Positions 1 through 64,000 of a stretch of DNA of 64,000 nucleotides are shown in pieces (position 1 is the stretch's first letter; every line of letters starts with the position of its first letter). The stretch comes from Alphaproteobacteria bacterium. GTDB taxonomy: Bacteria; Pseudomonadota; Alphaproteobacteria; UBA828. The position numbers were made by a program, and so were the translations under genes. Location: NCBI GenBank assembly GCA_965237415.1, contig CBDEFM010000001.1:512001-576000 (forward strand), written 5' to 3'. The notes below the pieces were generated by a model. The model was not told the DNA's origin. It saw nothing but the letters and a program-made list of their open reading frames with translations, and ran no database searches.

Positions 1-441
1 CACGCCGGAGACGGCGCCGCTCGCGCCGATGGTGGGGATCTGCGAGGCGGGCTCCACGGCGGCGTGGGTGAGCCCGGCCACCGCGCCGCAGAGGAGATAG
101 AAGATCGCGAAGCGCCAGTGGCCCATCGCGTCTTCGACGTTGTCGCCGAAAATCCAGAGATAGAGCATGTTGCCGAACAGGTGCCAGAAGCCCCCGTGCA
201 GGAACATCGAGGTGACGATGGTGAGCCAGGGCGTCACAGCCACCATGTCGGGCTCGCGCCGGAGCTCGCCGAGGACCGTCACGGGGATCATGCCGAGGCG
301 GAAGACCAGCTCGGCATCGAACTGATCGCCGCCGATGGCCTGGACGATCCAGACCACGGTGCAGGCGGCGATCATCGCCACCGTCACGAACTGAAAGCCG
401 ATCCGGTGGAGCGGATTGTCGTCTCTGAGCGGCAAGAACAT
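1..441 (-). CDS. Rhomboid family intramembrane serine protease (3' end outside window)
   Basis: Manual translation from ATG at 441: MFLPLRDDNP...SMFLHGGFWHLFGNMLYLWIFGDNVED...IGASGAVSG, the typical rhomboid motifs. Confidence 0.9.
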   Translation of the reverse strand, partial: MFLPLRDDNPLHRIGFQFVTVAMIAACTVVWIVQAIGGDQFDAELVFRLGMIPVTVLGELRREPDMVAVTPWLTIVTSMFLHGGFWHLFGNMLYLWIFGDNVEDAMGHWRFAIFYLLCGAVAGLTHAAVEPASQIPTIGASGAVSGV

Positions 442-1028
442 GGCTCGACAGACTCAGGCCTATGTCGCCAACTCGCAAGTATGAGGCGTGAAGAGAGAGT
501 AGCCGCTTTTGCGAAACTGTGGGCGCTCTCCCCTAACCGTTGTCTCGAAAATTGCGAGGCCGGCTCATCCACCCGTGTCAGGGTGCCCGTGTCCCTCTTG
601 GCGATGACGGCCGCCAAGCCGACCGCTATACTGGATTCTGCAACCTCCAGACCGTGTCCTCGTGGTGCGAACCGGAGGGTTTGCGATGCGGGCGCATCGT
701 TGAGGAGTGGCGGCGCGTCACTCCGACAGGTGAGCGTGGCACCGCGGGAAGGGAAGCGGTGTTCGATGTGCTCCTCGAGCAAGGCGCTCTTGGGTGCGGT
801 GGAGCTGTAGCGGAAGCCTGAGGGAACCCCGAGCCAAGCAGTCGGCACGGGAACCACCTCCAGCCAGCCCGATGCCATACTCGGCGGCAATCGTTTTCGA
901 GCCCCGGTCGGGTAACTCCGACTGGGCATCGGCCTGTCTGGACTAGGTTAACCGACCTCTCCGCACCTCGTGCATAACGGCTCTGACGCGCAGGCCGTCA
1001 CCGACCAACTCGCATTGGGGAGAATGAG

Positions 1029-2171
1029 ATGCCACTTCCAAACGAACCCTGTGGATCGTTACCGAGATCGTCGAAGCTGCAGTCCGCTTACGCTGACTAT
1101 GACGCGGGCAAGATTTCCAAGTCGGACCTTGAAGCTCTGCAAGATGAGGCCGTCCAGGACTCGCTCGAAAGAATGGAGGCAACGGGCCAGGAAATTAATT
1201 GCGATGGCGAACAGCGATGGTCCAGCTTCGCCACCTACCCGATAACGGACACGATGACGGGAACAGGTTTGGTGGACACGCTGGGAGACGGCGGCCAGAT
1301 TTTCGCCTTGTTCCCTGACGGTCATTACAGAAAGCTTCCAAAACTCGTAAAGGGCCCGTTCAAGTACAAGAACTATGCTGCTGAATCGACGAAGAAGGCC
1401 GTTGCGCTCGCCAAGGGTCCGGTCAAACAGGCGGTGATTGCGCCCTCGATGCTGGCGCTACTCTATCCGTTGGACAGCGAGGTCAAAGGCTATACGCACG
1501 AACAGTTCTACGACGATCTCGTCAAGGAGTGCGTCAAGGACGTCAAAATGGCCTTCGCTGCCGGCGCCGCGCGCGTTTCGATCGATTTCACGGAAGGCCG
1601 GCTCGCGTGCAAGAAGGACTCGAACAACCCCTGGACTGGGGCAGGAATGCTGCCTCTGTTCATCGACCTGATAAATCGGGTCCTCGGGGAGTTCACTGCG
1701 GAACAGAGGCTGAATATCGGCGTTCACACATGCCCGGGCAGCGACTGCACGACGACGCACAGTCTCGATGTCGACTACGTTGAGCTATTGCCGGACATGT
1801 TCCGGCTCAACGCAGGGTATTTCTTGATTCAGGCGGCCAGCGAAAACGACCAGGAATATGTCTACAAGCTGATTGGAGAGAATCGGAGAGACGACGCGAA
1901 TGGTGTTCCTCAGACGTGCTTCATCGGCGTCATCGACCCGATCAACCCAGAGGTGGAAAGGCCGCAAGACATCTGCGACGAACTGATGATGGCGGCGCAG
2001 TATATCCCCGCCAACATGCTCGGCGTGACCGACGATTGCGGCTTCCAGCCGTTTAGCAACGATCCAAGACCGAACTACGGATCACCCGACATCGCGCGGG
2101 ACGTTGCCTTCAAGAAAATCACCGCGCGTTTGGAGGGTGCCCGAATGGCGTCGGAGAAGCTGGGAGTCTAG
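1029..2171 (+). CDS. Cobalamin-independent methionine synthase II family protein (single catalytic domain, MetE C-terminal-like)
   Basis: GSLPR start, DGEQ, Zn ligand motifs HTCPG and DDCGF; 380 aa; GGAG RBS upstream. Confidence 0.85.
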   Translation: MPLPNEPCGSLPRSSKLQSAYADYDAGKISKSDLEALQDEAVQDSLERMEATGQEINCDGEQRWSSFATYPITDTMTGTGLVDTLGDGGQIFALFPDGHYRKLPKLVKGPFKYKNYAAESTKKAVALAKGPVKQAVIAPSMLALLYPLDSEVKGYTHEQFYDDLVKECVKDVKMAFAAGAARVSIDFTEGRLACKKDSNNPWTGAGMLPLFIDLINRVLGEFTAEQRLNIGVHTCPGSDCTTTHSLDVDYVELLPDMFRLNAGYFLIQAASENDQEYVYKLIGENRRDDANGVPQTCFIGVIDPINPEVERPQDICDELMMAAQYIPANMLGVTDDCGFQPFSNDPRPNYGSPDIARDVAFKKITARLEGARMASEKLGV

Positions 2172-2318
2172 TGCCAACTTCGCTTCGCAACCCGGCACGC
2201 CGCACATGAGTGCCGATTGCATCGAAGGCTAGACGACGACCACCCGCGGCACCCCATTAGGGGTGTCCGCGGGTGGCAAACGAGGAGAGCGTAGGCACTT
2301 GGCGCCTGGGCCCGGCAC

Positions 2319-3788
2319 TCAGCCGTCGAGCCTGGCCCGTAGCGCCTCGTTGACCGCCTTCGGGTTGGCCTTGCCGCCCGAGGCCTTCATCACCTGGCCG
2401 ACGAACCAGCCCATCAGCTTCGTCTTGCCGCCGCGATAGTCGGCGACCTTGTCGGGGTTGTCGGTGATCGCCTGATCCACGAGCGCCTCGATCGCGCCCG
2501 TGTCGCTCACCTGCCGGAGCCCCTGCTCCTCGATGATGGTGTCGGCGTCCTTGCCTGTCGAGACCATGGCCTCGAACACGTCCTTGGCCGCGCGGTTGGA
2601 GACCGTGCCGTCCGTCACCCGGTCGATCAGCGCGCCGAGGGCAGCCGCCGAAACCGGGCTCTGCTCGATCCCGACCCCGGCGCGGTTGAGCGCGGCGAAG
2701 AGCGTGCCCGTGACCCAGTTGGCCGCCTGCTTGCCGACGCGGCCGGTCGCGACTTCCTCGAAGTATTCGGCGACCTCGCGCTCCGCCACGAGCACGCCGG
2801 CGTCGTAGGCCGAGAGCCCGTAGTCCTGCATGAAGCGTGCCTTCCTGGCGTCGGGCAGCTCGGGCAGCCGGGCGCGCTCGGCCTCCACCCAGGCGGGGTC
2901 GAGGGTGAGCGGCAGCAGGTCGGGATCGGGGAAGTAGCGGTAGTCGTGGGCCTCCTCCTTGGACCGCATGGAGCGCGTCTCGCCGCGGTCCGCATCGAAG
3001 AGGCGCGTCTCCAGCTCGATTGCGCCGCCATCTTCGAGCACCGCAACCTGGCGCTCGGCCTCGATTTCGATCGCCTTCATGACGAAGCGGACGGAGTTGA
3101 GGTTCTTGACCTCGCAGCGCGTCCCCAGCTCTCCGCCCGGTCGGCGCACCGAGACGTTGACATCGGCGCGCAGCGAGCCCTGTTCCATATTGCCGTCGCA
3201 AGTGCCGATATAGCGAAGGATGGAGCGCAGCTTTCGCAGATAGAGGCCGGCTTCCTCCGGGCTCCTGATGTCGGGTTCGGAGACGATCTCCATCAGCGCG
3301 ATACCGGCGCGGTTGAGGTCGACGCAGGTGGCGTCCGCGCGGCGGTCGTGGATGCTCTTGCCGGCGTCCATCTCCAGGTGCAGCCGGGTGATGCCGATGG
3401 TCCGCTGCGATCCGTCCTCGAGGTCGAGCACGACCCGTCCCTTGCCCACGATGGGCCGCGAGTACTGCGAGATCTGATAGCCGGGCGGCAGGTCCGGGTA
3501 GAAATAGTTCTTGCGGTCGAACACCGAGGTCAAGTTGATCTCGGCTTCCAGCGCGAGCCCCGTGCGCACGGCCTGGGCCACGCAATGGCCGTTGATTACC
3601 GGCAGCATGCCGGGCATCGCCGCATCGACGAGCGAGACCTGGCTGTTGGGCGCGGCGCCGAAGGCTGTGGGCGCGGCGGAGAAGAGTTTGGCCTGCGAGA
3701 TCGCCTGGGCGTGGACCTCCAGCCCGACGGCGATCTCCCACGCGCCGCTCCGCCCGGCGATCCGGTAGTCGCTGCCCTCGCCGCTCAC
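2319..3788 (-). CDS. gatB: Asp-tRNA(Asn)/Glu-tRNA(Gln) amidotransferase subunit B
   Basis: [27 protein letters not shown] motifs; in operon with gatA and gatC. Confidence 0.98.
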
Positions 3789-5272
3789 GCCGCGCCTCCC
3801 GCGCTGCTCCGGTCCGGGCGGTGGGTGAAGCCCGCGGCGCTCTCCAGCACACCCGCCGCACGGAAGAGCGTCGGCTCGTCGAAGGGCCGTGCGATCAGGT
3901 GCAGGCCGAGCGGCAGCCCGTCGTCCGTGAGGCCGGCCGGCACCGAGATCGCGGGGAGACCCGCGAGGCTCGCCGGCACCGTGAACACGTCATTCAGGTA
4001 CATGGCGATGGGGTCGTCCATCTTCTCGCCGATGGCGAAGGCGGCGAAGGGCGCGGTGGGCGTCAGCACCGCGTCCACGCTCTCGAAGGCGGTCTCGAAA
4101 TCGCGCGCGATGAGGGTCCGCACCTTCTGCGCCTTCAGGTAGTAGGCGTCGTAATAACCGGCGGAGAGTACATAGGTGCCGATGAGGATGCGCCGCTTGA
4201 CCTCGCGCCCGAAGCCCGCCGCCCGTGTGCGCGCATACATCTCGGTCGGGTCGTCGCCCTCCACCCGGAGCCCGTAGCGGACGCCGTCGTAGCGCGCGAG
4301 GTTGGAGGAGGCCTCCGCCGGCGCCACGATGTAGTAGGTGGGGAGCGCGTACTTGGTGAGCGGCAGCGAGATGTCCACGACCGTCGCGCCGGCATCGCGG
4401 AACCAGTTGACGCCGTCTTCCCAGAGCGCCTCGATCTCCGCCGGCATGCCCTCCATCCTGTATTCCGCCGGCACGCCGATGGTGAGATCGCGCACGTCGC
4501 CGGTGAGGCTCGCCGTGTAGTCGGGGACCGGGCGGTCGATGGAGGTGGAATCCTTGGGATCGTGACCCGCCATCGCCTGCAGCATGAGGGCGGCATCCTC
4601 GACCGTGCGGGTGAGCGGCCCGGCCTGGTCGAGCGAGGAGGCAAAGGCGATCATCCCCCAGCGCGAGCAGCGACCGTAGGTGGGTTTCATACCGACGATG
4701 CCGCAGAAGGCCGCCGGCTGGCGGATCGAGCCGCCGGTATCGGTCCCGGTGGCGCCCAGGCAGAGCCCCGCGGCCACCGCCGCCGCCGAGCCGCCGGAGC
4801 TGCCGCCCGGCACCAGCGGCTTGTCATCGCCCTGCCGGCGCCAGGGGTTGATCACCGGGCCGTCGGCGCTGGTCACGTTGGCCGAGCCCATGGCGAACTC
4901 GTCCATGTTGGTCTTGCCCAGCATGAGCGCGCCCGCCGCCCACAGATTGGCGGTGACGGTCGATTCGTAGGGCGGCACGAAGCCGTCGAGTATCTTGGAG
5001 CAGGCTTGGCTGCGCGCCCCGCGGGTGCAGAAGAGGTCCTTGACGGCGAGCGGAATGCCTTCGAGATGGCGCCCCTCGCCGGCCGCGAGTCGCCGATCGG
5101 CTTCGTCCGCCGCGGCGCGCGCTTGATCGAAAGTCTCGGCGACGAAGGCGTTGAGGTCGCGTCCGGCCTCGACGGCTGCGATGTGCGCGTCAACCAGCTC
5201 GCGCGCCGAGACCTCGCGCGCGGCGAGCCCGGCGCGGGCTTCGGCGATGGTGAGCGCGGTGAGGTCGCTCAC
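3785..5272 (-). CDS. gatA: Asp-tRNA(Asn)/Glu-tRNA(Gln) amidotransferase subunit A
   Basis: Amidase signature [34 protein letters not shown]. Confidence 0.98.
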
Positions 5273-5556
5273 TCGAGCACCCTGGGGACGACGAAGAAGT
5301 TGTCGTCGGCCTCCGGCGCGTTGGCGAGCAATTCGTCGGTCTGCGCGCCGGCCGACGGCCGGTCCTCCCGTTGCGGGAGCGTCGCGGCGATGGCGCCGGT
5401 CATCGGCTCGACGCCCTCGGTATCGACCTCGCCCAACTGCTCGACCCAGGCGAGGATGCCGTTCAGCTCCTGCGCCATGGGTTCGAGCGCGTCGTCCTCC
5501 ATCGCGATGCGCGAGAGGCGGGCGATCCGCACCACGGTGTCCTTGTCGATGGTCAT
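5269..5556 (-). CDS. gatC: Amidotransferase subunit C
   Basis: [17 protein letters not shown]...LANAP...FFVVPRVLE, 95 aa, overlaps the gatA start. Confidence 0.95.
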
Positions 5557-6698
5557 GACCGAACGAGACCCGTTGAGTCCTGCCAGCGGGCGAGCACGTC
5601 CGGCGCGCTCACGTAATCGACGGGCGGACGCGGCGGCGGGGGTTCGCCGTCGATCCAGCCGGGGAAGAGAATTTCGTAAGCCGGCGTCGGCGTATCGTGC
5701 CGGCGCAGCATCTGCCGTGCCTTGATCTGCGGATGGTCCGGCACGTCCTCCAGGCGATGGACCGGCTCGTAGCAGCAGTCGACGCCTTCCATGAGCCGGT
5801 TCATCTCGTCGAGGGTCCGCGCCTGGACGAAGGCGGCGACCTCGCCGATCAGCGCCTCTTGCGGCCGGGGCTCCCACTGCCGCTCGATCCACTCCGGCCG
5901 GCTGCAGGCGGTGCAAAAGTTGGCCCAAAACTTGTCTTCGAGCGCGCCGAGCGTGATGAAGCGGCCGTCACTGGTCTCGTAGATGTTGTAGAACGCGGCC
6001 CCTCCATTGGGAAACTGCGCCGCTCGCTGGGCGTCCCATTCCTTGTGGAAGAGCCCGTTAAGCGCCCAGACCTGCCAGGGCAGCACGGTCTCGGCAATGC
6101 TGACGTCGATGGTGGCGCCGCGCCCCGCTTCGTTCCGGCTGCGGCCGAGCAGCCCGCCCATGATACTGAGCGCGGCCTGCATCCCGCTCGCGAAGTCGGC
6201 GGTCGGCGGGAAGGAGACCACCGGCCGCTCGGGCACGCCGGAGCGCTCCAGCCCGCCCATCAAGCCCATGTAGTTGATGTCGTGCCCGCCCCGCAGGCGA
6301 TAGGGCCCTTCGAGACCCCAGCCCGAGAGCGAGCAGGAGACGATGCCGGGGTTCATCTCGTGCAGCGCCTCATGGCCGAAGCCGAGGCGGTCGAGCACGC
6401 CCGGCCGGTAGGATTCGAGAAAGGCATCCGACTGCTCCACCAGGGCGTGGAAGTCGCGCTTGCCGTCCTCGGACTTGAGGTCGATCTCGACCACGGTCTT
6501 GCCGCCGTTGACCATACGGTACCAGATCGAGACGCCGGTCTCGTCCTTAGGGCCAACGCCCCGCATGGGCTCGCCGCCGGGCGGCTCGACCTTGATCACC
6601 TCCGCGCCGAGGTCGGCTAGAATCAGGGTCCCGTACGGCCCAGGGATGTACTGGCTGAGGTCGAGGACTCTCAGCCCGGTAAGGAAGGGGATGGGCAC
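5553..6698 (-). CDS. CaiB/BaiF family (class III) CoA-transferase
   Basis: [33 protein letters not shown] motifs. Confidence 0.93.
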
Positions 6699-6716
6699 TG
6701 CGCGGAGTGCAGTCGG

Positions 6717-9059
<2,343 letters not shown>

Positions 9060-9066
9060 GCGCCGG

Positions 9067-9393
9067 CTACTCCTTCTCCATCGTGCACTGCAGCGGGTGT
9101 TCGTTGCGCCGCGCAAAATCACACACCTGCTTCACCTTGGTCTCGGCAATTTCATAGGAATAGACGCCGCAGATGCCGACCCCGCGCCGATGGACGTGCA
9201 GCATGATCGTGGTCGCGCGCTGCTCGTCCATCCCAAAGATGCGCATCAGCACGATGACCACGAACTCCATCGGCGTGTAGTCGTCGTTCAGCAGCAAGAC
9301 CTTGTACATGGAGGGCTTCTTGGTCTCGCTGCGAGACTTGGTGATGACCGCGGAATCGTCGCCGGGCCGACCGGTTTTCCGTTGATCCGACAT
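9067..9393 (-). CDS. clpS: Clp protease adaptor ClpS
   Basis: [16 protein letters not shown]...HPLQCTMEK. Confidence 0.97.
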
Positions 9394-9483
9394 TGCACAC
9401 CACACCCCGCGTTCGCCACGCGTGCTGGCCTGCACTATAGCATGGAGGCCGGGTGCGCGGGACGGGCCAGGCCAGCCGCAGGC

Positions 9484-9906
9484 TCAGCCGACGATATCGG
9501 TCTCCGCGAAGAAGAAGGCGATCTCGATGGCCGCGTTCTCCGGCGAATCCGAGCCGTGCACGGAGTTGGCCTCCACCGACTCGCCGAATTCCTTGCGGAT
9601 GGTGCCAGGGTCGGCGTTGGCCGGGTTGGTCGCACCCATGATCGTGCGATTGGCCTCGACCGCGTTCTCGCCCTGGAGCACCTGAACCACCACGGGGCCC
9701 GAGGTCATGTAGGCGCAGAGATCGTCGTAGAAGGAGCGCTCCTCGTGGACCGCGTAGAAGGCGCGGGCCTGCGCCTCCGTCAGTCTGACCCGGCGCTGGG
9801 CGACGATGGCCAGTCCGCTTTCCTCGAAGCGCTTGTTGATCGCGCCGGTGAGGTTGCGGCGGGTGGCATCGGGCTTGATGATCGAAAGGGTGCGCTGGGT
9901 CGCCAT
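9484..9906 (-). CDS. ndk: Nucleoside diphosphate kinase
   Basis: [18 protein letters not shown] active-site motif. Confidence 0.98.
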
Positions 9907-9978
9907 GGGTTCTCCCCCGTGCTGTGACGGCTGGCCCTTATAGAGAGTCGGCCCCCGGCCGGCAACGCCGGCGACGGG

Positions 9979-10434
9979 CTAGCGGCGCTCTTTGAAAAAG
10001 CCTCGAAGCAGCTCGGCAGCCCGGCTCTCCTGTATGCCGCCGATGACCTCGGGCCGGTGATGGCAGGTGGGCTGCTGAAAGACGCGGGCACCGTGCTCGA
10101 CCCCGCCGCCCTTGGGGTCCGCCGCGCCGAAGTAGAGCCGCCGCAGCCGGGCGAAGGCGATTGCTTGGGCGCACATGGCGCAGGGTTCCAGCGTGACGTA
10201 GATGTCGCAGTCGACGAGCCGCGCCGTGCCCCGTTCGGCCGCGGCGGCGCGGATGGCCAGCATCTCGGCGTGCGCCGTCGGATCGCGGCCGGATTCCACC
10301 CCGTTGCCGGCCCGCGCCAACACCGCCCCGGTGCTCCCATCGACCACCACCGCGCCCACGGGCACTTCGCCCCGGTCGCGGGCCGCCTCGGCTTCGGCCA
10401 TGGCGAGGTCCATGGGCGAGGGCCGGGTCGTCAC
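9979..10434 (-). CDS. tadA: tRNA adenosine(34) deaminase
   Basis: GEVPVGAV, HAE, TLEPCAMC zinc-deaminase motifs. Confidence 0.92.
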   Translation of the reverse strand: MTTRPSPMDLAMAEAEAARDRGEVPVGAVVVDGSTGAVLARAGNGVESGRDPTAHAEMLAIRAAAAERGTARLVDCDIYVTLEPCAMCAQAIAFARLRRLYFGAADPKGGGVEHGARVFQQPTCHHRPEVIGGIQESRAAELLRGFFKERR

Positions 10435-10853
10435 GGAGTTGCCTTGTCAAGTGACTGAATGAAATGGATGCCGCGAACGTGCTTCCTGCTCAGACGATCG
10501 TCGTTGGTGACGAACAGGTCCACGTTCGCCGCCGCCGCGCAGGCAAGCTGGATCGCATCCGGCGCCCGGATTGAACGGTCCCGGCGAATGTCTGCGAAGC
10601 GCCGCGCGGCACGCTGATCGAACGGCAGCACCGTCGCCCCTGCTTCGATGGCATGCTCGTACCGGCGCATAAGCGCCTCGTCGCCCGCCTCCATGGGCTT
10701 CACCAACACCTCGCCGAGGGTGAGCGCGGAGGTCAGCATCTCGTCCTCGCGTTCGATCATCCATTGGCGCAGGGCCACGACCTGCTCGGCCCGCTCGCCC
10801 CGATCTTCCAACAGATACACGAAGAGGTTCGTGTCCCAGAAAATCTTGCTCAA
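10431..10853 (-). CDS. vapC: PIN-domain (VapC-like) toxin
   Basis: TTG start; IFWDTN, E(V), DAIQLA, VTND acidic PIN motifs; 140 aa. Confidence 0.88.
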   Translation of the reverse strand: MSKIFWDTNLFVYLLEDRGERAEQVVALRQWMIEREDEMLTSALTLGEVLVKPMEAGDEALMRRYEHAIEAGATVLPFDQRAARRFADIRRDRSIRAPDAIQLACAAAANVDLFVTNDDRLSRKHVRGIHFIQSLDKATP

Positions 10854-11335
10854 CGCCAGCCCTCGCGCAGACGGCCGACGTAGGCGTCGGCGTCCTCGTG
10901 CGCCCAGACCGCCTTGCCCATCCCGCGCAAGGAGAGAATCGGATCGATGTCGTCTCCGCCATGGGCGCCCGCGTATTCGCGGCGATACCACTGGAGCAGT
11001 TCGCCGTAGGTCGGCGGAATCTCGCGCGCATCGGGGACATCCTTGCCAGAAGCACGCAGCGGGTGGCACGGATCGCCCGGCCTGAAGAGGCGCCGGCGCC
11101 CCTTCGCCGTCTCGACAAGCATGCGGTAGCGCCCCGGATTGGGCGCCTTGTTGGCGACGCAATGCAGGTACGCGTGCACCTGCACGCCGGGCCGCAATCG
11201 CCCGGCGCCGGCCACCTTCTCGGCCTCGGCCCGTCGGACGATCTCTCCGACCGTGAAGTCGTCGCGCTCGGGGTGCTGGCGGTGCAGCAGCGCCGTCGCG
11301 ATCCATACTTCGTCGGCGACGCGGATACTCGCCAT
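10850..11335 (-). CDS. Putative antitoxin / DNA-binding protein upstream of the PIN toxin
   Basis: 161 aa, overlaps the vapC start by 4 nt; VapB-like C-terminus (W..EDADAYV.RLREGW). Confidence 0.65.
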   Translation of the reverse strand: MASIRVADEVWIATALLHRQHPERDDFTVGEIVRRAEAEKVAGAGRLRPGVQVHAYLHCVANKAPNPGRYRMLVETAKGRRRLFRPGDPCHPLRASGKDVPDAREIPPTYGELLQWYRREYAGAHGGDDIDPILSLRGMGKAVWAHEDADAYVGRLREGWR

Positions 11336-11471
11336 GTCAACTCCCAAATCAACGTCTACTTGGTAAACATAGTGAGGTTGGCCAATTCGAGCAACATCGG
11401 ATTCGGGCGCGACGTGCCAACCGTCGGTGGAGTGTCTCCCCCTGGTCGCGCGTTCAGGCTACAGTCGGCGC

Positions 11472-12185
11472 ATGGCTCAGCCCGTCATCGGCCTCACGCT
11501 CGATTCCGAGCCGCCCGGCGGCTATTCCGGCGAGCCTTGGTATGCGATCCGCGAGAACTACTGCACCGCGGTCGCAGCGGCCGGCGGGATTCCGATCGCA
11601 TTGCCGCACGAGCCGGAGCTTGCGGAGCGCTATCTGGAGACGGTGGACGGCCTCATCATCACCGGCGGCGCCTTCGACGTGGACCCGACCCTCTTCGGCG
11701 CCACCTTGCGGCACGAAACCGTCACCACCAAGGACCGCCGCACCGCCTTCGAGCTTGCCATCACCCGCGCCGCGCATCGGGGGGCGGTGCCCTCGCTCGG
11801 CATCTGCGGCGGCCAACAGCTGATGAATGTGGCGCTGGGCGGCACGCTCATCCAGCACATTCCGGATGCGGTGCCGGACGCGCTCGCTCACGAGCAGCCC
11901 AACCCGCGCACCGAAGCGGGCCACGCCGTGTCGCTGGAGGCCGAAAGCCGGCTGCGGTCCATCGTCGGCACGGAGGCCATGCAGGTGAACAGCGCCCATC
12001 ACCAGGCGGTGGCGGTGACGGCCCCCGGTCTCGTGGTCAATGCGCTGGCGCCTGACGGTGTGATCGAGGGCATCGAGGACCCGGCGCACCGCTGGTTCAT
12101 CGGCGTGCAGTGGCACCCGGAATACGCGATCGACCCCGGCGACGCGCGCATCTTCCGCTCGCTGATCGAGGCTTGTACCCGCTAA
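11472..12185 (+). CDS. Gamma-glutamyl-gamma-aminobutyrate hydrolase family (peptidase C26, PuuD-like)
   Basis: LGICGG nucleophile, VNSAHHQAV, GVQWHPE. Confidence 0.92.
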   Translation: MAQPVIGLTLDSEPPGGYSGEPWYAIRENYCTAVAAAGGIPIALPHEPELAERYLETVDGLIITGGAFDVDPTLFGATLRHETVTTKDRRTAFELAITRAAHRGAVPSLGICGGQQLMNVALGGTLIQHIPDAVPDALAHEQPNPRTEAGHAVSLEAESRLRSIVGTEAMQVNSAHHQAVAVTAPGLVVNALAPDGVIEGIEDPAHRWFIGVQWHPEYAIDPGDARIFRSLIEACTR

Positions 12186-12215
12186 CCCCCGCCGCGAGTG
12201 GCAACAGGGGAATAA

Positions 12216-12839
12216 CTAGTTCGGACCCCAGTCGAACGGCGCGTAGTGGCCGTTGTGGCCGCCCACGGCATCGTCCCAATCGATGCCGAAGGCGTGCAGG
12301 TGGCTGTGGGTCCCGATGGCGAGGTGCAGGCGCTTGTTGGCGGGATGCCCGGTGTTGTCGATCATGATGGTCTCGGACGGGTCCGGCAGGCTGGGCACGC
12401 CCTCGGCCCCGTGGCTCAGCAGATCGCCGGCGGTGATCGAAAAACCCATCTTCCGCCGCTCGATCGCGATCGGGGCCCGCTCGATGCCGGCGAAGGTGCC
12501 GATGAGCGGCGCCATCAACGCCATGGGGCCGCCCTCGTCGCCCGAGCAGATGCGGCCGATGGCGTCCACTTGGCTGTCGCTCGCCTCGTCGTCGATGATG
12601 AGGCCCACGGTCCAGTTGCCGTCGCCCATGGGCCCGGCCACCATTGCCGCGGTGACGAAGGTCACGCCGCCGAGCTGCACATCGCCGTAGTGACCCTCCG
12701 CGATATCCAACACGATCGCGACCTTGCAGATGCCGTCGGTCGGCATCGCGGTCATGTTGGTGAAGATGCAGGGGCACAGGTAGTCGCAGTTGCAGGTCTC
12801 GAAATAGTCGCCCTTGATATGCCAGTCAGCCCCGCTCAT
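12216..12839 (-). CDS. DUF1326 family protein
   Basis: W.IKGDYFETCNCDYLCPC N-terminal Cys motif. Confidence 0.85.
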   Translation of the reverse strand: MSGADWHIKGDYFETCNCDYLCPCIFTNMTAMPTDGICKVAIVLDIAEGHYGDVQLGGVTFVTAAMVAGPMGDGNWTVGLIIDDEASDSQVDAIGRICSGDEGGPMALMAPLIGTFAGIERAPIAIERRKMGFSITAGDLLSHGAEGVPSLPDPSETIMIDNTGHPANKRLHLAIGTHSHLHAFGIDWDDAVGGHNGHYAPFDWGPN

Positions 12840-12896
12840 GGCCGTGCCCTCCATCTCGCTGCTGCCCGAGCATAGCACGGCGCGCGCCGGTTTCGC

Positions 12897-13328
12897 TCAG
12901 AGAAGGCCCAGCGCCCTGAGCTCGGCGGCCATCTCCGGCGGGAAGGCGTCCTCCGGCAGAGAAACCATGCCGACCGGGCCGAGATCGCGCGGCGCGTCGG
13001 CGGCCTCCAGATAGCGCCACCCCTGGTGCGGGCGACGGTGCACCGGGTCGGTCACAAACAATTCGGGAGCCATTACGATCGCGCACTTGGGCTTGGCCGA
13101 AGCCTGTGTCTCGTGCCGGTCGAAGGCCAGGATCCGCTGGCGCACCCGGATACGGCGCCTGATGACCCAGTACATGGAGCCGCCGGCGAGGATCTCCTCG
13201 GCCCGGCGCGGCGTGAAGCGGGTGACGTGGATCAGGCGGCCGAGCCGCTGAAGCCGCGCCGCCTGGACCGCGCGCAGGTGATCGACACCGTCGATCCCGA
13301 CGGCAAGCTTCAACAGGTTGAGAGACAC
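12897..13328 (-). CDS. DUF1489 family protein
   Basis: LLKLAVG, PRRAEEILAGGSMYWVI, QGWRYL, ELRALGLL. Confidence 0.88.
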   Translation of the reverse strand: MSLNLLKLAVGIDGVDHLRAVQAARLQRLGRLIHVTRFTPRRAEEILAGGSMYWVIRRRIRVRQRILAFDRHETQASAKPKCAIVMAPELFVTDPVHRRPHQGWRYLEAADAPRDLGPVGMVSLPEDAFPPEMAAELRALGLL

Positions 13329-13341
13329 CGCACTCGATTGC

Positions 13342-14127
13342 TCAGGGGCGCCACTGGGGCGGCCGCTTCTCGAGAAAGGCGGCGATGCCCTCCCTGCCGT
13401 CGTCGGAGGCACGGGCGGCGGCGATCCGGCGCGCGACATCGTCGGCTAGTGCCTCGTCTATCGGCCGGCCCGACACCGCGTCGATCAACGCCTTCGCCCG
13501 GCGATGCGCGTCCGGCGAGCATTGCAGCAGCATCTCGACAACCTCCGCGCCGCGGGCTTCAAGGCCCTCCGCAGGAACCACCTCGTGCACCAGCCCGATC
13601 CTGAGCGCAGTCTCCGCATCGAAGCGCTGGCCGGTGAGCATGAAGCGCCGGCTGTGGGACTCGCCGATGGCCCGGACCACAAACGGGCTGATCACGGCAG
13701 GGATCAGCCCAAGGCGCACCTCGGTCAGCGCGAAGGACACACGCTCGGCGGCAAGCGCGATATCGCAGGCGCTGACCAGCCCGACGCCGCCGCCATAAGC
13801 GGGCCCCTGGACCAGCGCCACGGTCGGCTTTGGCAGGCCGCCCAGCACCATGAGGAGGCGCGCGAGCGCCTGGGCATCGGCGATGTTCTCGGCCTCCGAG
13901 AAGCCCGCGGCTTTCTTCATGTGCACCAGATCGGCGCCGGCACAGAAGGATCTTCCGCGACCGGCGAGGACCACCACCCTCAGATCTTTGCTGGCGCCGA
14001 GATCGCTGAGCGCGTCCGTGAGCCGGGCGATCAGCGCATCGTCGAAGGCGTTGTGCGTCTCGGGCCGGTTGAGCGTCACCGTGGCGACGGCGCCGTCGAT
14101 CCCGACCAGCACGGTGTCGTCCGCCAT
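13342..14127 (-). CDS. Enoyl-CoA hydratase family, probably methylglutaconyl-CoA hydratase
   Basis: FCAGADL, GGGVGLVSACD, EVRLGLIPA; adjacent to the MCC beta subunit. Confidence 0.88.
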   Translation of the reverse strand: MADDTVLVGIDGAVATVTLNRPETHNAFDDALIARLTDALSDLGASKDLRVVVLAGRGRSFCAGADLVHMKKAAGFSEAENIADAQALARLLMVLGGLPKPTVALVQGPAYGGGVGLVSACDIALAAERVSFALTEVRLGLIPAVISPFVVRAIGESHSRRFMLTGQRFDAETALRIGLVHEVVPAEGLEARGAEVVEMLLQCSPDAHRRAKALIDAVSGRPIDEALADDVARRIAAARASDDGREGIAAFLEKRPPQWRP

Positions 14128-14131
14128 GGCC

Positions 14132-15736
14132 CTACATCCTGAAGACGCCGAAGCGCGTGGCCTCGGCCGGGCCGCCCGCGACGATGCCGAGCGCCCGGGC
14201 CAGCACGTGCCGCGTCTCTGCCGGGTCGATCACCCCGTCGTGCCAGAGACGGGCTGCGGCGTAGTAGGGATTCCCCTGCTCCTCGTACTGGGAGAGGATC
14301 GGCGCCTTGAACGCCGCTTCCTCGTCCTCGCTCCAGTCGCCGCCGTCGGCCTCGATCCGGTCGCGCCGGATGCGGGCGAGAACGCCTGCCGCCTGTGCGC
14401 CCCCCATCACCGAGATCCGCGCATTGGGCCACATCCAGAGGAAGCGCGGCCCGAAGGCGCGCCCGCACATGCCGTAATTCCCGGCCCCGTAGCTGCCGCC
14501 GATGATGACCGTGAGCTTGGGCACGGCCGCGCAGGAGACCGCGGTGACGAGCTTGGCCCCGTCCTTGGCGATGCCGCCCTGCTCGTAGCGCTTGCCCACC
14601 ATGAAGCCGACGATGTTCTGGAGGAAGAGAAGCGGGATGTCGCGCTGGCAGCAGAGCTCGATGAAGTGCGCGCCCTTGAGCGACGATTCCGAGAAGAGGA
14701 TGCCGTTGTTGGCGAGGATGCCGACGAGATGCCCGCCGATGCGCGCGAAGCCCGTCACCAGGGTGGCGCCGTAGCGGGCCTTGAACTCGTCGAAGGCGCT
14801 TCCGTCCGCGATGCGCGCGATGGCTTCGCGCACGTTGAACATGGTGCGCAGCGACTGCGGCACGACGCCGTAGATCTCGGCGGGGTCGTAGGCGGGCTCC
14901 GGCGCCGACGAGCCTGGCGCCGCCGGCGGCGCGGCATCCAGGCGGGCGACGATGGCCCGCGCCCGGCGGATCGCGTCGCCATCGTCCGCCGCCATGTGGT
15001 CGGCGACGCCCGAGAGCCGCGTGTGCACGTCGGCGCCGCCCAACTCCTCCGCACTCACCTCTTCCCCGGTCGCCGCCTTCACCAGGGGCGGGCCGGCGAG
15101 GAAGATCGTGCCCTGCTCCTTGACGATGATGGTCTCGTCGGACATCGCCGGCACATAGGCCCCGCCGGCCGTGCACGAGCCCATCACCACGGCGACCTGG
15201 GCGATGCCCTTCGCCGACATGCGTGCCTGGTTGTAGAAGATGCGGCCGAAATGCTCGCGGTCGGGGAATACCTGGTCCTGATGCGGCAGGTTCGCCCCGC
15301 CCGAATCCACTAGATAGAGGCAGGGCAGCCGGTTCTCCTCGGCGATCTCCTGAGCGCGGATGTGTTTCTTGACGGTCATCGGGTAGTAGGTGCCGCCCTT
15401 GACCGTCGCGTCGTTGGCGATGACGACGCACTCGCGCCCCTCGATGCGGCCGATTCCGGTGATGATGCCGGCGGCCGGCACGTCGGCGCCGTAAAGCCCG
15501 TCCGCCGCCAGCGCCGAAAGCTCCAGGAACGATGAGCCCTGATCGATGAGCGCCGCCACCCGCTCGCGCGGCAGCATCTTGCCGCGTTTCCGGTGTCGCT
15601 CGCGTGCCTGGGAGGGACCGCCCTCCAGCACCCGCGCATGGCGGTGGGCGAGGTCGTCCACCAGCGCCCGCATGGCCGCCTCGTTGTTCTTGAACTTGTC
15701 CGAGGCCGGATCGACCGTCGAGCGCAGAACCTCCAT
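14132..15736 (-). CDS. mccB: Methylcrotonoyl-CoA carboxylase beta (carboxyltransferase) subunit
   Basis: [25 protein letters not shown], terminal FGVFRM. Confidence 0.92.
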
Positions 15737-15887
15737 CGCCTCTCCTCTGGGTGGCCCCGCCAAGGTACAGGCCGCCATCTGCGATGCAACCACCAGAGCG
15801 CCTAAGTCGCGCGGGCCTGAGTCGCGCACGCCCGAAGGGTCGTGCGCGCGGATGTTGGGTCGTGGGTGCCGACGACGAGATGCGAAA

Positions 15888-16052
15888 GTGGGATCAGCCG
15901 GGATTCAAAGTCGATATTTAGCAATAGCTGGGATTCGGCGGGATTAAGTGGGATTAAGTGGGATGCGGCGGGATTCGGAGCGGACTTGATCGTGAAAGTG
16001 GGATTCGGAAGTGGGATTCGGAAGTGGGATTCGGCGGGATAAGGTGGGATTC
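15888..16052 (+). repeat. Array of 12 GGGAT direct repeats, mostly on a 10-bp phase
   Basis: GGGAT at 15890, 15900, 15930, 15940, 15950, 15960, 15970, 16000, 16013, 16026, 16036, 16046. Confidence 0.85.
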
Positions 16053-16359
16053 CGAGGAAGAGGCGGCGGCGAGGCGGAGCGCAGGCGATACCCGCTCGCC
16101 GAGAGAATGCCGGCTCATCATGCCTCCGCTTGCCGTGACCCGCGTGCTCTCACGCTTCATGGCGCGATCCTGATGCAAGAAGCGCGCACCGTGCACCGAA
16201 CCATGGTCCGGGGAGTCGGGGGCTGAGGGATATGAACAGGTTGGGAGAGGGTCAGGGTGAAGTGGGGGAATGAAACGCAAGGCGGCGGCCGGGTCACGCC
16301 ATCCCGGCAAGATCGCGCAACTGCTAAGATAGGCTGCCATCGACCAGGGGAGCACCGTC

Positions 16360-17355
16360 ATGCGCCTGCCCACGCTGGCCGCGTTTCAGGAGGCCGCCGC
16401 GTTCGTCCACGAGACCCTCGACCCGACGCCGCAGATCGCCTGGCCGCTGCTGGCCGAGCGCACCGGCGCGCAGGTCTGGGTCAAGCACGAGAACCACACA
16501 CCGATCGGTGCCTTCAAGGTGCGGGGCGGGCTCGTCTTCATGGACGATCTGCGCCGGCACGGGCCGGCCCCCGGCGTGATCGCCGCCACCAGGGGCAATC
16601 ACGGCCAGAGCATCGCCTTCGCCGCGGCCCGGCTCGGCCTCGCCTCGACCCTGGTGGTGCCGGAGGGCAATGCCGCTGGCAAGAACGCGGCGATGGCTGC
16701 GTTCGGCGGCGAGCTCGTGGTGCACGGCGCGGACTTCGAGGGCGCGTTCGACCGCGCGCAGGCGCTGGCGGCGGAGCGGGGCCTGGTAATGGTTCCCTCC
16801 TTCGACGAGCGCCTCATACGGGGCGTCGGCACCTATGCGCTCGAGCTCTTCACCGCCGTGCCCGACCTCGACGCGGTCTATGTGCCGGTCGGGCTGGGCT
16901 CCGGCATCTGCGGGCTGATGGGCGTGCGCGATGCGCTCGGGCTGAAGACCGAGATCATCGGCGTCGTCGCCGAGGGCGCCAACTGCTACGCGCTCAGCTT
17001 CGAGGCGAGGCGGCCGATCTCGACCAACCGGTCTACGACCGTGGTGGGCGACGGGATCGCGACCCGCGTGCCCTCGGCGCAAGCCCTGGAGGCGATCCTC
17101 GCCGGCTGCGCCCGCATCGTCAGCGTCTCCGACGACGAAATGCTGGATGCCATCGCCGCCTACCACGCCGACACCCACAACCTTGCCGAGGGCGCGGGCG
17201 CTTCTCCGCTCGCAGCACTCATGCAGGAGCGCGCCGCGATGGCCGGCAAGAAGGTGGGGCTGATTCTCTCGGGCGGCAACGTGGACCCCGGCGTCTATGC
17301 CCGCGCCCTCGCGCGGCTGGATGCGGGCCCGGCTGCTCGCGCGGCTGCCGAATAA
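16360..17355 (+). CDS. PLP-dependent threonine/serine dehydratase family protein
   Basis: KHENHTPIGAFKVRG PLP lysine motif, GNHG, PVGLGSG, SGGNVD. Confidence 0.92.
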   Translation: MRLPTLAAFQEAAAFVHETLDPTPQIAWPLLAERTGAQVWVKHENHTPIGAFKVRGGLVFMDDLRRHGPAPGVIAATRGNHGQSIAFAAARLGLASTLVVPEGNAAGKNAAMAAFGGELVVHGADFEGAFDRAQALAAERGLVMVPSFDERLIRGVGTYALELFTAVPDLDAVYVPVGLGSGICGLMGVRDALGLKTEIIGVVAEGANCYALSFEARRPISTNRSTTVVGDGIATRVPSAQALEAILAGCARIVSVSDDEMLDAIAAYHADTHNLAEGAGASPLAALMQERAAMAGKKVGLILSGGNVDPGVYARALARLDAGPAARAAAE

Positions 17356-17428
17356 GGTTATTGTCGCTCACGGTCGCGGCCTGTCGCGAGCCCGTCAAGG
17401 ACGGACTCGCTCTGGGCGCAGGCGTTGC

Positions 17429-18484
17429 TCAGGCCTGGCGCGGGCCCTGAACCCATTCCATCAGGCGGGCGAAGAGGTTGCGGGCCTGGGCGGTGAGGCC
17501 CTCCGGCACCGCGAGCACGAAGAGCACGAGGATCACGCCGAGGATCAGGTTGACGTCGACGGTCTGCTGCGTGCCGAGCTCGATCGTCGCGAAGCCCAGG
17601 ATCATCGCGCCCACCAGCGGCCCCACCAGGGTGCCGAGTCCGCCGACGACGACCCAGATGATGATCTGCGCGCTGAAGCCGAGGTCGAATACGGTGGGGC
17701 TCACGTAGGAGTTCCAGTTGGCGTAGAGCACGCCCGCGAGGCCCGCGACCGCACCGCCGATCCCGAAGGTCACCATCTTGTAGAGCCGCGTGTCGTAACC
17801 GAGCAGTTCGGCCCGAATCTCGTTCTCCCGCACCGCCGCGACCGCGCGGCCGAAGCTGGAGTACATCAGGAGGCGCAGGCACACATAGACCAGCAGCAGG
17901 CAGATCCCGGTGATGAGGAACATGTCCTCGGGCCAGATGATGCTCATGGGATTGCCTGGCGTGTTGATCGGCGGCAGTGCCGGCATGCCGTTGAAGCCGC
18001 CGAGATGGGCGGTGCCGATGGTGTATTCGTAGCCCGCCGTGTGGCCCAGGAACTTGTAGAAGATCAGCGACACCACGAGGGTGATGACGGCCACGTAGAC
18101 CGTGCTGATGCGGCCATAGAACATGAGATAGCCGAGGAGGAGGGCGGCGCCGGCAGGCACGGCGACGCCGGCGGCGAGCGCGCCCGTGCTGCCCCCCATG
18201 TTGATGGAGACCACGGCGTAGGTGTAGCCGCCGAGGCCGTAGAACGCGGCCTGGCCGAAACTGAAGATGCCGCCATAGCCCCAGACCCAGCCGAGGCTCA
18301 TGGCGAGGATGGCGTAGGCCATGAAGAGCGTGAGCTGCAGCAGGATGAAGATGTCGGAGATGACCAACGGCAGGATCGCGATGACGAGTGCGATGGCCAC
18401 GACCAGCGCGATCGGGCCGGTGAGCGCCGGCGAGAGCCGCCCCACCGTGAGCCCTTCGGCGTTGAGGCTGACGTTCAGAGCCAT
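17429..18484 (-). CDS. Branched-chain amino acid/urea-type ABC permease (LivM/UrtC-like)
   Basis: WGYGGIFSFGQAAFYGLGGY, AVRENEIRAELLGY; hydrophobic. Confidence 0.9.
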   Translation of the reverse strand: MALNVSLNAEGLTVGRLSPALTGPIALVVAIALVIAILPLVISDIFILLQLTLFMAYAILAMSLGWVWGYGGIFSFGQAAFYGLGGYTYAVVSINMGGSTGALAAGVAVPAGAALLLGYLMFYGRISTVYVAVITLVVSLIFYKFLGHTAGYEYTIGTAHLGGFNGMPALPPINTPGNPMSIIWPEDMFLITGICLLLVYVCLRLLMYSSFGRAVAAVRENEIRAELLGYDTRLYKMVTFGIGGAVAGLAGVLYANWNSYVSPTVFDLGFSAQIIIWVVVGGLGTLVGPLVGAMILGFATIELGTQQTVDVNLILGVILVLFVLAVPEGLTAQARNLFARLMEWVQGPRQA

Positions 18485-19341
18485 CGGCGGAAGAAGCGGC
18501 CGGTGATGCCCTGCGGCAGGAGCCTGAGCAGGATGACCGCGGCGATCAGGAGCGCGACATCGCCCATGACCGGCGTCCACAGGAAGGTGGTGACCTGGTT
18601 GACGGTGCCGAAGAGCGCGGCGGCAGAGGACGTGCCGGTGACGATGGCCTCGCCGCCGCCGATCACGGTAATGAAGGCCTTGGCGATGAAGGCGGCGCCC
18701 ATGGTCGGCAGCAGGCCGCTCACCGGCGCGAGCGCGGCGCCCGCGAGCCCGGTCAGCGCCGCGCCGACGCCGAAGGTGATGGTGTAGACGTACTGCGGGC
18801 TGATGCCGAGCGCCGCCGCCATGTCGGCGTTCTGCATCGTGCCGCGGGCGATCAGGCCGGCGCGCGTGTAGCGCAGCACCGCGAAGATCACCGCGATCAC
18901 CAGAACGCCCAGGAAGATGATGAAGAGCCGGTACTGGCTCTCGGCGAACTTGCCGATCTCGAAGCTGCCGAGCGGCGAGACCACGCTCTCGGTCGCATTG
19001 CCGAAAATGGTGGTGATGATGCCGATGAAGAGCAGGCTCAAGCCCCAGGTCGCAATCAGGGTGTCCATCATGCGGCCGTAGAGGAAGCGGACGATGAAGC
19101 GCTCGACGATGACGCCGACGATGCCGACGAAGAGCGGCGCGATGACCAGCATCGACACCCAGAAGTTGATGCCGGCCTTGGTCGAGACGACGACCGCGTA
19201 GGCGCCGAGCATCAGGAACTCGCCGTGGGCCAGGTTGATGACCCGCATCATGCCGAAAATGACGGCCAGCCCCGCGCTGATAAGCGCGAGGCTGGCGATG
19301 GTGTAGCCGATCTGGACGGCGATGATGCCGGCGAGATCCAT
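18475..19341 (-). CDS. Branched-chain amino acid/urea-type ABC permease (LivH/UrtB-like)
   Basis: GLAVIFGMMRVINLAHGEF motif. Confidence 0.92.
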   Translation of the reverse strand: MDLAGIIAVQIGYTIASLALISAGLAVIFGMMRVINLAHGEFLMLGAYAVVVSTKAGINFWVSMLVIAPLFVGIVGVIVERFIVRFLYGRMMDTLIATWGLSLLFIGIITTIFGNATESVVSPLGSFEIGKFAESQYRLFIIFLGVLVIAVIFAVLRYTRAGLIARGTMQNADMAAALGISPQYVYTITFGVGAALTGLAGAALAPVSGLLPTMGAAFIAKAFITVIGGGEAIVTGTSSAAALFGTVNQVTTFLWTPVMGDVALLIAAVILLRLLPQGITGRFFRRWL

Positions 19342-19370
19342 GATCGGTAACGACTGCAGCTAGGTCAGGG

Positions 19371-20612
19371 TCAGTCGACCTTGATCCGGTACTGTGTCGC
19401 CTGATCCGGATTGCTGATCAGGTCGCAGACCGTGGCGGTGTCGTCCGGATGCCGGTTCTCGGCGACCTCGACGATGTCGAAATTGCCGCCGCGGAGCTCA
19501 GCGATCGCCGCGCTCATGATCGTGTGGTGGGTGGGCGGATCCATCGTCACGGTGCCACCCGGCCCCTCGACGGAGATCCCGGTCTCCAGCGCCTCGATCA
19601 CCGCCATGCGCTCGATGGTGCCGGCCATCTCCACGGCCTTCTTCCACATGTTGACCGAGTTGTAGGTGCAGATAGCGAGCGTGCCGATCTCCGCCGCGTC
19701 GGCCCCGTAGCGGGCGCGCCAGTTCTCCAGGAAGGCCGCGTTCGCCGGCGTGTCGATGCTCTGGAAGTAGTGGTACGAGCACATGATGCCCTCGGCCTCC
19801 TCGGCCGAGACGAAGGCGTTCTCCCACGGGCCGAACACGGTGGACGCGACCGGAATCTTGTCCTGCATCCCCGCCGCCGGCCACTGCCGGTAGAAGCCGA
19901 TGTGGTTGCCGCCGACGAGCGCCGAGACCACCAGGTCGGGGGCGGCCTGCTGGATCTTGGTGATGGTCGACGCGAAGTCGCCGACATCGAGGGGGAAGAA
20001 CTCCTCGGCGATGACCTCGCCCCCAAAATCCTTGGCGTACTTCTTGATCCAGTCGGCGGTGATCTGCCCGTAGATGTAGTCGGCGGCGATGGTGTAGACG
20101 GTCTTGGCGCCGAACTTGTTCATCGCGTACTGCAGCAGCGGGCCGTTGATCTGGGCCGGCGTCTCCGCGTTGCAGAAGACGGTCCGGTCGCAGACGCCAC
20201 CCTCGTAAAAGGTGCTGTAGAAGTAGAGCTTTTGGAAGCGGTCGAAGACCGGGCGGATGGATTCGCGCGACGCACTCGTGATGCCGCCGAAGATCACATC
20301 GACCTGGTCGCTGGTGGAGAGCCGCTGTGCATACTGCGAGTAGTTGGCCATGGTCGACTGGGCGTCGTACTCGACGAGCTCCAGCTGCTGGCCGAGCACC
20401 CCGCCGGCGGCGTTGATCTCGTCCACCGCGAAGACGAGCGCGTCGGCCATCTCGTTGCCGTAGATGCCGATCGGGCCGGTACGGTCGTGCAGCCCGCCGA
20501 CCCTGATGGTGTCGGCACGCGCGGGCTTCACGATGATGGTCGGCGCCACAACCAGCGCCGCGCCGGCGATCCCGGCCCCCTTGAGCAATGTGCGACGATT
20601 GACTTTGCTCAT
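19371..20612 (-). CDS. Urea/amide ABC substrate-binding protein (UrtA/AmiC-like) with Tat signal
   Basis: NRRTLLK Tat motif, EINAAGGVLG, GGITSASRE, YEGG. Confidence 0.9.
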   Translation of the reverse strand: MSKVNRRTLLKGAGIAGAALVVAPTIIVKPARADTIRVGGLHDRTGPIGIYGNEMADALVFAVDEINAAGGVLGQQLELVEYDAQSTMANYSQYAQRLSTSDQVDVIFGGITSASRESIRPVFDRFQKLYFYSTFYEGGVCDRTVFCNAETPAQINGPLLQYAMNKFGAKTVYTIAADYIYGQITADWIKKYAKDFGGEVIAEEFFPLDVGDFASTITKIQQAAPDLVVSALVGGNHIGFYRQWPAAGMQDKIPVASTVFGPWENAFVSAEEAEGIMCSYHYFQSIDTPANAAFLENWRARYGADAAEIGTLAICTYNSVNMWKKAVEMAGTIERMAVIEALETGISVEGPGGTVTMDPPTHHTIMSAAIAELRGGNFDIVEVAENRHPDDTATVCDLISNPDQATQYRIKVD

Positions 20613-20836
20613 CGTTATCCTCCCTGACTCGTTGCGTCCTGCCGTCCGTGCCGGGCGTGGCTCGGCCGGGCGCCGGCGTCGTTATCCAGCGCGACGCAGA
20701 GGATCGTAGCCACCTTCAACTCCGGCCACAATCCGCAGCCGCGCGCAGCCCCACTCAGTGATCGCAGCGTGAGCCGATCGGAACGAATCAAACGAACGCT
20801 TGCCCAAACGGGTTCAGTCCGAAATGATCGTCTGCC

Positions 20837-21421
20837 GTGGCGACAACCGACGCGAAACGCAGGGACAATCGGCGGGGTCGCATCCTCGACGCGGCCGCGG
20901 TCGAGTTCGCGCGGGCCGGTTACAGCGCCACCTCGGTCCGGGACATTGCCGCGGCGGCCGGAATCCTCCCCGGCTCGATGTACTACCACTTCGCCTCCAA
21001 GGAAGACCTGCTTGCGGCGGTGCATGCGACCGGAATCCGGCGGATTAAGGAGCGCGTGCTCGCGGCCATCGAGACCGCGAACGATCCCTGGGGCAGGCTG
21101 GAGGCCGCCTGCGCCGCCCACGTCGAGACCCTGCATCAGAGCAAGGATTACGGCTCGGTCATCGCTACCGAGTTTCCGCACCGGCATTCGCCGAAGCTCC
21201 GCGAGCGCATGATCGAGGAGCGCGACGACTACGAGAACGTCTTTCGCCGTCTGATCGACGACCTGCCCCTGCCGCCGGGCACGAGCCGCAAGTATTTCCG
21301 CCTTGCGCTCATCGGCGCCATGGCCTGGTCGATCGCCTGGTACAAGCCGGGCGAGGACTCGGCGGAGGAGATCGCGCGTCAGATCGTCGGCCTCTTTCGC
21401 CCAGCGGTGGAGCCGACATGA
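20837..21421 (+). CDS. TetR/AcrR family transcriptional regulator
   Basis: ILDAA..F...GY..TSVRDIA..AG...GSMYYHFASKE HTH. Confidence 0.95.
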   Translation: MATTDAKRRDNRRGRILDAAAVEFARAGYSATSVRDIAAAAGILPGSMYYHFASKEDLLAAVHATGIRRIKERVLAAIETANDPWGRLEAACAAHVETLHQSKDYGSVIATEFPHRHSPKLRERMIEERDDYENVFRRLIDDLPLPPGTSRKYFRLALIGAMAWSIAWYKPGEDSAEEIARQIVGLFRPAVEPT

Positions 21422-22197
21422 GACTCGAAGGCAAGATCGCGGTCGTGACCGGGGCTGCGCGCGGCATCGGCGCCGCCTGCGCCCGACGCTTCGCCGCTGA
21501 GGGCGCGGCAGTCGTCCTCGCCGACATCCTGGAGGAGCTAGGCGAGGCGACGGCGCAAGCGATATGCAACGACGGCGGCTCTGCCGCCTTCATGCCCTGC
21601 GACACCGGCGACGGCCCGCAGGCCCGCGCGCTGATCGAGCAGACGATTTCGCGCCACGGGCGCATCGACGTTCTGGTGAACAACGCCGGCATCTTCACGA
21701 TCGCGGACTTCCTCGACGTGACCGAGGAGGACTTCGACCGCGTGCTCCGCGTCAATCTGAAGGGCTACTTCCTGGTGGGCCAGGCGGCGGCGCGGGAAAT
21801 GGCGGCCGCAGGCTCGGGCAGCATCATCAACATGTCGTCGGTGAACGGGGTGATGGCGATCGAATCGATCGCGCCCTATGTCGTCAGCAAGGGCGGGGTC
21901 AACCAGCTCACCTCGGTCATGGCGCTGGCGCTGGCGCCCAAGGGCGTCCGCGTCAACGCCATCGGCCCAGGCACGATCCTCACCGAGATGTCGGGGTCGC
22001 TGATCACCGACAAGGCGGCGCAGCGACGGGTCCTCTCCCGCACACCGATGGGCCGCGTCGGGCAGCCGGAGGAGATCGCCGGCATCGCGGTCTTCCTCGC
22101 AAGCGAGGATTCGTCCTATGTCACGGGGCAGGTGATCTATGCTGACGGCGGGCGCATGCGGCTCAACTACACCATGCCGGTGGACGGCGACGGATAG
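21418..22197 (+). CDS. SDR family oxidoreductase
   Basis: TGAARGIG, NNAG, YVVSK. Confidence 0.95.
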   Translation: MRLEGKIAVVTGAARGIGAACARRFAAEGAAVVLADILEELGEATAQAICNDGGSAAFMPCDTGDGPQARALIEQTISRHGRIDVLVNNAGIFTIADFLDVTEEDFDRVLRVNLKGYFLVGQAAAREMAAAGSGSIINMSSVNGVMAIESIAPYVVSKGGVNQLTSVMALALAPKGVRVNAIGPGTILTEMSGSLITDKAAQRRVLSRTPMGRVGQPEEIAGIAVFLASEDSSYVTGQVIYADGGRMRLNYTMPVDGDG

Positions 22198-22208
22198 GGA
22201 GCGCGGCC

Positions 22209-22946
22209 ATGGCGGACGAACGGAGGACGTTGATCCTCACCGGCGCGAGCCAGGGGATCGGGCACGCAACGGTCAAGCGCTTCAGCGCGGCCGGCTGGCG
22301 GGTCATCACCGCCTCGCGCCGGGCCTTCTCGGAGGATTGCCCGTGGGAGGCGGGACCCGAGGACCACATCAGGATCGACTTGTCCGATCCTGGGGACGTG
22401 GCGCGCGGCATCGAGGAGATGCGCGCCCGCCTGGGCGGTGCGCCGCTGAGCGCGCTGGTCAACAATGCGGGCATCTCGCCCAAGGGCGAGAACGGTGCCC
22501 GGCTCGACAGCCTGCGCACCGATCTCGACCTCTGGCGCGAGGTCTTCCAGGTCAACTTCTACGCGCCGCTGGCGCTGGCGCGGGGCCTCTTCGAGGAGCT
22601 GAAGCAGGGCCAGGGCAGCGTCGTGAACGTGACCTCGATTGCGGGCGGCAGGGTCCACCGCTTCGCCGGCAGCGCCTATGCGACCTCCAAGGCGGCGCTG
22701 GCGTCGCTCACGCGCGAGATGGCGGCGGATTTCGGCCCGCTCGGCATCCGCGTCAACGCCATCGCGCCGGGAGAGATCGACACGCCCATCCTCTCGCCCC
22801 AGGCCAACGACCTTCTCCCCGCAATTCCCTTGGCGCGCCTCGGCAAGCCCTCAGAAGTGGCATCCGCGATCTATTTCCTCTGCTCGGACACTGCCGCCTA
22901 CATCACCGGCGGCGAGCTGCACGTGAACGGCGGCCAGCACGTCTAG
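22209..22946 (+). CDS. SDR family oxidoreductase
   Basis: TGASQGIG, NNAG, YATSK. Confidence 0.95.
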   Translation: MADERRTLILTGASQGIGHATVKRFSAAGWRVITASRRAFSEDCPWEAGPEDHIRIDLSDPGDVARGIEEMRARLGGAPLSALVNNAGISPKGENGARLDSLRTDLDLWREVFQVNFYAPLALARGLFEELKQGQGSVVNVTSIAGGRVHRFAGSAYATSKAALASLTREMAADFGPLGIRVNAIAPGEIDTPILSPQANDLLPAIPLARLGKPSEVASAIYFLCSDTAAYITGGELHVNGGQHV

Positions 22947-22974
22947 GGCCGCGCGCTGTGCGCGCCCGGCGGAA

Positions 22975-23026
22975 TGGCGCGCCCGGCAGGACTCGAACCT
23001 GCGACCCCAAGCTTAGAAGGCTCGTG
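22975..23026 (-). tRNA. 3' fragment of tRNA-Arg(TCT); probable att duplication at the island boundary, not a full gene
   Basis: Reverse strand reads CACGAGCC TTCTAA GCTTGGGGTC GCAGG TTCGAGT CCTGC CGGGCGCG CCA: anticodon arm, T-arm and CCA present; D-arm and 5' acceptor strand absent. Confidence 0.88.
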
Positions 23027-23153
23027 GTTTTCCTTTGAAAACAACGCCGTTAGACAGTTTTTCGGCTGTTTTCCCCCACCGCGCACCAAGGGCTTACGGG
23101 CAAAGTGTCTAACAATTTGCCCGTAACCGAGCTCGCCCGGAGAGGGGAGAAGC

Positions 23154-24576
23154 ATGAGCGATCGTCGCGCCGGCGAGAAGGTCGAGGGGCCCCGGACGCC
23201 GCCGAGCAACCTTGAGGCCGAGCAGGCGCTTCTCGGGGCGCTTCCCGTCAACAACGAAGCCATCCATCTGGTCGCCACCTTCCTCGAGCCGGAACACTTC
23301 TTCCTGCCGGTGCATGGCCGCATCTACTCCGCCGTGATGCACATGGTCGGGCGCCGGGAAGTCGCGACCCCGGTGACGCTCAAGACCTACTTCGAGAACG
23401 ACGAGGCGCTGAAGGAGGCCAGCGGCGGACAGTATATCGCGCGGCTCGCCGGCTCGGCGGTGACGGTCATCAACGCCGAGCACTATGGCCGCACCATCCA
23501 CGATCTGCATGTGCGCCGGGGACTCATCGGCGTCGCCGAGGACATGCGTGCGGGACATCGCCTACGACGCGCCCCTCGATCAGCCGCCGGCCGAACAGGT
23601 CGAGCGCGCGGAGTCCAAGCTGCACGAGCTCCTCGAGGGCGCGCCAGGAACGCACTCGGAGCGCCGCACGATCGGCACCGCTGCGCGCGAGGCCACGGCC
23701 GGCATCGAGAGAGCCTTCCAGGCCGATGGCGCGCTCCTGGGGCTCCCTTTGGGCATCAAGGTCATCGAAAACCGCCTCGGCGGCCTCCAGGCGCCCGACA
23801 TGACCGTGGTCGGCGGGCGCCCGGGCATGGGCAAGACCGGCTTGGCGCTCGGGGTTGCCCTGGCAGCGGTCGAGGCCGGCCACCACATCCTCTACGCCAG
23901 CCCCGAAATGTCGGCCGAACAGCTCGGCAAGCGCGCGCTCTCGATCCTCACCGGCACCTCGCACTACCTCTTGCAGCAGGGCCAGATCGAGCAGCACGAC
24001 TTCCAGGCGGTCTACAAGGCGTCGCAGCGGCTCAAGGACATGCCGCTCCTCATCGACGATGCCGGGGGCCAGACGCCCGACTACATCGAGCGCAGCGCCC
24101 GCCGGCTGCACCGCCAGGGTCGCCTTGAGCTTCTGATCGTCGATCACCTGCAACTCATGCGCTCGCCGCGCGAGACAAGGGTGCAGGGGCGGGTCCACCA
24201 GATTACCGACTTCACGATGCGCATGAAGGCGCTCGCCAAGGAGCTCGACATCCCCGTGCTCCTGCTCTCGCAACTGAACCGAGCGGGCGAGCGCACCGAC
24301 AACAAGGTGCCGCAATTGGCGGACTTGCGGGACTCGGGCTCCATCGAACAGGACGCCGACACGATCCTGTTTCTCTTCCGAGAAGCGTACTATTTGGCGA
24401 AGGAAGAGCCAGCCGAAGATGACGTGGTAAAGCACAAAGAGTGGCAGGAAATGATGGCAAGGGCGCGGAATAAAGGCGACGTGTTTGTCGCGAAAAACCG
24501 CCACGGCCCGACCATGAAAATCACGCTCCGCTGGGTAGGTGAAACCATGAGCTATCGGGACTTATTGAGCGACTAG
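23154..24576 (+). pseudogene. dnaB: Phage-type DnaB replicative helicase, frameshifted
   Basis: PPSNLEAEQALLG N-terminus; GGRPGMGKT, LSQLNR, LRDSGSIEQDAD in a second frame; TGCG duplication at 23545-23552. Confidence 0.9.
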
Positions 24577-24838
24577 GAGACAGGGCCATGAGCATTCGTG
24601 TGATGACACAGGTTTGGGACTACGGACAGTACAACGGAAGCAAGCTGCTTCTACTGCTCGCGCTCGCCGACTTCGCCCACGATGACGGTGGCAACGTCTA
24701 CCCGAGCGTGGACACCCTGGCGCAGAAGACCCGCTGCGATCGACGCACCGTGCAACGGAACCTCCGGCAGCTCGAAGGCGAGGGCGCGATCCTGCTGGTC
24801 AGGCCGGCGACGCGGCATGGCCCAGCCGAGTATCAGAT

Positions 24839-24970
24839 AGGGGCGGCATTTTGCCGCCCCTCAGAGGGTCAGGGGCGGCATCCTGTCCCTTTAGGGGCGG
24901 CATCTGATCCGAATCAGGGGCGGCGTGACGCCGCCCAACCCGCTAGTAAAGAACCACCAAAAGAATCCAT
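24839..24970 (+). repeat. Iteron-like repeats (AGGGGCGGC x4) inside the initiator gene; putative phage origin
   Basis: Copies at 24839, 24871, 24893, 24916, followed by an A-rich tract. Confidence 0.7.
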
Positions 24971-25100
24971 CAACGCGCGCGAGCGCGCGCGCGCGAGAGA
25001 GCGGGTGGTAGAGGAAGAATTCGAAAATTGGTATCAGCACTACCCCAGGAAGGTTTCGCGCGGCGCGGCCGAAGACCCGTTCGGCAAGGCGCGGGTGGAC

Positions 25101-25188
25101 GGCGGCGTGAGCCTTGAGATTCTGATCGAGGCGACGAAGCACTAGGCGGCGTGAGCCTTGAGATTCTGATCGAGGCGACGAAGCACTA
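25101..25188 (+). repeat. Perfect 44-bp tandem duplication
   Basis: GGCGGCGTGAGCCTTGAGATTCTGATCGAGGCGACGAAGCACTA x2. Confidence 0.97.
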
Positions 25189-25511
25189 CGCGGCCCAGAT
25201 GGCGGGGAAGGACTCTCAATACATCAAGCATCCGGCGACGTGGCTGAACGGGAAGTGCTGGCTCGACGACCCGAGCCCGCTGTCTCAGACCGGGCTCACA
25301 TGCTGGCAAAAGCGCCACATCGACGAAAGCGCGAGGGGAGAGCGATATGGTGAGGAAGTCGATTTGGGCAACAATGGGGGGCAATGAGGCTCAAAGATGG
25401 TTATTACCAATTTGGTAAAATCCTCCCATCTAACTGTGTTGCCTTGCGCGTTCCAGGGTATTAGCGTCTCGTGATTCGTTCGGTGAGAGACACAGCGATT
25501 CGGGAGCACCC

Positions 25512-27053
25512 ATGACCCTCGGCGACAGTCGCGTCGGAATTGACTTCAACCCCAGCGGCTCCAAGACGATCGCGGACCTGAAGCGCCGCGCGGCGGACTT
25601 CATCGACGCGGTAGACGCGATCGAGCTCCTCGGCGAGGCTCCCGGCGAGATCGCCCGGCTGAAGGCCCTGGCGATGACCGAGATCGAGTCCGCCGCCATG
25701 TGGGCGGTCAAGGCCGCCGCGCGGTCAGGGGCCGCGTCACGGCTCCCCGGTGTGGCGGCGCGGATTGCGACCACGCTACGGTCATTCTGCGAGGCGGTGG
25801 GCTGGCCACGTCTGCGGCGCTTGTCGGACGCGATCGCGCGCGTCCGTGAGAGCGAGCGCCGGGCGGCGGCAGCGCCCAAGCCGGCGCCCGCACCCGGCCC
25901 GGCCCTCACCGCCGACCCGCAAGGCGAGATTCACCTCGCTGTCACATGGCAACGAGAAATCGACGACAGCGGCGGCAAATATCCGCCGGCCGAGAGCGGC
26001 GGCAAATATCCGCCGGCCGAGAGCGCCGGCGGCTGGCTCTACGGCACGAGCGACGACCCCCGCCTAGCGATCACGTTGGCGTGGACCGAGGCCAAGTTCG
26101 ACCGGAGCACGAGGGAGAATTACGAGACCCTCCACTTCGTCACCGCGATCGGCGAAGTTGAGGGCAAGACGCTCTTCGTGAGCGGCAGGTGCGTCGGCCG
26201 CGTGACCTACAGCAACATTCCTTGCGATGCACAACTCTATCACGAAGTCCACGGCGCGCTGAAGGAAGATCACGGAGGCGGCTTCTTCACCAGCCAGACG
26301 ACCCAGGTCATCGTCGCATTCAGACGCGGCGACGAGCACATGCAGCAGTCTCCCCAGGGCGACCTGTTCAGTGCCCCTCCCGAGCCGCTGGCCGAGCGGT
26401 ACGAGCTAGACGAGGCTTGGCAGACAACGGCCTTCTCCATCGCCTACGGCGGCGAGGCGGCGGCAGACAGGGTCGGCGAGGACACCGAGGCCGAACACGG
26501 CACGGCGCTCGCGTGGGACGAGGACAGCGTGATGACCTCGTGCCCGCGCGGGTGCTGCCTCGTGGAGGCCCCATTGATCACCCCGCTTCACCTCCTGCGC
26601 GGCATGCCACCCGCCATCAAAGGTCGCTCCGTCGACTTCCCGACCTTCCGGCGCCTCGTGAGCCAGTGGGCGCGGGAACAAGGCACCGTGCTCGGCTCAT
26701 GGATGCGCCGCGCCGTGCGGCCGAGCTTGCCGGCGGGTCGGTCTACTTCGTGGTCAAGGGTGAGACGCTGTTCCGAATGCCCTTCGACGGCCTGGAGCCG
26801 GTGCGAGACGGCTTCCCGGACGCGCCCGCCCGCTTCCTCGATCACACCGCCATCATCTGCGCGCCACGCGTCGTCATGGTCGAGGCATACAAGGTTCGCC
26901 GCCTGTGCGGTTGGCGCTACCTCGACGACGCGGACGCCCCGCCCGACCTCGACGCGCCCGACCTGGGGCCCGCGCTCGACGCCGCCCCGCCACCGCCTGC
27001 GATGGCCCGCGAACTCCGCGAGCTTGGCCTCGCCTGAGCGCCCCCCTGATTAG
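25512..27053 (+). CDS. Composite phage ORF; N-terminal ~70 aa resemble an Acb2/Tad1-like helical hairpin; probably several fused remnants
   Basis: RVGIDFNPSG...RLKALAMTEIESAAMWAVKAA; internal 27-bp repeat; 3' part runs into a DUF1489-like gene. Confidence 0.45.
   Translation: MTLGDSRVGIDFNPSGSKTIADLKRRAADFIDAVDAIELLGEAPGEIARLKALAMTEIESAAMWAVKAAARSGAASRLPGVAARIATTLRSFCEAVGWPRLRRLSDAIARVRESERRAAAAPKPAPAPGPALTADPQGEIHLAVTWQREIDDSGGKYPPAESGGKYPPAESAGGWLYGTSDDPRLAITLAWTEAKFDRSTRENYETLHFVTAIGEVEGKTLFVSGRCVGRVTYSNIPCDAQLYHEVHGALKEDHGGGFFTSQTTQVIVAFRRGDEHMQQSPQGDLFSAPPEPLAERYELDEAWQTTAFSIAYGGEAAADRVGEDTEAEHGTALAWDEDSVMTSCPRGCCLVEAPLITPLHLLRGMPPAIKGRSVDFPTFRRLVSQWAREQGTVLGSWMRRAVRPSLPAGRSTSWSRVRRCSECPSTAWSRCETASRTRPPASSITPPSSARHASSWSRHTRFAACAVGATSTTRTPRPTSTRPTWGPRSTPPRHRLRWPANSASLASPERPPD
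25968..26021 (+). repeat. 27-bp in-frame tandem duplication (SGGKYPPAE x2)
   Basis: AGCGGCGGCAAATATCCGCCGGCCGAG x2. Confidence 0.95.
26574..27037 (+). pseudogene. DUF1489-like gene with a frameshift near 26705
   Basis: GGAGG RBS plus TTG at 26574; PRRAAELAGGSVYFVV...GWRYLDDADAPPDL...ELRELGLA parallels the host gene at 12897-13328. Confidence 0.7.
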
Positions 27054-27818
27054 GTTCGCGCAACACCCACCGCCCGCCTCACCCGCCCCGCACAGCCCCC
27101 ACCAACCCCGCGCATAGCGGCGATGACCCTCCCCACCATCCACCCATCACCAACCGTCCAAAGCCACCTCAAACCGCAGCGTGTCGGCACCCCTGCATCT
27201 ACAGCCCACGATCCCCGCGGAAACACCGGCTATCCCGATGGTGACGCCAGCCTTGCCCGATCACGGACGGCCGGTGACGCCGAATGCAGCCTCACCGAAG
27301 CCGGGGCCGCATCGACAGACACAAGAACGCGGCATCGTCGCGCCACCGTCGCGTCATGCACCCGGCGCGCAGCGTGCAGCGCAGCATCAGAGCCGCGACT
27401 ACCACATCTAGCGGGTCCGCCTCCCCATAATCGCGAAAACGGTCTAAGCTATTGATCTACCGGAATTCTCAATTTACCAGAATGAACGTTATGCGAATCC
27501 GCAGCACCTCGACCCCGCGCTCGACGCATGGCACCTCGACGGGTGCGGAGCCAGCCAGCCGGGCTCATGGCGGCGCCTCGACGGTGAGCCTCGACGACCG
27601 CTGCCGCTCACCCTCAAGCCTGGGGTGCCACGGTGACGCCCCAGCGCAGGAAGCCCACGGCCAGCGCGGGGTTGAGCGCCGCAGCGCCCCCTTGGCCGGC
27701 CCATCCAGCGCGCGCTCGACCGGCCAGCCGCGCAGCAAGGGGGGGGGTGCCAGCCGCCGGCCGCCGGCCGCATTGTGTCGGGTCACCACACACTCCAGCG
27801 CCACTATCGCCCATTGGA

Positions 27819-27880
27819 TGGACAATAATGGGTGGACAAAATAGGATGGACATATATGGACAGGGGCGGAGGGGTGGACA
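27819..27880 (+). repeat. Five TGGACA direct repeats
   Basis: Copies at 27819, 27833, 27847, 27857, 27875. Confidence 0.8.
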
Positions 27881-28184
27881 AAAAAATGCAATGGGTGGCA
27901 CCACCGACGGGTTCGGCGGCTGACCGTGTTCTCGACAACCTGGGCCGGATACGGAAGGCGGATTGGGAGCGGGCGTGCCGTTGGTGTCCGGGGTGGGTCG
28001 TGGCCGGGACGAAGATGCTGGCCGACCAGGCGGCCGGGCAGCGATGAGCGGCTGTGGTGGTATCTGCCGGTTCTAGAGGCTCAGAATTGACCCGTTACCC
28101 GGATTTTAGACCGCCCGTTCTGAGAAAATTCTCGGTTAGGTTTTCGTTAATCGCCCGGTGGGGGCAGGTCAATCGTCGACGAGT

Positions 28185-29019
28185 TCAATCGGCTCTCTCT
28201 TCTCCATCGCGCGTAACGCAGTGGACGATCTCGGAAGTCACGCAGACGACCATGCCGCGCTCTGCGCCGCTCATGTCGAGGTAGGCGCGGACCTGGGCGC
28301 GGTAGTGCTCGAGGGTCTCGGGCGAAGGGTCCACGTCGCTCTTCCAGTCGATCACCACCTGTGGCACGCCGTCCGCATCGAAGGCTATGGCGTCGACAAA
28401 TCCTGCCGCCGCTTCCTCGTGCGTGTCAGTCATAGTCGACCCGTAGACCGGGAACTCCGGGGTAAGGCCCGGCCTGAGGTCGGCGATCTCGGGCAGCACC
28501 AGTGCGCGGACGACGCAGCCGGCGAGCTCGGCTGGCGCCAGTCCATTGGCGGGATCGTCTACCACAGGAAGGTCCAGGGCGCGGATCAGCCTTTCGGCGC
28601 GGGCGACGACTGCCGGCATCGCCTCTGCCGTCTCGCCGGTGAGAACCTCCTCGATCAGCTTGTGCAGGATGGTGCCGCGCTCGCGCCCGCCCTGAATCGT
28701 GGCAGCGGCAGCGCCGTCCGCCGGCGCGCCGTCGCCGTCGGTCGCGAGGATCGTCCGCGCTTCCTCCCGCAGCACCGGCTGGGCGGTGCCCTCGTCCCGG
28801 CTCGGCGCTCGCCAGACGATGCGCCGATGACGCGCCGCGATCGCGGCCGCCTCGGCGGCGAAGACCCCGCGCGTCTGTTCGTTCTCCGCCGCGGCATCAC
28901 CTGCGCCCACCTCGGGCGAATGATGCTCCAGGTCGAGAGCGGGCAGTGAGGGCAGCGCGAGATCGACGAGCGATATCCAGGCTGTCCCTCGGGGTTCAAC
29001 ATCGAGGCGCGGCAGAACC
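28185..29019 (-). pseudogene. C-terminal PD-(D/E)XK nuclease part of an AddA/UvrD-like helicase-nuclease, 5'-truncated
   Basis: RGTILHKLIE, GFVDAIA, VIDWKSD, Q.RAY; reading frame breaks at the IS21-like end at 29020. Confidence 0.75.
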
Positions 29020-29050
29020 TGTCAACGGCGGAGAGAAACAGTCGAATTCA
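29020..29050 (+). mobile_element. Isolated IS21-like terminal sequence
   Basis: TGTCAACGGCGGAG at the truncation point of the upstream gene. Confidence 0.45.
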
Positions 29051-29234
29051 GCGACCGGGACACGCGTAGCCCACTGGAGACAAACGTAGCCTAACCGACT
29101 GTAGTCATTCAGATATTCCTTGGATGTCTGGCCTCCTACCCCTTGCATCGGTGACAGACACAGGCCTAATATTGCCACCGATATGATGCCGCGTGTGTGC
29201 GGTTTGATGACGGGTTTTGGAACGAGGGCAGGCC

Positions 29235-30419
29235 ATGCCGAGGCGAAGCACGGTCAAACTGACCAGGCGCAGCATCGACCGGTTGACGGTCGCCGACAAG
29301 GATGCCGTCTTCTGGGACCGGGACCTCCCCGGCTTCGGAGTCCGGGTCCATGCTACAGGGCGCAAGGTCTATGTGGTCCAGTCCCGGGGCCCGGCCGGCC
29401 TGAAGCGAGTCACCCTCGGACCCTATGCCGCCATCTCGATCGAAGACAGGAGACGTCAGGCGGCAGAGGTCATCGACCGCATCAAGCGCGGCGACGATCC
29501 GCTGCCGCCGGAGCCTGCGCCCGAGCCCACGGTCGCCGATCTGGCGGCCCGCTGTCTGTCCGTCCATTTCGGTGTCAGGTGCAGGCCGGTAACGGCCAAG
29601 GCCTACAAGATGGCCCTCGACCTTCATGTTCTTCCTGTCTTCGGGGCAATGCCGCTGAAGGAGGTCGGTCCCGAGGAGGTCGCCGCGCTCCACCACCGGA
29701 TGCGCGACAAGCCATCGATGGCCAACCGGGCGGTGTGGGTGTTGTCCAGGCTGTTCGTCCTGGCCGAGACCTGGGAGATGGTGCCGCCCGGCCAAAACCC
29801 TTGCCGGCATGTCCGCAACTATCGCGAGAAATCCCGCGAGCGATTCCTGACGCCCGAGGAGTTCCGGCGCCTCAGGACGGCATTTCGGAAGTTCGAGGCC
29901 GCGGGTTCGATGCAGCCATCGGCGATCGCGGCGTTGCGCCTGCTGATGCTCACCGGCTGCCGGGCAGGCGAGATCCTGTCGCTGCAATGGGACGACATCG
30001 ACCGCACGGCGGGCGTGTTGCGGCTGCGAGACAGCAAGACCGGCCCGCGCATGGTGCCGCTGACCGGTCCGGCGCTGGCGGTGCTCGACGGCATCGAGCG
30101 GATCGAGGGCATTCCCTGGGTCATCCGCAGCAACAAGCCCGATGCCCACCTGACCAACCTCTTCTCGCACTGGCAGCGGATACGGGAGGAGGCCGGTCTC
30201 CACGATGTCCGCATCCATGACTTGAGGCACAGCTACGCCTCCCGGGCGCTGGCGCTCGGTGAGAGCCTGCCCGTGATCGGTCGGCTGCTGGGCCACAACA
30301 AGGTCGAAACCACCGCAAAATATGCCCACCTGATGCGCGATGCGGAAAAGGCCGCAGCCGCCCGCACCGGCGACAGCATCGGCGCCCACATCATGCCCCA
30401 GGACGCCGAGGCGGCGTAG
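29235..30419 (+). CDS. Tyrosine recombinase/integrase with N-terminal arm-binding domain (Int1)
   Basis: WDRDLPGFGVRV arm domain; catalytic R (GCR), K, HDLRH, LGH, Y all present. Confidence 0.95.
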   Translation: MPRRSTVKLTRRSIDRLTVADKDAVFWDRDLPGFGVRVHATGRKVYVVQSRGPAGLKRVTLGPYAAISIEDRRRQAAEVIDRIKRGDDPLPPEPAPEPTVADLAARCLSVHFGVRCRPVTAKAYKMALDLHVLPVFGAMPLKEVGPEEVAALHHRMRDKPSMANRAVWVLSRLFVLAETWEMVPPGQNPCRHVRNYREKSRERFLTPEEFRRLRTAFRKFEAAGSMQPSAIAALRLLMLTGCRAGEILSLQWDDIDRTAGVLRLRDSKTGPRMVPLTGPALAVLDGIERIEGIPWVIRSNKPDAHLTNLFSHWQRIREEAGLHDVRIHDLRHSYASRALALGESLPVIGRLLGHNKVETTAKYAHLMRDAEKAAAARTGDSIGAHIMPQDAEAA

Positions 30420-30431
30420 GGACACTCAGCG

Positions 30432-31601
30432 ATGGCACTGCAACAGAAGATTCTTTCGAACCGCACCGTGGCGGTGCTTGAGGTGGCGCGCGACACGGTG
30501 TTCTGGGACCGGGAGCTCACCGGCTTCGGCGTCCGCGTCTATCCGACCGGCGGCAAGGTCTATATCGCCCAGGCTCGGGGGCCGGACGGGCCGAAGCGGG
30601 TCACCGTCGGGCGCCATGGCGTGATCGGCGCCGAACAGGCGCGCCGGCGAGCGGCGCTGATTATCGCGCGGATCAAGGCGGGCGAGGAGGCGGTCCCCCT
30701 GCCGCTTTCCGCCTTGGCGGCCGGCGGCCCGACCGTGGCCGACCTCGCCGCGCGCTATCTCGAAGAGCATGTCGCCGTGCGCGTGAAGCCCAAGACGGCC
30801 GCGAATGCCCGCATCGCGGTTCACAACCATATCCTGCCCGCTCTCGGCCGGCTGCCGCTCGCAGCGGTGGAGCGCGCCCAGGTCATCTACCTGCAACAGA
30901 AGATGTCCGGCAACCCGTCGGCGGCGAACACGGCCGTCAAGACCCTGTCGCACATGTACGGCCTGGGCGTGGGCTGGCGCATGGTGCCGGAAGGCTGCAA
31001 TCCGTGCCGGTCGGTCGCGAAATATCCCGAACGCAAGCGCGAACGCTTCCTGACCGACGCCGAGTTCACCCGCCTGGGGCGGGTGCTGGAGGACGCCGTC
31101 ACCCAGGGCAACGCATCGCCGACGACCGTAGCGGCGATCCGTCTCTTGATGCTGACCGGATGCCGGAAGAACGAAATCCTGACCCTGCGCTGGAAGGATG
31201 TCGACCTCGATGCCGGTGAGCTCAACCTGGCGGACGCCAAGACTGGCCCCCGCGCGGTCCAGTTGCCCCCGACCGCGGTCCGCATTCTCCAAACCCTGCC
31301 GCGCCGGATCCACAGTCCCTGGGTGTTTCCGGGCCGCGACCCGAAAGCACGTCTGAGCACTGTCAATCATCTCTGGCTCGCCGTCCGGGCGCGGGCCGGA
31401 CTGGAGGATGTCCGGCTGCACGATCTCCGCCATAGCTTCGCTTCCCGGGCGTTGGCGCTCGGCGAGACCCTGCCGGTCATCGGCAAGCTGCTCGGCCACA
31501 GCGACATCGAGACGACGGCCCGCTACGCCCATCTGGCGCGCGATTCCCTCCACGAAGCGGCGGACCGGATCGCCGACAGCATTGCAGCGGATGTCTTGTA
31601 G
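30432..31601 (+). CDS. Tyrosine recombinase/integrase with N-terminal arm-binding domain (Int2)
   Basis: Paralogue of Int1, 12 bp downstream; GCRKNE, HDLRH, LGH, TARY intact. Confidence 0.95.
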   Translation: MALQQKILSNRTVAVLEVARDTVFWDRELTGFGVRVYPTGGKVYIAQARGPDGPKRVTVGRHGVIGAEQARRRAALIIARIKAGEEAVPLPLSALAAGGPTVADLAARYLEEHVAVRVKPKTAANARIAVHNHILPALGRLPLAAVERAQVIYLQQKMSGNPSAANTAVKTLSHMYGLGVGWRMVPEGCNPCRSVAKYPERKRERFLTDAEFTRLGRVLEDAVTQGNASPTTVAAIRLLMLTGCRKNEILTLRWKDVDLDAGELNLADAKTGPRAVQLPPTAVRILQTLPRRIHSPWVFPGRDPKARLSTVNHLWLAVRARAGLEDVRLHDLRHSFASRALALGETLPVIGKLLGHSDIETTARYAHLARDSLHEAADRIADSIAADVL

Positions 31602-31648
31602 GCGCATCGATTCCGGTGGCACGACAGTGCAGATTGCTCGTAAGCCAT

Positions 31649-31867
31649 GGTCTGTCGACGCCTCATATCCACGACCTCGGGCACAGCTTCGCGTCACGAG
31701 CACTGGCTCTAGGCGAAAGTCTCACGATGATCGGGAAGCTATTGGGGCATACCCAAGTCCAGACCACCGCTCTCTACGCCCACCTTGCCCGGGATTCCAT
31801 TCAGACGGCGGCCGCGCGGATCACGGGGAGTATTTGGCGGGAACCTCCTGGTGAACCAGGGCGATGA
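31649..31867 (+). pseudogene. Integrase 3' fragment R1
   Basis: IHDLGHSFASRALALGESLTMIGKLLGHTQVQTTALYAHLARDS. Confidence 0.9.
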
Positions 31868-32094
31868 CCCAACGCCGCCTTTGAGGCCCCCTCCACGCGC
31901 GCTTGACCAATCCGCCCTGACTCTGTGTAACCCTTCGCTCAGGCAGTGATGTATCGCTAGATCAGGAGGACTGACATCGGCTGGATGCGCCTCAAATTGC
32001 CAGCCCCTGCGCGTCGGATCGGCTAATACATGAAGCTACTGTCTGACTTAAGACGGCGAATCAGCTTGAGCGCTACCTACACTTCGGAGCAGCG

Positions 32095-35000
32095 ATGAAC
32101 TATCCATTGAGACACATCTCCCTCCGCGTGCCCTGGCACGACACCGGATGGAACGGCAGTGTCTGCGCCGCGCCAAGGTTGAATGGCGCATGCCTCAACC
32201 TGAAGCGCATCGCGCAAAACCGCAATGACGATGCTGAGGAATCCGTCGCAGGACAGAGCATCCAGGATCTACCGCAGGAGAAGTGGCCGTCATGTATCCC
32301 CGAACGCTCCAGCTTCATGGCGCCCTTCGAATATGTCCGCCAAGCCAATCATCCCTACAACCGTGGTCCCGAGACGAGTCACGGCCACTTCAAGCGTACT
32401 CCGCTACGCCATCCACCATACTCGGCGCCCGCCGTGCCCTTCGCCTGGATGCTCCGCGAAGCGATGGGGACTCTTGGTGAAGAGCACGCGCTCGATGTTC
32501 AAGCCGAACGAGAACCCGATCTGGGATTCAAGACATCGTGGGTCCAGGATCACCTGAACCAGACTGCCCTGCTCGACTGCTTCGCCGACCACCTCAGGCC
32601 CGAACGCTCTCTCTGCTTCTTCTACGCCAAGCAGGTACCGTTCGTTGAAGACCCGGCTGGCGGCCGCATCCTCATCGGCGCAGGACGCGTGCTGCATGTC
32701 GGCGCGCTGCAGGAGTATCGATACGCCACGAAGAACCTCGACAACAAACTACGCTCGATGCTGTGGGAGCGCATGATCCAGCACTCGATCCGTCCCGACT
32801 TCAGCGATGGCTTCCTGCTCCCGTACCATGCGGCCGTCGACAGGGCGGCTGTAGATCCAGAGTTCGACCCGGCGGAGATCGCCGCCTTCTCGCCCGCCGA
32901 CCGGCTTCTTGAGTTCTCCCATGCCTCGCAGTTGGTCAGCCATGACGGCGCCATTGCCTCGCTGCTTGCCTGCGCCGAATCGCTTCGCAAGGCCCAAGGC
33001 GTGCTCCCCGGACCGTGGGAGCGGTCCCTGCGGTGGATCGACGCCCGCCTCGCCCAGCTATGGAAGGCGCGAGGTCCGTGCCCCGGGCTTGGCGCGGCGC
33101 TGTCCGCATTCGGGCTCGAACTCGGTACCTTCGTCGCCCGCGCGCTCATGGAGAAGGCCGGCGACAACGCCGATCCCTGGCCGCTGGTCGCCAAGATGTT
33201 CGTCGATCCTTCCACTCACCTGCCGGACCCTTTGGCCAAGGGCATCGGTGAGACCATCTGCAAAAAGTGGTCGCGGCTGCCCGAGGAGCGACGTGCGCTG
33301 CTCAAACTGATGAGTCGCTTCGAAATCACACCGGAGCAGGCGACCGTGCTCTACGTCCAGGAAGAGCGCGCCGCGGCCGGCATCGACACCGGCGACGCGG
33401 CCATTCTGGCCAATCCGTACCTGCTTTACGAACTGACGCGTCTGACCGCCGACCCCGTAAGCGTCTGGACCGTCGACCGTGGTGTCTTTCCGGACGAAGT
33501 CATCCGCAACAAGCACCCGCTCCCATCTCCGACTGCCCTCGATAGCGGCACCGACGCCCGTCGGGTGCGCGGGTTCACGGTCAAGGTTCTCGAAGATGCG
33601 GCTAGCCGGGGCAACACACTTCTTCCCCAGGATCAGGTGGTCCTCGGCGTTCGCGCGCTCCCCCTCCAGTCGCCCTGTCAGGTCGATGCCGACCTGATGA
33701 ACGTTGCCAAGGACAACTTTGAACAAGCCGTCGATGAGCTTGCGATGGCCGACGGTGCTCCGGCCCTCCAGCTCGACAGGCTGAGCGAGGTGAAAGCGAC
33801 TATCCGCAGGGCAATCGACAGGCGTGTCAAAGGCAAGCGCCTGGCAGTCGCGGCCGACTGGCGGGCGCTTCTCCGGCAACATCCCTCCACCCAGTCGACT
33901 GGAGAGCCCGACGAGCACGTCGAACGCGCCCGCACGGAGCAGACCGCGGCGCTCACCGAGCTCGCCGAGGCGCGCGTCTCCGTGCTGATCGGTCCGGCCG
34001 GCAGCGGCAAGACCACGTTGTTATCGGTCCTGTGTGCGCACCCGGATGTCGACGAGGGTGGCGTCCTCCTGCTCGCGCCGACCGGTAAAGCCCGCGTGCG
34101 CATGGAAGATGCCGCCAGGGCGCTCGGACTCAAGGGCTACACCATCGCCCAGTTTCTGAGTCCCCACCGCTACGACAGCGCGACCGGTCGATACCGATTT
34201 TCGGACATCCCGGCCGAGGCGGGCGCACGCACCGTCATCATCGACGAGGCTTCGATGCTGACCGAAGAGATGCTTGCCGCTCTGATCCAGGCGCTCAAGG
34301 GCGTGCACCGGCTCATCCTCATTGGCGATCCCCGCCAGCTCCCCCCGATCGGCGCCGGCCGGCCGTTCGTCGACATCGTCAAGCATCTCGCCCCAGAGGG
34401 CGTCACGGAGCAATTCCCGCGTGTCGCCCCCGGCTATGCCGAACTGACTATCCGTCACCGACAGTCGGGCGAGCATCGCGAGGACCTGCAGTTTGCGGAG
34501 TGGTTCAGCGGCTCTCCGCTCCCCGCGGGCGAGGATGACGTGTTCGAACGGGTCATGGGTGCCGACCCGCCGAGGCACATCCACTTCGTGCAGTGGGATA
34601 CCGCGGACGAAATGCGCTCCCGGCTCATCGACGTCCTGGTCAGCGAGCTCAAGTGCCTGGGCGGAGCGCCCGCGCTCGCGCACGCCGATGACATACCCGG
34701 GTTCGATGCCACGCTCGGGGGCGTCGTGTGGAACGACTTGCGCTTCTTCAACCCTCGCAAGGGTAGGCAGGCCGGAGCAGCCGAAGTCGCCGAGAGTTGG
34801 CAGATCCTCTCGCCCGTACGATCCGCAGCCCATGGCGTGCCCGATCTCAATCGCCTCATTCACAAGCGGTTTCGACAGGCGATGATCGATGACGCCCGCA
34901 AGGTGGGCAGGCAACGCAAGATCCCCAAGCCCATGGGGCCTGAGGAGATCGTCTACGGCGACAAGGTGATTAACCTTGTCAACACCGACCCCGCCCTCTT

Positions 35001-35856
35001 CTGGAACCGGCATCGCAAGATCTACCCGCGAAAGGACGACCCCTACATCGCCAACGGTGAAATCGGCATGGCTGTCGGGTTCTACCACAGGAAGGGGTCG
35101 CCTGACCTACGCTGGAAGCTTGAGGTAGAGTTCTCTTCGCAGCCCGGCTTCAAGTACGACTTCACCAGTCGCGATTTCCGTGAAGAAGGCAGCGCGGTCC
35201 TCGAGCTCGCCTACGCGCTCACGGTCCACAAGTCCCAAGGCAGCCAGTTTGGCACGGTCATCCTAGTGTTGCCAAACCCGTGTCGCCTGCTCTCGCGCGA
35301 GCTTCTCTACACCGCGCTCACGCGACAGAAAGATCGCATCGTAATCCTGCACCAGGGACCACGTACCGAGTTGCTAAAGTATTCTTCGGACGACCGCTCC
35401 GAAACCGCGCGGCGCCTGACCAACCTGTTCATCGCGCCGTCGCCCATCGAGATCGATGGGCGCTTCTTCGAGGATTACCTAATACACCGCACCATGGACG
35501 GTCAAATGGTCCGCTCGAAGTCCGAGGTGATCATCGCCAACCATCTCGCCAACAACGATATCGAGTACGAATACGAGCGTCCACTCACAATCGACGGCGT
35601 CACGAAGTACCCAGATTTCACCATCGAGGATATGGAGTCCGGGTTGACGGTGTACTGGGAGCATTCCGGGATGTTGCACGTCCCCAGCTACAAAGCCCGC
35701 TGGGATGAAAAGCGCGCATGGTACCGAGGACACGACATCCTGCCCCACGAAGAAGGAGGCGGCGAGAACGGAATATTGGTGGAGACACGGGATGAACCAA
35801 ATGGAGGCATCGACTCCGCGAAGATCATTGCCCACATAACCGAAGTGCTCGGTTGA
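32095..35856 (+). CDS. Large RecD-like SF1B helicase with unknown N-terminal region and C-terminal PD-(D/E)XK-like nuclease
   Basis: GPAGSGKT, DEASM, GDPRQLPP, AYALTVHKSQGS, YTALTR; C-terminal RSKSE..YEYE..PDF..WEH. Confidence 0.88.
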   Translation: MNYPLRHISLRVPWHDTGWNGSVCAAPRLNGACLNLKRIAQNRNDDAEESVAGQSIQDLPQEKWPSCIPERSSFMAPFEYVRQANHPYNRGPETSHGHFKRTPLRHPPYSAPAVPFAWMLREAMGTLGEEHALDVQAEREPDLGFKTSWVQDHLNQTALLDCFADHLRPERSLCFFYAKQVPFVEDPAGGRILIGAGRVLHVGALQEYRYATKNLDNKLRSMLWERMIQHSIRPDFSDGFLLPYHAAVDRAAVDPEFDPAEIAAFSPADRLLEFSHASQLVSHDGAIASLLACAESLRKAQGVLPGPWERSLRWIDARLAQLWKARGPCPGLGAALSAFGLELGTFVARALMEKAGDNADPWPLVAKMFVDPSTHLPDPLAKGIGETICKKWSRLPEERRALLKLMSRFEITPEQATVLYVQEERAAAGIDTGDAAILANPYLLYELTRLTADPVSVWTVDRGVFPDEVIRNKHPLPSPTALDSGTDARRVRGFTVKVLEDAASRGNTLLPQDQVVLGVRALPLQSPCQVDADLMNVAKDNFEQAVDELAMADGAPALQLDRLSEVKATIRRAIDRRVKGKRLAVAADWRALLRQHPSTQSTGEPDEHVERARTEQTAALTELAEARVSVLIGPAGSGKTTLLSVLCAHPDVDEGGVLLLAPTGKARVRMEDAARALGLKGYTIAQFLSPHRYDSATGRYRFSDIPAEAGARTVIIDEASMLTEEMLAALIQALKGVHRLILIGDPRQLPPIGAGRPFVDIVKHLAPEGVTEQFPRVAPGYAELTIRHRQSGEHREDLQFAEWFSGSPLPAGEDDVFERVMGADPPRHIHFVQWDTADEMRSRLIDVLVSELKCLGGAPALAHADDIPGFDATLGGVVWNDLRFFNPRKGRQAGAAEVAESWQILSPVRSAAHGVPDLNRLIHKRFRQAMIDDARKVGRQRKIPKPMGPEEIVYGDKVINLVNTDPALFWNRHRKIYPRKDDPYIANGEIGMAVGFYHRKGSPDLRWKLEVEFSSQPGFKYDFTSRDFREEGSAVLELAYALTVHKSQGSQFGTVILVLPNPCRLLSRELLYTALTRQKDRIVILHQGPRTELLKYSSDDRSETARRLTNLFIAPSPIEIDGRFFEDYLIHRTMDGQMVRSKSEVIIANHLANNDIEYEYERPLTIDGVTKYPDFTIEDMESGLTVYWEHSGMLHVPSYKARWDEKRAWYRGHDILPHEEGGGENGILVETRDEPNGGIDSAKIIAHITEVLG

Positions 35857-35939
35857 TCTGAACGGAACCCGCGAAGCCTCGCGGACACGTACTCCTCGCC
35901 GAACCGTCCCCGCACGATACCGTATGCGGATTCCGCCGT

Positions 35940-36119
35940 AACCTTCGCCACTCCTTCGCCAGCGGCGGTCTCTTGGTCGGTGAAGGCTTGCCCATGATTG
36001 GCAAGCTGCTGGGCCACACCCAGGTCCAAACCACGGCCCGCTACGCCCACCTCGCAAACGATCCCGTCAAGTCAGCCGCAAACCGGATCGCAAGCCGAAT
36101 CGCCGAGGTGGCAGGGTGA
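35940..36119 (+). pseudogene. Integrase 3' fragment R2
   Basis: NLRHSFASGGLLVGEGLPMIGKLLGHTQVQTTARYAHLANDPVKSAANRIASRIAEVAG*. Confidence 0.9.
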
Positions 36120-36366
36120 GGCCGGAAAGGGACAGTTTCCAATAAGGGGCGATTTCCCCATGGCCCGCCTCGGGTCGTAACGCCGGCTTGCTCCTCGCTG
36201 CAATCCTGGCGCGCGTCCACCACAGCTCCCGCGACCGGGTCTGCCAGCCTATCCCGGAGCGCTTCTTGCGGCGGATCTCACCGTGCACATGCTACCTTCG
36301 TGCAACGCTGCTACTCGACATCTTCATGCCCCATGTGGAATTCCTTCGACATTGGAGACGCGCCCA

Positions 36367-37653
36367 GTGACAAGAATTCGAGAAGACCTCAGCCAATGGG
36401 CGCTACATTTCATTCACGACCACAATCCGGATACCGACCCCACAGACGAAGAGATCGACTACGAATTCTACGGTGGCCTTCCCTACCACGAGAGCAAGGA
36501 AGTCAACGACCGTTTCGACGCGTGGAGAATCAGCGATCAATACTACCCTATCGATCCCGACCCAGATGCTTTGCAGGTGTTGCTGAAGATCATTACGGAT
36601 GGCCACATAAGGGCCAGTTGGGCTTTCAGAAACAATCGACCCACAGTTTATGGCCCCCGGGCCGCGGTGTGCTTTACGGAAATGCCGCTCTACGCACTTC
36701 TTGACTATGTGAACCAAAGGGAAAAAGACGCCGTCGCGCCCTATGCAATCGGACTCAGCAAACAAGAGCTGTTCCGCGCCGGTGCGCGACCCGTCATTTA
36801 TGGGCTGACCGGACATCACGTCGAGGAGAGGGGCGGCTCGTTATCCCTCAAGCCGTGGCCAAGAAAACTCGCGTCGTCATGTGGCCTCGCGGAATCCGAA
36901 CAGTACCGGTATGTCGCAATGTCCTCCGATCCCACGCGGCCGATCGACTGGTCGCATGAGCGAGAATGGCGTTGGGCTGATCACCAGGATCGATGCTCCT
37001 GCCCCGGAGTGCCCATCTGGCTGTCCGACGAGCCCGCCTGGTTCACGCGGGTGTTCATTGTCGTACCGAATTCAGGAGCCATTGAGCGCGTGCTGAACAG
37101 GCTGCAAGAGCTTCATGACGCAGGATCAAATGATGTCGGCCACGCGTTCTCGAGAAGGATGCTCCGTTCGACCGCCGTGGTCGCGCTGGATCGCCTGACA
37201 CATGGAATGGGAGACATGCGCGACAAACGCCTGCGTCTCGATGACATCTCCCCGTCGTACATCCGCATCTTCAAGCGCCAGCGGGCAACCCGCGATATGT
37301 TGAAGAAGGCAGGTGATGTGCTGAACGAGGCGAAAATTGCGGCCAACCACGCGGCCGCCGCCCGTCACAAGTCGGCCCCAAGAACGAAGGACGGCCGTCA
37401 CATCGCGGATATCGCCGGCTGGGCTCATCTTGTAGTACACAGCGGTCAAACTCCCTTGGTCTCCGCGCTCTTGGAGTTAAAGGCGATCTATTCTGTACCT
37501 GGAGAAGGATACTACTTCCGCGACATCGGTGGCCTTGGTTGGAAAGACGAGCAAGCCCTCTCGCTAGCTGAGGCCGCTGTACATGCAGCCATGGAAATCT
37601 TCAGAAAACACTTTCCGGAGGCGTCGTTCAGCATGACGACGAGATGGGACTAA
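36367..37653 (+). CDS. DUF4427-like protein (AbiGi/ADP-ribosyltransferase-like N-terminal motifs)
   Basis: REDLSQWALHF, VCFTEMPL, YAIG, GARPVIYG, DWSHEREWR. Confidence 0.6.
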   Translation: MTRIREDLSQWALHFIHDHNPDTDPTDEEIDYEFYGGLPYHESKEVNDRFDAWRISDQYYPIDPDPDALQVLLKIITDGHIRASWAFRNNRPTVYGPRAAVCFTEMPLYALLDYVNQREKDAVAPYAIGLSKQELFRAGARPVIYGLTGHHVEERGGSLSLKPWPRKLASSCGLAESEQYRYVAMSSDPTRPIDWSHEREWRWADHQDRCSCPGVPIWLSDEPAWFTRVFIVVPNSGAIERVLNRLQELHDAGSNDVGHAFSRRMLRSTAVVALDRLTHGMGDMRDKRLRLDDISPSYIRIFKRQRATRDMLKKAGDVLNEAKIAANHAAAARHKSAPRTKDGRHIADIAGWAHLVVHSGQTPLVSALLELKAIYSVPGEGYYFRDIGGLGWKDEQALSLAEAAVHAAMEIFRKHFPEASFSMTTRWD

Positions 37654-37920
37654 TGCTCTTGTGAGACCTGAAACGACTCGTAGCGTGCTAGCGAACGAGT
37701 TTACGCTCAGGTGGACTTCCTCGCCGGTCTTAATCCTTTGGACACTGCCTCATGGCTTGTAGTCTACCGGCACCCAGCGCAACCTGAACCTCTTGGCTCG
37801 GCCAATGTAGCGACGACGCGACCGCTCAGCACGTCCTCCAGTGGCTCCTAACTGGTCGACGCATGCCCCAAGACTATTAACGCATCGATTGGCGATCTCA
37901 TGAACCAAGCCTAGAATTGG

Positions 37921-38742
37921 CTAAAGGGGAATCGGCGGCAGCGGGTCCATGCCGCACTCCAACGCCGCATTTTCTGCCGCTTCGAAGAGCTCCTTACCAT
38001 CCTTTGCCAAGCCGATCAACGCCTTGATCCCGGCAAGAAATCCGCGGAGGCGACCAAATTGTGGTTGTGGTTTGGACGCCTCGGCCCTCGCTTCCTCGAT
38101 CAACGGCGCCAGTTGATCATGCTCACGAAATTTCTCATGCAGGGACTCGAGCGCACTGCCGAGTGCTTCCAATCCCCTCGTGTCGATGTTCTGGGTCACT
38201 TTGGCTATAGAATGGTCGCCCTGTTGGAAAGCGCCCACCGGTCCGGAGAAAGTGTAGTGTTCGATATGCGTGCTCCCACCGCCCTGGGAAACAATCATCG
38301 CAGTATTGCTTGAAAACAACTCTATTTCTGTTCCAACAATCTCCCGCGATCTCAAGAATGCAGCTTCCGCATCAGCTACGATATCGCTCTCGATGCTACC
38401 GCCTTTCAACCTGTTTCTTCGAAGGGAACCAAGGTAACTGTCCGCCAATGGCTTCATCACCTCGTCGAACACCTCTCTTAGTTGTTCAACCAAGATGTCA
38501 CCGGGATTTACCCCAATGGTTACGGCAATGTGGTGGAGTTGCGACCATGCTTCTCTGCAAATATCATCGTACGTTTCTTCGTATACCTTCCTAACATTCA
38601 GAGCGGTTTGGCTGGAATGCAGCATGCCATGTCTGTTGGCTTCGCTGCGCACTCGCGTTGCTGCCAGGGCAGCGTCGTTCCTGCGCTTTTCCAGTATCAA
38701 TCCCATTCGCCTAACGAACAGGCTACAAATTTTCTGGTTCAT
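37921..38742 (-). CDS. Hypothetical protein
   Basis: 273-aa ORF of lower GC between integrase fragments; no motif recognised. Confidence 0.6.
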   Translation of the reverse strand: MNQKICSLFVRRMGLILEKRRNDAALAATRVRSEANRHGMLHSSQTALNVRKVYEETYDDICREAWSQLHHIAVTIGVNPGDILVEQLREVFDEVMKPLADSYLGSLRRNRLKGGSIESDIVADAEAAFLRSREIVGTEIELFSSNTAMIVSQGGGSTHIEHYTFSGPVGAFQQGDHSIAKVTQNIDTRGLEALGSALESLHEKFREHDQLAPLIEEARAEASKPQPQFGRLRGFLAGIKALIGLAKDGKELFEAAENAALECGMDPLPPIPL

Positions 38743-39070
38743 GGCTCGCTCTAATGGTGACAGGAGAATTGGACGTCACACGAAGTCTGTACTGGCGTCT
38801 ACGCGTAGCGCAACAAGACAAGCATACATATTCCTGTGGTCCATCGCACCCGTCCGGTGAGGACAACTTGTCCCGAGAACCGCTTCTGCGAATCCGGCGG
38901 GTTCGAAGACACAGTCTGAGGGGGGAGCCGGTCTACGCGGCCAGGGTCGAGATCCCGATCAGCGTGGAACACTCAAGCCGACGCATTCCTCCACCGACAA
39001 CTGCCTCCGAGCAGCTTGGGCTGATCCGCTCATCCCATGCCGCGACCATCTCTCGCGTCTACTCCACCGC

Positions 39071-39277
39071 GACCTTCGGCACAGCTTTGCCTCCAGGGCT
39101 CTCGCCCTCGGCGAAAGCCTGCCGATGATCGGAAAGCTCCTCGGCCACCGTCGGATCCAAACGACCGCCCGCTACGCCCACCTTGCACGGGACTCGGTGA
39201 AGACCGCCGCCGAGAGGATTGCGGACAGCCGCGCGACCGACATGGACAGACACCCGGCTCCTTCCTCCACCGCGTGA
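39071..39277 (+). pseudogene. Integrase 3' fragment R3
   Basis: DLRHSFASRALALGESLPMIGKLLGHRRIQTTARYAHLARDSVKTAAERIADS. Confidence 0.9.
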
Positions 39278-39532
39278 TCAGCCGCCCAGCTTGGCCAACA
39301 AGTGAAATACGGCTAGGACTCGAAAAATGTACTGAGCCGTGCCTGAAGCGCCTCATCGTCGAAAGCCGGCGGTACACGACAACGGATCGGTCGACACGTT
39401 CCAATGAGCCGACCGGAGTCGGGCATAGGAGCAGTGGTGGCCTGGCACGCAGGCGATTCGGTCGCGCTATCTGTTCGTCCCTTGGGCGCCCGTGCGCCGA
39501 GTTGCCCCAGAATCGAGATCGGAGGACTACCT

Positions 39533-40960
39533 ATGGTTCAACCTTATTCGCCATTCGACAAGGACATCGATGATTTGCGGCCTGAGGATTTGGAGGTTCT
39601 GAAAAGGGTGAATGAAGGCTGGTACGTCGAATATAAGCGTGAGCTTGTAAGCGCTTCTGCCTTGGCTAAAGCTATTTCTGCCTTTGCAAACAGCTATGGT
39701 GGCTGGCTCTTTCTTGGAGTACAGGAAAAAACCAAAGGTTGTTCTGTCGCGGGCCGATTTCCGGGAATTCCTGATGATTCAATCGATATCTCACTGCAAA
39801 AACTACGCCAGTCGTCTACTGATATCCTCAACCCTACACCCTTCTTTCGGACTAAGGTGTTGCGGGGCCCCTGTCCAACGATAAATCTCTCAGAAAACGC
39901 CTCAGTTCTGGCGGTTGAAATCCCGCAAAGCCACACGGCTCCTCATGTACATAAGGACGGGCGAATCTACAGGCGTGTGGCGGATGGTTCAGAACCCAAA
40001 CATGAAACTGATCGTTTTGTTCTAGATCAACTCTGGCGGCGCGCTGACCCTGTGCGAAATTTCACGCGCGAATGGATTAAGAGAGATCCAGAGTTCTCCA
40101 AGTCCGAAGAACATACACCATACCTTCGGTTGCTGCTTTGCGTTGATCCATGGCAACAACGCGATCCATGGCTCAAGGCGCCTGTATCAGAAATCACAGA
40201 GATATTCAGGGGCAACGACGCTAGCATTTCGTCAATTTCTTTCGACACGGTGTATTCTACATCTGAAGGTATCATTGCTCGACAGTTAATCGGCAATAAC
40301 CCACACAATATGGGTCTAACATGGAAACTGCGCCGAGATCTGGCATGCGACGTTGTTGTGCCTCTTCCATTTTATGATCTTGGCGACCTCGATAATTTAT
40401 TTGAAGAGCAAAACGGTTACATGGATACGGAACGATTTATGAGAATATTGGCGAGTCAAGGGACGGGGTACACGCAGCCTCGGATTGTTGACCTAAATTT
40501 CGTAATGCAAATTTTGATTGGTGTTGCCTCGAAATATGTACGTTTGCTGGAACTGGCAAGTGGGCCACGCATATTTTTTTGCAAAGCAAGATTACTAAAT
40601 AGTTGGAGAATCATCCCTTTCATGGATGTCGCTTCCATACAAGAGAAGTACGAAACGTATGGTCTACCTTTGATTATGGATAGTACAATTACCGTACCGA
40701 GTGGGCTCGACCCGGATTCATTTGCTCAAATCGATGAACTGGATTCTTCCAAGCCTGATGGTCGGAGTATGGACGTCAGCATTTTACAAGGTATATTGAT
40801 ATTCATTCGTGTCGCAGAGGCGTTTGGCGTGCCTATTCTTCTTGGAGATGAGTTCAACGCTGACGACGCATACTTGTATCAAGACATTTATGACGCTGGA
40901 AGCCGAGCAAAAATAGTACAGGAAAACCAAAACAGAACGAGAAATACCCCTAGGTCTTAA
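39533..40960 (+). CDS. Schlafen/AlbA_2 domain protein
   Basis: EGWYVEYKRE, KAISAFANSYGGWLFLGV; GGAGG RBS; low GC. Confidence 0.85.
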   Translation: MVQPYSPFDKDIDDLRPEDLEVLKRVNEGWYVEYKRELVSASALAKAISAFANSYGGWLFLGVQEKTKGCSVAGRFPGIPDDSIDISLQKLRQSSTDILNPTPFFRTKVLRGPCPTINLSENASVLAVEIPQSHTAPHVHKDGRIYRRVADGSEPKHETDRFVLDQLWRRADPVRNFTREWIKRDPEFSKSEEHTPYLRLLLCVDPWQQRDPWLKAPVSEITEIFRGNDASISSISFDTVYSTSEGIIARQLIGNNPHNMGLTWKLRRDLACDVVVPLPFYDLGDLDNLFEEQNGYMDTERFMRILASQGTGYTQPRIVDLNFVMQILIGVASKYVRLLELASGPRIFFCKARLLNSWRIIPFMDVASIQEKYETYGLPLIMDSTITVPSGLDPDSFAQIDELDSSKPDGRSMDVSILQGILIFIRVAEAFGVPILLGDEFNADDAYLYQDIYDAGSRAKIVQENQNRTRNTPRS

Positions 40961-41023
40961 AGCTCATGGGCGTGCATTGACTAGCTGTACAGAGATACTG
41001 TTCAGCTGACAGTGCCGTCCGGG

Positions 41024-41412
41024 TATCGGGAGCGCAAGCGCTAGATGTTTCTCACCGACGAGGAGTTTCGCCGACTCGGTCGGGTGCTGAACGAAGCCGC
41101 GGTCGTGAGCGGCGTGTTGGTGCACGCCGCGGCGGCGATCCGGTTGTTCATGCTCTCCGGGTGCCGGAAGAGTGTGATCCTGACCTCGCGCTGGGAGGAT
41201 GTGGACCTAGGGTACAGCGACAGTGCATTTAGGGCACAAGGTGACATCCAGATTTACGACGTGTCGCCTTGGCTTCATCGCGTTCCCGGAGGGTGATCAC
41301 GGGCCACAAGTCGGGCACGCACATTACGAACCTGGACAAACCGTGGCACATTGTCCGGACCCGCACCGGTCTGAAGGAAGTGCGCATTCATGACCTCACG
41401 CATTCTTGTGCA
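41024..41412 (+). pseudogene. Integrase central fragment R4 ending at HDLTHS
   Basis: YRERKR*MFLTDEEFRRLGRVL...LMLSGCRK-like segment, then W...R.RTGLKEVRIHDLTHSCA. Confidence 0.85.
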
Positions 41413-41561
41413 ACATGCTCTTACAGCCTGGCCGCGTGAGCCCCTCTAACTTACCGTAATAACTACATTTTCTTCACTTCCTGATTTTCCTTCCAGTCCG
41501 TCTTCCAGATTCCGTAATCATAACGACACCAGATTCAAGTTAACGTTTGGCGTGACATGTC
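41404..41561 (+). repeat. Conserved non-coding arm, copy A (homologous to 53231-53349)
   Basis: Shared colinear blocks TCTTGTGCA.CAT, TAACTTAC, TTCCGTAATCATA, CACC.GATTC, GACATGTC. Confidence 0.75.
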
Positions 41562-41611
41562 CATACCCCACGTATGATTCGCCGATTTTCGCGATTCTCA
41601 CGCCGACAGAA

Positions 41612-41635
41612 GTAAGGGTCCGGTCGGACCGGTAT
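41612..41635 (+). mobile_element. Orphan IS66-like terminal inverted repeat
   Basis: GTAAGGGTCCGGTCGGACCGGTAT, 21/24 identical to the IR at 53395. Confidence 0.7.
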
Positions 41636-41698
41636 GGGGGTCCGCGAAGCCACTATGACAATGCGTAGGATCGGCATCGCCGCGCTCGCGCCGGCGTT

Positions 41699-42226
41699 TC
41701 ACCGCCGCAGGCGAACCCACAGCCAGCGAATCGTGCCGATGCCCGCCGCCCCCGTCGTGGCGGCGATCAGAATCGTCTTGACCAGGGTGAAAACCGCGGC
41801 CAGCCAGGCGAACGGCGAAGGCGCCCCGGCATAGTTCAGCGCCAGCGCCGCGATGGTCGCGTTCTCCAGCACATCGGCCGCCGCCATCGCGAGCGGCAGC
41901 AGATACAGCGGCACCCCGCCCCGCCACAGACGGAACAGCAAGATCGCCAACAGCAGGCCGTAGGCGACGGGAAACGCCATGTCGACAGTGAGCCCGGTCG
42001 CCGCGTAGACGAACCTGGCGTTCGCGTCGAGCCGGTCGAGGTCGTCGAACAGCGCCGCGGCCTCGCCGGGCGTGTACCAGCCCCGGCTGTCGAGAAGATC
42101 GAGGCCGCCCAGCCGGTCCTGCCGCCAGACCAGGCCCGCCACGCAGGCGACGACGCCGGCCAATGCCGCAGCCGCTACGCGCCGGGTCGCCCATCGTTCC
42201 AGCGCCGCACGGATGGAAATCGCCAT
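41699..42226 (-). CDS. Hypothetical membrane protein
   Basis: GGAGG RBS; about four hydrophobic segments; D..FP..Y and D.LEN motifs. Confidence 0.75.
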   Translation of the reverse strand: MAISIRAALERWATRRVAAAALAGVVACVAGLVWRQDRLGGLDLLDSRGWYTPGEAAALFDDLDRLDANARFVYAATGLTVDMAFPVAYGLLLAILLFRLWRGGVPLYLLPLAMAAADVLENATIAALALNYAGAPSPFAWLAAVFTLVKTILIAATTGAAGIGTIRWLWVRLRR

Positions 42227-43169
42227 CACCATACCTCCGTCGCGGCGGCTCGGCTGGCGGCCATTCTCGCCACGCTTTGCCAATGCCGCCAGCGCTGCGT
42301 TATCAGCACGATGAACCTTACGCTTCCCGAGGCCCTCACCCGGACCGGCGGGTGATCCGCTGCGACCAGCCGCGTAGCCTGCGGCCATGCCGGCGCCTCT
42401 CGGGCTACATCGCCCGCCGCTGCTACCACCCGGCCTTCGTCCCCCGGCTCGCGGCTGAAGACCTGGGGATATTCCGGGCGCCGGAACACGGCCCACGCGA
42501 CACGGCGCCGGGTGGCAATCCTCGTTTATGCTTGTTACGTCGAAATCGGCGATCGGCGCCGCGGTCGGCACGCCCAACCCGGCGGAATTCCTCGGTTGAT
42601 CGCTCTATTCGCAGAAACCGGCCAGGGTGTCCGTCTTCAATCCGCAAGCGGATTAAATCAAACCCACGTCCCAGCTTGACCTCGTTTGGGTTTACTGCGC
42701 ACGGGTTACCCCGTTCACGCATTCGCCATGCGTTTTTCTAAGCGCTTCTGCAAATTGCCTTGGGGCAATGTATCTGATTGCGGGGGCTCGCAACCCCCGA
42801 GACCGACATTCGATCGAAGTCCCGGTCTGATCCCGCGTAACCTTCTGAATTATCGCGGGTTCTTGTGCAACGGCATCATCTCATTTGCCGGGTAAGTCTG
42901 ATCTTACCGCGCTCTCCTGTGCCGATCCAGTCCCGCAGACACTCCGTCCCGCAGACACTCCGCCAGGCGACTCCTGCGCACATTTCTACATCCGCTTCTC
43001 ATCGATGTCCTCGCTCCTCGCGCGCGCATGCATGTACGGCAGACGGAAGCAACAAGAGCTCACGAAGGTCGGCCATCATGGCCCGCAACCGGCCGCGCCG
43101 GCCCGCCGCCGGGGACTTCATTGCAGCGCCTCGGCGTAGACGCTGAGCGGTCGCCGTTCGACCTCTACG

Positions 43170-43388
43170 GTCACCGGCAAGCGCCGCCGTTTGGGTTCCG
43201 GCGCCCAGATAGCCCGCCGCGCGAACCTCGTCGAACAGCCGCATCGCGGATCTTCCAGACAACCACTCGATCCCACAGCGAGCTTGGCTGACCGGCAGCG
43301 AAAGTGAGCTGACTATCGTGTTCGATGCAGTCCTTGTTCTCGTCCCGAAACGATTCTGCCCAGGAGCCAGCTATTGTGACCGTTGACA
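43170..43388 (-). mobile_element. IS21-like remnant (terminal sequence plus istA fragment)
   Basis: TGTCAACGG end at 43388 on the minus strand; SAMRLFDEVRAAGY.G IstA-like peptide. Confidence 0.55.
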
Positions 43389-43411
43389 GCCGTAATTTAC
43401 TGTTGTAACTT
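43383..43411 (+). promoter_or_regulatory. Putative sigma70 promoter, -35 supplied by the IS end
   Basis: TTGACA, 17-bp spacer, TAACTT, 30 bp upstream of the ATG at 43442. Confidence 0.5.
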
Positions 43412-43441
43412 ACAGCTGTCATGATTAGGAAGCACCCGGCT

Positions 43442-45166
43442 ATGCCTCTCACAATCCCGGAGCTAGCTCGTGCCGTGCGCAAGACCGAGAACTATGTACG
43501 GCAGCATGTGTTCCGCAAGCACCTGGTTGTGCAGAAGGATGGACGCCACGTTACCGTCACGCATGATGAGGCACTGCGTTGGGCACGTGAGCGTCAGCTC
43601 CCCTTTGAACCCCCAGCGAAAGCATGGGAACCAACCCAGACGGCAAGGAGCCGGGCCGCTCGGATGAGCGTACTGACCCTGCATCACCCGGAAACGAAGC
43701 CGTGCAACCTCTTGACGGTCGTACGCCACCGTCGCCAGGACGCACTCGGTCCCTGGTCGAACGAGACGAGCAAGACCTGGACGAGCGAGGCTCTCGGACA
43801 TGGGCTGCGGCTGTCTTCACTCGATGCCCCTCTGGAACACTGCCGAGCACTGGTTGACGGCATTCTCGAATCTGCAACGCTCGAGATCGACGATGACCAA
43901 ATTCACTATGCCGTAGAACGAACCCCCCGGCATCGCCGCGCCTTTCGCGATGAGAGAGGGCTCGTCGACGCCTCCATGACCAGCCCGTTCTCACGCTACA
44001 GCGCGGAAGTTGTCGACTACTGGAGCCGTTCAGCCGAACCTCGCCGGCACTGGCTGAACCTGCTCGATTCCCTTCCCGGACCCACGCCCTTCCCCCTCTC
44101 TCGTCTGGGCGTTCCGCTTGACCGCCTCTCCGACCGCGTTGGAAACATCGTGATCGCCGGGGCCGAGGACGAAGTCGCCTGCGATCTGGCAGTGGGAAAC
44201 AGCCGGACGCTTAGACTCCATGTCGATGCCGAACCACTTCTACCAGGCGCCTATCGCGCCATGGTCTGGGCCAGTTACGCCGGAGACGAGGTGCTTCGAA
44301 AAGAAGTCACCGTTACACAGCGCCTGACGACGATTCAGCTCGAATCCGATGTTGATCACATTGGCTTCGCCATCTTCCGGACCGCTGACGGACAATGCCT
44401 CGACCTCATGGAGGCGCCCCTGTGGTTGCGCATCGGTGGCCGAATAAGGGTCAATTCCGCTTCGACCCTGCGGTTCAGTGATCGCCAAGGCCGCGTGTAC
44501 CACGAAGTGAATCCGCCTGGCCCCTTCACAGAGATCGACGTTTGTCTTGACGACGAACGCGGCGAACTTGACAAGGAAATCAGGCGACGATGGCTTGACC
44601 GGCGGGTTCGTGAACGAGAGGCTGCCGCGCGCAGGGAACGCAACTTGGCGCGCTTCCTGCCCCCTAACCTTGACGACGCGGTCGGCTACCTCGTCGAGCT
44701 TCTGCGCCACGACGCAGACCAAAAGACACCGATCTATCTCGCCGACCCCTATTTCGAGACGCAATTGCCGAGCGACGCCCGGAGACACCAGGACCTCAGA
44801 AAGATCTACCTCGACATATTCGCAGCCACCGCTGGCACCCCGCTGCGGATACTGTGCGCGAAGAAGAAGCCGGCGCAAGGCGAGCCACCGCCATGGTGGT
44901 CCGCCTGTCCCGAACAGATAACGGCCCATGTCCGTGTCCGCTCATTCCGCAGCCAAGACGGCAGAACAGACGGCTTTCACGATCGCTTCCTGATTACGCC
45001 CCGGCGCGAGTTCATCATCAGCCACTCGTTCAACGGCTGGCACAATCACGGCGTTACCTTCGTAAGCCTTCCTTACAATGTGTACCGCGCCGAAGCGGAG
45101 CAGCTCTGGTCGATGGACGTCGGATCCCCGACTGCCGACCTCCTGGTCTCCGAGATCGGACAATGA
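43442..45166 (+). CDS. Protein with N-terminal HTH and C-terminal PLD-like domain (VPA1262-like)
   Basis: LTIPELARAVRKTENYVRQ HTH-like segment; ADPYF, FHDRFLI, SHSFNG. Confidence 0.65.
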   Translation: MPLTIPELARAVRKTENYVRQHVFRKHLVVQKDGRHVTVTHDEALRWARERQLPFEPPAKAWEPTQTARSRAARMSVLTLHHPETKPCNLLTVVRHRRQDALGPWSNETSKTWTSEALGHGLRLSSLDAPLEHCRALVDGILESATLEIDDDQIHYAVERTPRHRRAFRDERGLVDASMTSPFSRYSAEVVDYWSRSAEPRRHWLNLLDSLPGPTPFPLSRLGVPLDRLSDRVGNIVIAGAEDEVACDLAVGNSRTLRLHVDAEPLLPGAYRAMVWASYAGDEVLRKEVTVTQRLTTIQLESDVDHIGFAIFRTADGQCLDLMEAPLWLRIGGRIRVNSASTLRFSDRQGRVYHEVNPPGPFTEIDVCLDDERGELDKEIRRRWLDRRVREREAAARRERNLARFLPPNLDDAVGYLVELLRHDADQKTPIYLADPYFETQLPSDARRHQDLRKIYLDIFAATAGTPLRILCAKKKPAQGEPPPWWSACPEQITAHVRVRSFRSQDGRTDGFHDRFLITPRREFIISHSFNGWHNHGVTFVSLPYNVYRAEAEQLWSMDVGSPTADLLVSEIGQ

Positions 45167-47307
45167 CCACCGAAGCCGTGCAGCTGCCATCCCTGACCGA
45201 GGACGCCAGGGCCGTTGTCTGGCAGATCTTCAGCGACGGCGCATCACCGCTTACCCGGCGATCGCCTTACGATGCGATCGAGCCGGTCATCAGGAAGCGC
45301 CTATCTTCCACTGATGCAGCGCCGTCCATCGCCGCGATACGTGAGTGGTTCGACTCTTACGACGATCAACGCTGGCTCAAGTCCGACATGCGAGAAGCGG
45401 TTGCCCACATGATTCTCGAAGGTGTGGGGACCCCGTGCAAAGAGGCGGAGGTCTGGGCCGTCGGGTCGATCGATGCCGAGGTGGCAATTCCACTCGTACG
45501 CTCCGTCTGGTCTTGCGAGCAAATCGACTCCCTTGTGGAAGCCGCGCTCGATGCCCTGGAGCAGCTCTGCAATCGCGACAACGTGCTCGATGCGTCCCGT
45601 CTCGTGAGGTCCCATTCCACCCACTCCAGGATTGCGAGACAGGACATAGAACGCAAAGGGCGGCTGGAGACCTTCAGCCAACTCGAGAGCCATGGTCTGG
45701 ACCTGGTTCACCAAGCGCTGCACCCAGCGGCCGGCAATCTGCTCGCTCTCGTCGTCGACCTGCGACCCGAAAGGTTCGAATCGATGGTCGAGAGACTCGA
45801 CCATCCCGTGGTGCAGGCGCGTGCCGCCCACCACATGGTTGCCGCAACCCGCCTTTCAGATCACCGCACCACCCTCCGATGGATAGCCCATGGTTCGTGC
45901 GATGGCTTGATAGCGCTGGCGATCGTGAACACTCTGAACACCGTCAACAGGCTGGACAGCGATATCCGGCTTGCAGATCGCGCGGATCCCGATCGATACC
46001 CTCCAAGCACCAATCCCCGTCCCCACCACGGCGACCTCGATACTGCCGCCGCAAGCCTCCTCGAAGGCCTGGTCGACCGGCTGGCCGTACTCGATCCTCC
46101 CGCCTGTGCCCGCTGGATCGGCGAACTGCTCAGCGGTGCCACCTTCGTGCTGAACCGACACCACGACCACGAGATACCGCGCCGCGTCGCCCAACTCGAG
46201 AAGGCGTGCACCGACTTGTGTGTGCGCCTCTTTCGAACGTCATGGTCCGACAATCTGCTGCCCGAACTCATTGCCGGACTCAGTCATACGCCGCGCATGA
46301 GCTGGACCCGACACCTAGGCGAGATTGCCTGGGAGCTACGCGATTTAGAGCCCGTACAGGCAGCTGAGATTTCCAGAACCACGCTCGTTGAGCACGAGCG
46401 CCAGATCGCAGCGGAGTTGGAGCGCGGCCATGTATTCTTGGAGTGGCAAGATTGGGACCACCCTGAGTGGCTCACCTGCCTCGGCATTGCCCTTGCCATC
46501 TCCTGCAAGGATATCGACCTTGCGCATTGGGTCAGGACCCGGTGCCACGATTTGCCGTTAAGTGTCTGGGACGCAGAGGAGGATTACAGCGCATTCAGCT
46601 CCGCCGATCGCGTCGTCCAGCACCGGTTCCTCGTCGCCCTCCACGCGATTCCGATACTGAAGGAACTCGGACGCCCTGCCCATCCTGCTGCGGTCCTCGC
46701 TCTTGCAGAAACCCTCTGGGCCCACTGCAGTTTTGCTGCAAGCCGCCTCGACGGCGGTGCCGACGCGTCCATCGCGGCGGAGTACGCCGCTCGTTATGCC
46801 GTCGAACATGGTGCACCGTCCGACGCGTGGTTGTTGGACCGGGTACGCGATCCCCGGCTCCCGCCGCGATCCCTATGGGGGCTGATCGACCAGCGTAACA
46901 AGAAAAACAACCGCGCAGGGGGCAATGATGCTACCGACGACGATTTCGTCGTGGATGAGTTGGCGCGCATTGCCTCCGACCGTTTCGGCGATGGATCGGA
47001 ATTCAATCTCCAAGCCCTGCACTTCTGGGGTTTGCTATGGCTCCTTCTCGGCGCAACCGACGAGGCCGAAAAGACCGCCACGGCCATACTTGCTTTCCCG
47101 TTGAGACCGCACGAACGCGCCCACAAGATTCTGGCACTGAAATTGCTAGCTAGGGTGGCCAGATCAAGGAGTCTGCCCCCAACGCTGGCCGAATTTACCG
47201 CTTCCGTCTACAGACAACTCTGGCCGGGCTACACGCCCCACGAAGAGTGCTCGGACCGCCAGCACATCGACGAAATGCTGGAACAATCGATGTCCCGCAT
47301 TCTCTGA
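45163..47307 (+). CDS. Hypothetical alpha-helical protein, translationally coupled to the upstream gene
   Basis: ATGA overlap at 45163-45166; 714 aa. Confidence 0.7.
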   Translation: MTTEAVQLPSLTEDARAVVWQIFSDGASPLTRRSPYDAIEPVIRKRLSSTDAAPSIAAIREWFDSYDDQRWLKSDMREAVAHMILEGVGTPCKEAEVWAVGSIDAEVAIPLVRSVWSCEQIDSLVEAALDALEQLCNRDNVLDASRLVRSHSTHSRIARQDIERKGRLETFSQLESHGLDLVHQALHPAAGNLLALVVDLRPERFESMVERLDHPVVQARAAHHMVAATRLSDHRTTLRWIAHGSCDGLIALAIVNTLNTVNRLDSDIRLADRADPDRYPPSTNPRPHHGDLDTAAASLLEGLVDRLAVLDPPACARWIGELLSGATFVLNRHHDHEIPRRVAQLEKACTDLCVRLFRTSWSDNLLPELIAGLSHTPRMSWTRHLGEIAWELRDLEPVQAAEISRTTLVEHERQIAAELERGHVFLEWQDWDHPEWLTCLGIALAISCKDIDLAHWVRTRCHDLPLSVWDAEEDYSAFSSADRVVQHRFLVALHAIPILKELGRPAHPAAVLALAETLWAHCSFAASRLDGGADASIAAEYAARYAVEHGAPSDAWLLDRVRDPRLPPRSLWGLIDQRNKKNNRAGGNDATDDDFVVDELARIASDRFGDGSEFNLQALHFWGLLWLLLGATDEAEKTATAILAFPLRPHERAHKILALKLLARVARSRSLPPTLAEFTASVYRQLWPGYTPHEECSDRQHIDEMLEQSMSRIL

Positions 47308-47347
47308 GTCAAACTCGCTGCAACCTCGAAGCTGAAAGACAATCAAG

Positions 47348-47650
47348 TTGGACGAGGCGGGTATCCGGTTTCGACCAACCTCGTCAGCTGCTCCGCAACC
47401 GGGCTATTCCACCCGCCGCCGCACGTCGCTCAAGCGAATTGAGATTTACGATCAAGTCCATGTGTTCTACGAAGCGCGATCGAACATCGCGCACGGAGAA
47501 AAGGGCAAGCGCAAGGGAAAAGGGGGAAAGAAGACAACGGACTTCAAGGAGGCCGGCGACTTGGGTTTGACGCTCGCAACCGATACGCTTCGTGCATTGC
47601 TGGAAAATGGCAAGTTTCCAAGTTGGAAGGAGCTAATTCTCTCGCCGTAG
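47348..47650 (+). pseudogene. HEPN-domain C-terminal remnant
   Basis: FYEARSNIAHG RxxxxH motif; N-terminus missing or degraded. Confidence 0.55.
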
Positions 47651-47769
47651 AAAACAGATTGGAATGCTGCAAAGACCCGGTGGACGTGACAGGTTCGGCA
47701 ATGTCGGCTTGGCGACCAACGGCAGCGCTATCGCATCTATGTCTGCTAACTGACCGCTATCAAACAGCA

Positions 47770-47860
47770 CAACGCCAACCCCATCCCCTTCGTCAGGACA
47801 GCCACCGACAGGGCAATCATCGAAAAAGTCACCCGTAGAAATCAAGCATTGGAATCTCGG
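47770..47860 (+). mobile_element. IS630 transposase 3' remnant
   Basis: PFVRTATDRAIIEKVTRRNQALES resembles IS630 C-termini. Confidence 0.5.
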
Positions 47861-47883
47861 CAGTCGCGACAGCAATTTCTTCG

Positions 47884-48801
47884 TCAACAGAACGGTTCCT
47901 CCAGAAGCTCAGATTGGCGCAATTCAAAAGCATATCCAAACTTTTCTATCGCGCCGGATACAACGTCGGGGAACCACAATGGTGCAAAGGGAGATATGGT
48001 CACATCGTTGATAAGAGCCATTAGGTCACAGGTCAGTGTTTTTCCTTTCACCGGATTTTCATATTCGTTTTGCAGTGTTACCCTAACCTCGCATTCATGG
48101 CTGAGCGATCGGCGTTTACAGAAAATGCGTTCATTTTGGATCGTCGCAAAAGAGTGTCGGAAATCCAAGTAATGGACCCGACCAACAACTGCACTGGCAT
48201 CTCGTGCGGTCGCCTCCCAAAGCTGGCCTACGGTCGTTCGGATCGCAACTCCCGGCGTTGGCGAAGGACAGTAGAGCCGCCAAAGAGCTTCAGACTCTAT
48301 GTCATTAGCATGCCAACAGCTGACTAGCAAACTCCGTGCGCGCGATGAACCAGCTTTAAGTTGCTCAAGCAGCTTATTGGCCTCGCTCTCGATCCTCTCT
48401 TCTGACCAGTCCGGCCGCGAGAACCCTGGAGGTGGCGTCACTACTATTTTACGGAAATAGCCGAGATAGAATTCATCCCAGTCTGGCTCTCGGCGTGCTA
48501 GTCCAATCGCACCCTCGAATTGATCTTCGAGTTCATGAACGCTCGGGAAATGAAGCCCTCCCTGCTGTAACATTGCGACAAACTTGGCGAATTCCATATA
48601 ACGCCAAACCGACTGATCGTCCTCGACTGATAAGTCTAATGTACCGGTCCAATATACCGGAGTTGCAAGCTCCCCGAGCTGATGGGCGCAGCAGGCACCG
48701 ACCAACAATGACCTGCCACCGGCCCCATATCCCGCAAAAGCAGGACGTCCGTTGGGGATCTTATGGTTGCAGGAAACGCACCGATTCCACTGTTGAGTCA
48801 T
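47884..48801 (-). CDS. DUF2971-like protein with N-terminal Cys cluster
   Basis: WRYM.F.KF, D.FEG, SCWH.N..ES.ALW..Y, K......E.EVR. Confidence 0.7.
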   Translation of the reverse strand: MTQQWNRCVSCNHKIPNGRPAFAGYGAGGRSLLVGACCAHQLGELATPVYWTGTLDLSVEDDQSVWRYMEFAKFVAMLQQGGLHFPSVHELEDQFEGAIGLARREPDWDEFYLGYFRKIVVTPPPGFSRPDWSEERIESEANKLLEQLKAGSSRARSLLVSCWHANDIESEALWRLYCPSPTPGVAIRTTVGQLWEATARDASAVVGRVHYLDFRHSFATIQNERIFCKRRSLSHECEVRVTLQNEYENPVKGKTLTCDLMALINDVTISPFAPLWFPDVVSGAIEKFGYAFELRQSELLEEPFC

Positions 48802-48931
48802 CACACGGCGCAACCCGTGAGTGATATGACCAGTGGATTTCAGGCGGTCGAAGACTGCCTGATCTTCTGGCTGAATATCTATCTCAGAAATTGTTCAACC
48901 TCCTACAGCCGCTTGTATGACCAAATCCGCC

Positions 48932-49260
48932 TCAGCGGGGGCTTGCCCGGGGACGTGTTTTGTCGCGGCACAACCCGTCGACGCCGGCCTCAACGTAGCG
49001 CGCGCGCCAACGTCGAGTGGTCGGCTTGCTCACCCCCAAGCAACGCCGAATTTCATCCGTGTCGACGCCGTCGCCGGCCAAGGCCAATATCTGCGCCCGC
49101 CGGGCATGTTTCTGCGACGTATTGCCGTTGGAATTCAAGGCTCTCAGCCGCTCCCGATCCCCGGGAGCCAGCTGAATCCTCACCATCTTGCCCATACCCG
49201 CACACTCACATCAAATCCACCGGATCGGAATCTTTTGTTTCGGGCAACGGCGCGGACTGA
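48932..49260 (-). mobile_element. IS630 transposase 5' remnant (HTH part)
   Basis: DRERL...QKHARRAQI...GVSKPT.RRWR.RY...GVDGL.RDKTRP. Confidence 0.75.
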
Positions 49261-49275
49261 TCTCCAGCATCGCAC

Positions 49276-50307
49276 TCAATCGCCTTGGTCTTCCCGCGCA
49301 TTTGCCCTGGCCTCGATGCCGGCGCAGTACTCCATCAGGCGTTCGAAGGGCTCGTCGATGTCGAGCAGCATGCCGTCGGCCAGCATTCTGCCGTAGTCGT
49401 CGGCCAGGACATCGAGGGCCGGGCCTGACGGGATCAGCTGTAGTCCTCCTCCGACCGCAATCTGGTAGTCGATTTCGTTGCCGGCAGCGTCCTTCTCCCG
49501 GAAGAAGATCGCCTTGTGGCGTGCGACCGAATGCGCGACCGCACGGTCGGCGAGAGCGCGGGCCGCAACGCCGGCATCGTCGAGCCTCGCCAGGTCGTGC
49601 CAGTGGCGGGACAGGCGCTCGCCGCGTTTCCTCTCCTGCCGGCAGAAGACGTGGATGGCGGTGGCCTTCTCCCAGAATGTCCGCTCGGCCAGCATGACGG
49701 ACGGCCGCGCCCGCGGAAACAGAAGGTCTGGCAGGAACGGGGCCGCGTCGCATTCGACGGGCCGGATTGCCCGGGGCTCGCCCGTCGAGCGCGCCCCGAA
49801 CTCCACCGTGACTTCCGGGCGCACGAAGGCGTAGTCGTCGAACAGCGGTTCATAGACGATGCGCAGGCGCTCCGAGTCCGCCTTTAGCCGCGGCTCGAAT
49901 CCGTCACGCCGAAGGTGCGCTTCGACCGACGGCGCGGCTTCGTCGAGGACCCACGCATCGAGACGGGCCCGGATCGCCTTGGTCCAGCGGCGCTCCTGGC
50001 TGCGCGTGGGCGGCAGCGCCTCGGCGCCGGCGTCTGCGACCAGGTCGGGGGCGAAGGCCCGGATGTCATAGGTGATGTCGACGTCTTCGGAGAAGCGGCG
50101 GATCGCGCGGTACGCCTTCGACAGCGAGGTTCCGCCCTTGAAGGCGAGGTCCTTGCCGAAGGGCGCCTCGAACAGGGCGTGGAGCGTTGCGACGACCCAG
50201 ATGTCCTTCTCGAGCAGGAACGCACGGTGCGGGCTGCCGGCTTCGGCAACGCGCAGGGCGTCGCGTCGGTCGCCAGCGGAGAGCGACCGATACGGTGTCT
50301 CAGCCAT
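49276..50307 (-). CDS. abiEii: AbiEii nucleotidyltransferase toxin (type IV TA)
   Basis: LEKD, FKGGTSLSK, RFSEDVD, RTFWEK, SRHWHD. Confidence 0.92.
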   Translation of the reverse strand: MAETPYRSLSAGDRRDALRVAEAGSPHRAFLLEKDIWVVATLHALFEAPFGKDLAFKGGTSLSKAYRAIRRFSEDVDITYDIRAFAPDLVADAGAEALPPTRSQERRWTKAIRARLDAWVLDEAAPSVEAHLRRDGFEPRLKADSERLRIVYEPLFDDYAFVRPEVTVEFGARSTGEPRAIRPVECDAAPFLPDLLFPRARPSVMLAERTFWEKATAIHVFCRQERKRGERLSRHWHDLARLDDAGVAARALADRAVAHSVARHKAIFFREKDAAGNEIDYQIAVGGGLQLIPSGPALDVLADDYGRMLADGMLLDIDEPFERLMEYCAGIEARANAREDQGD

Positions 50308-50896
50308 GGGCGAGGCGCGCGCTGACCGATTCAGCCATCCAGATGGGCATGATCGCCCGCGCGGCGGCGAGCTCGTCGACTTCGGCGCCGGAGAGCCCGG
50401 GCAGGAGCGCCTCGAGACCCTCCTCGACCTCATGCGGACCGAGCCAGGCGAGGGCGCGAATGACCTCGCCCGCCTTGCGGCGCGGCGCCGCCAGTTGCCA
50501 GCGGGGGGCGTGGCGCAGTTCGACCGTGACGCGCCCGAATTGCAGCCGCCGGCTGCGGCCCGAAGTGAGATAGACCTCGCGGACGGGGTTCTGGGCGGTC
50601 AGGCCCAGCCGGTTGGCCGCGGAGCCGCCGCAGGGAACGATGATCTCGCCCCAGAGCTCGGAGAGCGCTTCGAGCGCCTTGCCGATGCGCGGCGGACACG
50701 GACCGAAGCGGGTCTCGACGGGATGCATGTAGACACCCTGGCAGATGCGCATCAGCCGCCCGGCACGGGCGAGGCGCGCCAGCGCCTGGTCCACCGCCGC
50801 GCGCTTGCCCAGGTGAAGGAGGGCGGCTGGACAGATCGGCGTAGCCTCGGGCAGGCCCGAGGCGTGCTCCATGATGCGTTTCGGTAGGCTGGACAT
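50300..50896 (-). CDS. abiEi: AbiEi-type antitoxin (DUF6088-like)
   Basis: AVDQALARL...RICQGVY, AANRLGLT.Q.P, YLTSG; overlaps the abiEii start. Confidence 0.85.
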   Translation of the reverse strand: MSSLPKRIMEHASGLPEATPICPAALLHLGKRAAVDQALARLARAGRLMRICQGVYMHPVETRFGPCPPRIGKALEALSELWGEIIVPCGGSAANRLGLTAQNPVREVYLTSGRSRRLQFGRVTVELRHAPRWQLAAPRRKAGEVIRALAWLGPHEVEEGLEALLPGLSGAEVDELAAARAIMPIWMAESVSARLAHG

Positions 50897-51109
50897 GGTC
50901 CTGTCCCGCAAATTATGTCAGAAATATAGGTGTGAAAGTGTCAGTCTGCAACGCCGGTTCGAGGTGAGGTTCTCCGAGATGAACACCGGCTACGGAGAGC
51001 CGGTCCCGCCACGGGCCCGGCGGGAGTTCCTGCGGCTGATCGACTGTGGGTACTGACCCTCTCGAATTGCCCGCCAACACGATCGCGACAGCGTGGTCCG
51101 GCGGCAAAT

Positions 51110-51427
51110 TCACGTAATCGACGTCAGACCGTTCTTCTCGACCAGTGTCAGCAGTTTCAGTGAGGCGCCGCGCGGGCGCTTCTCGCCGCACTCCCACTGG
51201 CTCACCAGACCCGTGGTCACGTTCAGGTAGCGGGCGAACACCGCTTGGCTCGCATGCTCCCGCAGCCGGATCTCACGGATCCGCTCCGGCGCCATGTCCT
51301 CGATCGGAGTCAGACACATCTCGCCGAAGACCTTCATGGTCCGCTTCGACATCACGCCCGCCTCCGTCATGCCGAGCGCCGCCTCATACGCGGCCGCCAG
51401 GGCCTCACTTCTGTATTGCTTCGGCAT
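51110..51427 (-). CDS. XRE-family HTH antitoxin (HigA-like), toxin gene absent
   Basis: IREIR.RE.ASQAVFARYLNV...VSQWE.G.KRP.G..LKLL. Confidence 0.85.
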   Translation of the reverse strand: MPKQYRSEALAAAYEAALGMTEAGVMSKRTMKVFGEMCLTPIEDMAPERIREIRLREHASQAVFARYLNVTTGLVSQWECGEKRPRGASLKLLTLVEKNGLTSIT

Positions 51428-51599
51428 CGCAGTTCACCTCGCCGATCGTGCCCTTCGCCGGCATCGCTTCCAGAGCTGCCGGCCCGCCACCGGTCCCGCC
51501 GGGCGATGTGCCCGTTCGAGGCGACGGCCCGGAAAGGACCGGGACCTCGGCGCGTCGCGGTCATCGTTCGAGCCTATCGCAGTCCATTCGTACGCGCTA

Positions 51600-51765
51600 T
51601 CCAGGTCGCGTTCGATGCTGTCGCCGATGTGCGCCGCGAACCCCTCCACGGGATCGCGGGCGAGATGGGCGCAGCGAGCGGTGGTTTGGGCCTGGCGTGG
51701 TCCGGTTCCCGGCTACCCCAGAGCGTGGTATCCGGATGGCATAGCGACCTGCGAAGCTCTGCGGC
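51600..51765 (-). pseudogene. Degenerate integrase 3' fragment R5 (inverted orientation)
   Basis: QAQTTARCAHLARDPVEGFAAHIGDSI; faint QSFAGR further upstream. Confidence 0.7.
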
Positions 51766-51839
51766 CGACATGATTCTTGAGTGATGACCGATACCCGGAC
51801 ATCATCCTGCCTTCAGCATAGCCACCAGTTCGGACAAGC

Positions 51840-52778
51840 ATGTCGGGCACCGCCGATCCTCTCGCCAACGATACCCGGATGCGTCTCCGAGCCTTGGAGC
51901 ACGTCCAAAGGCTCACCGAGATCCACGGACCGTTGACGGCCAAACTGCTGAGCGCGGGCTTCGACTCCGACGGTGCGCGCATCCCCCTCGTCAACCCGCA
52001 GCGCGGCATCTTCAAACCGCGCCAGATGCGTTTCCTCCTCTCGATCAAGACCGTCGTGCCGAAACGCGGCGGCAAGGTGTGGTACGACGACCAGCGTGAA
52101 GCCCATCGGCAGATCTACCAGGGCAAGGAAACTGTCGATTACGCCTTCATGGGCACAAACCCGGAAGCCGCCGACAACCAATGGCTGCGCGAGGCCCACG
52201 AACACCAGGTTCCCGTCATCTATTTTCTCGGCGTCACACCGGGCAGATATCAGGCTTTGGTCCCGACCTTTATTTCCGGATGGGATCCGTCCTCGCTCAA
52301 AGCGACCATTTCGTTCGGCCTGCCCGAACGCGACGACCTCTCGATACCGCCGCAGGCGGCGGAGCGCCGCTACGCCCTGCGGGTCGTGAAACAGCGTCTC
52401 CATCAGGATTCGTTCCGCGAAGCGGTCATCACCGCCTATAGGGGTCGCTGCGCCCTGTCGGGACTGCGTGAGCATCGCCTGCTCGATGCGGCGCACATCA
52501 TTTCTGACAAGGACGAACTGCTGGGCCAGCCGGTCGTGCCGAACGGACTCCCGCTATCGAAGATCCACCACGCCGCGTTCGACGCCGATCTGATCGGCAT
52601 CGATCCGGATTACGGCGTGCACGTTTCCGAGCGTCTTCTTGAGCAGCGCGATGGTCCGATGCTGGACGCCCTGAAACAGCTCCAAGGTGGCGCACTGCAT
52701 CTACCCGTTCGGATTGGCGACCGCCCAGACCGCGAGCGCCTGGCGAGGCGCTTCGACCGCTTCAAGGCTGCGGCCTGA
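51840..52778 (+). CDS. HNH endonuclease with N-terminal putative DNA-recognition domain (restriction-like)
   Basis: RLHQ..FR..V..AY...CALSG, LDAAHI, NGL.L...HH.AFD. Confidence 0.9.
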   Translation: MSGTADPLANDTRMRLRALEHVQRLTEIHGPLTAKLLSAGFDSDGARIPLVNPQRGIFKPRQMRFLLSIKTVVPKRGGKVWYDDQREAHRQIYQGKETVDYAFMGTNPEAADNQWLREAHEHQVPVIYFLGVTPGRYQALVPTFISGWDPSSLKATISFGLPERDDLSIPPQAAERRYALRVVKQRLHQDSFREAVITAYRGRCALSGLREHRLLDAAHIISDKDELLGQPVVPNGLPLSKIHHAAFDADLIGIDPDYGVHVSERLLEQRDGPMLDALKQLQGGALHLPVRIGDRPDRERLARRFDRFKAAA

Positions 52779-53209
52779 CAAGTCAGCCGTTCACCAAAGT
52801 GTCAGTGTCGCCTGCGCTGCTCGGTTCCGGGCCTAATCGGCGGTTTTCCAGAGCCGGCCCGAGGTCGCTGCAGATTGCGCGTGTAGTAAGCGGCCAGCCT
52901 TCGCATTGCTCCACGGTCGTGTGCGGCCATGGCACGTATGCCGCAGTTGCAGGATATCCCCTAACTGAAGTTGTGGCCGGCGGCGCGGCGCACACGTATG
53001 GTCTCCGCCATGAGCAGTCTTGACGGACGAAATCATGGTGCTGATCGCGACGAACCCAATCGGCTGGGCCGAAGCGGAGCAGCCCCAAGAAGGAATACCC
53101 GGAGAACGGCGGTGCATGCGCAAGCGGCGGAGACGACAGGATCGCATGGCTCTCGGTGTGCAAAACCGCGACATGAGTCGCCGATCGATACCACCGCCAG
53201 CCATGCTGG

Positions 53210-53394
53210 CGGTTACACGATCTTCGCCACTCTTGTGCACCATATTCCATTAACTTACTATTCTTATTGTGTTTTTCATCTTTCCATTTCGTTCCGTAAT
53301 CATATAGTCACCGGATTCGATCTATATCGTGACGCGACATGTCGCGTCATGCACCGCCATCTCCCGCTGGTCTCGAAATTGCCCCAAAATACTC
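53210..53394 (+). repeat. RLHDLRHS junction plus conserved non-coding arm, copy B, with a 20-bp palindrome
   Basis: CGG TTA CAC GAT CTT CGC CAC TCT TGTGCA; blocks shared with 41404-41561; TGACGCGACATGTCGCGTCA at 53330-53349. Confidence 0.75.
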
Positions 53395-53431
53395 GTAAAG
53401 GTTCGGTCGGGCCGGTATGGGTCGGTGGATT

Positions 53432-54313
53432 TTACCGATTGAGGGTTCGCTTCCAATCTCTTCGCAGGGGCCGAAGCCAGATGTCCTTCCTGGGCTTGTC
53501 GTACAGCTTGTCCCGGTCGTATCGGCCGCGCCCCTTGGTCGCTCCGACATGGATCCAGCCGGAGGCTCTGTAGACGGCTCCGGTGTAGCGGGGCGTCTCG
53601 ACGAAAGTCTCGATGAGCACGGGCGTTGTGTTGTAGCGCTCGGTCCAGTCCTCGGGCAGGCGCCGGCGGATGATGGCGAGGATGTGCGAGCCCAGGTTGG
53701 GGATATTGATCCAGGGCAGGATCAGGAACCGCGGGTTATCGACCACGAGGGGGAGGTTCTTCTCGCGCAGTTGCGGCGTCCACCCGATGAAGGTGTCGCG
53801 CGGGGCGAGCTTCCAGGCGGCGGTGGAGAAGCCGAGCATGGCGACGGGCCAGCCGTTGCGGTCGTGGGCGGCGTAGCGCATCTGGGCGCCGACCAGGGTC
53901 CTGTAGCCGAGATAGTGGTAGCGGGCGATGAACTCGTTCCACAGCTTGCCCTCCCGGGTGCCGCGCACGACGGGCCGCAGGGTGAGCGGACGGACCTCGT
54001 CGAGGGTTGTCGGCGTCGGGAACAGCGGCGGTTGGGTGTGCGGTCCGAAGATGATGGGCTTGGGCCGGTTCTGCCGTCCCTGCTTCGGCGGCAGAACGAT
54101 GAGGCCGTCGCGGTGCATATCGAGCATGGTGACCCTGGCCATCATGTCCTTGAGGCCGCCGTCGGGCTTGAACCAGCCGATGCGCCGGCAGAACGCCTTC
54201 GACAGGCGATGGCGGTTCAGCGCCGGAGGGTCGGCGATCAGGGCGCGCAGCAGCGCCATCTCTTCGGCGGTGAAGTCGCGGCCGTAATAGCGGCACTCGA
54301 CGGCGCCGGTCAT
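53432..54313 (-). CDS. DUF4338 (Druantia DruA-like) protein carried inside the IS
   Basis: YHYLGY, G.QMRY, RD.FIGW, N.RFLILPW, ETFVE, G.VYRASGW..VG.TKGRG. Confidence 0.85.
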   Translation of the reverse strand: MTGAVECRYYGRDFTAEEMALLRALIADPPALNRHRLSKAFCRRIGWFKPDGGLKDMMARVTMLDMHRDGLIVLPPKQGRQNRPKPIIFGPHTQPPLFPTPTTLDEVRPLTLRPVVRGTREGKLWNEFIARYHYLGYRTLVGAQMRYAAHDRNGWPVAMLGFSTAAWKLAPRDTFIGWTPQLREKNLPLVVDNPRFLILPWINIPNLGSHILAIIRRRLPEDWTERYNTTPVLIETFVETPRYTGAVYRASGWIHVGATKGRGRYDRDKLYDKPRKDIWLRPLRRDWKRTLNR

Positions 54314-56871
54314 CCCGGCGCCGTCAGTGCGAGCCTGTGTTCCTCGTTCATCGACCATGGCAGCCAAGGCGACAGGTCGTCCGGCGGTCGACGGCCATTC
54401 TTCGCGCATTCTTCCAGCCACGCCTCAAGCCAGCGCAGGACATCGATGCCGTTCAACGCGAGGGTGCCCACCACCGAGTACATCATGGCCGTGAACCGGG
54501 CGCCGGTCTCGCTGTCGGAGCCGAACGACAGGCGTCTTCCGATCGCTGGCCCTCTGAGCATCCTTTCGGCGAGATTGTTGTCCATCGGCGTCAGCGGGCG
54601 GTCGACGAAGACGCTCAGCCCCTCGCGATGGTTGATGAGCGAGCGCAGGGCCTTGCCCTCACGCGCCTCGTCGGGCAGGCCGGCGAGCTCCCGTTCGGCC
54701 TGCGCGAACAGGCCGTCGAGCGTCTCCTTCAGCGCGCCCTGTGCCGTGTCGAACGCCGGCGTCTGGCGCTCAAGCCCGGCGCCGTAATGCTCCAGCCGCG
54801 CCTCGTTCAGGCGGTAGATCGACGCGATCCGCTCGATCCATCCCCGGCACCATTCCGTCAGGCTGACCTGGCCGGCCGCGCACTCGATAAAATCGCGCCG
54901 TTGATGAGACCAGCAGAACGCAAGGGTCACCAGCCCCCCGCGAAGGCGAGCGAGCCGCTTGTAGGCGCTATAGCGGTCGCAGACGATGACCGTGTGGAGG
55001 AGGGCCGCCGCGAACAGCTTCTCCGCCGCTTCGGCGCTGCGCGAAGGGTCGATATGGAAGTAGACGGCATCGCTGCTGACCGAGGTCCACAGCCAGGCGC
55101 GGCTCGACCGGTCTTCCCCGCGAAGCTCTTGCACGCGCCAGCTGGTTTCGTCGGCATGGCGCAGCGCCGCCTTGTCCTGGTGCGCGAGGATCGCCCCGGC
55201 GACTGGCTCGAACAGTGGCACGAAGCGGAGCATGCTGTCGGCGAGCGTGCCGGGAGAGATCGGCAGCCCCCGGTCGGACAGCCACGCGGCGACCCGCTTG
55301 AGCGGGCGGTAGCAGGCATAGCGTTCGAACAGGACGCAGGCCCACACGCTGATTCCGTAGGGCGTGTTGCGGAACAACCGCGGCACCGGGGGCGCCGACA
55401 CTTCGATCGGCGACGACGCGCAGCCGCAGGCCCGGCGCCAGCGCGGACGGCGGATCACACGCTTGTGGGCCTTGACGTCGATCTCGACGAGCGGGGAGAT
55501 ATCGGCGCCGATCGCCGCATAGGGCTTGCCGCAACAGGAGCACACACGCGCCTCCTTCGGCGGGTTGATCTCCTCCTCGCGCTCCTCGAGCCCGGGCCGT
55601 CGGGTACGGCCATGGCCTGGGGCGCCGCGCTGCTGGCCGCGCGGGCGTCCGGAACGCGGCGTCTCCTGCTTCTCGCTCTTTCGGCCGAACAGCGCCTTCG
55701 ACAGCACCGCCCCGGTCGCGCGAAGCCTGGCAAGCTGCGCTTCCAGCGTCTGGATCCGATTCCACGACGCCTTCGCGCCCTTGCGCAGCCGGGCGTTCTC
55801 CCTGGACAGCGATTTGATCGTGGCCTTCTGGCGCCGCGATCTCCGCAATGCCCTGCGCAGGTCGGCATCCGCAATGGACAGCGACTTCGACAGCGTCTTC
55901 CTGACCGCTCGAAGCCCGGCAAGCTCGGACTCAAGCGCCTTTCTGATTGCACGAAGTTTGGCAGGCTGAACCTCCAGCGACGCTTGCCGCCTCTCCAACT
56001 TCCGCACGGTCCTGCGCAGCCGGGCGTTCTCCTTGCCGAACGACGTGATCGTGGCCTTCTGGCGCCGAGATCTCCTCAGGGCTGTACGAAGTTGAGCAGC
56101 CTCGTCGCACGACAACTTTGACAGCGTCGCCCCGGTCGCGCGAAGCTTGGTAAGCCGCGCCTTCAATTTGTCCTTTTGGGCCTCGGACACGTTCAGAGCA
56201 ACGCGCAGCCGGTAGCCCTCGCCGGACAAGGATTTCACCGCGTCCTTCTGGTCGCGCAGTCGCCTCAGTTCCGCAACAAGACGAACGATCTCGCGGTTCT
56301 GCGATCCGATCGTCTCCTTGTGGGTTTCCGCGCCCTGCAAATCCTTGCGCAACTCACGGACCTCGTACTCCAGCAACCCGGCCTTCGCCGCCCGGGCCTG
56401 CGCCACCTTCAGAGCCTTGCGCAGCTGGTTGACCTCCGTGAGCGACACAACCGGGGGCTGCCTGGCGGCCTCGATGCGGGATTCCGAAGGCCGCTGCTCA
56501 AACCGCGTCACTTCCGCCTTCGATGATTGCGCGGCCTTCACCGCGCGACGCAGTTCCTTCACCTCGACGCGGGACGCCTCCAGCTTGCCCCGACAGCTGT
56601 CGAGCTGCCACTTGAAAGAACCCGCCCGGGAACGAGCATCCACATCTGACCGGCGCAGCTCTTCACAGCGTGCTTCGGCCGCGTCCGCCCGCGCCCGTTC
56701 CCGCTCCGCACGGGCGTGCTGCCGCTCGTACAGCGAACGCCAGTCGCGCGGCTGCTGCTCCAGCACGGACGCAGGGAACGACCAACCTGCATCGTCACCA
56801 TCGGCCTGCGTCAGCGCTGCGCCAATATCTTCGTCGAGAACCGCCATGCGCTCAACGATAGCCCATGGCAA
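54310..56871 (-). CDS. IS66 family transposase with long N-terminal coiled coil
   Basis: LFGRKSEK, CxxC zinc finger, HADET, CDRYSAY, CWSHQRR, DNNLAER..R. Confidence 0.92.
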   Translation of the reverse strand: MPWAIVERMAVLDEDIGAALTQADGDDAGWSFPASVLEQQPRDWRSLYERQHARAERERARADAAEARCEELRRSDVDARSRAGSFKWQLDSCRGKLEASRVEVKELRRAVKAAQSSKAEVTRFEQRPSESRIEAARQPPVVSLTEVNQLRKALKVAQARAAKAGLLEYEVRELRKDLQGAETHKETIGSQNREIVRLVAELRRLRDQKDAVKSLSGEGYRLRVALNVSEAQKDKLKARLTKLRATGATLSKLSCDEAAQLRTALRRSRRQKATITSFGKENARLRRTVRKLERRQASLEVQPAKLRAIRKALESELAGLRAVRKTLSKSLSIADADLRRALRRSRRQKATIKSLSRENARLRKGAKASWNRIQTLEAQLARLRATGAVLSKALFGRKSEKQETPRSGRPRGQQRGAPGHGRTRRPGLEEREEEINPPKEARVCSCCGKPYAAIGADISPLVEIDVKAHKRVIRRPRWRRACGCASSPIEVSAPPVPRLFRNTPYGISVWACVLFERYACYRPLKRVAAWLSDRGLPISPGTLADSMLRFVPLFEPVAGAILAHQDKAALRHADETSWRVQELRGEDRSSRAWLWTSVSSDAVYFHIDPSRSAEAAEKLFAAALLHTVIVCDRYSAYKRLARLRGGLVTLAFCWSHQRRDFIECAAGQVSLTEWCRGWIERIASIYRLNEARLEHYGAGLERQTPAFDTAQGALKETLDGLFAQAERELAGLPDEAREGKALRSLINHREGLSVFVDRPLTPMDNNLAERMLRGPAIGRRLSFGSDSETGARFTAMMYSVVGTLALNGIDVLRWLEAWLEECAKNGRRPPDDLSPWLPWSMNEEHRLALTAPG

Positions 56872-56965
56872 AACGCGTTACCAGCCCAATTTTAGAGTTC
56901 ATCCCGACATGGATGATGAGCCCAACGTCGGCCTATACCGGCCCGACCGAACCTTTACAAATACT

Positions 56966-57124
56966 CGGCATTCCATCGCGTTTCGTGCGCTGGCGCTCGG
57001 CGAGATCCTGCCGGTGATCGGCAAGCTGCCGGGCCACAGCGATATCGAGACGACGGCCCACTACGCCCATCTGGCGCAGGACTGGATTCATCAGACCGCA
57101 GAGCGCATCGCCGATAGCATTGCG
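56966..57124 (+). pseudogene. Integrase 3' fragment R6 (Int2-like)
   Basis: RHSIAFRALALGEILPVIGKLPGHSDIETTAHYAHLAQDWIHQTAERIADSIA. Confidence 0.88.
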
Positions 57125-57129
57125 CGCGG

Positions 57130-57800
57130 GCCAAGACCGTCGCCGGTCTCCCGAAGCGCCATTCGGTTCGCCACATCGACGCCGAGACCGTGCTCGAGAG
57201 GACGCGCCAACCCCGCCATCTCCGTCGCCCCCGGCACCGCCATTGCCCATCTCGAGTGCCCATCTCGAGGTGGTGTTCTCACAACTCGCCGTCATCGACC
57301 GCCAGCTCGCCAGGGCGTATCGCGGGATCGACCGCCTGACCGCGGCGTTGGCCTGGACCATGGCATCTCCGGAGGACGAGCCCGGCACGCAAGAGCAGCG
57401 TGACGTAGAAATCCTGAACTCGCTTCCCGGCGTCGGCAGTATCGTCCTCGCCACGCTGCTCGCAGAAGCACATGATCCTCTGCGACTACGAGACTATCAG
57501 GCCTTGATATGCCTGTCCGGCGTCGCGCCCGACACCAAACGTTCGGGCAAGACCCTGATGGTGGTTCGCCGCCACGCGGCCCACAACCGGCTGAAGAACG
57601 CCGTCTACTGCTCGGCCAGCGTCGCCGTGCAGTAAGACGCCGTCAGCAAGGCCAAATACGCCGCTCTGCGCGCCCTAGGCCACGGCCATGCCCGCACTCT
57701 GCGTTCGGTCGCCGACCGGCTTCTCGCGGTCGCCTGCGCGATGATCCAAAACCCGACGCTGTTCGCGCCGGATCAACGGCACCGACGCCATGCCCCCTGA
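57130..57800 (+). pseudogene. IS110 family transposase 3' remnant with internal stop
   Basis: SLPGVG, SGVAP.TKRSGK, N.RLKNA; TAA at 57633 with in-frame continuation KYAALR..GH.HAR.LRSVADR. Confidence 0.8.
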
Positions 57801-58069
57801 AACAGACCTACCGGTATCCAGCGGGCATATAAGCCGCAAAAGCCGACTTACAAATGTTGGGGAGTCCCTCCCATTGCGCGCAACCCAAGCCGCACTCTCA
57901 GGTGAACACCATCTATGTACTAACAGTATTTTATCACCTTCTCTTCTTGAACACTCTGCATGCTACACCCGCACCTCAAAAACAGGCAACCGCGCCAATC
58001 TTGTATTTATAACTTGATGCCTGCGTCCGAAGTGAAATCAACCGTCATTAGATGTGCTACACGGCACTT

Positions 58070-60544
58070 TCATCCGTTGGAGTTGTTTATTCGCTGCACC
58101 GCATTTTCTACTCGCTGAAAATGTTCGTCTCCAAGTCCTACTGTAGCTTTCCAATCAAAGTACGCAGGCGACAAATCGGAGGCATTCCACACCCCTGTGA
58201 GATATTCTCTAAAACTCTTGGTCCGCTGGAGTCGTTTGTCTATTGTGAATTCCTCCAACTCCTTGCGAATTCTCGCAAAAGATTCTTGGTGGAATATGGG
58301 TGTATCAAATACCATACCATCTAAATAGGCAAAAATTCCAGCCCACCTTTTGATATGATAGACGCCTACGGATGTGTTTCTAAATGCGAACGGCATTTTT
58401 CCTATGAGTTCTGAAGTGTCGTCCTCCTCGAAAGTAATTCTCTCGGAACTTTCTATCAGACGTCTGTTTGTCAACCGACGAAGCTTGCTCTCGATCTGTC
58501 GAGGTACAAAATTCCATCCCTGCATTTCTGCCAATATCTCTTCTACGGCGGTAAACCCATCCTTATTTTTTGGCGACTCTGCCCAACACAAGAATTCTAG
58601 TATCATCAAAGCCAGAAAATGCTCTCGTTCGTCTGGGTATTGCACATCAAACAAGTTCATGGCCATAGACGAATCCGGGTTGTAGTGTGAGTAATCCCCC
58701 AAAATTGCCGCTTTGGAAAATTCGTGAAGTGGAATCAAATACCTCCCTTCCGTCTTCAATATACGAATGATTTTATGAACGTCTACATTTGGACTGCCTA
58801 TAACTTTAACTACAAACTCAATTACTGCCCTGATATTGCCACCAGTGATATTTGCCAAGATCTCCCGAATTTCCGTGTTTCGTTCCATTGACGCCAACAG
58901 CGCCTTGAGAAATAGCGACAAATCCTCGAGATTTAACGTGATACCACGCATTCTTTCAGGTGACACCTTCCCGTCAGCTACGCTGAGTGCGAATTTAAGT
59001 CTTTTCTCGATAACTAATTCAGGTCTCGGAGGCGCGATCGTAAATACCCGATGAGGATATGCCGAAAACGCCCCGGCCCTTTTCGATCGAAAAAAAGTCT
59101 GCGGCCGCACGGAAATAAATACCATAGCATTCCATTGGCTAGCAAATTCCTGGGCGATGATGAATGCTTCTTGTTGAATGTCCGTCGACCGTTGGTCTGA
59201 ATTGTCTATGATCAATATGACCTGCCGCTTTCGCGCGCGAGAAATGTGCTCGATGCATTTTCTCAAATGAACGGGTTTATCTTCCACTCGGTCTACGAGC
59301 ATTCTCAGTACATGTTCCTCATATTTTCCGGTGTCGCTCGCATATGCTTTTCCATAGACGCTGTGTCGAAACCTCTTAACGTCCAGATCATATACGCCAC
59401 GAACGAAATCAGCATTGTCGGTGTCTACGTCGTACTTGAACCGGAGCTGCCGATCAATCTCCCTAATCACAAAACTCTTCAGATCGGCTTCGAGTGCCGC
59501 GGTAGACCCAAGATCAATATATATGTTGATAGACTGTTTGAACTCTTCTGAGGCTTTTAACAGCATTAGTTGCTTAATGAATGAAGTTTTACCGACTCCA
59601 ACGTCACCCAGCAGAACAATAGGTCTTCGTGCAACCGCTTCAGTTATAATATCTGTTGTGATCTGCAAAGGCGCTTTTCGCGTGGATACTGGCTCCAGTC
59701 TCGGCTGTTCTTCGCCCTGTGGAAACAAAGCAGCATATCTAGCAACTAGCAGACTGCGACTCAAGAGAGAGTGTCGACTAAGAGCGCCGGTTTCACAATA
59801 GCACTCTCTGTAAAACTTCTCTTCAATGTCTTCATTGTTAGGAATGTCTTCTATTAACAGCTCCGCAACGGCTCTTAAAGTGGCTTGCGCATCTGACTGA
59901 TATCGGACAATGGGAAAGCGTTGCAAAAATGTTGACGGCTTGGGCGGCAAGGGAATGTTGGACCCACTTGTCAAGAGTCTATGGAGGCGCCGTTCGGCTA
60001 TACCCTCCGGAGACAGATTCTGCCACAGACGAGCAAAGTCAGAAACCATATTTTTGTGATCACGCAATACTAGCGCATTTCCTTCTAGTGGTGGTTGTCC
60101 AATGCGTATGGCCAAGAACGCTATCAATTGTGTTCCATTACAAACTACCCCTACTTCGACACCACGGGTGTTACAATACTGGGATACCTGTTTTATCGCG
60201 CTAGCTGCCTCTTCACTCACGGCCATTATCGAAGGTAGCGGTTGGATTGGTTTGCCTGTCAAGTTTGCAGGCAGCTCAAAATATTTTCCTTCTTTCTTCG
60301 CTTCCCAGATGACGCTAGTGGGATAGCCGAGCATATAATCGGCAAACTCTCCGCTGTGATAATGCTCTAATGAAATTGTAGGCTTTGGCCAACCCAAACA
60401 ATTTGTCAGTAGTTCGTCGATGAAGTGAAATCTGGTATTTGCCTCATTCCAATCTACTTTCTTTTGTTCAATTTCCTTCGTGAGACTGCGAAGCGCATTT
60501 CGCCCTTCCTCAAGAGTAACCGAAGCTTCTAGATTTTCGATCAT
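58070..60544 (-). CDS. HsdR_N-like restriction-endonuclease domain fused to a P-loop ATPase
   Basis: NEANTR..FID..L...LGW, ADY, EAKK, Q...Y, NG; Walker A GDVGVGKT, Walker B LIIDN; low GC. Confidence 0.78.
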   Translation of the reverse strand: MIENLEASVTLEEGRNALRSLTKEIEQKKVDWNEANTRFHFIDELLTNCLGWPKPTISLEHYHSGEFADYMLGYPTSVIWEAKKEGKYFELPANLTGKPIQPLPSIMAVSEEAASAIKQVSQYCNTRGVEVGVVCNGTQLIAFLAIRIGQPPLEGNALVLRDHKNMVSDFARLWQNLSPEGIAERRLHRLLTSGSNIPLPPKPSTFLQRFPIVRYQSDAQATLRAVAELLIEDIPNNEDIEEKFYRECYCETGALSRHSLLSRSLLVARYAALFPQGEEQPRLEPVSTRKAPLQITTDIITEAVARRPIVLLGDVGVGKTSFIKQLMLLKASEEFKQSINIYIDLGSTAALEADLKSFVIREIDRQLRFKYDVDTDNADFVRGVYDLDVKRFRHSVYGKAYASDTGKYEEHVLRMLVDRVEDKPVHLRKCIEHISRARKRQVILIIDNSDQRSTDIQQEAFIIAQEFASQWNAMVFISVRPQTFFRSKRAGAFSAYPHRVFTIAPPRPELVIEKRLKFALSVADGKVSPERMRGITLNLEDLSLFLKALLASMERNTEIREILANITGGNIRAVIEFVVKVIGSPNVDVHKIIRILKTEGRYLIPLHEFSKAAILGDYSHYNPDSSMAMNLFDVQYPDEREHFLALMILEFLCWAESPKNKDGFTAVEEILAEMQGWNFVPRQIESKLRRLTNRRLIESSERITFEEDDTSELIGKMPFAFRNTSVGVYHIKRWAGIFAYLDGMVFDTPIFHQESFARIRKELEEFTIDKRLQRTKSFREYLTGVWNASDLSPAYFDWKATVGLGDEHFQRVENAVQRINNSNG

Positions 60545-60715
60545 GAACCCTTACCCATTCTTCCTTTAGGCCGAGGCGCAACCAGCCTAACCATCGTGGA
60601 GCGGTTATTCAATCTGTGCCTAGGAGGTTTCTTTTGCCATTTTGTCCATTACTGGATCTAGCTTTCCTCTTCCAGAGCTAAATCTCCCAAAGAATTTCCT
60701 GCTTATCCGTGACAT

Positions 60716-61110
60716 TCATCCTGCGATGAGGAGGCGACAGGGCATCGGGTCGGTTCGGGCGGCGCTATCGACGAAGCGCGGGATCATCGTCTGGAGTTGA
60801 TAACGGCGGTTGTAGTGCCTGGCGAAACTGGCGAGGTAGCGCGCGGTGTGATCGGGGGCGAGCTTGCGATAGGTCCCGGTGACCGCGCACTTGATGTTGC
60901 CGAGTACCGTATTGACCCATTTGAATGACGCCACGCGGGCCGCCTTGCGTCCCGAGCCGGTGCGGATTGCCCGATGGCTACAGGCGGCCTCGTCGAGTGC
61001 GCTCCAGCAGCCCAGGCCGTCCGTCACAACTGCCGCGCCGGGGGCCAGCCAGTGCTTGGCGCCGCGCGCAATCTCGCGCTTGCGGAAGCCCTTGACCGAA
61101 GATAGTCGTC
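60716..61110 (-). pseudogene. IS1595 family transposase 3' remnant
   Basis: VTDGL, WVNTVLGNIK....GTY, YLA.F...YNRR. Confidence 0.8.
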
Positions 61111-61382
61111 TCCCGTTCCATAGATGGGAATTTTCTATGGCCAATCCCCGGTTGCTGGGAGTGTTTAAGGCCAATGCGAACACTTTCCACGACCTCCTTG
61201 CCTGATATGCATTCACCCATCCAGGCGGGCGGCATCCGAAGCTGCAACCCTGTGACCACCTTGCGTTTTCTCGCCTCCGGTTCGACTGCCTTCCAATCGT
61301 CCGTCATCGTATAGCAATCGCCCGGTTTCCATATCGGGACCGTTTGTGGCGTCGTCGGACACGATGGACGTCCATTCCGCGG

Positions 61383-61670
61383 TCACCGGCTCTCGTCTGG
61401 GTTCACGGCATCCCGGAGCGCCTTGCCCGCCTTGAATGTCGGCGACGTCGACGCCGCGATCGAAACCGCCTCGCCCGTTCGCGGGTTGCGCCCGGTACGA
61501 GCCGGTCGGCTCCTGGTGCCAAAGGTGCCGAACCCTGCAATCCGCACCTCCTCGCCATTCGCCAGCGTCTCGGAGATCGTGGCGCACATGCCGTCCACGG
61601 CGCCCCTTGCGGCCTCTTTGGTCATTCCGGCCCGCGCCGCGAGTCGTTCCGCCAATTCGCCCTTGTTCAT
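61383..61670 (-). CDS. hup: HU family DNA-binding protein
   Basis: MNKGEL, GFGTF, RTGRNPRTGE, P.FKAGK.LRDAV. Confidence 0.93.
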   Translation of the reverse strand: MNKGELAERLAARAGMTKEAARGAVDGMCATISETLANGEEVRIAGFGTFGTRSRPARTGRNPRTGEAVSIAASTSPTFKAGKALRDAVNPDESR

Positions 61671-61803
61671 CCAGTCTCCTCCCCGATGCCGGCCCACCCT
61701 GCCCGGAAGCCCGGCCTGCGCGTTGCTCGACTACCACGAATTGCTCTTGCTCTCGATACCCAGTGCTCCTGCATCCGTCGTCACGTTCTTGCCGACAAAC
61801 CGT

Positions 61804-62508
61804 TCAGTGCGCACCGCAGCAACGCTTGTACTTGCGGCCAGAGCCGCACGGGCAGGGTTCGTTCCGGCCCGCCTTGCGACCGAATGCGGGCGGCTCGCCG
61901 GGGCCGATCCCGGCATCGAACACGCTGGGGGCCCTGCCGCCCTTCCCGGATTGCCGGGACTTCGTCCAGGCGTTCAGGTTGCGCACGAACTTCGGGATCA
62001 TCCCCGGCGCGAGCCGGTCGAACTCGTCCTCCGCCTCTTCCGTCAACTCGGACCGGCCATAGTAGAAATCGTTCAGGGCAATGATCATGCTGACCGACGC
62101 CGACGCCTCGTCGTCGTCGCTCAGCGCGATCTCCTCCCACGCATCCGGGCGCAGCCGCATGGCCCGTTCGAAGCCGTCTATCCACGGCTCCCACAGGGAT
62201 TCGCCGCTATTGGGGTCGATTTCCAGGACCGGCGCGTAATCCTCCGGACGATCCGCCAGCTCCCGCGCGATCCGGTTGTAGTGCCCCATCACCGCTGCGA
62301 TCGTCGCTTCCGCCTCGGCGACCTCCGCAAACTCGTGCTCTTCGCCCCAGACGCCCGATAGCCATTCGGAGGGCAGGACCATCTCCGGGCATACGATCAG
62401 GCCCGCGACATAGCCGTCCAGTTCCCCGATGCTCATGCCGTCCCCTTCAGCGGGAATGGCGTGCAGCAGGTCGTTCAACCGGTCTAGGTCCGGGTCCGTA
62501 TCGCTCAT
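61804..62508 (-). CDS. UPF0149/YecA family protein with SEC-C motif
   Basis: ELDGY..G....P....PSEWL; GRNEPCPCGSGRKYKRCCG. Confidence 0.9.
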   Translation of the reverse strand: MSDTDPDLDRLNDLLHAIPAEGDGMSIGELDGYVAGLIVCPEMVLPSEWLSGVWGEEHEFAEVAEAEATIAAVMGHYNRIARELADRPEDYAPVLEIDPNSGESLWEPWIDGFERAMRLRPDAWEEIALSDDDEASASVSMIIALNDFYYGRSELTEEAEDEFDRLAPGMIPKFVRNLNAWTKSRQSGKGGRAPSVFDAGIGPGEPPAFGRKAGRNEPCPCGSGRKYKRCCGAH

Positions 62509-64000
62509 GGCCCGGCAGTTATCCGCGCGTCGTCGCGCCAGTCAACGGCGGTCCCCGCGCCAGCCCGCTCCGAACCGTCTTTCGTGCCTGCCAGCCACTC
62601 GTCCAGCCTGGACCAGCGCCGGCGTCCCGCGGCGTTGCGCACCGCGATGGCGACTGCCTTCTTCTGGCCCACCAGCACTACCAGCCGCTTGCCGCGCGTG
62701 ACCCCGGTATAGAGCAGGTTCCGCCGCAGCATGGCGTAGTGCTGGGTCAGCACCGGAATAACTACAGCGGGATACTCCGAGCCCTGGCTCTTGTGGACCG
62801 TCGCCGCATAGGCCGGCACCAGCGTATCCAGCTCGCCGAAGCCGTACACGAGATCGCGCACTTCGAAGTGCGCGGTTAGTTCCCCGGACTCAGGATCCAC
62901 ATCCACGATCCGCCCGATGTCGCCGTTGTAGACCTCCTTGTCGTAGTCGTTCTCGATCTGCATGACCTTGTCGCCCGGCGCGAAGGTCCAGCCGAAGCGC
63001 TCGACCTTCCGTTCGCCCGCCGGGTTGAGCGCCGCCTGCAACTCGATGTTGAGCGAGCGGGCGCCTGCCCCGCCCCGGTTCATCGGGCACAGCACCTGGA
63101 TGTCCCGCATGGCATCGAAGCCGAAGCGCCGCGGAATGCGGGTCTTCACCAGCTCCACGATCCGGGCCGCCGCCGTCTCGGGGTCCTCCGCCGGCACGAA
63201 GTAGAAGTCGCTCTCGCCCTCGGGCCGGGAGAGGTCGGGGGTTGCACCCCGGTTGATGCCGTGGGCGGCGGTGACGATCCGGCTCCGGGCCGCCTGGCGG
63301 AACACCTCGGTCAGGCGCACCACCGGCACCGCACCGGAGGCGATGATGTCGGCCAACACCTGGCCCGGCCCCACCGAGGGCAGCTGGTCGACGTCGCCCA
63401 CGATCAGCAGCGCGGCTTCGTCGGGAACCGCCGCCATCAGTGCCCGCATCAGCATGACGTCGACCATCGACGTCTCGTCGATCACCAGCAGGTCGCAATC
63501 GAGCGGGTTCTCGCCATTGCGCCGGAACCCGCCCTTCGCAGGATCGACCTCGAGCAGGCGGTGGATCGTCTTCGCCTCGAACCCGGTGGCCTCGCTCATC
63601 CGCTTCGCCGCCCGCCCGGTCGGCGCGCACAGCAGGATATCGACGCCCTTGGCGGACAGGATGCTCAGGATCGAGTTGACGATCGTCGTCTTGCCGACCC
63701 CGGGCCCGCCGGTAATCACCGAGACCTTCGAGCAGAGCGCCGCCTTGACGGCGTCCGCCTGGCCGGGCGCAAGGGTGAGCCCGGTCTTCCGCTCTACCCA
63801 GGGCAGGGCCTTGTCCGGATCGATATCGGGCCAGGGGAGCTTGCCGGCCGCGATCTCGATCAGCCGCCCGGAGATCGCCCGCTCCGCGCGATAAAGGCCG
63901 CCCAGGAATATGCAGGGGATATCCTCGACAGTGTCGGCAACCACGGTGCCTTCGGCGAGTTCCAGATCCAGCGCGGTGCGGATCAGATCGTCGGGAACCT
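62505..64000 (-). CDS. recD2: RecD2-like ATP-dependent DNA helicase (5' part outside window)
   Basis: GGPGVGKT, APTGRAAKR, DETSM, GDVDQLPSVG, HKSQGSE, YTGVTR. Confidence 0.92.
   Translation of the reverse strand, partial: VPDDLIRTALDLELAEGTVVADTVEDIPCIFLGGLYRAERAISGRLIEIAAGKLPWPDIDPDKALPWVERKTGLTLAPGQADAVKAALCSKVSVITGGPGVGKTTIVNSILSILSAKGVDILLCAPTGRAAKRMSEATGFEAKTIHRLLEVDPAKGGFRRNGENPLDCDLLVIDETSMVDVMLMRALMAAVPDEAALLIVGDVDQLPSVGPGQVLADIIASGAVPVVRLTEVFRQAARSRIVTAAHGINRGATPDLSRPEGESDFYFVPAEDPETAAARIVELVKTRIPRRFGFDAMRDIQVLCPMNRGGAGARSLNIELQAALNPAGERKVERFGWTFAPGDKVMQIENDYDKEVYNGDIGRIVDVDPESGELTAHFEVRDLVYGFGELDTLVPAYAATVHKSQGSEYPAVVIPVLTQHYAMLRRNLLYTGVTRGKRLVVLVGQKKAVAIAVRNAAGRRRWSRLDEWLAGTKDGSERAGAGTAVDWRDDARITAGP

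Follow-up and report, generated by a model that had tools for sequence, protein, structure and literature searches.

A candidate recombination core in the HDLRH codons of P4-type integrase genes at a cargo array of a UBA828 alphaproteobacterium

Introduction

SSV1 and Mx8 carry attP inside int, target a tRNA gene and split their own int. Serial integration at a regenerated site, which builds arrays that include members without a recombinase of their own, is found in SCC elements at rlmH and in dif/Xer elements; SCC uses the serine recombinase Ccr, dif elements use the host Xer enzymes and the target is a housekeeping one. Islander-type islands cross over within a tRNA or tmRNA gene, and successive insertions are recorded by the displaced 3' ends of that target, which all share one orientation (PMC4383910). 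Several tyrosine recombinases form an operon in the mobile islands called GInts (PMC5385486), and features of SEs, GInts and RITs, including a catalytically dead member (GinC/Tfp), are set out in PMC10214605.

The window analyzed here is the whole stretch of 64,000 nt at positions 512,001–576,000 (forward strand) of contig CBDEFM010000001.1 from an Alphaproteobacteria bacterium of UBA828 (GCA_965237415.1), and the array studied occupies window positions 29,235–57,124. Two intact tandem integrase genes, Int1 and Int2, are followed by integrase pieces (R1–R6 and a site at 53210) and by cargo (Table 1) that is partly of defence type (PDC-S68, a candidate defence family, AbiE, HNH, a PDC-S31-like protein and a Schlafen/AlbA_2 protein); the lining up of this cargo with orphan integrase tails of different subfamilies supports the original prediction, which had been made from the sequence alone.

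Like tandem islands in tRNA or tmRNA genes, the array has a P4-like integrase with Arm-DNA-bind_3 and catalytic domains, and its directly repeated displaced fragments start at the crossover point, as in tandem accretion at a regenerated gene target. In contrast to those islands, it is apparently the catalytic-box codons of integrase genes that are hit here, tails of different integrase subfamilies occur together, and an arrival does not obviously regenerate the target; the insertion in the 3' part of a tRNA or tmRNA gene that is usual for P4-type integrases has no counterpart in the window, where ARAGORN found no tRNA or tmRNA gene and Rfam gave no match. As in SSV1 and Mx8, the candidate core lies within integrase coding DNA, and the order R3, cargo 3, R4 (int 3' part, then int 5' part) is as expected for an integrated element of that type; this order is seen only in R3...R4, R1 and R2 having no 5' partner. 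Unlike in SSV1 and Mx8, the targets here appear to be resident integrase genes of other elements (5' part first, insert, 3' part last) and most units are without an int 5' part. A target belonging to other mobile elements likewise sets the locus apart from SCC and dif/Xer arrays.

GInts, SEs, RIT and Tn554 share with this locus a two-recombinase operon at one end (here in many cases with a third gene, broken off after KTG, ahead of it), cargo that begins right past the last stop codon of the operon, many copies per genome, and complete 13-kb copies at different sites with short imperfect end repeats. The present locus departs from these elements in its P4-type domains, and a small gene of the GinD/Srap kind was not noted, the comparison being one of architecture. 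The accessible parts of PMC5385486 and PMC10214605 report no recombination at integrase-gene codons for GInts, SEs, RIT or Tn554. In the open literature (subscription journals and supplements being outside the scope) no description of integrase-box targeting was found, nor was this arrangement among reports of tandem integrases, attP in int or integration into integrase genes.

Results

The products of the tandem genes share 51% identity, and both show Arm-DNA-bind_3, Phage_int_SAM_3 and Phage_integrase in Pfam, the P4-type (DUF4102) architecture. The Int2 translation contains TGCR, KTG, HDLRH, LLGH and ARYAH, as does Int1 likewise, matching the catalytic R..K..HxxR..H..Y residues of tyrosine integrases. 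An Int1-like gene lies directly upstream of the Int2-like gene at 68 of 80 loci (none at six, fragmentary or at a contig edge at six), and homology between module copies stops 0–40 bp past the Int2 stop codon. A plasmid collection yielded only matches of ≤45% identity, annotated as site-specific integrase. The 3' end of Int2 is of native type (87–96% identical to the 3' ends of relatives) and no R fragment is closer to it, so that neither a swapped-in Int2 3' end nor the proposal that each arrival replaces the 3' end of int was supported.

Table 1. Features of the array in window coordinates; the slash marks a cut or joint.
Feature	Position	Strand	Basis and remarks
Leader of the Int1-Int2 module, non-coding, conserved	29085..29216	+	Alignment of 17 upstream regions; motifs CCCCTTGCAT, TTGATGCCGC..TGCGGTTTGATGAC
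Int1, intact P4-type tyrosine integrase	29217..30419	+	Likely start ATG 29235; core CATGACTTGAGGCAC at 30216-30230
Int2, intact P4-type tyrosine integrase	30432..31601	+	Core CACGATCTCCGCCAT at 31419-31433
Spacer of 67 bp, then R1, orphan integrase 3' end	31602..31840	+	tblastn 31649-31834, Int2 aa 323-384
Cargo 1, 1253-aa SF1-helicase-like protein	32095..35856	+	Full-length PDC-S68 match, PADLOC 1602 bits; Pfam AAA_30/UvrD_C_2
R2, orphan 3' end, GGLLVGEG-type subfamily	35937..36113	+	tblastn 35940-36104, Int2 aa 331-385; cut ...CGTAAC/CTTCGCCAC
Cargo 2, two ORFs (456 aa; 273 aa)	36283-37653; 37921-38742 (within 36283..38742)	+; -	
R3, orphan Int2-like 3' end	39068..39244	+	tblastn 39071-39244; HMM start aa 328; cut ...CACCGCGAC/CTTCGGCAC
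Cargo 3, 518-aa protein with Schlafen AlbA_2 domain	39404..40960	+	DNA low in G+C, 51-53%
R4, decayed integrase 5'/middle part	41024..41406	+	aa 198-259 (41024-41209, with stop) and aa 294-338 (41293-41406)
LE1, AT-rich conserved element end, ~180-200 bp	41407..41611	+	Begins TCTTGTGCA right after core; alignment; nhmmer E 8e-34
Solo IS66-type terminal inverted repeat	41612..41639	+	Remnant; partner absent from window
LE1 insertion cargo region	41640..53215	.	Includes ORFs without assigned function
PDC-S31-like protein	47884-48813	-	LE1 cargo
AbiEii	49276-50433	-	LE1 cargo
AbiEi/DUF6088	50300-50911	-	LE1 cargo
R5, degenerate integrase tail	51703-51602	inverted	Int2 aa 355-388, tblastn E 0.001-0.006
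HNH_2	51840-52778		LE1 cargo
53210 site and LE2	53216..53394	+	Core CACGATCTTCGCCAC; non-integrase DNA before, LE2 after
IS66-family insertion sequence	53395..56958	-	DDE_Tnp_IS66; 30-bp inverted repeats; 8-bp target duplication AAATACTC
R6, Int2-like 3' end	56959..57124	+	tblastn 56966-57124; starts ACTCGGCATTCC; 82% DNA identity to Int2 3' end

A tblastn search of the window with Int1 and Int2, together with DNA alignment, located the integrase pieces downstream of the pair as the original prediction had placed them. The starts of R2, R3 and R6 and the ends of R4 and the 53210 site fall at most one to two codons from GAY/CTN-CGN-CAY, the (H)D-L-R-H codons, and at the DNA level integrase similarity ends at ...GAY/CTNCGNCAY in R2, R3, R4 and the 53210 site; the last (53210–53257) is integrase-like in LHDLRHS only. 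The left edge of R6 is, at the same time, the end of the IS66 element. R1, as had been noted, is longer, retaining about nine further integrase-like codons (it reads GLSTPHIHD/LGHS..., the catalytic Arg codon being changed to Gly), and R5 is degenerate. Over 54 aa, the fragments show 67–81% identity to Int2 and 57–69% to Int1, and they are unlike one another and unlike Int1/Int2; R2 belongs to another subfamily, full-length members of which occur in other genomes. This agrees with the original prediction, which held that the fragments are not plain copies of one local gene. The window contains 10 matches to the pattern CAYGAYYTNMGNCAY (≤1 mismatch), where 2.3 were expected; six of them lie on the + strand (Int1, Int2, R1, R3, R4 and 53216), and at least seven HDLRH-type cores in the window share one direction. 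Perfect contigs across the R2, R3 and R4–LE1 junctions in four public runs (two studies) indicate that these junctions are not an assembly artefact of the record.

Breakpoints were further compared in the own genome and 96 related loci using an HMM built from 171 full-length rows (170 collected integrases and Int2). From 77 rows of 3' fragments, those with ≤0.8 bits/residue (other recombinase families), those continuing upstream and contig-edge pieces were dropped, leaving 50. Of the 50, 19 orphan 3' pieces start at Int2 aa 327–336, whereas 1020 random truncations in a simulation did so at a rate of 3.5% (binomial p 3e-15); the 19 fragments are not independent (three come from the window, and L024/L067 and L007/L008 are one-lineage pairs). 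With a median overshoot of −2 residues between HMM start and true cut, bias at the motif edge is small. Another 11 pieces (5'-anchored or internal) end at aa 332–342, and further breakpoint clusters occur at aa 272–284, 2–33, 226–247 and 348. Against a recombination core in these codons, third positions within it are variable among integrases of the family, so that no single core is common to all, and in another genome a complete module-plus-cargo element has ends without relation to integrase genes.

Random breakpoints had been named beforehand as the result that would point to ordinary decay, that is, to piled-up P4-type islands whose integrases were eroded by deletions and insertion sequences, the shared break reflecting partly chance and partly sequence preference. 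In favour of decay, IS elements and large repeats abound in the genome, degeneracy is seen in R4 and R5, an IS66 element lies at the R6 edge, and two breaks at or near the box are plain IS insertions (IS5-type with a CTAAG duplication at the HDLRH codons in L001; at aa 340 in L053). Truncation points in the R2 subfamily are also scattered (aa 191, 235, 247, 280, 308, 313, 329 and 331 at eight loci). In favour of a core, homology between R2 and relatives of 82–91% DNA identity, which extend further upstream at 10 of 12 loci, stops at C/TTCGCCAC. The 19/50 excess also speaks against decay, as do the nucleotide-identical LE junctions and the sharp exchange point described below and the left flanks of the orphan tails, most of which retain a CAYGAY-like arm of the kind required by a core site with two arms. 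We regard decay as a very unlikely account of the array.

The ~180-bp LE end joins the core at one nucleotide, ..CGNCAC/TCTTGTGCA, twice in the window, at three further places in the own genome and, by nhmmer, in L004, L009, L017, L022, L061, L077 and L082. By inspection, LE directly follows the same 15-mer in 12 out of 12 further loci of the genus, in seven of which the integrase piece found by tblastn reaches the core, ending at aa 335–343. The junction is thus identical to the nucleotide at about two dozen places with diverse integrase parts. The integrase 5' parts before LE range from about 36 to 84% identity with Int2 and the LE copies stay similar, which suggests that LE was inserted repeatedly. 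At C2:2237–2261 kb, an integrase 5' part that runs into LE and a 3' tail enclose a 23-kb island; the island carries no tyrosine integrase, but an MmeI-like methylase, a reverse transcriptase (RT) and IS elements. LE was rejected as a known RNA or intron, since Rfam gave nothing credible (a single snoRNA hit, E 0.21) and folding was modest, with one strong hairpin (RNA z −1.5, DNA z −2.7). It was also rejected as a part of IS66, since the insertion sequence is bounded by inverted repeats and a target duplication of its own and the majority of IS66-type ends lie away from LE.

Homing elements typically insert in the most conserved motif of a gene family. LE could accordingly be a small target-specific element of its own (MITE-like or homing-type) that is moved by an unlinked enzyme to HDLRH DNA, the integrases being its victims and the tails by-products of deletion. 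Its constant orientation, the one-nucleotide joint, mini copies of 165–180 bp with both target halves around them and three LE copies followed by an IS66-type end are in line with this idea. On the other side, LE has no Rfam family and a single strong hairpin, no LE lies near R1–R3 or the first tail of L021, only 3–5 of 17 IS66-type ends adjoin LE, and the repeats around LE2 and the L107 mini-element are imperfect. Such homing appears quite unlikely.

The right half of the array departs from the cassettes behind Int2 that had been envisaged. R4 has an internal gap and ends HDLTHS, ...CATGACCTCACGCAT, directly before LE1, and LE2 is a mini copy of LE (~160–165 bp) with a core on either side, the same layout as in L107, where, as at LE2–R6, both integrase halves or cores surround the mini-element. 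The IS66 element sits exactly between LE2 and R6; once it is removed, R6 adjoins LE2 and its start is still at the core, so that the abrupt start reported for R6 holds in this sense. R6 likely supplies the 3' half that goes with the 5' part in R4, and the two are read as one split integrase with two tandem LE insertions and an IS66 element.

For the left half, nested insertion in the manner of a Russian doll was rejected because 5' halves matching R1–R3 are absent from the 29 kb upstream and further upstream on the contig. The two ORFs of cargo 2 gave no match in domain and defence-family searches. None of the genomes of the genus has the same array, their matches being limited to the 2.4-kb module, R2-like integrases, a 780-bp repeat located 5' of Int1 and single genes. 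Cargo 1 is present in one of 44 family genomes, the first ORF of cargo 2, and nothing else of that cargo, has an 84% identical counterpart elsewhere in the genus, and L086 and the window have only the ORF at 36308–37662 in common. The run contigs (X1–X4) were compared over 28501–48500, uncovered parts not being counted as evidence; they showed identical junctions, and neither an excised circle nor an empty site nor alternative cargo appeared in them. Apparent skips in these contigs were rejected as excision products, having sides of 21–34 letters with 90% likeness that join conserved integrase motifs, and are read as other integrase paralogues in the metagenomes. The cargo polymorphism or excised form anticipated by the original prediction was thus seen neither among genus relatives nor in the contigs of the four runs.

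The most recent exchange was found between L020 and L021, two loci of one other genome that are 97% identical over 2.6 kb and diverge at GTTTCATGA(C/T)/, where L021 continues with CTTCGCCATTCCTACGCC (LRHSYA...) and L020 with unrelated DNA. This exchange point is a core copy about 40 bp after the Int2 stop codon, outside the intact gene and not inside int as had been supposed. Among second-of-pair genes, a core copy lies ≤160 nt past the stop codon in 3 of 36 (≤1 mismatch) or 6 of 36 (≤2 mismatches). LE follows such a post-stop core in the closest relatives of the module, L004 and L082, and L021, L008, L019 and L028, from unrelated genomes, likewise have orphan-tail arrays behind Int2.

These arrangements bear on an integron-like platform, in which Int1–Int2 would capture integrase-less circles made of an int 3' end and cargo at a core in or just behind Int2, so that the array grows at the Int2 end and its units are exchangeable. 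As in integrons, a recombinase stands beside a one-directional row of site-bounded units with accessory or defence-type cargo; the cores behind the one intact pair all point one way, the tails stem from different subfamilies, the R3–cargo 3–R4 unit would circularize with a nearly whole integrase across the joint, the tail array ends in LE1, which is the sequence after the post-stop core of L004 and L082, and comparable arrays exist in L021 and L008. Unlike in integrons, integrase coding sequence of ~170 bp, not an attC hairpin, forms the repeated site, and cargo ORFs lie on both strands (37921–38742 and 47884–50911 on the minus strand). Int1 and Int2 are not integron integrases, scoring 41.4 and 54.1 bits (cut-off 265) and 24–35 bits (cut-off 435) with the NCBIfam models. 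The rarity of the post-stop core, the native 3' end of Int2 and the failure to see polymorphism or circles in the genus relatives and the four runs' contigs also count against capture, and the PDC-S68 unit is not common to other loci as a unit: at 28 loci elsewhere, an orphan tail lies upstream only in L126 and DNA homology is limited to the ORF. A platform of this kind seems unlikely; the HDLRH DNA put forward as an att core behaves as a recombination core, while the cassette-like capture that went with it is unproven.

Discussion

On balance, it is somewhat more likely than not that the DNA coding for HDLRH is a site-specific recombination core and that serial events at this core built the array. 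The core would be the 15 bases for H-D-L-R-H in the P4-type integrase family (consensus ATCCACGAC/CTCCGGCACTCC), and DNA partners with a look-alike of it would recombine with integrase genes, presumably through Int1, Int2 or both, or through relatives of them. One such partner would be the LE end, with or without kilobases of cargo, and another, in some copies, the short stretch past the Int2 stop codon. Each event would leave a resident integrase gene in two pieces, its 5' part fused to LE and its 3' part an orphan tail beginning at the core. In the right half, the integrase represented by R4 and R6 may have received LE1 with 11.8 kb of toxin-antitoxin, defence and unassigned genes as a first insertion and the 165-bp mini-element LE2 as a second, tandem one, the IS66 element probably arriving later at the LE2/R6 joint. 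In the left half, the three orphan tails, which represent at least two integrase subfamilies and are each followed by separate cargo (PDC-S68, unassigned and Schlafen-like), would most simply be the remains of successive integrations at the core, the 5' parts of R1–R3 having been lost probably via integrase-made deletions between the true core and weak secondary sites.

A broader and more doubtful proposal, offered tentatively, is that of a widespread, paired P4-type integrase family with the HxLRH-box codons as its attachment core, whose genes would be both enzyme source and landing pad, and whose resident pairs would gather integrase-less units and the 180-bp non-autonomous LE into one-directional arrays of defence and other cargo. 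On this view the second integrase may act at another site, the KTG codons at the module's left end; C1 699888 compared with C2 2237779 has a break at the D-R/S-K-T-G codons.

If integrase genes are what is targeted, a related integrase would turn any resident island or prophage that carries it into a docking site, and each docking would disable the integrase of a competitor and stack new cargo alongside. This would explain the growth of defence-rich, integrase-littered regions without a tRNA anchor in these genomes; orphan integrase tails from the HDLRH codons together with the LE junction would then serve as a signature for island mapping, and the locus would offer a tractable site pair for testing the role of each tandem integrase.

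Integrase fragments and their shared breakpoint

Comparison of the sequences points to a recombination hot spot at the codons for the catalytic HDLRH motif of integrase genes (the core, or box), with displaced integrase tails aligned with cargo, that is real and well beyond chance. All integrase fragments downstream of the intact tandem genes Int1 and Int2 (R1–R6 and the 53210 site, a fragment of only LHDLRHS) were recovered at the predicted positions by tblastn with both proteins, and DNA similarity of R2, R3, R4 and the 53210 site ends at GAY^CTN-CGN-CAY (caret, break), confirming the fragments and shared break of the original prediction. Specifically, the junctions read ...CCGTAAC^CTTCGCCAC (R2), ...CACCGCGAC^CTTCGGCAC (R3), ...CATGAC-CTCACGCAT^TCTTGTGCA (R4) and ...CACGAT-CTTCGCCAC^TCTTGTGCA (53210 site); R1 retains about nine additional integrase-like codons beyond the break. 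The sharp left edge of R6 lies where an IS66-family element ends. This element has 30-bp inverted repeats, its 8-bp target duplication (AAATACTC) is perfect, and with it taken out R6 directly follows the 160 bp starting at the 53210 site. Homology of R2 to its relatives (82–91% DNA identity), which extend further upstream in 10 of 12 loci, stops at C^TTCGCCAC. The R2 subfamily (GGLLVGEG type) has full-length members in five other genomes and is truncated in eight loci at residues 191, 235, 247, 280, 308, 313, 329 and 331 (Int2 numbering, as throughout), and ordinary decay is therefore also acting. A recent exchange is seen in L020 and L021, two loci of one genome with 97% identity over a block that starts 240 bp before Int1 and runs to 40 bp beyond the Int2 stop; they diverge at GTTTCATGA(C/T)^, where L021 continues as CTTCGCCATTCCTACGCC... 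with an integrase tail from LRHSYA on, followed by more tails (one cut by an IS), and L020 as unrelated DNA.

Since protein-search matches tend to end at conserved motifs, the shared break was tested directly. An HMM was built from Int2 and 170 integrases of the source genome and related loci (171 full-length rows in all). Searched against all stop-to-stop frames of the source genome and 96 loci, it gave 180 full-length, 77 3'-fragment, 48 5'-fragment and 25 internal rows. Exclusion of rows at or below 0.8 bits per residue (other recombinase families), pieces continuing an upstream gene and contig-edge pieces left 50 3' fragments, 19 of which started at residues 327–336 and another five at 320–326. 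Among 1020 simulated truncations, with uniformly random cuts and random upstream peptide, only 3.5% started in 327–336 (binomial p 3e-15 for the observed 19/50); the HMM-inferred start preceded the actual cut by 2 residues at the median. Eleven pieces (5'-anchored and internal fragments together) ended at residues 332–342. The 19 fragments are non-independent, three being from the window and the pairs L024/L067 and L007/L008 each representing one lineage, and they include an IS5-type insertion in the box codons (L001, CTAAG duplication) and an IS insertion at residue 340 (L053); the excess at the box stands even with roughly 13 independent cases. Very short 5' pieces also cluster, ending at about aa 33 in the FWDxxLxGFG region (C1:293464–293646 and C2:355300–355434 on the two source-genome contigs, L059, L074, L076), and smaller clusters of 3' pieces start at aa 226–247 and at 348; these may be additional preferred break points.

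A conserved sequence joined to the core

LE1 (after R4) and LE2 (after the 53210 site) are the same conserved AT-rich sequence. A profile built from five copies found it at three further places in the source genome (C1:690.6 kb, C2:2238 kb, C2:3704 kb), in L004/L083, L009, L017, L022, L061, L077 and L082, and in part only in L037 and L096; it was present in 9 of the 21 genus genomes searched. In all 12 fetched genus loci LE begins, by eye, with (T/A)(C/G)TTGTGC right behind the 15-mer xAYGAY-YTN-NGN-CAY, and in seven of them an integrase piece reaches the core (ending at aa 335–343; tblastn). Two contexts recur: an integrase 5' part that breaks off at the box, followed by LE (R4, C2:2237, C2:3704, L077, L082 and genus loci), or the Int2 stop with about 50 bp behind it, the last of which copy the box codons, and then LE (L004, L009, L017, L022, L061). 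The 53210 site resembles the second, but non-integrase DNA precedes its core. In L107 a 177-bp LE separates two halves of an integrase, and LE2 is likewise placed between core and R6. An IS66-type terminal repeat (GTAAAGGTTCGGTCGGGCCGGTAT) lies at the right end of three LE copies, two in the window and one at C2:3704260–3704283, and LE-like flanks accompany two more of the 17 ends of this type in the genome; the LE/core joint seems to be preferred by the IS66-type element.

Features of the window and its integrase-associated array
Feature	Position	Strand	Description
DnaB-like	23154–24128		DnaB N-terminal-domain protein
Acb2/Tad1	25512–27053		513-aa protein, Acb2/Tad1 hairpin domain; possibly an anti-defence candidate
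Repeats	27306–28084, 28232–29019		two ~780-bp stretches
Int1	29217/29235–30419		intact, P4-type: Arm-DNA-bind_3, SAM-like and catalytic domains
Int2	30432–31601		intact, P4-type: same domains
PDC-S68	32095–35856		candidate defence protein; full-length match, 1602 bits
Schlafen-like	39404–40960		AlbA_2 domain protein
LE1	41407–41611		conserved sequence
Terminal repeat	41612–41639		IS66-type
PDC-S31	47884–48813	-	partial match
AbiEii	49276–50433	-	
AbiEi	50300–50911	-	
HNH_2	51840–52778		nuclease
LE2	53231–53394		conserved sequence
Terminal repeat	53395–53424		IS66-type
IS66 element	53395–56958		IS66 family
NTPase	58070–60544	-	824 aa, STAND/NACHT-like; weak MmeI_N match; local G+C 45–49%
IS1595 remnant	60716–61216		

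Cargo and setting

The predicted defence-type cargo held for part of the content (PDC-S68, PDC-S31-like, AbiE, HNH_2 and Schlafen AlbA_2 proteins), and several cargo ORFs had no match. A comparable island lies within a split integrase at C2:2237–2261 kb, with an MmeI-like methylase, IS110 and IS1595 transposases, HU, a subtilase and a reverse transcriptase; no tyrosine integrase was found in it. The window has a G+C of about 67%, lower and uneven from about 31 to 61 kb, and the foreign region reaches about 61 kb, past the predicted end. No tRNA, tmRNA or Rfam family was found in the window. Int1 and Int2 are 12 bp apart and 51% identical. Upstream of Int1, the ~780-bp stretches repeat at about 80% in other genus genomes, and an element starting near 23 kb may have the Int1–Int2 pair as its right end.

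Possible routes of accretion

The array had been predicted to be an integron-like capture system with the HDLRH codons as att core, each arrival leaving a displaced integrase 3' end and cargo. Array and integrons are alike in outcome and such a reading is possible, but the tests run gave it no support, and the array is not an integron member, Int1 and Int2 falling far under integron-integrase cut-offs. Over its last 54 residues Int2 shares 87–96% identity with its 12 nearest relatives; the corresponding values are 67–70% for R1, 65–69% for R2, 78–85% for R3 and 78–83% for R6. A core copy lies within 160 nt after the stop in only 3/36 second-of-pair genes with up to 1 mismatch and 6/36 with up to 2 (shuffles, 0.1 and 0.7). 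The PDC-S68 gene occurs in 1 of 44 family genomes, and among 28 PDC-S68 loci elsewhere DNA homology is confined to the ORF and an orphan tail (aa 322–381) lies just upstream only in L126. In that unrelated genome the homologue has 78% aa identity, and the tail (3724–3903), of a different subfamily, starts near GLPIHD about 100 bp upstream in the same direction. Contigs of four sequencing runs reproduced the junctions and gave no credible alternative joint.

On sequence comparison, site-specific "integrase-in-integrase" targeting describes the mechanism best; it goes together with tandem accretion and involves a 180-bp passenger end first noticed here. No description of such targeting was found in openly accessible articles. 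A tyrosine recombinase requires a core site in which two arms flank a short overlap. The family core consensus is ATCCACGAC^CTCCGGCACTCC (159 genes), and the DNA to the left of orphan tails mostly retains a CAYGAY-like arm, even when it is otherwise unrelated (L021, TTTCATGAT; L005, CTTAACGAT; L024/L067, GTGCCAYGAT; C2:2261 and R1, ATCCACGAC), the flanks of R2 (CGTAAC), R3 (CGCGAC) and R6 (CAAAAT) being without it. Four kinds of junction occur, a gene 5' part or a spacer joined to either a tail or LE, and these would be the exchange products of cores in integrase genes with look-alike cores on mobile partners.

The right half (41024–57124) may be read as a single integrase gene, R4 plus R6, split by two tandem LE insertions, because of the LE contexts, the L107 layout and the position of LE2 between core and R6. 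Tandem insertion at one split gene predicts the order 5' part–LE ... spacer–LE ... tail, which is exactly that of the right half; one insertion would have brought 11.8 kb of cargo, the other would be a mini-element, and IS66 would have come later. The left half (Int2, spacer, R1, PDC-S68, R2, two unknown ORFs, R3, Schlafen-like gene) is harder to explain. Its tails belong to at least two integrase subfamilies, and no 5' halves for R1–R3 were found upstream on the contig, either within 29 kb or farther away. Serial integration at a core by elements whose own integrase spans the element's attachment site would be the simplest account, as the R3...R4 order still suggests; the incoming 5' parts might then have been lost, we infer, through deletions that joined the true core to weak secondary sites.

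Family and whole elements

In public genomes 289 Int2 relatives were confirmed; the best 80 loci cover Alphaproteobacteria and records titled Nitrospinota, Gemmatimonadetes, Delta- and Gammaproteobacteria, and by our own count 68 of these 80 have an Int1-like gene directly upstream. Module copies occur in 18/18 other genus genomes searched, several with five or more; among the copies of any one genome the shared block starts about 240 bp before Int1 and ends at the Int2 stop. The source genome has 55 matches to Int2, many in tandem pairs or trios, and copy counts there need care because both contigs begin with an inverted copy of an internal region (C1:1–15493 of C1:257808–273345, C2:1–25793 of C2:1132014–1157806; 99.96–100% identity), which may be a genuine large inverted duplication or an artefact of assembly.

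One other genome carries, in different sites, four copies (L101–L104, 92–100% alike) of a 13-kb element made up of the module, on the left, and cargo; the module is therefore also part of whole transposable islands. The element ends are short, similar (AATTTCYGTAAAATACG... / ...GCGCCGGAATTGCC) and unrelated to integrase genes. These islands resemble GInts and SEs, in which a recombinase operon likewise occupies one end and the cargo begins at the last stop codon (PMC5385486, PMC10214605). Variable inserts of 1.35–2.9 kb lie directly behind the Int2 stop in L101–L104, and in one case a repeat of the final ~135 bp of Int2 bounds the insert.

A 13.5-kb stretch is 99.98% identical between C1:699888–713356 (contig end) and C2:2224311–2237779 (internal), ending exactly at GACAG(A/C)AAGAC(A/C)GG, the integrase D-R/S-K-T-G codons; beyond it C1 enters the leader of an Int1–Int2–Int3 row and C2 an integrase up to HDLRHS, then LE. 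Possible explanations are that a second recombination site lies at the left end of the module, that the population contains two structural variants, or that the assembly has a bubble here. Upstream of Int1 there is a third integrase gene, "Int0", in L012, L013, L014, L016, L019, L024, L080/L087 and at C1:699806–700591. It is always cut at about aa 272–284 (...D-x-K-T-G), joined to a conserved leader, and so lacks the HxxR, H and Y residues, recalling GinC and Tfp, catalytically dead members of GInt and SE operons (PMC10214605).
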